Source of the DNA: Haliotis rubra
Taxonomy: Eukaryota
DNA length: 64,000 nt
Direction of reading: 5' to 3'
Assembly: GCF_003918875.1 (NCBI RefSeq)
Contig: NW_025765789.1
Location: 1 to 64,000, forward strand
Numbering within the stretch: position 1 is the stretch's first letter; the number at the start of each line of letters is the position of its first letter. A program made the translations under genes and the position numbers. Shown piece after piece: positions 1-64,000 of the stretch. The notes below the pieces were generated by a model. The model was not told where the DNA came from and did no database searches. It worked only from the letters and a program-made list of their open reading frames with translations.

Positions 1-566
1 ACCGCCGCAAATCCCCTATTAGAACCAGATGACCTGGTCTGGTTCAAGGGCAGTTTTGACAAGGCTGGACTAACATTCAGGAACACTTGCCACATGATTT
101 TGGTCGCTACAATTTTGGGAAGAAAACCCATTCCAGCTGCGTTATATACTCATCATCGTAATTTATGTGATCGTTTAACAACCATTTCATTACCTAGCTC
201 TTCCCGGAACATTCCTGCATCATCGATTTATGTGTTAAAGAAAGTTTTGTTCACTAAATTTCAAAGAAATAACAGATGTGTTACAAAATATAGTTTTGTT
301 TCGTTTTCACGATGTTCCTGCCAATGTTCCATTATGGGAAACATACCTGTATCTCTGGAACCGTTCAAGATATCAGTATGAAATTTTTGATTCTTCTTCG
401 TTACACCATTATGAGACTCTCCTGTAAATATGAAGTGTTTTCTGGCAATGGGATCTAGTACCGGTATGATAAAGGTTAAAAAGAAACATAACTTGTAACT
501 GCACAGTGTAAGGTTACAATCAAGCAGCTTAATACCACAACGACACTATATAACGGGGGTTTGAAT

Positions 567-722
567 NNNNNNNNNNNNNNNNNNNNNNNNNNNNNNNNNN
601 NNNNNNNNNNNNNNNNNNNNNNNNNNNNNNNNNNNNNNNNNNNNNNNNNNNNNNNNNNNNNNNNNNNNNNNNNNNNNNNNNNNNNNNNNNNNNNNNNNNN
701 NNNNNNNNNNNNNNNNNNNNNN
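567..722. other. Assembly gap (N run)
   Basis: Run of N characters. Confidence 0.99.
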
Positions 723-2047
723 GAAAGTGTCATGTCATTGTGGTTGATTCTAGAAAATAGACCTGGAAACTGTCAGGTGTTCAGAAGTAAGTATCTAAGC
801 CGTACTTTACAAGTACAAGATAAGGCACGAGTCAGGCCGAAACAATCATAATATTGGCCTTGGAATGTTGTACCCTGGGGGTGGGGTCTGACCTTGACCT
901 TCAGCCACACCGGCGACGACTTTGCCGCCAGGTGAACATATCTAGGCATTCCCCTCGAACACGATGAAGGGACACCTGCTTTAGTGGCGTTAACCTTCGC
1001 CTCCTCCGCCTGGATGTGTGAGTGAGTTAGAGAGATGTGAGTGAGTGATAGTGGAAAAGCAAAGGGGCAGGTAAGGGAAGAATACTACCTCGTCTGGATA
1101 TGACATGTCTGAGTGTGTGTTGTAAACTTCAGACGACATTTTGGCCGATTTGAATAACTGACTATGTACAACAGCAATTGTTCCAACGATGTAACTTTTG
1201 CAGTTTGTCGAGAGGACAACTGCAATTGTTCCAACGATCAAGACTGAGGCTAGGTTTTGCAGACTTTGTCTTTATCGTGACAGGGGGCGGATGACAACAC
1301 CAAGGTGTTACACAAAAATCACATAATTAAACTTTCATTAGTTTTATATTATATATATATATTATTATTGACACATTTATTAGAAGGTATTTCTGTTCCA
1401 ACATAATTTGTTGATAATTCTTGTGACGCAACGGTGAAGTGCATTTGGAAACCAGTAGGTACAGAAAGTCTGAATGAAATGAACGTTCTGCGTTCATGTT
1501 CGGGCACCAATCCAAACAAACACCCGTACCGCACGCCATGTCGTCCACCATCTCCGCAATGGGATACGTAAGGAAGACAACCGACATACGAAACAAATTT
1601 CTTGCCAAAAGGCTACGGTACAAATATCCAGTATGTTTAAATTCCAAAAGACATAAATGTTACGCTTCAAACCCGTGAGTGCCACACAAGTCCTGGTTTA
1701 GGGACAGATCTCCTGTACAGCCATGTACTGTTGTCTCTCAACATTGCTGGCACTGTGATCCAGGCGTCTATGGCGCCACAATTATCCAGGAACCTTTGTT
1801 CGTGGGTTCGATTCCCTCAATTTCTAGGTTTGTCATCATCATACCCGTGCACCCCGGCGTGATATTGCTGGAATATAGCTAAACGCGGCATAAAACTAAA
1901 CTCACTCACTTATACTCGTGCGTGTTGGTTTCGCCAGGTTGATAAGGTCCTTGACCTGTTTCATATGTCCTCACAGACGGACATGGGTGATATAACTGTC
2001 CTGATCAAAAAGGGTATTTCCAGCTTACTCTCTCTCTCAATAACATC

Positions 2048-2210
2048 GGGGCGGTGGGTAGCCTAGTGGTTGAAGCGTTTGCTCGTCGCGCCTAAGGCCC
2101 AGGTTCGATTCCCCACATGGGCACACTATGTGAAGCCCTTTTCTGGTGTCCCCCGCCGTGATATTGCTGGAATATTGCTAAAAGGGGCGTAAAACCCAAC
2201 TCACTCACTC
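2048..2210 (+). mobile_element. tRNA-derived SINE, family 1 (representative copy)
   Basis: Head with A-box (TAGCCTAGTGG) and B-box (GGTTCGATTCC), body ...GAAGCCCATTTCTGGTGTCCCCCGCCGTGATATTGCTGGAATATTGCTAAAAG..., and an (ACTC)n tail. Related full or partial copies at about 1800-1910, 2600-2726, 6706-6840, 12305-12460(-), 17321-17480(-), 26202-26325(-), 37513-37690, 37818-37990(-), 38318-38470(-), 49482-49652, 52830-52926 and 62995-63153. Confidence 0.85.
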
Positions 2211-3689
2211 AATAACATCGCCTAATTACATATGACGAAATTAGAATTTCTGGAGTCCTTCTTGTAGTTATGCCATCGTTATCTATTTACTCAACCCTGA
2301 CAAGGCCCAAGCAGGCCCTTGCTATGTTCGTCCCTGTCAATCAGGTGATTTGCAAAATTTTGGAATGAAAGGGAAAAATAAGTCTGCTGTTTGGAAACCA
2401 AAATCGAATACAGGTTCAATACAAGTCGAGGTACTAATCTAGTTGACCATCTAGGTACATACAACCGTTGATCAAACGCCAAATAACTATGGAAGTATGG
2501 AATTTGAAAGATATTCATTACTTTGGACTGAACCGATGTTATTCTCATTTTGATACGAGTTACTGACAGGTAAACAGTGTGGAGGTCGCGCGGGCTATTT
2601 CATGCCTGCCAAAGTCTCGGGTTCGATTTCCGACATGGGTGCAATGTGAAGCCCATTTCTGGTGTCCCCCCACCGTGATATTGCTGGAATATTGCAAAAA
2701 GCGGCGTAAAACCATAGACACTCACTCTTCCCTACCTGACAATTTCAAACATTACCTAGGTGTTGTACCAGGCAGCATTTAATACAGGCATGGTATTTTT
2801 TCTTGAGTTTTAACTGATTGAATTAACTGTTCACTTCTTCTTGCATAAGACTGTAATGCATCGTTTAGTGTTAATGTTATGTACATCATGAAATTTGCAA
2901 TGGGTGGTCGTTTTCTATCCGTCGGTATCTCTGCCTATATGCACTGGTAATTTCCACCTTTGTGACCTTAACCTTTAGCAAATGTCAATTCCCAGCAATC
3001 CTAGACGAGATGTATAGAAAGGAAATAGGTTCACCATCTTTGTGAGGGCTGTAGACCAAGGTCAGATCTTATCAGGGGTTATGTTGTCCCAAGAGCAGGA
3101 CTGAAATAACGTATTATCTGGCCAGCCAGACAAGATCAACTAAAATCATGCGAGGTCAAACATTTCACATCATGGTTTTAATTCTAATTATATGTTCTCT
3201 GTCACAAAGCGATACCCTGGATTGTCAACATTCTGTTCTTGAATCTGGTGGTTGCTGGTGGTTGCTGGTGGCTGCTGGTTGTTGTCAAATTTGAAATCTA
3301 TTCAGCAGCTTGTGTGGGAGTGGCAAATCCCGGACGTGCATACTTATCAGATACATTGTTTGGATGTCAACTACTTTCGTATAAGAAACACAAGGTTTCG
3401 GACTAAATTCTTTCTCCTTCATCAGCTGAATGGATGATACAAAATAGAGACAAACTTTATGGATAACAACTTCTTTAGAAGTGAATGGATGATAGGGTAC
3501 AAAAAGAGCTTCTATATGTATATGTGAGAAAACACAAGTAACAAGATGACAAAGTTTGACCCAATTGTTAATTAATGCTGTATCATAATAACAATATACA
3601 AATGGAAGCCACAAGTAAATTATTCTGATCGGTCATAAGCACTGTTTGGTAATGGAATTAATAGATTTGGTTTGGTTGGTTGGGTTTTG

Positions 3690-3897
3690 GTTTAACGCCG
3701 CACTCAGCAATATTCCATCTATATGGCGGTGGTCTGTAATAATCGAGTCTGGACCAAACAATCAAGTGAACAACAGCATGAGCACCGATCTAATTGGGAC
3801 ACGATGACATGTGTCAACCAAGTCAGAGAGCCCTATCCCGTTAGTCGCCTCTTACGACAAGCATGGGTTGCTGAAGACCAATTCATACCCGGATCTT
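3690..3897 (-). mobile_element. Interspersed SINE-like repeat, family 2 (representative copy)
   Basis: About 220-bp element containing GTCGTAAGAGGCGACTAACGGGAT...ATTTACAGACCGCCGCCATATAGCTGGAATATTGCTGAGTGCGGCGT. It shares its 3' end with family 1. Other copies at about 19230-19461(-), 20517-20748(-), 22345-22437(-), 35692-35915(+), 48315-48528(+) and 54700-54872(+). Confidence 0.8.
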
Positions 3898-4851
3898 GGT
3901 GCTTGTGACAATGGCCCGCAGATGGGTGTTGAAAGCCTTGCCGCTGGAAAAGGTGACATCTGTGCTGGCTTTGTTCTCAGTGATGGCTGACAGGTAGCGT
4001 ATGGTGATACTGATAGGCGATGGGGTATGTTTCGGTCATGGCTCGGAGTTCTGTCTCTTCAAAAGACCAGTACATGTGCTACAACTGTCAATACGCTCAG
4101 AGACATGTAAAGCCACTTGCCATCCTGATCCAGCAGTGGATTGAACCATCTGGATGAACAAGCTTCCCCTGTAGACCAATATCGAGTATCTCTATCAACA
4201 CACTATTAATGACATATATTGTGACAGCCACAGGTACACTACTCTCATTGTGCTAATATCAGCTTAGCTTATCCTCCAGCATACACAAACCGGATGAGAG
4301 TGCGACGGGAGCATTAACTTCATATTGACCACGACGAGGCTTTGCTGACTGCAGATTTATGTAACACCCGGTGTTCATGGTAGGTCGTGAACCCAGGTAC
4401 ATATTTTAGTCTGTGACAACAATGACTCGGTTTGTTCTACTGACAGTCTTTGGCGTTGATGAGGGATGTTAGGATGAACTGTTGACGTTGTTTTGTTTTT
4501 GTTTATTTTCATGACATCCGGAGAGGGTGATATCACGAGCAGGGCGGTTACAAAACCAACAGTGAACCAGTTATCAAATATATTCGAGCTTCATTTTGTT
4601 AAAAACATTGGATAAATCTTCTAAAAAAAGTTTATGATTTAAACGATTTTCAAGGAACTGTTAGCAACAGGGGTGGGTTCGAGTCCCGGACTCAACCCAA
4701 CAAGGTACTAGAATTTGTACATATGTTAGATTTGACCACTTTCTAAATGGCATTGTGTAATGTTAGCAAGAGTTTTCAAGAAGTTTCCAAACGACTTCAA
4801 CTCTGCAGTTATTACGGTTTAAGAAACTGTTTGGAAATAACAAATTATATA

Positions 4852-6362
4852 TACTAGCCACATAAAGAAACTGTGCATTGTCAAAATATTATCCCAGTTG
4901 ATAAGTACGATAACAATGTCAAAGGTACATATAAACTTTAATGGAGGGATCCTGAGACCATAACAAGTCGGGAGAATTTCAATTGAAAAGTCAATCACAA
5001 TGACGTCACGAGTCCACAAGCGGGACAGGGGTCAAACGACCATGTCACAAGCTCAATAACGGGTATGTCCACCATCGGCATTGAGAAGAGCAGTGCATCG
5101 ACGACGCATAGAACCTATCAAACGTGCAATGAAGGCTTGTGGGATGTCACGCCAGATTCTCTCAAGTTCTGTTGGAAGGTCAAGGACGTTATCTGGCGGA
5201 TGAGGAAGACGGCATAGACGTCGATCCATCTCGTCCCAAACATGCTCTATCGGGGAGAGATCCGGTGAATTTGCAGGCCCAGGCAGTAAGTCAACGTTGT
5301 GGTGTTGCAAGAAATCCATAGCAACCCTTGCCGTATGAGGGCGGGCATTGTCCTGTTGGAATGTTAACCCAGGGCCATGACGTTGCAGAAAAGGAATTGC
5401 CACAGGTCGAAGAATCTGATCCCTGTAGCCCACACCAGTTAAGTTGCCCTGAACAATCACCAAAGGAGTTCTTTGGCGTGCTGTTATTCCACCCCAAATC
5501 ATCACGGAACCACCACCAAAGCGATTCCTCTCCAAGACACAGGCCTGTGCATAACGTTCTCCCACGCGTCTATAGGCACGTTGACGTCCATCACTATGGG
5601 AAATGTTAAACCTGGACTCATCTGTAAAACAACATTTCTCCACCAAAACAAGGGTCTGCGGACATGATTTCGGCACCACATTCGGCGAGCTTGTCGATGA
5701 CGTTGTGTCAGGATAGGCCGTATGGCGGGACGTCGTGGTCTGATCCCGTGATGACGTAAACGTTGTCGAACTGTGTTGGGGTGGATACGGCGAATTCCTG
5801 GGATGGTTCGGGCAGTCATCACTGCAGTCTGAAACCTGTGGCAAAGATGGGTCACCCTTATCCATATATCCTGTCTTGGCGTTGTTACACGTGGACGTCC
5901 AGAACGTGGCCGATCGATGACGTCATTTGTGTTCTGGTAGCGTCTCACCAGTGCAGAAATGGTGTTCCGGTGGCAGTGGAAATGTGCAGCCACTTGTCGT
6001 TGAGACATTCCCCCACGGACCATCCCAATGGCCTCATGACGTTGTGCAGACGTGTGCCCTGGCATGCTATGCGTTTCAATAGCCGTTTAATTGTTTGAAC
6101 GATCGCAAGGGCAGGGGTTGAGCTTTCCAAAGTGACAGTATTGTGTGGCATTCATTTGCTCTGTTTCTCTTTCCCGGAATGCACGTGCAACAACGTATTG
6201 CACGTCTCAAGGACGAACCCACTGACGTCACGGAACGAGGCACGTGCATGCATGTTGGATACATGTCACTAATCTCTGAGTTTAAATCCTTATGTGTCTA
6301 CACAGGTTTGATTAATTTAGATTTTAAATGTTTTTATGCACAGTTTCTTTATGTGCCTAGTA
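4852..6362 (-). mobile_element. Tc1-family (DD34E) DNA transposon, full length, transposase with one frameshift
   Basis: About 27-bp TIRs (TACTAG[C/G]CACATAAAGAAACTGTGCAT) at 4852 and 6362 with TA on both sides. The transposase (6065-5053) is split over two ORFs: HTH plus GRPR motif in 5502-6065, then FTDESRF...QQDNARPH-(34 aa)-SPDLSPIEHVW in 5053-5865. Confidence 0.95.
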
Positions 6363-6944
6363 TATTTACCGCCACTTTGAACAGTACATGGATATCACGG
6401 GGTGGTAGTGTAAATAGTATATTACCGTTTCCGTGGATATAAACCTGGTATACAGTCTTAATGTATCCTCTACATCCGTCATAGGTGAATGCAGGTCCAT
6501 TATATAACATCCAGTGTGTGGATAATGTAATCTGAATGAAATGATTAAAAATTATCATCAACCTTCACCGGCATATTTAGTTCCATGGATAACAGTCGCC
6601 ATGTGGATACATTCTCAGTATGCAATGAATATGTGTATATATTTTTCACCAGTGCATGTTGCTCGTTTTAGTATACTCTGAAATACAACTTCAAAGAAAT
6701 GAGAGGGGCGGTGGGGTAGCCTAGTGGTTCCCTGGCCACGCTGAAGATCCGGGTGCGATTCTCCACTTGGGTACAAAGTGTAAAGTCCATTTCTAGTGCA
6801 TCGTGCCATGAGCCATTATTTGAATTTTTTTAACTCACTCAATTATTATACAAGTATGACTGTCATTCACTCACTCACTCCACTCTGCGTACACGTCAGC
6901 AGATGATCCTAAACCTTTACCTACACAATGTCCTCGTCCTTCAG

Positions 6945-8499
6945 ATGCTGCTGTATGAGGAGACCAAGAAGGACATATACAAGAAGGACATCGAGGACAC
7001 GTTCACGATGTGGCTTCCCGGTGGAGATGTCCCAAGTGCATGGCGTTCAGACTACAGTGGGGAGCGCTAAGATATGCTTGTTTGTAACATCATGTTTGTA
7101 TGATCTGTGTTGCACAGATAGCGATCAGTTAAAGGACATAATATCTATCTCGCGCAGCGGGGCAGTTACAAATGGTTTATCGTTTCACAAATGCGTTTAT
7201 TTAAGTGAAACCTAGATTTACAGTCGTATGGCAGAAGGTTTGAATAAACGTGGATATATTCGGTGTGGTATATCAATACACTAATTCCGTTTAAAGAGCC
7301 TCACCATTCAGTCACTCATGTCACTTCCAGCCAACACGGCTTTCATCGCCCTCGTCGCCGCGGACAACGGCCTCCACACAGAGGAATACCGGAAGTGGGC
7401 GATGTCGCAGTTGCATTACGCCTACGGAGACACCGGAAGCGGCTATATTGTCGGATTCGGTGTCAACCCTCCCGTGAAGCCACATCACCGAGCGAGGTTT
7501 GTACATTCTCAGTGTTCATTGTATATATGTATACTTGTTCTCGTGACTGTATGTCTGAAACATGATTGTATGGTTTGGGAATTCAACAAAATTCCACATT
7601 AATCACAAACTTCATCATCACGTATGAAAATGTTGTCGTATAACAATATTGTTCACCTGGCTGGTCACTTCTTGAAAATGAAATTTTCTAGGAATATTTT
7701 GACATTTTTATTATGATATGGACGTGTCTATCTGCTACATGCAAGTTTTCCATGCTTCCTTCAACCAGTTCCTGTCCGATGCTTCCGGCGCCATGTGGAT
7801 GGGACGCCCAGCTAAACAAAGGCCCTAACCCACACACCCTGTACGGCGCCATGGTGGGCGGCCCAGGTCAGGGCGACGACTACACCGACAGCAGAATGGA
7901 CTACGTGAAGAACGAGGTGGCGTGCGACTACAACGCCGGCATGCACGCATCGACGGCAGGTGTGTTGATAATAAAGCAATTTTGAAGCATGTATAAAACG
8001 GCAAAGCTGACCGTATAATAAATCGAAAGATGCCATCTAGCGGTCAGTTTCAGAGCAAACAAAATAGCCAGCAAAACACACATACCCGGAAATCATGTTA
8101 AGCAACGCCTTTTCTGATTTTTCATATATCCCGAACTGCATAAATCTATCGAAATATCTTCATAATATGGTATTGCTGTAACGTTGATAAATATCCAAGA
8201 ATCTACGTGACGCCTTTGTACAAAACCCAGACCAGTGATCCATTTAATTCATTTCAAATAATTTGCCTTTTACTCCCAATGGAATCGCTATTCTCTGACA
8301 TTACATTATAACATTGCCAGATTACATCGATCGATAGATAATAATTAAACCTCCATACGGAATTTTATCTTCATAAATTCACATGATCTTTAAAGCTGCG
8401 TTCCATGTGTAAGAATATTACCATGTTCCTGTTTCAGCGCTGGAACACCTGGCTCTCACACATGAGCTTCCAGCAACATACAAGGACATCTGCCCTTAG
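6945..8499 (+). pseudogene. Gene A: 3' four exons of a GH9 endo-1,4-beta-glucanase, frameshifted, 5' exons not in window
   Basis: Exons 6945-7079, 7331-7496, 7769-7959 and 8438-8499 are homologous to exons 11-14 of gene D, the last three with identical lengths ([33 protein letters not shown]...ICP*). AATAAA at 8530. The first exon is 135 nt versus 145 nt in gene B: a 10-nt deletion at about 7030 shifts the frame into a TAA at 7068. Confidence 0.8.
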
Positions 8500-8783
8500 A
8501 CAGCCTATCCTGCTGCAAATATTGGCAGTAATAAAGTCAACACGGCATCCATTATTGAAGATCCTGGTCTTTTGTTATGATTTGTAAAGACATAAGACAC
8601 GCCATTTCAGAGAAATGCTCTGGTTTACAAATCGACAGTTTACAATATAGTATATATTCTTATATTTACATATGTAAATTAGGTCATCATCGTCACTATG
8701 CATCGTCAGCCAATCATTATCTCATTCCAACAGACTTACACAGTCAGACAGTCAGACATTTTTCTGTCTTATGTTTATTACTA

Positions 8784-10281
8784 TACTCAGCAGCAAAAAA
8801 AACCAGTACGAATTCAAAATTAGATAGGCACTGTAATCAAATCATTACAGAAATGGACATAATAAGCGGATCAAAAACTGTTTTTGTGTACATCATCTTG
8901 ACACATCAATGAATATCTCAGCTCAATTTCAAGACATTACGTGAACGTTTGCAGTCCATTCAGACCCTTGACTTCAGTATCTAGTGTGACCACCAAGAGC
9001 GGCAATAACTGCAGCACAGCGTCTATGCATGGAGTGCACCAATCGATTGATGAAGGCCATTGGCACCTTGAACCACACTCTGAGAAAGGCCTGGCGCAAT
9101 AAATCGGCTGTGTTCGGCCTTGGTATGACATTATTCTCCTCTGAATTTCATCCCAAAGATATTCAGTTGGGTTTAAATCAGGACTAAGGGCTGGTCACTG
9201 CACAATGTTGACACCGTTCTGCTGTAGGAAGTCTCGTGTAGCTTTGGTAGTATGGGCCTGGGCGCTATCATGCTGGAAAATGTTGTTCCGGTGACGTGCG
9301 AAATGTGGTATGACGTGGGGCCTGAGAGCTTGGTCGATGTAGCGCACCGCTGTGATGCCGCCTCCTCTCCCTGGACTAAAGTTCTGGAACACCACATGAC
9401 CCACTCTCTGGTTCAGGCCTATTCCACCCCATACCCTGATGCTTGCACTTCCCCATGAGTATCCACAACACATTGGTCTGAGTAACGCTGGCCACGTTGT
9501 CGCCATATGCTTGTTCTGCCATCTGCAGTTGATACGCAGTACCGACTCTCATCTGTGAACAGAACAGTTCTCAATTGCCTGCATCGCCAGTTTTAGTGTT
9601 GTAGGGCAAACTGTAGACGTTCACGCCGATGACGAGGGTTGAGGATAGGTCCACGGAGGTTCCCGCTGTTAAGACGTCGGCGTACTGTACCAGTACTGAT
9701 TGGTCTTCCGTGTGTTCCCACTGTCTGGCGTGCTGTTTCGGATGCCTGCATGAAAGGATTATGTACATGTTGTCGCACAACATGGCGGTCTTGTTGTCTT
9801 GTTTCACCCTTGTTCTGCCAGTACTGGGGCGATCATTTGTGGTGTTGGTGGCCCGGAAACGTTGCTGCAGCCTGGAGATGGTACGAAAGTGATTGGCAAC
9901 GGCTTGTGCAGTGTGGCCAGCTTCAAGTCTTCTTAGCGTCTGGTTCCTCTGAGCTGTCGTGAGTCGCGGCATCCTGCTTGGACGTTGTAATGGGAATGTT
10001 TCAACCAGGTTTGGGGTGCATTTTATAGGGCTGGTCCTTGTGAACAGCACGTGCAGCATGAGTTGCATGAAAAACAAGGAGAACACCGTACCCTCTCCGA
10101 GATCAGGTTGCGTTTTTGAGACCATTTCCTTGGTTCCATTCTGAGTTTGGGAAGGAATGTCTTTGCTCAGGTAAAGTTGGAGATGTTGTCAAAATTATAG
10201 AATCAAAACATTAAATGAGTTTACAGTTATCCGTTTCTGCGAAGGAACATTCCAAACTGACGTTTCTTTTGCTGCTTAGTA
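8784..10281 (-). mobile_element. Degenerate Tc1-family transposon
   Basis: TIRs TACTCAGCAGCAAAA at 8784 and TTTTGCTGCTTAGTA at 10281, flanked by TA. Fragmented transposase: MPRLTTAQRNQ...HTH, VWGGIG, IFQHDSAQAHT, SPDLNPTEYLW. Confidence 0.9.
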
Positions 10282-10830
10282 TATATTCTCATAGGCATTG
10301 TCTGTATGTTTAACCTAATGGTTGTCCGAGGCATCCTTGTACTAGTACCATATCCTAGTACCATTCCCTGCTGGTGAACAGAGGCACGTTTGAACTAAGT
10401 CCCTTGCCACAAAAGACTCTGCCGCCTGTGTACTGTACGTCTGAGGATATTCTATGTACTGTACACCCCGGAAGTGACAACACCCTAAAAACCTGTAAAC
10501 GTTGTGTCTATAGGCTGAAAAACAACCCGGTTGCTTGAGGATACGATCACAGCACACTGTTCTGCCTTAAGAACGCTTGCCTTCCCTACACACAGCACCA
10601 GAGGGATGTTTTATATTGCTTCAGTGTTATTTCAATGACTGTGTCAGAAAGCAGACAACTACGACTCCGTCAAAGACTATACGCCTGCAAGTCTGGCTCC
10701 GTATAAGAAAGTAGGCACATTGACAGTATAAGAGGATTGTTATCTAAAGTGTCAAAAAGAGACGACTCGGATTAGAAGTGTACAAGTGTATAGTATTTAT
10801 TCCATGATAATGTAAACAAGTATGTTGAGT

Positions 10831-23789
<12,959 letters not shown>

Positions 23790-23880
23790 CTGTGTATAAC
23801 AAAACAATTCATCCAGTCCTTCAAGCTGCTATTTGATTATGTGGACATATGTCAGCTGTAATTTGAGTCCTTTAACTTTC

Positions 23881-23991
23881 TGGGCCTAGATTTTCGAAGC
23901 TCTCTTAGCGCTGAAATAGTCGTAAGTGCCATACCTTAACATTAACTTACGACTATCTAAGCGCTAAGAGAGCTTCGAAGTCTGGGCCTAG
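23881..23991. repeat. Inverted-repeat (hairpin) MITE-like element
   Basis: Arms TTCGAAGCTCTCTTAGCGCT...ATAGTCGTAAGT and ACTTACGACTAT...AGCGCTAAGAGAGCTTCGAA. Confidence 0.7.
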
Positions 23992-25784
23992 GTCTATAGG
24001 CCCAAATCGTGATTTTTCACCAAACATGTTTGGCTAGTGGGTGCGGGACTATCCAAGTTCTGTGGTTGTTTAACGCCATGAATCAGCAGTATTCACTCAC
24101 CCATTTGCACCGTATCCATGGATATTTGTAAAATTGAAGATACTTTCTTGTGAACACGGACAACGTGATCTAATCTCATTTAATATCAATTCACTAATTT
24201 TTCGTTGACATTCAAATGGTTAACCAAGCTAAAACACGTTCATATTGAAGTCTCGTACCAAGTTTGTTTCAGTAGGAGTAATACACGTGTATTGAACTGG
24301 CCTGAATATAGAAATAATAAGCCGTTTAAATCATTTTGTCAAAAAAGGTGCAAAATGGCCGATTTGTTTTCAAATTAAAATTGTATTAAATGTAAATTAA
24401 ACAGGGGTATACACCCGCGAAGTATGACCCGAGGCTTACCTTTTGGCGAACCTCTGATAATTGGATTGTAATACATTGATACGTTCAGCACTGCTTTTAC
24501 CAGAGATTTCTTATGAGTAATGAAAAGCTTTTGTCGAATTTCAGATGGTAATGTCAAGAGAGCGTTTTCAGTACGTACCCTGCCAAAGGAGTGTCCTGCA
24601 GAAACTGATGGCAACTCGGGACAAGGTGCTCGTTTCTTATCTTGCTTGTATGTAGCTGTCTGTACAAAGGTTAAATCAAGCCATCTGCATGTAGGTTGCT
24701 GAATAGATAACAAATAATCTAGCAGAATGAGTGAATAGTTGAATGAATAATATATTCTATCGCTTCTATTTCAGTAATTTCACCACTGGGAACATCAGAA
24801 ATTGGGGTTTTATGTTGGGATTTGAACCAGTACCTCCGGCTTGGCGAGCGTACACGTTAACCTCAAGACTAACTAACAGTCCCAATTATATCTACAAAAT
24901 ATTGAAGAATTTACCCACAGAAGACTTTAAATCCAGGTAAATGGGTTAAGTCAGGTTAAACCGTTATATTCAGGGCTGATATTTTGTCTGAAATTGCAGT
25001 ATAAAGTTTCAATGACGTTCACAATGATTGTTGCCATGTTCAGGTTCTCTATTAAAAAGCTACAATCTGACTACAAACGAAGCACGGTTTCCATACAGCA
25101 CACAGAGGTTCTGTCGTCATCCAACATCCAACATCATATCCCAGTATTACTGTGCACGAGGTCAAGTCTACAGAAAGCCAGTCTCGATTTTCCAACGAAA
25201 CATATTCTACTGGGCGTTAAGGGTGACAATTGTATGAAAGGATCACAGAAAATAAGGGATGACGCCATGCGTTAAAGGATCAACATTTCATGAGGCTGTT
25301 TACTTAACAGCTGCCCCACTCAGTACAGCCCTAGGTAGGGGTCAGTCATGACGTCTAATGGGGCTACTCAGTGGCTAGTTTTTGGTTCAACTATGACCAT
25401 TGAGCGCGACATCTATCATTCAGGGCCTTCCTCACAGAGTAATGTCAGATCGGACACCCGCAACTATTTCATTATATTGTATTCAATTTGTAGCCAATAT
25501 AAGCCAACCAACTATCACCGGTTTCGAGTTCCAAAAACGCTTCGTATTTTATTACACGATATTGATTTGGGTACAATTCCTATTGCCATGTCTTCCAGAT
25601 GCCACTATAGCCACTGCATAAACAAACCACGGAACATTTGAAATCAGATCAGTATTCACACATACATTGACACAAGTCTATATTTACATGGGTTGCCAGT
25701 CACCCTTTTAAAACCAACGCCTTGCAATTACCTACTTACAGTTTTATATATGACTGTTATATCTTCGAAGGTAAACCTCTATAC

Positions 25785-31904
<6,120 letters not shown>

Positions 31905-32167
31905 CTGCGAACATGTCAATGACAACGAGTGAGTTGAGTTAGCTGTCTATGTACTATTCAGTATTGTGTTGGGTTGAGACAGGACAATCCCTCGGTTACA
32001 CTTTCTTTATACACAAGGATGCGTTGTTCACAGTTTTATGAGTTTCGAGGACATCCAACTTACACATGATTTGTTACTCTTGAACCTGTATGTACCAGAC
32101 TCTTCTCCCCCAAACAATGCCTGGCCCACACAACACATCCTATTATTCCTTATGGCGATTTCGTTCT

Positions 32168-32946
32168 TACTGTACTTCTCGCTGTAAGCTACTGTACTTC
32201 TCAGCTGTAAGCTACTGTACTTCTCACTGTAAGCTACTGTACTTCTCGCTGTAAGCTACTGTACTTCTCACTGTAAGCTACTGTACTTCTCACTGTAAGC
32301 TACTGTACTTCTCGCTGTAAGCTACTGTACTTCTCACTGTAAGCTACTGTACTTCTCGCTGTAAGCTACTGTACTTCTCGCTGTAAAGCTACTGTACTTC
32401 TCTATGGCTACTGTACTTCTCACTGTAAGCTACTGTACTTCTCACTGTAAGCTACTGTACTTCTCACTGTAAGCTACTGTACTTCTCACTGTAAGCTACT
32501 GTACTTCTCACTGTAAGCTACTGTACTTCTCACTGTAAGCTACTGTACTTCTCACTGTAAGCTACTGTACTTCTCGCTGTAAGCTACTGTACTTCTCGCT
32601 GTAAGCTACTGTACTTCTCACTGTAAGCTACTGTACTTCTCGCTGTAAGCTACTGTACTTCTCGCTGTAAGCTACTGTACTTCTCACTGTAAGCTACTGT
32701 ACTTCTCACTGTAAACTACTGTACTTCTCACTGTAAGCTACTGTACTTCTCACTGTAAGCTACTGTACTTCTCACTGTAAACTACTGTACTTCTCACTGT
32801 AAGCTACTGTACTTCTCACTGTAAGCTACTGTACTTCTCGCTGTAAGCTACTGTACTTCTCACTGTAAGCTACTGTACTTCTCGCTGTAAGCTACTGTAC
32901 TTCTCGCTGTAAGCTACTGTACTTCTAACTGTAAGCTACTGTACTT
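32168..32946. repeat. 22-bp minisatellite (about 35 units)
   Basis: Unit TACTGTACTTCTC[A/G]CTGTAAGC. Confidence 0.96.
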
Positions 32947-34051
32947 TTGCAGAAATCCCTTTTTATGCATACGCTATGTCAACAGTTAATGATATTTAAG
33001 TTTCGTTTGATTATCAGTGTTTAAAGTCCCTCTGGTTCCGCCTGTCTTATAAGCAGATTATTCCCAGCAAATCACTTTTAAACACCTAAGATTCGTCTAA
33101 CTTTTCAGGTTCCATTAATAATAAACCAGAATATATTTATCCACCGTTGGTGTTTAGTTTTCGTTTGGAACATCAATCTTTTCGACAACTCGGGCGTTAG
33201 AGCCATGAGAAGTACTCTCAACAGACCAGAGCAGTAGTTGACTTTATAATACGTTAGGTGATGTTACATACAGCTATGGCGTTAAAGATCATCATGCAAT
33301 GTTTAATATATGAATACATTAATCATATTTGCATGCTGAAAATTCATGCCATGAATAGGTTTAACGAAGCAACGTCATATGTAACATATTCTGTTATAAT
33401 ACACTCCTACAGGAATCCCAAACCACTATCTGTTACAATCAAACCTAAGCTCTTCAAAATGAACTGACCTGCCCGGATGTCTGTGAGTGACTGTGCAGCT
33501 TGAGGCTGAACTGCATTAACACATGCCAACCTGTTATCTGGGCGACCCCGTGGCTTGATAGCACTATCAGTAAGTGCATGCAGCACCATGGTGTCACCCA
33601 TCTGAATAAAAACTCAATAATCATATATACGTTTCAAAGAAAAAGGGATCACAACGAATGGTCACGACAGGTGACATATGGGGGATGAATCATGTCAGTA
33701 ACCTTTGAATTCGTTGACACATCATAATCTTGTTTTTTAATACAACCGTCAGCATGTTAATTAGGTGCGATGTGTAGAAATTCCTGGAATCTAGACACAC
33801 GGCCGTACCTAACAACTATAAATAAACACATATCGTGACAAGCAAGAATAAGGCAAAAATCGTTTCCATGAAGTACAGCGTGTAATCCCTTAACAATTCT
33901 ATAATCTAGTGAAACTGAAATTAGCTGTATAATGTCGGAGACAGGCACCGTCTGCACACAGGACAGATCATCGCGGTGAAAGAGAGGAGTTTTTAAGTTG
34001 ATCTGTTTTGGGAGATTTCCATAGAGGATTATCTGACATCAACTGTTCAGG

Positions 34052-34340
34052 ATGAGGATCATGGTAGCTGCCATGGAGGTCTGGCAGTCCCTCCCTATCT
34101 ACAGCTGTGGAGTGGGGAGCCCCAAACCACGCCCAACTGTAAAGGTTGTGAATGAGGATTTTGGTAGCTGCCATGGAGGTCTGGCAGTCCCTCCCTATCT
34201 TCAGACGTGGAGTGGGGAGCCCCAAACCACACCCAACTGTATAGGTTGTGAATGAGGATTTTGGTAACTGCCCTAGATATCTGGCAGCATTTCTTTATCT
34301 GCAGCCGTTGAGGGGGTGCGCCACACCACGCCCAACCGTG
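34052..34340. repeat. 100-bp tandem repeat, about 3 units (third diverged)
   Basis: ATGAGGAT... recurs at 34052, 34152 and 34252. Confidence 0.85.
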
Positions 34341-37300
34341 TATGCTACTCCAGACACTTCTATATTTTGCTATCTACCTTTACTGAAACAGACAGCAAAT
34401 TTATTGAATTAAAATATCTCTTTATTTTACTTCTGGTATTACAGTGTTGTTAATTTTCAGGCTCTAACAGAAACGACGACAAAACCCTTTCCACATCCAT
34501 CAGAAATTTCAGATAATAGCAGAATGGATTCTACAATTCTGACTGTTAGTTTGACATCGCATTCAGCTTTACAGCTGGACCAGACATTCCAGTGATTGAC
34601 TTCATGAGATACGATGACAGAGCATGTATTTACGAATCACTTTCAAATGCTGATTATATTAGATCTTCGTAAAAAGTGATTTCGGGAATGAATCATGGTA
34701 CAGGTCAAAAGTAAGGAATTTCATCGGACATCATTTTTGTTACTAATGCATCAGTTTTTTATGTTTTCAGAGCAAAAACATTGTACCTCAAAGTTTATTA
34801 TCAGTTTTGATACGTAAATTTGATGTATACTTAAGTGTGAAAGACTGAGATTTCTCAGTTGGAGAAAAGGGATATTTTCACTGCAGTGACAGGAATTTGG
34901 TATGTTCACTGTAGTTAAAATATCTCTTTGCTGGCACCACTTTATTGCTCAAAAACGGTTTCTGGCAAGTATCTTGTCACACCACAAAATAAACAGCATT
35001 GTAATAATATGCTTTTCACCAAAGCCGGGTTATCGAATGACCAACGTTCACCGAACAGAACCAATCAACTGATCGCTTGGTCATTCCGTGCACTGAGGGA
35101 GTGCGACTGTCCTTTGCTGAGTTCAGTCCAGTCCACGCTACGCTTCGTGCGAGTTCACCTCTTTTCAAAACACTAGAGTTACGAGTTGGCAGCATTCGAA
35201 ACTGACATTTTATGTTCAAGTGATTTATTTCACTTGAATGACACTGGTCATCACCTGTATTTATGTAACACTGTAAACAGTTTCACTTTGTCTCAATCGG
35301 CCTGCCATGTTTGTTTGTGGTTGTTACGTACTCGTGCGTCAGCACCGAGTGTTGACGTTAACGATGCTGAGACCAAAATGATGCATTGATGGATATGATC
35401 ATAAGTGCTGTCGCATTGTTACAACGACAATAAATCAAAGATGACAGCTGATAGAGATATGTGTTTTAATATTTATCTTATTTTCGATTACCGAACTATG
35501 TCATATATATGTGCCTGAACAAAGACGTGAACAGTCTTGGATATCGTTTATCGAATTTTCTCGGATTAATAATGTTTGTCTTTAATTAAACAAAAAAATT
35601 GAAGCACATAATAACTAGAATGTTTAATGTGTCAAGTGATATATGATGTATTTGTCATCTCGTGACGTGAAAAAAACTATGAAACATCATGAACCCGCGT
35701 AGATCAGGGTGAGAATTGGTCTTCAGCAACCCATGCTTGTTGTAATTGGCGACTAACGGGATCGGGTGGTCAGGGCTTGTTGACACATCATAGATCAAAG
35801 CTCATGCTGTTGATCACTGGACTGTCTGGTTCAGACTGGATTATTTACAGACCGCCGCCATACAGCCGGAAGATTGCTGAGTGCGGCGTTAAACAAACAG
35901 ACAAACAAACAAACAACCTATAGAATGTATATTTGTGATATTAACTTACACAAAGAACAGTTTGCCCCCATACTGTAAGGTTATATGGGGATGTGTGGGC
36001 GATAAATATATAATTCAACGTCAACACCAGAGAATAACCAGAGACTACCCAGTCTCGATTAGCTGCCTAAACATTTTCCACTGGGCTAAAAAGCAGAACC
36101 ATATACATGGGCCACTGAAAACCATGGCTGACATGCAAGTGTTTACAACAGAGATGATCATGTCCCGCCCTACCTGTAGCAGGGCCGCCTTAAACAGTTT
36201 GCATTAAGTCAGTGACACGACAGGGCATTTACTGGTTTTGTTGAAAGTTGAATTACGTCGGTGTTTTACAAATGCAGGGATTGTTCTTCATTTTCCACGT
36301 AAACGCTGCGTCTGTGACGGTTGAACTGGAACAATTTCTTGCAGGTATCCTTGCATATTATATTGAACTGTTTGTAGTCACTCGTCCTTGAACCCGGTTT
36401 TGGCTATACATAATGTAAAGCTAAGACATGTATGACCTGTGTGCTACGCGGCCCGTAGTCAGGTCACGGGTTCTCTTGGTCCTCTGTCTTCTTTCCAGTA
36501 CAGCCGAGTGGATGTTCTAGAGACACAGTGAACATATCTACAAAAACACCTGGTTTAATCACAGATCAGAATCTAATGATTACGGTAATCCGACCAACAA
36601 CACTCCAGTAGATCACAGACAGTGGATGAGTGTCATTTTCTGACGCTTTTAACAATAATACAAAGTTAACATGTCTAATTACGAGGAATCGAACCCGGTG
36701 TTTTGGCTTGATGGGCAAACGCTTCATCCTCTATGCCACCCAATGGTCTTCAAACACTATAAATATAGCCATAGATAACAAAGACACAAAAACAGTGATG
36801 TTTGATGCTCGCTTAGAAACACGATCAACATTATATCTATGGATGAGTAATACTATTAATATTTAAGATAATCATAACATCACATTTCTTGAAATGATTT
36901 AGCAACAAAACCGACCGGAGAGATAATAGCAGACAATGTGTTCGGTGATCGACAAGCAACCTACATTTCCACGTGTACAGAACGTAAGAGTTCATGGTGA
37001 TAAGGTTATCTGGTTCTTGGAATCGAAGCTGGTTATGAGTCACTGAAGTACAACCTAACCTTCTGAGACTTGACATAGGAACAACAAGGTAGTATATATT
37101 TTATTCATCCATTGTTTGGTCATTCGACGTAGACATCCAGACATATTGGCATTGGATTGTTGGATTTTAAGTGTAAGATCCATTCATCAAAATCATGAGA
37201 CGGCAAATTCACTATTCTTTTCAAAATATTTGTTGGTGCAGCAATACATAGTTTCATAACTAACTCGGAGAGAGTTACACTGACACATATCAAAATAGAG

Positions 37301-38129
37301 ACTATTTAGTATATATATTTAGAAAATGTATACAAATTAATGTTCTTGATATAAAGTACACATGTTTACTTAAACACATAAAAAACAACATAGTTGCAAG
37401 CTGCTTTTAAAAATATATATTTAGAAATGTTGGTTTTGCAGATGTAGCTGTGGAAATAGCAATTCGCCATACAAATTCCGTTCCTCATAACCCACCTTAC
37501 CGTCAGGCCCACAGGGGCGGTGGTGTAGCTTAATGGTTAAAGCGTTGGCTCGTCACGCCGAAGACCCGGGTTCGAATCCCCATCATGGGCACAATGTGTG
37601 AAGCCCATTTCTGGTGTCCCCCGCCGTGATGTTGCTGGAATATTGCTTAAAGCGGCGTAAAACCAAACTCAGTCAGTCAGTCAGTCAGGCCCACAACATC
37701 TGTGACTCCACAACTATCAGCCTCTAGTTGACAGACTCGATATTTTCAGGCTGGCGTGATTTAGCTGGAATACTGCGGAGTGCGGCACAAAACAACATAT
37801 TTGTATTTCTACAATAGTCAGTGAGTGAGTTTGGTTTTACGCCTCTTTTAGCAATATTCCAGCAATATCACGGCGGGGGACACTAAAATTGGTCTTCACA
37901 CATTGTACCCATGTGGGGAATCGAACCCGGGCCTCCTACCGGGCCCGGTAGGAGCGAACGCTTCAACCACTAGGCCACCCCACTGCCCTACTAGAAAAGA
38001 CAATGGTGATGGATTACATACACTGTATTTACAGGCAGGGTTCAGGCGCACACAGTTTAATTAAGATGGTTTTGATTGATATTTCATCTCCACTAAATAA
38101 TTCTATGTGTTTATTTATCTGTCTCGCAG

Positions 38130-47916
<9,787 letters not shown>

Positions 47917-49899
47917 GACCAGCAGCTTCGTAATTAAATGTCAAGAAAAACGCATTTATTTGTCTGTATTCATTCAGCAATGGTGACAGGGAAGTTAAAC
48001 TCCAGGTAGCCAGTGTCGACACCTGTGCTATTATTTGTAAGGGCTAACAATTTTGTATAGCAGAAACATTAGGGTTTCAGGTGCCATTCAAGTGCTTTGA
48101 CGCACCAGACCATCCACCAGCATCTCTTCTTCACACATTACACATTGCTGTCTCTTATAAGTGGATATTTTCAGCAGTTCTCGAGATGTTTTACAAGGAC
48201 AACACTTTCACGTTAAATGCAGCACTTTCAACGGGTAATGTGTTCGATTTTCCATTCCTATTGTCATGCAGCAGTTGTCTGGTACAGCCTTGCTTGGTTG
48301 TGTGGGCGTGGGTAATTGATCTTCAGTAACCCACGCTTGTCGTAAGAGGCGACTAACGGGATCGGGTGGTCAGGCTCACTGACTTGGCTGACACATGTCA
48401 TCGGTTCCCAATTGTGTAGATTGGTGCTCATACTGGATTGTCTGGTCCAGACTCGATTATTTACAGACCGCCGCCATATAGCTGGAATATTGCTGAGTGC
48501 GGCGTAAAACTCAACTCACTCACTCACTTGGATATAGTTGTGTGCGTCCCTTGTATCGAGAGACCCCGGTAGCAGCATCCAAACCACACTCTACAGAAAA
48601 AAGACCATCCATTCTGACCGGTACATTCATTTCAACTCCAAACATTCTCACTAAAACTAAATCTGACGTAAAGCGCCAAGAAAATTAGTTCCAGCAGCCA
48701 TGACCTAGAACATGAGCTTTATCACCATCAGCATGGCTTTACTAACCTCAACCAGTACTCTACTAAGAGTTTGTCAAGAGGAAAATCTCGACCACACTCG
48801 AGCCCCAAACCCAAATTGACCAAGCCCTGAATCACCATCCTCTCCTATCTGACAATTATGTGCCAGTTGTTATTCTATTACATGCTGTTGTTAATGTTAA
48901 TCTGCTGTTTGTCATACTTCTCATTACCTGGCTGTAGTCACTATTAGCTTGATAATGGTGTAAGAGTCTACACTCAAACGTGACCTATGCATTAAACAGG
49001 ATGTTGTTGTCCATAACGTCATGTGCCTCAGTATTGATTCACCAGCTTCTAGAATGCCGATCGAATCATATTAAGTAATTGATTATTTGAAATAACATAT
49101 ATATAAGTTATCGGTATCCGTGCATTCAAAACCACTTAATTCAGGTCACAGAAGAACACATTAAATATGATATAAAAAAAACCCAGCACGTATATCATTT
49201 GTCTATGCCATATACATATAGGAATTAGGTTCCGTGAGAGTTTGACGTATTTCAAGGCTTCGATCAACCTTGAAATGAGGTAAAAGAAAACATTTGACTA
49301 ATGTCTGGACGGACATCTACAACGGAGAGTTTAAGACTACTTAACAACTAATGGCGGCATAAGCACGCATGCGCATTCCTTCATTACTTTATTATACGTG
49401 CACAAACAGACTTCATCTTTACAACGACAACGCGACATTTAATCAAAACAGCCCATTTGTATGGCGTTTTTCCAATCAGAAAGGGCGGTGGGGTAGCTTA
49501 GTGGTTAAAGCATTCGCTCGTCACGCTGAAGGCCCGGGTTCGATTTCCCCCACATGGGCACAATGTGTGAAGCCCATTTCTGGTGTCCCCGCCGGGAATA
49601 TTGCTGGAATATTGCTAAAAGCGGCGTAAAGCCAAACTCACTCACTCACACACTCATTCCAATCAGAATATCACGTTCCAAGCCTTTAAAACACCGGCAA
49701 TTCTCATTCCCAATGGGAGAGTGCGACCTAAGCTGTCTTTGAGGTGTTGGATGCTTAAGTCATATTACCATCTCATTCTACCCGGCTTTCTATCCACTCC
49801 TGGCTGAACAGAGCCACATTTCAGACAAGTTCATCAGCGTGACACAGGACTGTCTCAAGAAACTCTCTCAAGAGCCAAACTGTCGAACATGGTCACCTA

Positions 49900-51418
49900 C
49901 ACCCAAGGCCAAAAGAAAGCTGCCTGTGCTAAAAATCTTAATAAAAATCAACACAGACAAAAATTTCAAAAGATTTCATATCTATTTATGTTGATAGTAA
50001 GGCCACTTGCTAAATATCCGGAGGTTATTACAACATCAAACATGAAGTAATGGTCAAGCAACATTTAATTAAATGACACTGGTATCAAAAAGCAAAGTTA
50101 CATGTTTTCAGTTGTGTTGAACACTATCTGTGAACTCCAGATTTGTCAACGTTTAGGTGTGCATTACTTAGTATCTTGTGTGTCCTCCTTCTGCATTGAT
50201 ACAGCAAGTACTCGACGTCTCATTGACGTTGTGAGACGTCTGATGAAGGCATTTGGGATATTCCTCCATTCATGATGAATGGCCTGTTCCAGTTGTCTCA
50301 GGTTTGCTGGAGGGTTTAGTCTCATTATGATTTTTCTGCCCAGAAAGTCCCAGAGATGCTCTTTTGGTGAGAGGTCAGGGGGAAAGAGACGGCCAAGGCA
50401 AAACGTTGATGTTATTGGTTCCCATGAAGTATGTCACAATCCTAGCTGTGTGTGCAGGAGCATTGTCTTGTTGAAATAATGTCCTTTGGTGTTGATTAAC
50501 GAAAGGAAACACAACTGGACGAATAACCTGGTCAATGTATTGTTGTGCTGTCAGGTTGCCTTGAACTGTGACCAATTGTGTCTTCATTTCGCCACAGATA
50601 CCTCCCCAAACCATAACACTCCCGCCACTATGAGCCTGAACCTCCATAACGCATGGCGGGGCATGACGTTCACCACGACGGCGATATACACGTGCTCTAC
50701 CGTCTCTGTGGTATAAAGAAAACCTACTCTAATCGCTGAATAGAACCCTACGCCAATCACGAAGCTGCCATCGTCGAACACGACGTGCCCAGATCAGCCT
50801 ATTCAGGCGATGTTGACGTGTCAGCATTGTTCCACGGAATTGTCGTCTAACTGGGTGTCTGCTGACAACTCGACCGAGTGCCGTTGATGCCGATTCCGAA
50901 ACTGTCAGGAACCGATTCCTCAGATGTAGAATTCGTAGATATTGGTCTTCCTGAGGGGTAGTGACCTTTGGTCTACCTGACCTTGGTCGATCCACAGTGC
51001 TGCCAGTCTCATTGAAACGTTTAATAAGTCTATTGATAGTATGTCTGTGACAACCAAACGTTCTTGCGACATGGGCATGAGAAGCTCCCATGTTTATTAT
51101 TCCTATAACTCTTTCACGCTGTTCTGAAGTAAGTCTAGGCATATCTAAAGTGTTTTCCTGTTTCACAACGTCTGTGTTATACCAACGGTCGTTAAATGCC
51201 TCATTTGGCTGACGTAGTGTCGCTTCTATCCTTCAAAAACGTGTATTTCACCATTTGCACAAATTTCACGATTTTTTAGCTCGAAGTCAACTTTTCCTAA
51301 TGACAACATTATTGGTGTGTTTTGGCGATTGTTAAATAAAAGAAAATAATTTTCAACAATTTTGAATAAATTTCATATATCAAAATTAAAATGAGCCACT
51401 TTCGTTTGGCCTTGAGTG
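49900..51418 (-). mobile_element. Degenerate Tc1-family transposon
   Basis: TIRs CACCCAAGGCCAAAAGAAAG / CTTTCGTTTGGCCTTGAGTG flanked by TA. Transposase fragments MPRLTSEQRER...DRPRSGRPK...VLFSD and GGSVMVWGGI...FQQDNAPAH...WPSLSP, with stops and frameshifts. Confidence 0.92.
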
Positions 51419-52929
51419 TATTCGAGAACTTCACCTGGTGTCTATGCTGATGTGGCCTGGATTTTAACGCCGTCTTGAACAATATTTCAGTTAATTCACA
51501 GCCTGTCAGCTTGATATTGGAGATATGTCCAAAGTGAAGAATGTGTATGGTGCTGGGATTCGAACCTAGTATCATAGCTTTCTGATGCGACTAAGAGTGG
51601 CAACCGTGCACAGCGAATTGTCCCGTCTAAAATGACAGGGCCACCATGTGACGTCATTACAATGCAGAAGCGCAAAGAATTTGTCTTGTTGCTAAAACAC
51701 GTTTGATTGGCTAAATACACCAACATTGACAATATATGAAATAATTTTCAAAACAGCAATGAAAGAGTTGTATCAAGCTCAAGAAAAGCGGCCTCTCATT
51801 GCCATTACAAGTACTTCTTCAGTTTTAAAACCACTGGAGGGAACAAAGGACCACTGAAGTCTGAAATAGAGTATAGCTTTTTCTGCGCATGCGTAGACTA
51901 ACTGACTTTCTACACATGCGCACCGGTAATCGAAAAAGGCGACAACGTGACAACTCGACAACGGGACATATTTTAATCTTGAAAATGAATAGAAAAATAT
52001 TATCCAAAGCTCGACAATGTGACAAAGCGACAATGCGACAATGCGACAAATGGTCGAAATGTCGCGTTGTCGCATTGTTGCGCTTTGGTTAATTTTGCAT
52101 TCTTTGTGCTTGTTTTTGAGAGGGCGACAACGCGACAATGTCCCTTCTAGGAATCTATAGAAAACTGCCCTTGCTGGTTTCCAAGCGAAAAGATTGTGTT
52201 CAGCTGAGGGTAGGATGGATTTCAAGAGCATGCTCAACTGTTTATGGCGAATCTTCATACGCATATTATGGTAATCTCACGTTCCTCGCGTAGTTTTCCA
52301 GAAAGTATTATACAACGTAGCATTACTATCAGTATCTGTGCACGTGGCCTGAACAGCCCGTGAAATCCCACACTGAATATATCTGCGTGCTGCTACCACT
52401 CTGCAAGTCACGTATGTACTGTTACATGTAGTTAATCAGGAAACTGATAAATTTAATACATGTATTTTAGATAAAATAATATGAATAATGCCTTCATGAC
52501 AAATCCTAAAGACCAAATGCGCATTTGTAGTTGTATCGTGTGTTTGTGTAGTCTGTTCAGTTCGTCAGCTTCTAACGCGCGCACGTCAAATGACCCAATT
52601 CAATGCCAGCCGTACCGTTGCGTGGTAAAGAAGCATTGAGTCAAGACGATGGCACAGGTGCCATGTTGTTGTCTGTGCTGGCAGAAGGTGTGTTGGTGGA
52701 AGCCTTCGCTACACTACACTACACAGTCACATATGTTCATGGTTGACGTATGTGAGACGTTTTCAAACTGATCCATGACTGCTATTGTCCATATGTAATA
52801 GTTCAAAATGGTAACTCTTCAGTATTATTTGGGGTAAAATATGTGAAGACCATTTTTTGTATCCCCCGCCATGATAGTGTTGCAATATTGCGAAAAGCGG
52901 CGTAAAAATCACTCCCTCACTCACTCAGG

Positions 52930-55657
52930 ATGTTGTGGATCAGTCTCTTCCTCCTCCCCATGTTCACCTCCCCCTGGGTGTCAGGAATGATGGACCTTAC
53001 CATCACCAAGACCTGGGGGAACACCATCAAGTCGGAATTCTGCTTGTCCGTCACGCATGACGTCATCAACTGGCGGGGACATCTATTCTTTGACCAACCA
53101 ACCAACAACATGCAGGTACAGTAGTTTCCCACTTTTAATCTATTTTCTACTTTCCGTGATTCTCTTCCACGCTGAAAATCTAATTGTGACAGTTCTGCTA
53201 CCATTCTTGGTGACGTTATCATCATAGCTCTGCTACCATTCTTGGTGACATTATAATGACAGCTCTGCGAATGCGCAGCACCTGATTATATATATAAACG
53301 AAAACGAGAACAATAGATATATGTAGTCTCAAACGAACATGTATATTCAACTGATCAGCACAAGGTTTGTGATGCCAGCAATGATGTCATGACGTCATTA
53401 CTCACGAAATGAACAATGATGTGATGACGTCATTACTCATGAAGTCAACAATGGTGAAGTAACGCCATTACTCATGAAGTCAACAATTGTATGATGACGT
53501 CATTACGCATGAAGTCAACAATTGTATGATGACGTCCTTACGCATGAAGTCAACAATGGTGAAGTAACGCCATTACTCATGAAGTCAACAATTGTATGAT
53601 GACGTCATTGCGCATGAAGTCAACAATTGTATGATGACGTCATTACGCATGAAATCAACAATGGTGAAGTAGCGCCATTACTCATGAAGTCAACAATTGT
53701 ATGATGACGTCATTGCGCATGAAGTCAACAATTGTATGATGACGTCATTACCCATGAAGTCAACAATTGTATGATGACGTCCTTACGCATGAAGTCAACA
53801 ATGGTGAAGTAACGCCATTACTCATGAAGTCAACAATTGTATGATGACGTCATTGCGCATGAAGTCAACAATTGTATGATGACGTCATCACGCATGAAAT
53901 CAACAATGGTGAATGAACGCCATTACTCATGAAGTCAACAATTGTATGATGACGTCATTACGCATGAAGTCAACAATTGTTCCTGTTTCATGTTGTCTAG
54001 ATATGGTGAGAGCTGTTGTACCAACATGAACCAATTGAGTTAATACGTACATTAACTGTATCCACAGTTTTACTCTGGAGTTGTGATAGAGTCCATGGAC
54101 AACGGGAAGGAGTATGTGATAGAGCACACTCCCCGCCATGGCGAACTGACCACGGGTAGCAAGTACTGTGGTCACTTCATGGTGGACTACACTGGCCAGA
54201 AACCCTCAAGCATACAGTTCTACATTGAAGGGGTGAACGGACCTACTCCCACACCAGATTACCATAGGGTCAGTGCTCGGCTTGCTGCAAACTATGTAGA
54301 CAATACCTGTGAAGTTGTTTTACACCCCGCAATGGTCAGTGAAGAAACCTTTGTGACCATCCAGTTTTATTTGTAGATTTTAAGCAAACAACTTGGTCGA
54401 GTTTGGTTAAGAATTACCCAACTGACGGGACAGCAGAAGAACGTAGTTGTAACACCATCGCAGTCCTTAACCAAATAGAAACAGCAGATAAACGTAGGAG
54501 AATAGTCTTATTGTTATGCCAAGTACAATTCCGAAAATGAAAATTCTGGAACAAATGTAAAAGTGACCCAATTATCCAAAGAAGTAGTACTGTTGCCCTG
54601 ATGGAAAGAAAACGGTTTATATCAGAGGACATCAATAAATGTACGTGTACAGAAAGACGAACATCAGGATACTGTGAAATGATGAGGACATGTTGTTAGA
54701 TCCGTGAAGATCCGGGTTAGAATCGATCTTCAGTAACACATGCTTGTCGTTAGAGGCGACTGGATTGATCACCGGATTGTCTGGTCGAAACTCGATTATT
54801 TACAGACCCGCCGCCATATAGCTGGAATATTGCTGAGTGCGGCGTAAACTAAATTCACTCACTCACTCACTCCCTGATGTTATATAGGTCACGTCCTCTG
54901 GGAACTGAAGTCTTTCGACCCCAACAACTACCTGAACAACTGGAAAGCCCTGGCCGACGGTCAGTGGGACGAAGGCTCTGGGTCAGTTGTGGATGACCCT
55001 GCTGGAGGGGGCGATAAGGTTCTTCGGGTGTTCTACGAAAAAGGCCAATACGTCGGACTCCATAATCACCGGGGTCTTGGATTCTACGCCAAACCTGCTG
55101 CTCCACAGAAGGCCTTGACCCTTAGCTATGACCTTTTCTTTGACCCTAACTTTGACTTCGTCAAAGGAGGTAAGTTGCCTGGACTGTTTGGAGGCTGGGT
55201 GAATTGTTCCGGGGGTGAGCATTCCGACACGTGCTTCACGGCCCGGCTGATGTGGAGGGTGAACGGGGATGGCGAGATATATGCCTACATTCCCTCTCAA
55301 CAGGTGTCTACTTTCTGCCATGAAGTCCAGTGCAACTTCCAGTACGGCAATTCCCTGGGGAGAGGGAGTTGGAGGTTCCAGAAAGGGAAGTGGCAGACCA
55401 TTACAGAACACATCACCCTCAACACTCCCGGGAAGACGGACGGGTTTGCCAAGATTTGGTATAATGGCTACAGTGTCTATGAAATCAACAACGTCAACTT
55501 CAGAAACAACCCCAACATACTAATTGACGGGATATTTTTCTCCACCTTCTTTGGAGGCAGTACTTCGAGCTGGGCCCCGACGAGGGACTGCTACGCCTAC
55601 TTCAAGAACTTTGTCCTATCCACTGAAAACATTGACCCTCCTCGCATTGTGGGTTAA
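52930..55657 (+). CDS. Gene E: secreted CBM2-like plus PL14 alginate-lyase-like protein
   Basis: Exon 52930-53115 encodes the signal peptide plus CBM part 1, exon 54068-54268 CBM part 2 plus a PT linker, and exon 54888-55657 the whole PL14 domain (VLRVFYEKG, LSYDLFFDPNFDFVKGGKLPGLFGG, RLMWR..GDGEIYAY, LNTPGKTDG, GIFFSTFFGG..SWAP). The domain closely resembles abalone alginate lyases as I recall them. The best exon 2/3 splice sites differ by one phase (see findings). Confidence 0.85.
53380..53979. repeat. 35-bp minisatellite (about 17 units, 105-bp higher-order period) containing TGACGTCA motifs
   Basis: Units AATTGTATGATGACGTCATTACGCATGAAGTCAAC (x2) and AATGGTGAAGTAACGCCATTACTCATGAAGTCAAC (x1) alternate. 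Confidence 0.93.
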
Positions 55658-56691
55658 GGGTATGATTCATCGCTTATATGACATATTACCGGTATTGTGC
55701 ACTATGTCATCAATACACAAATAAGTGGATTTCAGTCTTTATGTTGTGGTTTTGTGTTTGTATTTCATGTCCGTTCTTTTTGTTTTACGCAACTAGCTCG
55801 TAACTGTGTGATCGCCGCGAATAGCTGCTAATTTACTGACACGGCATTAAGAAATACTCACTCACTCACTCCACTCTGCTTGTGGTTAAACTTCGAGATC
55901 CGTGAACGAATATACAAGCGGCTTTCAGTCCCGAAGCCTTTTACAACATCCTCAATGCTACCGACTTTTGCTTTGGCTAGAAAAGTTGCAGACGTGTTCA
56001 TTCCTATTTCGTACTGGATGACACTGCTCCAGAGAAATAAAATAATGACGTACTTACATGGGCAAGCAAACGTACCTCTTAATCCCTGTTTGAGAGATTA
56101 ACGATAATATTTAATACCATATCAGTATTTTCAGGATATGTTTTTTTAACATCCTGTGTTTAATTTACTTGCCTTGGCGTGTGTTTGTGGATGCTACCGG
56201 CTGCAGGACGTGATACATTCATCAATCTACAAACACCCGGTGTCATCATTATGTAATAGTGATTCATGCTTAAATATTTATAGTCGTAATCGAACAATGG
56301 ACTTTACAGTTAGAATATACCCATTAATGTTATTGAAAGGGTTGAATCGCTTCAGCTACAAACGTCCTTTTCAACAAAACACGTCTAAACTTCATGTAAA
56401 GCTGAACTGTACCCGCATGAAATACCATCTGCATCACACTTTCACGAAATCAAAACAGATAAACTACAGAAAACCTAGACAATTTCAAATTGCAAAACAT
56501 TTATTAAATACCTGACGTGAAATACACGCAGTCGGGGTCAATGGACACATCCGTACACGTCAAGCAGTGAGCATGGTTCTCACACAAAGACCAAACCACA
56601 GGAATGTGTGATCAAGCGATTCTCACAGCCATTATAACAAAATGAAGAAGGATCAGCCCCATGGCTCGGCACCTAACCCGGAAATGCGGAT

Positions 56692-56822
56692 ATATATAGA
56701 ACGTCATACTAGTGACGAGAAGATGTCATGGGAGCAGAGAAACAACGAGTTGTTTCTCTGCTCTCATGACATCTTCGAGTTCAATACAAACATCAAAATA
56801 CACTAGTATGACGTTCTATATT
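56692..56822. repeat. Nested inverted repeat (hairpin, MITE-like)
   Basis: Outer arms TATAGAACGTCATACTAGTG / CACTAGTATGACGTTCTATA and inner arms GAAGATGTCATG.GAGCAGAGAAACAAC / GTTGTTTCTCTGCTC.CATGACATCTTC. Confidence 0.8.
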
Positions 56823-57263
56823 TATTATATACCCTCTTATCTTGCCTTAATCTGCTATTAAGAAAACAAAAGATAGCGGCAGGTAGGGGTTCAATGCGGA
56901 ATCTGGGGTGCAATACGGAATTTGACCACGTCATCCGTATTGCACCCCTGTATTACTATATTACGTTTACATTGGTAATACTATATAATAAGTAGGCATA
57001 CAGTTTAACATGTCAACAAAGACGCTCTTAACTAAAGTTGCTGTCAACATTGATGTTCAAATATTTTTGGATACAGAATGTAATAATAAACAAAGGGACA
57101 CTAAATCGATACATTATATACAAAATATGATGTTACCACCAAGAAAAACTATCTGCAGAACCAAAACATGATATGCCGACATAAGTCGTAACATCATCAT
57201 TTACAATGCTTACAATAGCCAAACAAATTATGGAATAAATAATCATTTACAAGGTGAATACCT

Positions 57264-58367
57264 TTACGACACGTGGGTCACGGAAAAAGATGATTTCCAT
57301 GATCCGAAAAGTGAACTTACATTTTCACGAAACTTTTTCCCGAATGCACAAAGGAAAACAAAATTAAAGACACAGTTACACACAGTGAGAGCGTTCCCGA
57401 TTCTACCAAATACTATACAAGCATGTTTACAGTTCTTGCCTTGCCAAATTGAAAGTTTGAATATGAACTGCAGCGATGTGGACGAATGGCTCACGATGGA
57501 CATCAGAGTCACAGCCAGAACAACGAGTGTGAACTTGCCGTCAGATCTTCCTCCCAGCTTACTGGTGGACTTGCCGCACGACTTAGCTACTGACTTGCGA
57601 ATGGTATGTCGGGATCGGTACAAGTGCAGGAGAATCAGAGAAGTAGTTATTATGAATATCACAAAAGGAACAATTAGTTTTACGACCATGTTGAGGTACC
57701 CCCTGTAGTACCTCAGATAGAACTTTGAAAACATAAAGTCTCTGTTTCGTGGACGAAGCCATGACCTGTTCAGATAGGGTTCCCAGTAGCTTTCAGGCGC
57801 CATGGCGATCCAGTGGGGGATGTTGAACAGGATGGAAAAGGTATAGATAGCCAGAACAACCCATCTGATAGTTTTCCGGGTCATCATAGACTTGACCTTT
57901 AAAGGTTTGGTAACCATGACGTACCTCTGAAGGGCCAAAGCGACTGTGATGTAGATGCCCGCAGTGTATGCAGTGTGGGAGATGGGCGCCAGTATGGACT
58001 GGGAGACCATGGCAATATGGTCCACGAAGTCAGTTCCAGGGTTCACCCACAGTATACCGTCCAGGACGGTCACGGCGACAAGGTAGACGTTGTCGGGGAC
58101 GGCAAGGTGGAATAGCAACGCTGTTCCAACTGAAGACATACTCTTCTGACCCAGCACCGCCATTGTGAAACAGTTGCCAAGAAACCCAAAAGACGCTATG
58201 ACCAAGATGAAAATACCGTAGATCTTCATGTACGGGTTGTACGGGATTCCGTAATACACAAACCAGTCTGGTTCTGTCTCGGTATCATTGATGACTTCAG
58301 CCAAGGGAACATCCAAACTGATCCTCGAATGATTAGCCCCATCGTAAGTGATATTTGTGTAACCCAT
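57264..58367 (-). CDS. Intronless rhodopsin-like (class A) GPCR, FMRFamide-receptor/Srw-like, 367 aa
   Basis: First ATG at 58367. N-terminus with NIT/NHS/NDT sequons. Seven hydrophobic segments with GN (TM1), LAVPD (TM2), QRY (DRY variant), FNIPHW (TM4), IVPF (TM5) and NCVFNF..C.FGKKFRE (TM7/helix 8). Confidence 0.9.
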   Translation of the reverse strand: MGYTNITYDGANHSRISLDVPLAEVINDTETEPDWFVYYGIPYNPYMKIYGIFILVIASFGFLGNCFTMAVLGQKSMSSVGTALLFHLAVPDNVYLVAVTVLDGILWVNPGTDFVDHIAMVSQSILAPISHTAYTAGIYITVALALQRYVMVTKPLKVKSMMTRKTIRWVVLAIYTFSILFNIPHWIAMAPESYWEPYLNRSWLRPRNRDFMFSKFYLRYYRGYLNMVVKLIVPFVIFIITTSLILLHLYRSRHTIRKSVAKSCGKSTSKLGGRSDGKFTLVVLAVTLMSIVSHSSTSLQFIFKLSIWQGKNCKHACIVFGRIGNALTVCNCVFNFVFLCAFGKKFRENVSSLFGSWKSSFSVTHVS

Positions 58368-58774
58368 GCTTGCTGTGCAGACTGCTCCTACTGTCCCGAC
58401 GCATATACACGCTCGGAATTCAACAAACCAGTTCAAGAGTCAATAACACCAGCAGCTTTTAGCACTATACTAGTACCCAAAATCCACAACCAAGCCTTCT
58501 GTGCAAAGCATTTTTGAAGCGCCTTTTATCCCTTGCCAACCACTTTAACACTTAGTCTATGTACCGGATGTACAAAAGTAAGGCGTGTTTATGGTCAGCT
58601 TATTACATCCTGTTCTGTCTGCCGCCAGATGGCATGACTAATTACTTCACACATAGAAGCACATTTATCAATGTACTGCCACTAAGCGTCGACCTGTCGG
58701 ATCCAGCTACCGGTTACATGCTGCCAGGAAACTACCATCTGATTATGACACAAAACGGGAAGAGTTCATTACAG

Positions 58775-59030
58775 AAATAGGGGAAGTAGTTTCGTCAAAG
58801 TCGATCCCAGCTGACCTCATAATAAACTTTGATCAAACTGGCATGAAAATCGTCCCCGTATCAAATTGGACATTAACAACTCAAGGACATTCGTTGCGAA
58901 TCGTTTCTTCAAACTTTGAAAAAGAAACATTTTGAAGTTCGCTTTGTTCCGGCTGGGTGCACTTGTGAGTTACAGCCGATGGACCTATCAGTGAACGGAG
59001 AATTGAAAGGGATAGTGAAGGAACAATTAG
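58775..59030 (+). mobile_element. pogo/Tigger-type DDE transposase remnant
   Basis: Translates to IPADLIINFDQTGMKIVP..WT and, after an internal deletion, FVPAGCTCELQPMDLSVNGELK. Both are typical DDE_1 motifs. Confidence 0.7.
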
Positions 59031-59829
59031 ATATAGCTTCAGATATAGTCGCATTTTTCGCACTTATAAGTAGCTCGCATTATTTTATCAATGTACTAGT
59101 AAAAGAATCATTGGCATGATGGAAGTGATGGCATCATTAACAATTTGACATTGGCATCTATGATAATTGTTATTGTCACTCTGCTGACATAGATACGTCA
59201 ACATTAATCCTACTACACCACAATAATCAGTTAACGGCCAGGTATATGGAGGTCAGTGGGTATGTGTATATATGATGTGTGTGACATCGTTAGCTACAAT
59301 CATTAGTCAAAACAAATCGATATGTTAGCTTTGATGTTTGTGTCATGGTTGATACAAGTAAATGGCAGCCTCGGTGTAACACATATGGTTCACGAATCAC
59401 CATCATGTGTTAAAGGGCCTTAGGGTAGGCTAATAGAAAATTCGTTCGCTTGTCTCTCTGATTACCGGTAATTTGATTCCCCAGTTCGGTACAATGTGTG
59501 CAGCCCTGTTATTGTAAAACCTAATAATTGTGTTTCTCCAGTACAACATAGAGCACTTTCGTCAAAGAAAATGGTCTGGCCCCAAACAAAGTAACATGCG
59601 CATATAACGCACACATATATACGTGTGTGTGACATATATAAAAAATGCTATATTTTCTCTCCCAACAATAAAACGCCTAGGTGTATTTTCCCGAATGTAA
59701 AGTGGGATAACACATGTAATCCTGTATCGGTAGCAACCAAATTTCACAGTATAAAGGATCAAATGTCTGTTAGCATGTATAGCTTATACATATAAGATGT
59801 GATGTGGTGAGGTGAGCTCAGGTCAAATG

Positions 59830-60145
59830 GGGAGTTTAACGTCGTACTTAAGAATATTTCGCTCATATGACGACGTGCATGGGTGTGCATGTGTGGCTGC
59901 TTGTACTAGCCCGGACTTAAGCTGGTTTTATAGTGCTAGCTCACTGAGATACCATGCCGCAGTTAAGCATGAATACCCCACTCAAGCACATTAAACTGAC
60001 TCCGAGCCCACCAGTCCTTGTTGTACCCATTAATGCCGAGCGCCAGGCAGGGACCAACAAGTACCATATTTATACGTCATTTGGTATGACGCGGCCGGGG
60101 ATCGAACCCGCGGCCTTCCGCTCTTCGCACAGACGCTCTAACCAC
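59830..60145 (-). mobile_element. Third tRNA-related SINE-like repeat
   Basis: Antisense B-box GGGATCGAACCC. Similar degraded sequence at about 20140-20285. Confidence 0.5.
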
Positions 60146-60773
60146 TACTGCAGTCTGTAAAATGTTCAACAAGAGAAGGCGTCCGTTCCCAGTTGGGCGT
60201 TGTCTTCAATATCCAACTGATGGTACTCTGGTGAACATTGAGGTGACGTACAACCCCAGCCTCCGGACGTCCAATGTTTCGATTTACAGCAGTGAGTCGA
60301 TATTCTGTGATAGGCTCACAGAACTTAACGGTATTCTTTCATTTAGCTAAAAAATGCCAATGGCCGTCTGAAAGCAAAACGCCTTGTAAGGCAATGTCTC
60401 CGCACTCGATTACTAAGAACTGCAAGTGCATACCTTTTTTGGCACTTTCGGGCGTATACGTACATTTAAGTTTCCGAAGATGTGTTTTTGCGCTGTGCAT
60501 TTGCATTATAATGACCAAATTATAAAAATCAAACACTAATTTTGAAAAATATTCGAAATTTCATATATCAATATAACATATGAGGTTTTTTTGGGGAGAC
60601 TATATAATGCGCGATCATCATATAGTTATGTAACAAAATTATATGTAACTGTAATTTTTCTACGAAGATAGGGTTAAAACATGCAGGAGTGAACGTGTGT
60701 CCTTATTTCTTTATATATAAACACATCTTGCATAACATGTACTTTATCAGTATATGTAACGTCATGTGAGGCC

Positions 60774-60844
60774 TATATAATCAGTGTCTACATATCTCGG
60801 GAAGATAGGGAAGATAGACGGACAGCACGACAGACCTGAAATAG
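60774..60844 (+). promoter_or_regulatory. Candidate TATA box and short non-coding first exon of gene F
   Basis: TATATAA at 60774-60780, a consensus donor AG|GTAAGT at 60844/60845, and an acceptor TTTTAAG at 61094 just before ATG 61099. Confidence 0.55.
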
Positions 60845-61098
60845 GTAAGTGTGCGATGTTGGGGAACATATTGAAGAATGTGAAATGGCCTGATGTTCAT
60901 ATTGCCTGTTGATCATCGGATGTACTTTTCGATGAGAACAACTGCTTTTGTGCAACAGTGATAGATTTACAATCACATATACCGTTTACCTATATTTCTC
61001 GCTCGGCATGACATCCACGTGTACTGACCAAAGAGAGAGAATAAGCGTAGGTCAAGTATTCATGTTAACATATATTTCCGTTTTTCGTTTTAAGAATC

Positions 61099-64000
61099 AT
61101 GATGTTCCTTCTCGCGGTTCTGCTTCTCATCTCATCTGTCGTTGCCATGGATATTCCCATCACCGATCACTGGGATGGTGGTTTCAAGTCTGAGTTCTGC
61201 GAGCCTATCACTAAAAACCTGCAACACTGGACAGCTCACGCCATCTTTGACCATCACATCAATCACTTGGACGTAAGTTGTATTCCGCGTGAATGATTAA
61301 CACACGAGTGACAAAATTTAGTTTTTGAAGCCATACTACTAACCAAGTACCTGAATGCAGTAAATCTCCTTAATAGAAGGAACACAAACCATAACAGTTG
61401 CCTCAGAACGCTTTCAATTATTTGTATTGACCTTCTGAAGATGACGTGTAAGAACAGCAGAATCTCCGACGAGGAGCTCTGGTTAATCTTGTCTTCCGTT
61501 TAAGTCACGGAGAGCTGTCCTGGTTGTTGAGATCCGTCTCGTGGTGTCCTTGACAACCTACTAGGTATGTAAATATGCCCCCTGCTGTCGACTACTTTTA
61601 TGTTTCTGGCACACCAGAGCTCATTGGTGGTGGACGTACTCCAGTAGTAGACCGTACTTCGTACCTTATACCGGAAGTCCTGGTAGAGACCTAATTATGC
61701 ATGTGTTCCCAAGTAACAAAAAAGGTTGACATGTAACGTATTTTCAACTATCATACTTTTAGGTGTGGGTTGCTGAAGTTCAGAAAACTCTGAATGGCGG
61801 TAAAGAGTTTGTCCTTGTCAACAAGCAATCCTATGGTGATCAGAAGGTTGGCGACAAACTGTGCGTGAAGCTAGTTGGCCGTACGGACGGTGACATTGTA
61901 CCCAAAGGCCGGTTCTACATTGAAGGCATGGATGGGCCAGTGTCGGCCCACACACCCAATATACAGACACCCAAGCCAGGGACACCTCACACCTCTAGCC
62001 ACGTCACAGGTAAACATGGAGTGAGTTGAGTTGTAGGTTCATAGGGCACTATTTCTGCCATTTGTAAGTGGTAATACCAAGAATAGAATCCCATGCTGTA
62101 AGTGGTAATACCAAGAATAGATTCCCATGTTGTAAGTGGTAATACCAAGAATAGATTCCCATGTTGTAAGTGGTAATACCAAGAATAGATTCCCATGTTG
62201 TAAGTGGTAATACCAAGAATAGATTCCCATGTTGTAAGTGGTAATACCAAGAATAGATTCCCATGCTGTAAGTGGTAATACCAAGAATAGATTCCCATGT
62301 TGTAAGTGGTAATACCAAGAATAGATTCCCATGTTGCAAGTGGTAATACTAAGAATAGATTCCCATGTTGTAAGTGGTAATACCAAGAATAGATTTCCAT
62401 GTTGTAAGTGGTAATACCAAGAATAGATTCCCATGTTGTAAGTGGTAATACCAAGAATAGATTCCCATGTTGTAAGTGGTAATACCAAGAATAGATTCCC
62501 ATGTTGTAAGTGGTAATACCAAGAATAGATTCCCATGTTGTAAGTGGTAATACCAAGAATAGATTCCCATGTTGTAAGTGGTAATACCAAGAATAGATTC
62601 CCATGTTGTAAGTGGTAATACCAAGAATAGATTCACATGTTGTATGCCTGTGGGTGCACACTAAGGAAGATTGAATATTAAAGTGAACTACCATCTGGTG
62701 ATACGCCACTGAGTGAGTGAGGCGTTCCATGAGCTATGAAAGGTAATGTGTGCTTTATAAAGTAACGATAAGAATATTTTCTCCATGAAACAAGTATTTG
62801 CATTGCCTCCACGTGCTGTACCACTGTATTTGACCTAAATTCAGCTTCCCAGTCGTCAAAGTCTCTGACAGTATTGCCTGGTATCTAATGAGTTGACGCC
62901 ATTGCCATCTCCAGTTTTCTTATAATCGCATGCGAAAACCCTTCCCTTTAATAAAGTATACTAGTCGTTCACACCATCCATCCGTATATGGGCCATGGGG
63001 TAGCCCAGTGGTTAATACGTTCACTCGTCACGCCCACGACCCGGGTTCAATTCCCAACATGGGTCCAATGTGTGAAGCCCATTTCTGGTGTCCGTCGTCG
63101 TGATATTGCTGGAATATTGCTAAAAGTGGCGTAAAACTGAACTCACTCACTCACCCATCCGTATAAAAATACTTCATTACACATTTTCCACATACCATTG
63201 TTGTTTCCGGTAGCACCTTATAAGTTTAAACAGTTTGGATAAAAGTGATGATTTACAATGAGCCATTACATATCGTATATCATACAAAATGTGTCTTCAA
63301 GCATGACTCGGTATTAAATGAATGTCATCAAGTGAAACACTGACAGTGATTGGTGTGACACAACTATGATCTTTAATTTATCGATTCCATTTTATAAACA
63401 TGTAACATCCATGACAAATGACGTCAATAATAACGCATTTTGTCAGGGAAACAAATTACTGTGTGCATTTATATGTATCACTTAATATTGACCATAATGA
63501 TGAACCTGTCGTTCTTTCAATGTGTGGCCGAGATCAATATAAGTATCATGTTTAACTATCTATTTCAGGCAAGGTTCTGTATGCACGAAATGGGTTCGAC
63601 CCGAATGACTACAAGCATGGAATAACAGTGTTACAACACGGGAGCTTTGACGAGAACTCGGGCTCCGTTGTCCTTGACCCTACCGGTACCGGGGAACACG
63701 TCCTGAAAGTATTCTACGAGAAGGGACACTACGTCCACGTTCGGGGGCATCGAGGAATTCAATTCTACTGGACACCCATCACACCACACACGAGGCTGAC
63801 GTTGAGCTACGACATCTACTTTGACCCACATTTTGACTGGGTTAAAGGCGGCAAGCTCCCGGGTCTCTGGGGAGGCTCCCAAACCTGTTCTGGAGGACGT
63901 CACTATGAAGATTGTTTTTCGACCCGTTTCATGTGGAGGACTGGAGGAGGTGGAGAACTCTACGCCTACATCCCTACTGGACAACGTTCTGACTTTTGCA
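61099..64000 (+). CDS. Gene F: secreted CBM2-like plus PL14 alginate-lyase-like protein (3' end beyond window)
   Basis: Phase-consistent exons: 61099-61272 (signal peptide, DHWDGGF), 61763-62009 (VWVAEV..KEFVLVNK..GDKLC plus linker, ending phase 1) and 63569 to beyond 64000 (VLKVFYEKG, LSYDIYFDPHFDWVKGGKLPGLWGG, CSGGRH, CFSTRFMWR, GELYAY). The ORF track misses the last exon. Confidence 0.9.
62063..62643. repeat. 34-bp minisatellite (about 17 units) in gene F intron
   Basis: Unit TGTAAGTGGTAATACCAAGAATAGATTCCCATGT. Confidence 0.96.

What the first reader, a model, noticed from the sequence alone, without database searches (positions are those of the whole stretch)
6945..64000. Multi-family seaweed-degradation gene cluster (GH9 x3-4, PL14 x2, GPCR)
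Seen: every recognisable host gene in 64 kb except one GPCR is a secreted algal-wall CAZyme, and they come from two unrelated catalytic families. Tandem paralog arrays are common in animals, but physical linkage of non-homologous enzymes acting on one composite substrate is more like a microbial polysaccharide-utilisation locus. Inference: the cluster may be co-regulated, or linkage may simply record the local birth of CBM-PL14 by recombination with an adjacent GH9 gene.
Basis: partly seen in the sequence, partly recalled or inferred. Interest (0 to 1): 0.7.

Follow-up and report, generated by a model that had tools for sequence, protein, structure and literature searches.

The report
Abalone cellulase array with embedded alginate lyases
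In blacklip abalone, two alginate-lyase genes that carry a cellulose-binding module sit inside a tandem array of cellulase genes carrying the same module, most likely because the lyase took that module from a neighbouring cellulase gene early in snail evolution; nothing shows that the cluster is switched on as a unit.

Summary
The window (Haliotis rubra contig C899) holds two complete GH9 cellulase genes, one GH9 5' half-gene and one GH9 3' fragment. It also holds two PL14 alginate-lyase genes, one intronless peptide-type GPCR and three Tc1/mariner remnants. It is not a misjoin: H. cracherodii has the same order GH9 > PL14 > GPCR.

The link between the two enzyme families is a shared module. 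Both PL14 genes begin with a signal peptide and a CBM2-fold module, encoded by two exons. Their intron positions and phases (0, then 1) match those of the GH9 N-terminal CBM.

Of about 15 PL14 loci in the genome, only the CBM-bearing ones lie beside GH9. The CBM-PL14 architecture is old: it occurs in Patella, Littorina, Batillaria and Haliotis, and its CBMs form one clade. In Batillaria a GH9 gene lies head-to-head 4.6 kb from the CBM-PL14. In Patella the nearest identified GH9 is 0.6 Mb away.

The best reading is an old exon-shuffling event inside a GH9 array, with adjacency partly retained since. A PUL-like, co-regulated cluster is untested. No transporter or other CAZyme family is present, and the GPCR is conserved only within Haliotis. 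No RNA runs were available.

The parts
6942..7982 (+). GH9 3' fragment: only the last three or four catalytic exons. No upstream exons were found in 1-6900, which holds a transposon and an N gap.
   Evidence: tblastn with P0123 covers residues 531-708 only. Exons e6-e8 match gene C at 60-81%.
11273..23828 (-). GH9 gene A, complete. It has a signal peptide, one CBM2 (exons 23592-23828 and 22107-22379) and 8 catalytic exons (21723-21929, 20894-21088, 20328-20486, 19719-19829, 17996-18259, 17151-17291, 11928-12098, 11273-11479). It is the single-CBM, HdEG66-like type.
   Evidence: Pfam CBM_2 scores E 0.0019 on 22107-22379.
12849..17360 (.). A tandem array of about 4.4 kb inside an intron of gene A, between the exons at 17151-17291 and 11928-12098.
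Evidence: Repetitive ORFs on both strands and a GC-skew excursion.
25782..31904 (-). GH9 unit B, a 5' cassette only. It has a signal peptide and CBMa (31722-31904, 31354-31590), CBMb (29131-29469, 27773-27994) and the first two catalytic exons (26581-26784, 25782-26090). No later exons precede gene A's start.
38130..47482 (+). GH9 gene C, complete, of the double-CBM type ('endoglucanase 4-like'). Exon 1 is 38130-38306 (signal peptide and first half of CBMa, followed by a phase 0 intron). Exon 2 is 38517-38781 (second half of CBMa and a Thr/Pro linker, followed by a phase 1 intron). CBMb exons lie near 39500-39706 and 40218-40592. Eight catalytic exons span 40607-47482.
   Evidence: The H. rubra model P0139 covers exons 1-2. 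The exon 2 donor is inferred from GT plus frame continuity, without transcript evidence.
52930..55657 (+). CBM2-PL14 gene 1. Exon 1 is 52930-53115 (signal peptide and first half of the CBM, phase 0). Exon 2 is 54068-54268 (second half of the CBM and linker). Exon 3 is 54888-55657 (the whole PL14 catalytic domain). The assembly lacks one A after 54267. With that A, exon 2 is 202 nt, the intron is phase 1, and the product is 385 aa, as in H. cracherodii P0001.
   Evidence: PF21294 E 7.8e-75. 92% identity to P0001. Splice sites. All three DNA runs insert the A (table 4).
57264..58439 (-). Intronless rhodopsin-family GPCR of the Srw/FMRFamide-receptor-like orphan peptide type.
   Evidence: 7tm_1 E 2.8e-14 and Srw E 1.9e-11. 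Nearest Atlas clusters are molluscan family-1 GPCRs and a putative FMRFamide receptor. The ortholog sits at the same place in H. cracherodii at 74% identity.
61099..64000 (+). CBM2-PL14 gene 2, whose product is P0004 (395 aa). Exons are 61099-61272 (phase 0), 61763-62009 (phase 1) and 63569-64335. The last exon runs 335 nt beyond the window.
   Evidence: An exact spliced match of P0004 to C899. PF21294.
50167..51232 (-). Tc1/mariner-like transposase remnant between gene C and PL14-1. Similar remnants lie at 5056-6086(-) and 9198-10188(-).
   Evidence: DDE_3 and HTH_Tnp_Tc3_2 / HTH_29 domains. The 9198-10188 copy was recognised by eye only and has no Pfam match.

Best explanation
The window is part of a tandem array of secreted GH9 endoglucanase genes in Haliotis rubra. 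Two chimeric alginate-lyase genes are embedded in that array. Each has a 5' cassette of the GH9 type: an exon for the signal peptide plus the first half of a CBM2, then an exon for the second half of the CBM2 plus a linker. This cassette is spliced through a phase 1 intron onto a single exon that encodes the whole PL14 catalytic domain.

The most likely history is as follows. In an early gastropod, a partial duplication of a GH9 gene's 5' end landed upstream of a PL14 catalytic exon. This replaced the lyase's own signal peptide with signal peptide + CBM2 + linker. The present GH9-PL14 adjacency is the retained footprint of that event. It has been kept in Haliotis and Batillaria and loosened in Patella.

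Later copies of the lyase that moved elsewhere in the genome lost the CBM cassette and lie nowhere near GH9. The GPCR is a passenger. Functionally, the CBM2 probably tethers the lyase to cellulose microfibrils in the algal wall, so that it cuts the surrounding alginate. That step is inference.

Shown: gene content, homology of the modules, intron positions and phases, the genome-wide pattern, synteny in two other species, a single origin of the PL14 CBMs, and paraphyly of the CBM-bearing catalytic domains. Inferred: the direction and mechanism of the fusion, the binding specificity, and neutral retention.
For: (1) The PL14 N-terminal module folds as CBM2: AlphaFold2 pLDDT 91.8, and the best Foldseek hits are C. 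fimi and C. cellulovorans CBM2 at TM 0.65-0.67. A profile built from it finds GH9 N-terminal CBMs at 70-112 bits, but GH9 second CBMs at only 8-52 bits.
(2) The intron layout is identical. There is a phase 0 intron in the middle of the CBM and a phase 1 intron after the linker in PL14-2, in the H. cracherodii, H. rufescens and Patella CBM-PL14 genes, and in GH9 gene C.
(3) Genome-wide, about 15 PL14 loci lie on 7 contigs, and only those on C899/C2193 lie with GH9. CBM exons are found only on GH9-bearing contigs, never on PL14-only contigs. Annotated PL14 proteins from those other contigs have no CBM.
(4) Synteny: H. cracherodii has GH9(+) > CBM-PL14(+) > GPCR(-). Batillaria has a double-CBM GH9 head-to-head 4.6 kb from its CBM-PL14.
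(5) CBM-PL14 proteins of 385-400 aa exist in Haliotis, Patella, Littorina and Batillaria. Their CBMs form one clade (support 100/98) inside a polytomy of gastropod N-terminal CBMs.
(6) On the catalytic-domain tree, CBM-less vetigastropod and neogastropod lyases nest among the CBM-bearing ones. Monophyly of the CBM-bearing set is rejected (AU p 3.5e-5), which implies later CBM losses.
(7) The raw material for such fusions is present in the window: a GH9 5' cassette without 3' exons (unit B) and a 3' fragment.
Against: The donor cannot be resolved. The PL14 CBM clade sits in an unresolved polytomy that also includes the CBM of a GH5 mannanase, so a GH9 donor is favoured by adjacency and exon structure, not by the tree.

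Adjacency is not universal. No GH9 lies within 10 kb of the CBM-PL14 in Patella (nearest identified 0.6 Mb away), in Littorina (same chromosome, distance unknown) or in H. rufescens.

Retention of adjacency in two lineages that split very early in gastropod evolution could itself reflect selection, which would favour the co-regulation rival.

The splice sites of GH9 gene C and of PL14-1 are inferred without transcripts. The catalytic tree used a quick search, and I named the tested group after seeing that tree. C899 is a short 109-kb contig that overlaps C2193.
Confidence: 0.65

Rival explanations
1. Functional cluster. GH9 and CBM2-PL14 genes are kept together by selection because they share cis-regulatory elements or a chromatin domain that drives joint, perhaps diet-responsive, expression in the digestive gland. 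This would be an animal analogue of a polysaccharide-utilisation locus. It is compatible with the exon-shuffling origin; it concerns why the adjacency persists.
For: Adjacency of 5 kb or less survives in Haliotis and Batillaria, two deeply diverged gastropod lineages. GH9 and PL14 share a chromosome in Littorina, Patella and Gigantopelta. According to PMC7560691, molluscan GH9 is expressed mainly in the hepatopancreas.
Against: No expression data for these genes could be obtained. Adjacency is loosened in Patella (0.6 Mb) and absent within 10 kb in Littorina and H. rufescens. Most abalone PL14 and GH9 genes are not linked to each other. In Gigantopelta the CBM-less PL14 genes lie 34 Mb from the GH9 genes. 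There is no transporter, no conserved sensor and no further CAZyme family nearby. The only sequence shared between the GH9-C and PL14-1 upstream regions is a dispersed repeat with more than 1000 candidate copies.
Confidence: 0.2
2. Coincidence. A PL14 pair happens to lie in a GH9 array for reasons unrelated to the shared CBM.
For: GH9 arrays are large and numerous in this genome: about 30 first-catalytic-exon matches on 11 contigs.
Against: My estimate of the chance of any overlap is about 0.004. The linked PL14 genes are exactly the CBM-bearing ones, and the same pairing recurs in Batillaria.
Confidence: 0.05
3. Assembly artefact. C899 is a chimeric contig or haplotig that wrongly joins a GH9 array to PL14 genes.
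For: C899 is only 109 kb. Its right 35 kb duplicates the start of C2193 at 98.3% identity, and the assembly shows indel errors.
Against: An independent assembly of another species (H. cracherodii) has the same order GH9 > PL14-1 > GPCR, with the GH9 last exon 87% identical to that of gene C. C2193 independently carries PL14 next to GH9, twice.
Confidence: 0.02

Closest known systems
HdEG66, the GH9 endoglucanase of Haliotis discus hannai (UniProt Q75UN9; Suzuki et al. 2003, as cited in PMC4123733)
   Same: It is a secreted GH9 with an N-terminal CBM2 (Pfam CBM_2 + Glyco_hydro_9, P0336). Gene A has this single-CBM layout. The HdEG66 CBM scores 102 bits against the PL14-CBM profile.
   Different: Genes C and D and unit B carry two CBMs (the 'endoglucanase 4-like' type, about 725 aa). 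The tandem-array context and the embedded lyases do not appear in the papers I could search.
Molluscan PL14 alginate lyases (abalone HdAly, Shimizu et al. 2003; Littorina brevicula alginate lyases P0023 and P0036; Aplysia AkAly28/33)
   Same: They share the PL14 catalytic domain. P0023 is 53% identical to the PL14-1 catalytic exon, and all invariant catalytic-domain columns are shared.
   Different: The characterised enzymes are single-domain proteins of about 270-295 aa. The two genes here, and their orthologs in Patella, Littorina and Batillaria, carry an extra N-terminal CBM2 and linker (385-400 aa). I found no paper describing this architecture.
Bacterial polysaccharide-utilisation loci (for example the alginate PUL of Zobellia, PMC7641319)
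   Same: Unrelated enzyme families that act on components of one algal wall are physically clustered.
   Different: There is no SusC/SusD-type transporter, no dedicated regulator and no operon. Only two enzyme families are present, and they are related through a shared module. Co-regulation has not been shown.
Modular bacterial alginate lyases with carbohydrate-binding modules (for example Aly7A, PMC7024192)
   Same: A CBM is appended to an alginate lyase.
   Different: Those are PL7-type bacterial enzymes. From the title and abstract listed, the Aly7A paper concerns the role of its CBM; I did not read its text and do not know the CBM family. Here an animal PL14 carries a CBM2-fold module of the kind found on its own cellulases.

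Membership tests
Glycoside hydrolase family 9 (Pfam PF00759) | Sequence match to the family profile above the curated cut-off, covering the catalytic domain | tested here: met
   Exon-level matches over the cut-off in the window cover model positions 1-444 for gene C. All 8 catalytic exons of genes A and C were located.
Glycoside hydrolase family 9 (Pfam PF00759) | Catalytic Asp/Asp/Glu residues intact and endoglucanase activity present | not tested
   Spliced models were not joined or searched.
Polysaccharide lyase family 14 (Pfam PF21294) | Full-length match to the family profile above the curated cut-off | tested here: met
   251.7 bits over profile positions 5-215 of 215 for 54878-55654. 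127 bits for the part of PL14-2 inside the window. 250.9 bits for the whole PL14-2 exon.
Polysaccharide lyase family 14 (Pfam PF21294) | Alginate lyase activity | not testable with these tools
   Inferred from 53% identity of the PL14-1 catalytic exon to the Littorina brevicula protein named alginate lyase, P0023.
Carbohydrate-binding module family 2 (Pfam PF00553) | Sequence match above the curated cut-off (24 bits) | tested here: not met
   For the PL14 modules, 3 of 8 match and the best E-value is 2.1e-4, below the cut-off. A profile search of PDB sequences gives only E 0.63 to 6QFS. Homologous N-terminal CBMs of GH9 relatives do pass the cut-off.
Carbohydrate-binding module family 2 (Pfam PF00553) | CBM2 beta-sandwich fold | tested here: met
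   The model has pLDDT 91.8. The top Foldseek hits are 6QFS, 3NDY and 1EXG (cellulose-binding CBM2) and 2RTT (chitin-binding CBM2), with TM 0.62-0.67.
Carbohydrate-binding module family 2 (Pfam PF00553) | Surface aromatic residues and binding to cellulose | tested here: inconclusive
   By eye, the alignment keeps aromatic residues at three positions in most members, including the 'W-x-G-G-F' stretch.
Polysaccharide-utilisation locus (bacterial PUL) | SusC/SusD-like transporter pair, or another dedicated uptake system, in the locus | tested here: not met
   The only non-CAZyme host gene is a GPCR. The remaining ORFs are transposon remnants.
Polysaccharide-utilisation locus (bacterial PUL) | A dedicated sensor or regulator conserved with the enzymes | tested here: not met
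   The GPCR is conserved at this site in H. cracherodii (74% identity). The 7TM gene near the Littorina CBM-PL14 is unrelated (no tblastn match better than E 1.3), and none is called in Batillaria or Patella.
Polysaccharide-utilisation locus (bacterial PUL) | Substrate-induced co-expression of the clustered genes | not testable with these tools
   No RNA run holds the locus. The three runs found are DNA contigs.
Chimeric gene formed by exon shuffling | A homologous module in two otherwise unrelated genes, bounded by introns at the same positions and phases | tested here: met
   (phase 0 in the middle of the module, phase 1 after the linker, in PL14 and GH9). (module homology).
Chimeric gene formed by exon shuffling | Recipient modules form one clade nested among donor-family modules | tested here: inconclusive
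   The PL14 CBMs are one clade (support 100/98). The surrounding gastropod N-terminal CBMs are an unresolved polytomy that also includes a GH5 mannanase CBM.
Rhodopsin-family GPCR (Pfam PF00001) | Match above the curated cut-off across the seven-helix core | tested here: met
   53.7 bits against a cut-off of 30.5, covering profile positions 7-256 of 260.

The most novel reading that the evidence does not exclude
The GH9 / CBM2-PL14 adjacency is a selectively maintained regulatory block. On this reading, cellulases and a cellulose-tethered alginate lyase share digestive-gland enhancers and are induced together by an algal diet. The block would have been kept since the origin of the fusion, before the major gastropod lineages split. 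It would be a eukaryotic counterpart of a polysaccharide-utilisation locus.
Probability: 0.18. Interest if true: 0.75.

Novelty: new variant of a known kind. Interest (0 to 1): 0.5.

Why it matters
Animal genes for digesting algal walls are usually described one enzyme at a time. Here the genome shows how an animal built a modular enzyme, an alginate lyase with a cellulose-binding module, from parts of a neighbouring gene. It also shows that this layout has lasted since early in gastropod evolution.

This gives a concrete, datable case of exon shuffling among animal CAZymes. It suggests that the dispersed, CBM-less abalone alginate lyases on this branch of the tree descend from the CBM-bearing form. 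I did not establish whether the enzymes studied biochemically so far belong to that branch.

It also points to an untested enzyme class, CBM2-PL14, that may act better on intact seaweed walls, which is relevant to abalone nutrition and to seaweed processing. Finally, it makes the idea of a functional gene cluster in an animal directly testable with ordinary RNA-seq and chromatin data.

Tried and rejected
(1) PF14099 (Polysacc_lyase) as the PL14 model found nothing in the genome. PF21294 is the right model.

(2) Pfam on single CBM exons gave nothing. Full modules taken from database proteins were needed.

(3) RNA evidence. The look-up of sequencing runs returned three runs from one sample. Their contigs cover introns and carry an intronic 490-bp deletion, so they are DNA. 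No statement on expression or splicing is possible.

(4) Shared promoter element. The only similarity among the six 1-kb upstream regions is 76 nt at 82% between GH9-C and PL14-1. It is a dispersed repeat with 1291 candidate copies, so I rejected it.

(5) GPCR as a conserved sensor. The Littorina neighbour is an unrelated 7TM gene with a long third loop, so I rejected it.

(6) Further CAZyme families in the cluster. GH10 is only on contig C203. GH5 and GH16 were not detected at E 1e-6. Exon-level sensitivity is low, so absence from the genome is not shown, only absence of strong hits near this locus.

(7) Positions of the Littorina GH9 genes. Three exact-product look-ups failed. Only the shared chromosome length is known.

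They were studied exon by exon. The exact spliced check was done only against existing database proteins.


Full report
WHAT IS THERE

The window is G000:C899:1-64000 of a 1.378-Gb assembly in 2855 contigs. Database proteins that map exactly to it are named Haliotis rubra, so this is the blacklip abalone.

Six-frame ORFs, Pfam searches over the whole genome and tblastn with full-length reference proteins give the following map:
- A GH9 3' fragment at 6942-7982(+).
- GH9 gene A at 11273-23828(-). It is complete, with a signal peptide, one CBM and eight catalytic exons. One intron holds a tandem array of about 4.4 kb.
- GH9 unit B at 25782-31904(-). It has a signal peptide, two CBMs and only the first two catalytic exons.
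- GH9 gene C at 38130-47482(+). It is complete and has two CBMs.
- PL14 gene 1 at 52930-55657(+).
- An intronless rhodopsin-type GPCR at 57264-58439(-).
- PL14 gene 2 from 61099(+), ending at C899:64335.
- Three Tc1/mariner remnants, the only other coding matches.

PL14 identity is firm: PF21294 scores 251.7 bits over the whole profile.

ASSEMBLY CONTEXT

C899 is only 109,287 bp. C899:63035-98330 matches C2193:1-36932 at 98.3% identity. The first 1.5 kb of C2193 carries 12 indels that break the PL14 frame, which looks like an unpolished contig end. So C899 overlaps, or is a haplotig of, the left end of the 1.01-Mb contig C2193.

Continuing to the right, the locus holds GH9 gene D (C899:72933-87003, minus strand, double CBM). 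It then holds a second copy, about 53 kb further on, of the PL14-2 + GH9-D unit on C2193.

Within the window, the assembly lacks one A after 54267, at the donor site of PL14-1 exon 2. All three public DNA runs that hold the locus insert it. With the A, the exon matches the H. cracherodii exon in length (202 nt) and phase. PL14-1 is thus most likely intact.

IS THE LINKAGE REAL AND NON-RANDOM?

The H. cracherodii assembly shows a 734-aa GH9(+), then a 385-aa CBM-PL14(+), then a 7tm_1 gene(-). The lyase is 92% identical to PL14-1, the GPCR 74% identical, and the last GH9 exon 87% identical to that of gene C. A misjoin is therefore very unlikely.

In the H. rubra genome there are about 15 PL14 loci on contigs C2437 (four), C2322 (four), C2290, C924, C2590 and C899/C2193. 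There are about 30 matches to the first GH9 catalytic exon, on 11 contigs. This is a lower bound, and some may be uncollapsed haplotypes. Only C899/C2193 carries both families.

With GH9 arrays and 10-kb margins covering about 0.9 Mb of 1,378 Mb, and about six independent PL14 loci, I estimate the chance of any overlap at about 0.004.

WHAT CONNECTS THE TWO FAMILIES

Both window PL14 genes start with two extra exons. Full-length homologs of 385-400 aa exist in H. cracherodii, H. rufescens, Batillaria attramentaria, Littorina saxatilis and Patella vulgata. All carry a conserved N-terminal module of about 100 residues that the classical molluscan lyases of about 270 aa lack.

Evidence on the module:
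- It models with pLDDT 91.8 and superposes on cellulose- and chitin-binding CBM2 structures (6QFS, 3NDY, 1EXG, 2RTT) at TM 0.62-0.67.
- By sequence, its Pfam CBM_2 match is sub-threshold (best E 2e-4).
- A profile of the module finds 176 proteins. Hits include a Biomphalaria GH5-type mannanase and a Batillaria MAM-domain protein.
- GH9 N-terminal CBMs score 70-112 bits against the profile. Second CBMs score 8-52 bits.

Intron layout is the same in both families. A phase 0 intron splits the module at the same residue, and a phase 1 intron follows the linker. This holds in PL14-2 (exact spliced match to P0004), in the H. cracherodii, H. rufescens and Patella genes, and in GH9 gene C (its second donor is inferred).

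In Haliotis and Patella the whole mature lyase is one exon. The chimera therefore amounts to a GH9-type 5' cassette (signal peptide + CBM2 + linker) placed in front of a PL14 exon.

The CBM exons of PL14-2 find matches only on GH9-bearing contigs, never on the PL14-only contigs. Annotated lyases from those contigs have no CBM. So only the CBM-bearing lyases are GH9 neighbours.

HOW OLD, AND WHICH WAY?

The PL14 CBMs of all species form one clade (ultrafast bootstrap 100, SH-aLRT 98). Its internal branching follows taxonomy. It lies inside an unresolved group of gastropod N-terminal CBMs. This indicates one fusion, before Patellogastropoda, Vetigastropoda and Caenogastropoda separated. From general knowledge, those are early Palaeozoic splits.

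On a catalytic-domain tree, the CBM-bearing lyases and several CBM-less ones (H. rubra P0007 and P0022, H. rufescens, Gigantopelta, Nucella, Babylonia) form one clade arranged by taxon. Forcing the CBM-bearing set to be monophyletic is rejected (AU p 3.5e-5). The CBM was therefore lost repeatedly, and the dispersed CBM-less abalone lyases in this clade descend from a CBM-bearing ancestor.

SYNTENY BEYOND HALIOTIS

- Batillaria: a 719-aa double-CBM GH9 lies head-to-head 4.6 kb from the CBM-PL14.
- Patella vulgata: the CBM-PL14 (chromosome position about 8.67 Mb) has a second PL14 exon upstream. No GH9 lies within 10 kb, and the nearest identified GH9 pair is at 9.26 Mb.
- Littorina saxatilis: all five listed GH9 proteins are on a contig of the same length as the CBM-PL14 chromosome, but their positions could not be retrieved. 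Nothing lies within 10 kb.
- H. rufescens: nothing is called within 10 kb of the PL14-2 ortholog.
- Gigantopelta: CBM-less PL14 genes lie 34 Mb from a GH9 cluster on the same chromosome.

Adjacency is thus retained in some lineages and relaxed in others.

THE PUL ANALOGY

Co-location is the only PUL feature that is met. There is no transporter. GH10 is on another contig, and GH5 and GH16 were not detected near the locus.

The GPCR resembles orphan FMRFamide-receptor-like peptide receptors. The 7TM gene beside the Littorina lyase is unrelated to it, so the GPCR is best seen as a passenger.

The only sequence shared by the GH9-C and PL14-1 upstream regions is a dispersed repeat. Expression could not be examined.

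LITERATURE

Full-text searches found no paper on a GH9-PL14 cluster or on a CBM-bearing molluscan PL14. PMC7560691 reports GH9 expansion, wide use of CBMs, expression in the hepatopancreas and a gastropod-specific PL14 expansion. It also states that GH9 genes are mostly dispersed. In H. rubra, Batillaria, Patella and Gigantopelta they are clearly in tandem arrays or adjacent groups.

VERDICT

The cluster is real and non-random. The best explanation (about 0.65) is historical: an early gastropod exon-shuffling event inside a GH9 array created CBM2-PL14, and the adjacency has been partly retained. Selective maintenance through shared regulation remains possible (about 0.2) and is compatible with that origin, but it is untested.

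They were analysed exon by exon.

Noticed in passing
window 54267: The assembly lacks one A at the donor site of PL14-1 exon 2 (CATAGG|gt here, CATAGAG|gt in H. cracherodii). All three DNA runs insert the A. As written, the window would frameshift the gene. This probably explains why no H. rubra protein model for PL14-1 appeared in the protein search.
   Followed up: yes
L006 (C2193:1-1500) against C899:63035-64500: The two copies are 98.7% identical but differ by 12 indels, which break the PL14-2 reading frame on C2193. This looks like an unpolished contig end. C899 and C2193 overlap by about 35 kb.
   Followed up: yes
window 25782-31904 (-): GH9 unit B has two CBMs and only the first two catalytic exons, and it sits directly upstream of gene A's own start.
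   Followed up: partly
window 12849-17360: A tandem array of about 4.4 kb with open frames on both strands and strong GC skew lies inside an intron of GH9 gene A. A similar array lies in GH9 gene D at C899:84552-85901.
   Followed up: no
window 54583-54956 and 56640-57013: These are extremely high-copy repeats, with summed contig depth reaching the millions in the DNA runs. One lies just upstream of PL14-1 exon 3 and the other between PL14-1 and the GPCR.
   Followed up: no
P0189 / P0290 (748 aa, metagenome contigs of about 28 kb): This is a PL14 catalytic domain followed by two C-terminal CBM2-like modules. The order is the opposite of the gastropod enzymes, and the source organism is unknown.
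   Followed up: no
P0141 (Biomphalaria mannanase-like protein), P0147 (Batillaria MAM-domain protein): The same N-terminal CBM2 type also heads a GH5-type mannanase and a MAM-domain protein. The module has therefore been shuffled onto several gastropod secreted proteins.
   Followed up: partly
L023 (Gigantopelta aegis CM027804.1, 43.96-44.00 Mb): A tandem pair of CBM-less PL14 genes lies next to a sulfatase gene. This is another possible pairing of algal-wall enzymes.
   Followed up: no
L018:4366-5145 (Patella vulgata): A second PL14 catalytic exon lies 5 kb upstream of the CBM-PL14 gene. It was not called as a gene in the record.
   Followed up: no
C2193:44779-45048 and 47455-47705: In the second copy of the PL14-2 unit, the CBM exon carries an in-frame TGA, and a fragmented extra copy follows. 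The catalytic exon (C2193:53967-54737) is open. The CBM cassette may be decaying here, or these may be assembly errors.
   Followed up: no

Follow-up and report, generated by a model that had tools for sequence, protein, structure and literature searches.

Can an animal alginate lyase carry a module that targets it to the algal cell wall, and if so, where did that module come from? Work on animal alginate lyases has so far dealt with small single-domain enzymes and with soluble alginate as their substrate. The question is raised by two genes, E and F, in the window, i.e. the whole stretch of 64,000 nucleotides of a Haliotis rubra scaffold that was analysed. In each, a signal peptide is followed by a module of ~100 residues, which a short P/T linker connects to a PL14 lyase domain, and both belong to one gene cluster together with D, a GH9 cellulase. 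The original prediction had proposed this layout, and it held up on splicing, as the exons of E and F correspond to database proteins (P0123 and P0004, respectively). RefSeq models exist for E (385 aa) and F (395 aa), both named "uncharacterized protein". The reading favoured here, to which I would assign a probability of roughly 0.6, is that E and F code for digestive enzymes that are secreted and built from two modules, in which a short P/T linker connects a divergent N-terminal CBM2 beta-sandwich, probably acquired by shuffling of a GH9 cassette, to a PL14 beta-jelly-roll lyase that the CBM2 would hold on the algal wall.

Gene D, signal-peptide/CBM2/linker cassette: 38130..38781, plus strand, exon layout as in E and F
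Gene D exon 1: 38130-38306, plus strand, ends in phase 0
Gene D exon 2: 38517-38781, plus strand, ends in phase 1
Gene E: 52930-55657, plus strand, putative secreted PL14 enzyme, three exons
E exon 1: 52930..53115, plus strand, signal peptide (about 19 aa) and first half of the CBM2; phase 0, GT donor; residues 1-62 of P0123
E exon 2: 54068..54268, plus strand, second half of the CBM2 and linker PTPTPDYHR; 201 nt up to a strong donor, AGG/GTCAGT
E exon 3: 54887/8-55657, plus strand, PL14 catalytic domain in full, with the stop codon; start at 54888 by the AG acceptor
Rhodopsin-type GPCR gene: 57264..58436, minus strand, ORF between E and F
Gene F: 61099 to window end, plus strand, putative secreted PL14 enzyme, three exons, the last incomplete
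F exon 1: 61099..61272, plus strand, signal peptide (16 aa) and first half of the CBM2; phase 0 donor GTAAGT; identical to P0004
F exon 2: 61763..62009, plus strand, second half of the CBM2 and a ~22-aa P/T/S linker; ends in phase 1
F exon 3: 63569..64000, plus strand, PL14 domain up to residue 284 of 395, where the window ends

Gene models, conservation and selection

Gene F was expected to splice in frame through canonical sites, which proved correct: its introns are all GT-AG, in phases 0 and 1, and the spliced exons match residues 1-284 of the 395-aa protein exactly. A second H. rubra copy of F (L012) lacks F exon 1 and has no E within 10 kb. Orthologs of 385-400 aa were found in H. cracherodii, H. 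rufescens, H. asinina, Batillaria, and Littorina saxatilis, and RefSeq already models CBM-PL14 proteins in four Haliotis species, Littorina, and Batillaria. The neighbourhood is partly conserved as well: the CBM-PL14 gene adjoins a GH9 gene in both Haliotis and Batillaria, and a GPCR gene in both Haliotis and Littorina (7tm_1 in L001, L007, and L009, covering H. cracherodii and Littorina).

Caenogastropod contigs of 1.3-1.6 kb, from sequencing runs and a JGI sample, carry unbroken 395/400-aa ORFs that join both modules and are flanked by untranslated sequence; they look like transcripts. The Logan contig L006 (DRR299178) was considered as an abalone transcript and rejected, as it is genomic and has an intron upstream of the PL14 exon. 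Between H. rubra and H. cracherodii, omega was 0.145 for the CBM and 0.081 for the PL14 domain at a dS of about 0.65, and both modules are under purifying selection.

Two readings would undo the gene models themselves. The CBM exons could be remnants of a cellulase gene, with the PL14 exon served by a signal-peptide exon of its own; the same genome does hold single-domain PL14 genes whose signal peptide is encoded by one exon, and a CBM-less Babylonia isoform (X2) falls inside the CBM-PL14 clade. Such an artefact is nevertheless highly improbable, given the unbroken ORFs spanning both modules in the caenogastropod contigs, the purifying selection on the CBM exons, and the recurrence of the same model in four Haliotis annotations. 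Transcripts that splice the PL14 exon only to a separate signal-peptide exon had also been named beforehand as speaking against the fusion, and a simple scan of the introns of E and F yielded no candidate for such an exon. For E, the concern is the junction of exons 2 and 3. The exons reproduce the 385-aa RefSeq protein XP_046564702.1, which has a very short linker of about 9 residues, but exon 2 measures 201 nt as compared with 202 nt (phase 1) in the H. cracherodii ortholog (AGGGT vs AGAGGT). Canonical splicing therefore moves the frame, and the pair GT(54269)...AG(54887) leads to a stop 6 codons later, so that E on this scaffold might be a broken or misassembled copy yielding only a ~135-aa secreted CBM2 protein. 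This is unlikely, although less so than the artefact above: E is otherwise intact, with an omega of 0.11 indicating strong purifying selection, a full-length model is present in RefSeq, and one-base indels are frequent as assembly errors. For an in-frame join, E needs either the kind of non-canonical intron that the RefSeq protein implies or a donor 4 nt downstream, and such a donor at 54272/54273 does restore the reading frame.

Assignment of the N-terminal module to CBM2

The module of F had been described as homologous to CBM1 of cellulase D, and tblastn supported this with E 1.7e-11 (49% identity over 47 aa) for the second exon and 7e-7 for the first; a further match to the F module was cellulase C (minus strand). 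The Pfam CBM_2 profile (PF00553) gave no match to the Haliotis proteins or the isolated modules, even at E 10, and scored the caenogastropod orthologs at 13.4-18.7 bits, below the curated cut-off of 24; for gene D, P0145 scored 23.2 bits. With a profile built from the module (A1), matches at E 3e-50 to 4e-15 were obtained to GH9, mannanase, and MAM proteins of gastropods, and the matched stretches pass Pfam CBM_2 with up to 119 bits (31.9 bits for residues 24-118 of P0151, and 33.1 bits for P0152). In the PDB, a sequence-profile search returned matches to Cex only, which were non-significant (E 0.21 and 0.99) and were treated as a lead that fold searches afterwards supported.

Structure prediction, which the original prediction had suggested as a check, gave AlphaFold models of the modules with pLDDT 92.8 and 93.7, for which each of the first 10 Foldseek matches was a CBM2 structure or the CBM2 domain of a chitinase. 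The best of these, 6QFS/1EXG, 3NDY_E, 6BT9, 2RTT, and 5XSV, are all CBM2 and reached TM 0.53-0.67. Judged by the intermediate sequences and the predicted beta-sandwich fold, the module is a divergent CBM2. Its best structural and only sequence-profile match, the Cex CBM2a of Cellulomonas fimi (1EXG, 6QFS), aligns end to end at 17-18% identity, and the E and F modules keep the structural Trp of Cex. Their two conserved Cys lie at positions other than those of the terminal disulfide of Cex.

The PL14 domain and its probable substrate

Assignment of the catalytic domain was straightforward. Pfam PF21294 matched the PL14 domains at E 1e-74 to 1e-75 (3e-75 for E exon 3), with 248.9 bits for F and 252.9 bits for an E ortholog (P0001) against a cut-off of 27, and the domain matched Aplysia AkAly30 (5GMT) at E 4.5e-62 and vAL-1 (3A0N) at E 2.7e-14. 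The equivalents of AkAly30 K99, C115, G118, C124, Y140, and Y142 are invariant in E and F (AkAly30 residue numbers correspond to the 5GMT chain numbering at an offset of 12). Of these, K99, Y140, and Y142 are the catalytic residues of AkAly30. The Cys115-Gly118-Cys124 loop has been assigned its role in the polyM specificity of AkAly30 (PMC8618178). By family profile, solved homologue, and catalytic residues, E and F are thus PL14 polysaccharide lyases with predicted lyase activity.

Since the PL14 family spans both alginate-lyase and glucuronan/cellouronate-lyase activities (PMC12423752; table in PMC8618178), the domain might instead cut another beta-1,4-polyuronate, as scallop MyAly and chlorovirus vAL-1 do, and a scallop cellouronate lyase (P0041) is indeed 42% identical to E. 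This is distinctly unlikely: in the tree E and F fall among gastropod lyases, including LbAly and HdAly-like proteins, apart from a separate bivalve clade, the polyM-loop G118 is kept in E and F and is His in the two bivalve proteins, and the animal feeds on brown algae. Alginate is the predicted substrate.

Probable origin of the fusion by exon shuffling

Intron positions and phases are identical in D, E, and F, and positions (compared without phases) also match in Littorina, in Batillaria, and in the GH9 neighbour of the Batillaria gene. The cassette would consist of a signal peptide and one CBM half, a phase 0 intron, and the other CBM half with the linker, ending in phase 1; the PL14 catalytic exon likewise starts in phase 1. 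In a single-domain H. rubra PL14 gene, a phase-1 signal-peptide exon precedes the same PL14 start. Most likely, a PL14 gene exchanged its one-exon signal peptide for the two-exon cassette of a GH9 cellulase gene nearby. The exon structure and intron phases of E and F, being those of the cellulase cassette, fit exon shuffling, and would make this a clean, phase-compatible case between adjoining digestive-enzyme genes in an animal. The fusion is probably older than the split between abalone and caenogastropods; the tree did not settle how the Haliotis and caenogastropod clades are related, and a single origin of all CBM-PL14 genes was not rejected, though not demonstrated either (p-AU 0.49).

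Binding face and ligand of the module

The type-A face of Cex is formed by three aromatics, W17, W54, and W72. At these positions, the PL14-linked modules read W-W-S in F, W-Y-R in E, and F/M - Y/S - Y in caenogastropods, so that in E and F the W72 position is Ser (F) or Arg (E), leaving aromatics at two of the three surface positions; the first position is Phe or Met in the caenogastropod modules. The triad is incomplete in every PL14-linked module and complete in nearly all GH9- and mannanase-linked ones, and the GGF motif is lost in E. The original prediction that the module anchors on cellulose is weakened by this, and because the third aromatic of the face is missing from PL14-linked modules, cellulose anchoring by E and F is only plausible. 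The purifying selection on the module implies that it has some function. One reading, rather doubtful but to be taken more seriously than those above, is that a CBM2 by descent was retargeted or weakened, and now binds another ligand (for example glucan in amorphous or hydrated form, the chitin of gut structures, or alginate) or serves mainly as a stabilising or secretion domain rather than to anchor on crystalline cellulose. The incomplete triad, the loss of GGF in E, the continued selection on the module, and the chitin-binding CBM2s among the Foldseek matches (6BT9, 2RTT, 5XSV, 2CWR) would agree with this. However, two of the three aromatic positions persist in F and most caenogastropod copies, the nearest relatives of the module are cellulase CBMs, and no alternative ligand has positive evidence.

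The favoured reading, a lyase held on the wall, takes cellulose microfibrils as the default ligand. The module would hold the lyase, with its conserved catalytic Lys/Tyr/Tyr and polyM-specificity loop, on insoluble algal wall material, and may therefore raise its local concentration on wall-embedded alginate, beside the co-clustered cellulases, with which it may act in synergy.

Comparison with known enzymes

The single-domain gastropod PL14 enzymes (AkAly30 5GMT, Haliotis HdAly-like, Littorina LbAly) share with E and F the family, the K/Y/Y residues, the Cys-Gly-Cys loop, and, in their genes, the phase-1 intron before the catalytic domain. That the characterised gastropod enzymes are single-domain was rightly stated in the original prediction, as HdAly-like, LbAly, and Aplysia proteins of 271-302 aa carry a signal peptide only, to which E and F add the ~100-aa CBM2 and linker. 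Gastropod GH9 enzymes with an N-terminal CBM2 (C and D, abalone HdEG66 type, Aplysia endoglucanase 4) have a cassette homologous to that of E and F, with the exon design identical in D; unlike these cellulases, E and F have a lyase rather than a hydrolase as catalytic domain, and a binding face with one aromatic fewer.

Regarding novelty, a full-text literature search, with subscription journals mostly outside its coverage, found no paper on an animal CBM2-PL14 architecture, so this part of the claim stood. The proteins are already modelled in RefSeq, and bacterial enzymes combining PL14 and CBM2 (and GH9) were described and assayed in 2026 (PMC13235733, ISME J), which qualifies the rest. The orthologs suggest that the domain combination is conserved in other sea snails and apparently lacks prior characterisation in animals. 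This conserved and selected CBM2-bearing form suggests that sea snails, like marine bacteria, also aim lyases at the insoluble algal wall, and E and F are candidate enzymes for seaweed saccharification.

The bacterial enzymes (a metagenomic protein, P0108; PMC13235733) combine the same two families under the same proposed logic, a cellulose-binding module with an alginate lyase for brown-algal walls; actinomycete 'Enzyme A' comprises PL14, GH9, and CBM2, and one or two CBM2 domains are combined with GH9 (PMC13235733). A more far-reaching scenario, possible but tentative, is that an old shuffling event before the split of abalone and periwinkle put a cellulase targeting cassette on an alginate lyase inside a conserved GH9/PL14/GPCR cluster, that the binding face then changed, and that a wall-targeted alginate lyase whose ligand preference departs from that of cellulase CBM2s arose in animals independently of bacteria. 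If true, animals would possess an equivalent of the multimodular enzymes with which bacteria attack cellulose and alginate jointly. In P0108 the CBM2 is C-terminal, as opposed to N-terminal in E and F, and only 13% identical to the F module, and the bacterial combination looks like a fusion independent of the animal one.

Gene structure and reality of the fusion

Genes E and F both encode a hydrophobic leader of 16-19 residues, which by eye reads as a signal peptide, followed by a module of ~100 residues, a linker rich in P, T and S (~9 residues in E, ~22 in F) and a PL14 (polysaccharide lyase) domain. No prokaryotic-style genes were found in the E/F region of the window, where the genes are spliced and eukaryotic. 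Their exons, and the signal-peptide/CBM2/linker cassette of the neighbouring GH9 cellulase gene D, are as follows:

38130-38781, +, gene D cassette: exon 1 177 nt, phase 0; exon 2 265 nt, phase 1
52930-53115, +, gene E exon 1: 186 nt, phase 0
54068-54268, +, gene E exon 2: 201 nt (202 in H. cracherodii), phase 1
54887/8-55657, +, gene E last exon
61099-61272, +, gene F exon 1: 174 nt, ends in phase 0
61763-62009, +, gene F exon 2: 247 nt, ends in phase 1
63569 onwards, +, gene F exon 3: the window ends inside this last exon

The window lies on Haliotis rubra scaffold QXJH01001807.1 (109,287 bp). The introns of F are GT-AG throughout, in phases 0 and 1, and its three exons give exactly residues 1-284 of a database protein of 395 aa (P0004), which bears out the in-frame canonical splicing of F in the original prediction. 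The exons of E reproduce RefSeq XP_046564702.1 (P0123, 385 aa, "uncharacterized protein"), and with P0004 this confirms the predicted two-module architecture of both genes.

The annotations of H. cracherodii, H. rufescens (at the consecutive loci LOC124148192/3), H. asinina, H. rubra, Batillaria attramentaria and Littorina saxatilis include two-module proteins of 385-400 aa. Unbroken ORFs of 395 or 400 aa with flanking untranslated sequence also stand on four contigs of 1.3-1.6 kb (three sequencing runs, one JGI sample); since the genomic genes have introns at places that are unbroken in these contigs, they look like transcripts joining both modules, and in the tree they cluster with Littorina and Batillaria. 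The single Haliotis Logan contig considered as an abalone transcript was genomic and was rejected.

The end of exon 2 of gene E is irregular. A strong donor (AGG/GTCAGT, intron from 54269) and the acceptor TATATAG/ (exon from 54888) are mutually out of phase, and combining them gives a frameshift with a stop six codons on, while the RefSeq sequence ...DYHR-G-HVLW... requires a non-canonical intron (GT..TA, TC..AG or GG..AT). H. cracherodii reads AGAG/GTCAGT at the same site, and its 202-nt exon 2 is followed by a normal GT-AG intron in phase 1, so exon 2 lacks one base at its end in the H. rubra assembly. The missing base may be an assembly error or a real allele, or may be rescued through a weaker donor at 54272/54273, which would yield ...HRVSHVLW....

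A second, near-identical copy of F lies on another H. rubra scaffold (L012, QXJH01000402.1:34593-64740) with no gene E beside it. This copy is without exon 1 and has a degenerate, frameshifted duplicate of exon 2 (12863-13113); in its gene model (P0125, 358 aa) an unrelated exon comes first. Either it is a decaying paralog, or it arose as a haplotig or duplication artefact.

Tandem arrays of ~17 copies each occupy intron 1 of E (53389-53980, 35-bp units) and intron 2 of F (62058-62644, 34-bp units). The E unit matches an exon-1 segment (ACGCATGACGTCATCAACTG) at 17 of 20 bases; the F unit has no clear match to exons, and its array produces spurious long minus-strand ORFs at 61987-62730. Between cellulase D and gene E, helix-turn-helix and DDE-transposase-like ORFs (50729-51166 and 50375-50647, both on the minus strand) read by eye as the remnant of a Tc1/mariner-type element. 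At 567-722 the window has 156 N (an assembly gap or masked stretch).

The N-terminal module

Pfam gave no match over the N-terminal module of the Haliotis E and F proteins, and on the caenogastropod orthologs CBM_2 matched near full-length but sub-threshold (13-19 bits, where the cut-off is 24). Ten PL14-linked modules were made into a profile (A1), and a search of 1.84 billion representatives with it returned 188 matches with E no higher than 1e-3, of which 48 reached 1e-10 or lower. The top matches were gastropod proteins (endoglucanases of Plakobranchus, Aplysia and Elysia, Biomphalaria mannanase-like and Batillaria MAM-domain proteins, and, from H. rubra and Pomacea, short proteins in which the module stands alone), and their matched stretches themselves pass Pfam CBM_2 (P0151, residues 24-118, 31.9 bits; P0152, residues 14-101, 33.1 bits; P0190, residues 21-111, 33 bits). 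P0145, a fragment with CBM1 of gene D in the window, scored 23.2 bits.

AlphaFold modelled the F and E modules with confidence (pLDDT 92.8 and 93.7), and the PDB structures that Foldseek ranked highest for these models were all CBM2 at TM 0.53-0.67 (Cex 6QFS/1EXG, EngD 3NDY_E, ChiA74 6BT9, Chi18aC 2RTT and archaeal chitinase 5XSV); the only PDB sequence-profile matches were to the CBM2a of Cex, aligned end to end below significance. From the A1 matches on CBM_2-passing stretches and the CBM2 structural matches I concluded that the module is a member by descent of a gastropod CBM2 branch, and its predicted homology to the module of the neighbouring cellulase holds. The CBM2 module is also N-terminal in the Biomphalaria mannanase-like and Batillaria MAM-domain proteins and forms short, secreted stand-alone proteins of 159 aa in H. 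rubra and 166 aa in Pomacea (set of P0151, P0152, P0133 and P0142). Among the digestive genes of snails it thus acts like a mobile cassette at the N-terminus.

Binding-face columns were read off an alignment including a bacterial CBM2, at the three exposed tryptophans of Cex, W17, W54 and W72.

Residues at the W17/W54/W72 positions of Cex
GH9-, mannanase- and MAM-linked gastropod modules: aromatic at all three, in almost all
Gene D CBM1: W, W, F
Haliotis F module: W, W, S
Haliotis E module: W, Y, R
Caenogastropod PL14-linked modules: F or M; Y or S; Y

A Tyr adjoining the Ser of F is Thr in H. asinina and hence not conserved, and the GGF motif is also lost from the E module. A comparison of H. 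rubra with H. cracherodii (dS ~0.65) gave an omega of 0.145 in the CBM and 0.081 in PL14, and this purifying selection argues that the PL14-linked module has a function, which need not be tight binding of crystalline cellulose. The original prediction was half borne out: architecture and homology stand, while anchoring on cellulose and synergy with the GH9 enzymes, still plausible, are less secure than it assumed because the binding face is degenerate.

The catalytic domain and known PL14 enzymes

The catalytic domains of E and F matched Pfam PF21294 (Polysacc_lyase_14) at ~250 bits, and the PL14 domain matched AkAly30, an Aplysia alginate lyase of solved structure (5GMT), at E 4.5e-62 and vAL-1 of a chlorovirus at 2.7e-14. 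Lys99, Tyr140, Tyr142, Cys115 and Cys124 of AkAly30 (numbering agrees with the 5GMT chain at offset 12) are invariant in an alignment of E, F, Aplysia, HdAly-like, Littorina and scallop proteins, and K99, Y140 and Y142 are presumably its catalytic residues. The equivalent of Gly118 is present in both E and F; in the scallop cellouronate lyase and in an ark-clam relative this position is His. A review links polyM specificity to Gly118 and the Cys115-Cys124 disulfide (PMC8618178). Judged from these retained residues, Gly118 included, the likeliest substrate of E and F would be alginate, with a preference for polyM.

Characterised gastropod PL14 lyases are indeed single-domain, and the HdAly-like, LbAly and Aplysia proteins compared here have 271-302 aa, whereas E, F and their orthologs have two modules. 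A survey of molluscan CAZymes reports an expansion of PL14 among gastropods and finds CBMs attached to GH families, but mentions none attached to PL14 (PMC7560691). Full-text searches, in a collection with few subscription papers, turned up no description of an animal CBM2-PL14 protein, which does not prove its absence; the E and F proteins appear uncharacterised. In bacteria, PL14 with CBM2 is already known. A metagenomic bacterial protein (P0108) has PL14 and then a C-terminal CBM_2, and PL14 + GH9 enzymes bearing one or two CBM2 domains were reported in 2026, where strains with enzyme types other than GH5+PL31 were mainly actinomycetes, one PL14 + GH9 representative acted on both alginate and glucans, and the authors saw it as belonging to a convergent strategy for attacking the walls of brown algae (PMC13235733). 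The module is N-terminal in the animal proteins in contrast to P0108, and the best view of the animal genes is that they follow the bacterial idea independently, with the module at the other end.

Origin of the fusion

In D, E and F alike, exon 1 encodes the signal peptide and first half of the CBM, and exon 2 the second half and linker. Intron positions (compared as positions, not phases) match in Littorina, Batillaria and the Batillaria GH9 neighbour. In the HdAly-like, single-domain PL14 gene of H. rubra, one exon encodes the signal peptide and ends in phase 1, just ahead of a catalytic exon that starts as in the CBM-PL14 genes; exchange of this first exon for the cellulase cassette would therefore be phase-compatible. 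In H. cracherodii and Batillaria the CBM-PL14 gene has a GH9 gene as its neighbour, and a GPCR gene lies downstream on the opposite strand in Haliotis and Littorina. Together, the shared exon design, phase compatibility and neighbours favour exon shuffling from a neighbouring cellulase gene, probably once and early.

The PL14-domain tree pairs E with F (88/84) and unites the caenogastropod CBM-bearing proteins in one clade (100/99), which includes CBM-less models of Nucella and Babylonia (the latter "isoform X2"). Constraining the Haliotis and caenogastropod CBM-PL14 clades together cost 0.03 log-likelihood units (p-AU 0.49), so a single origin is allowed by the tree, no more. The Littorina saxatilis CBM-PL14 gene (L008:17922-19009) carries seven tandem copies of the exon end encoding ...VYGSSLGRGSWRFKVG in the intron downstream of that exon, resembling the exon-end-plus-donor arrays read earlier in the cellulase genes of the window.
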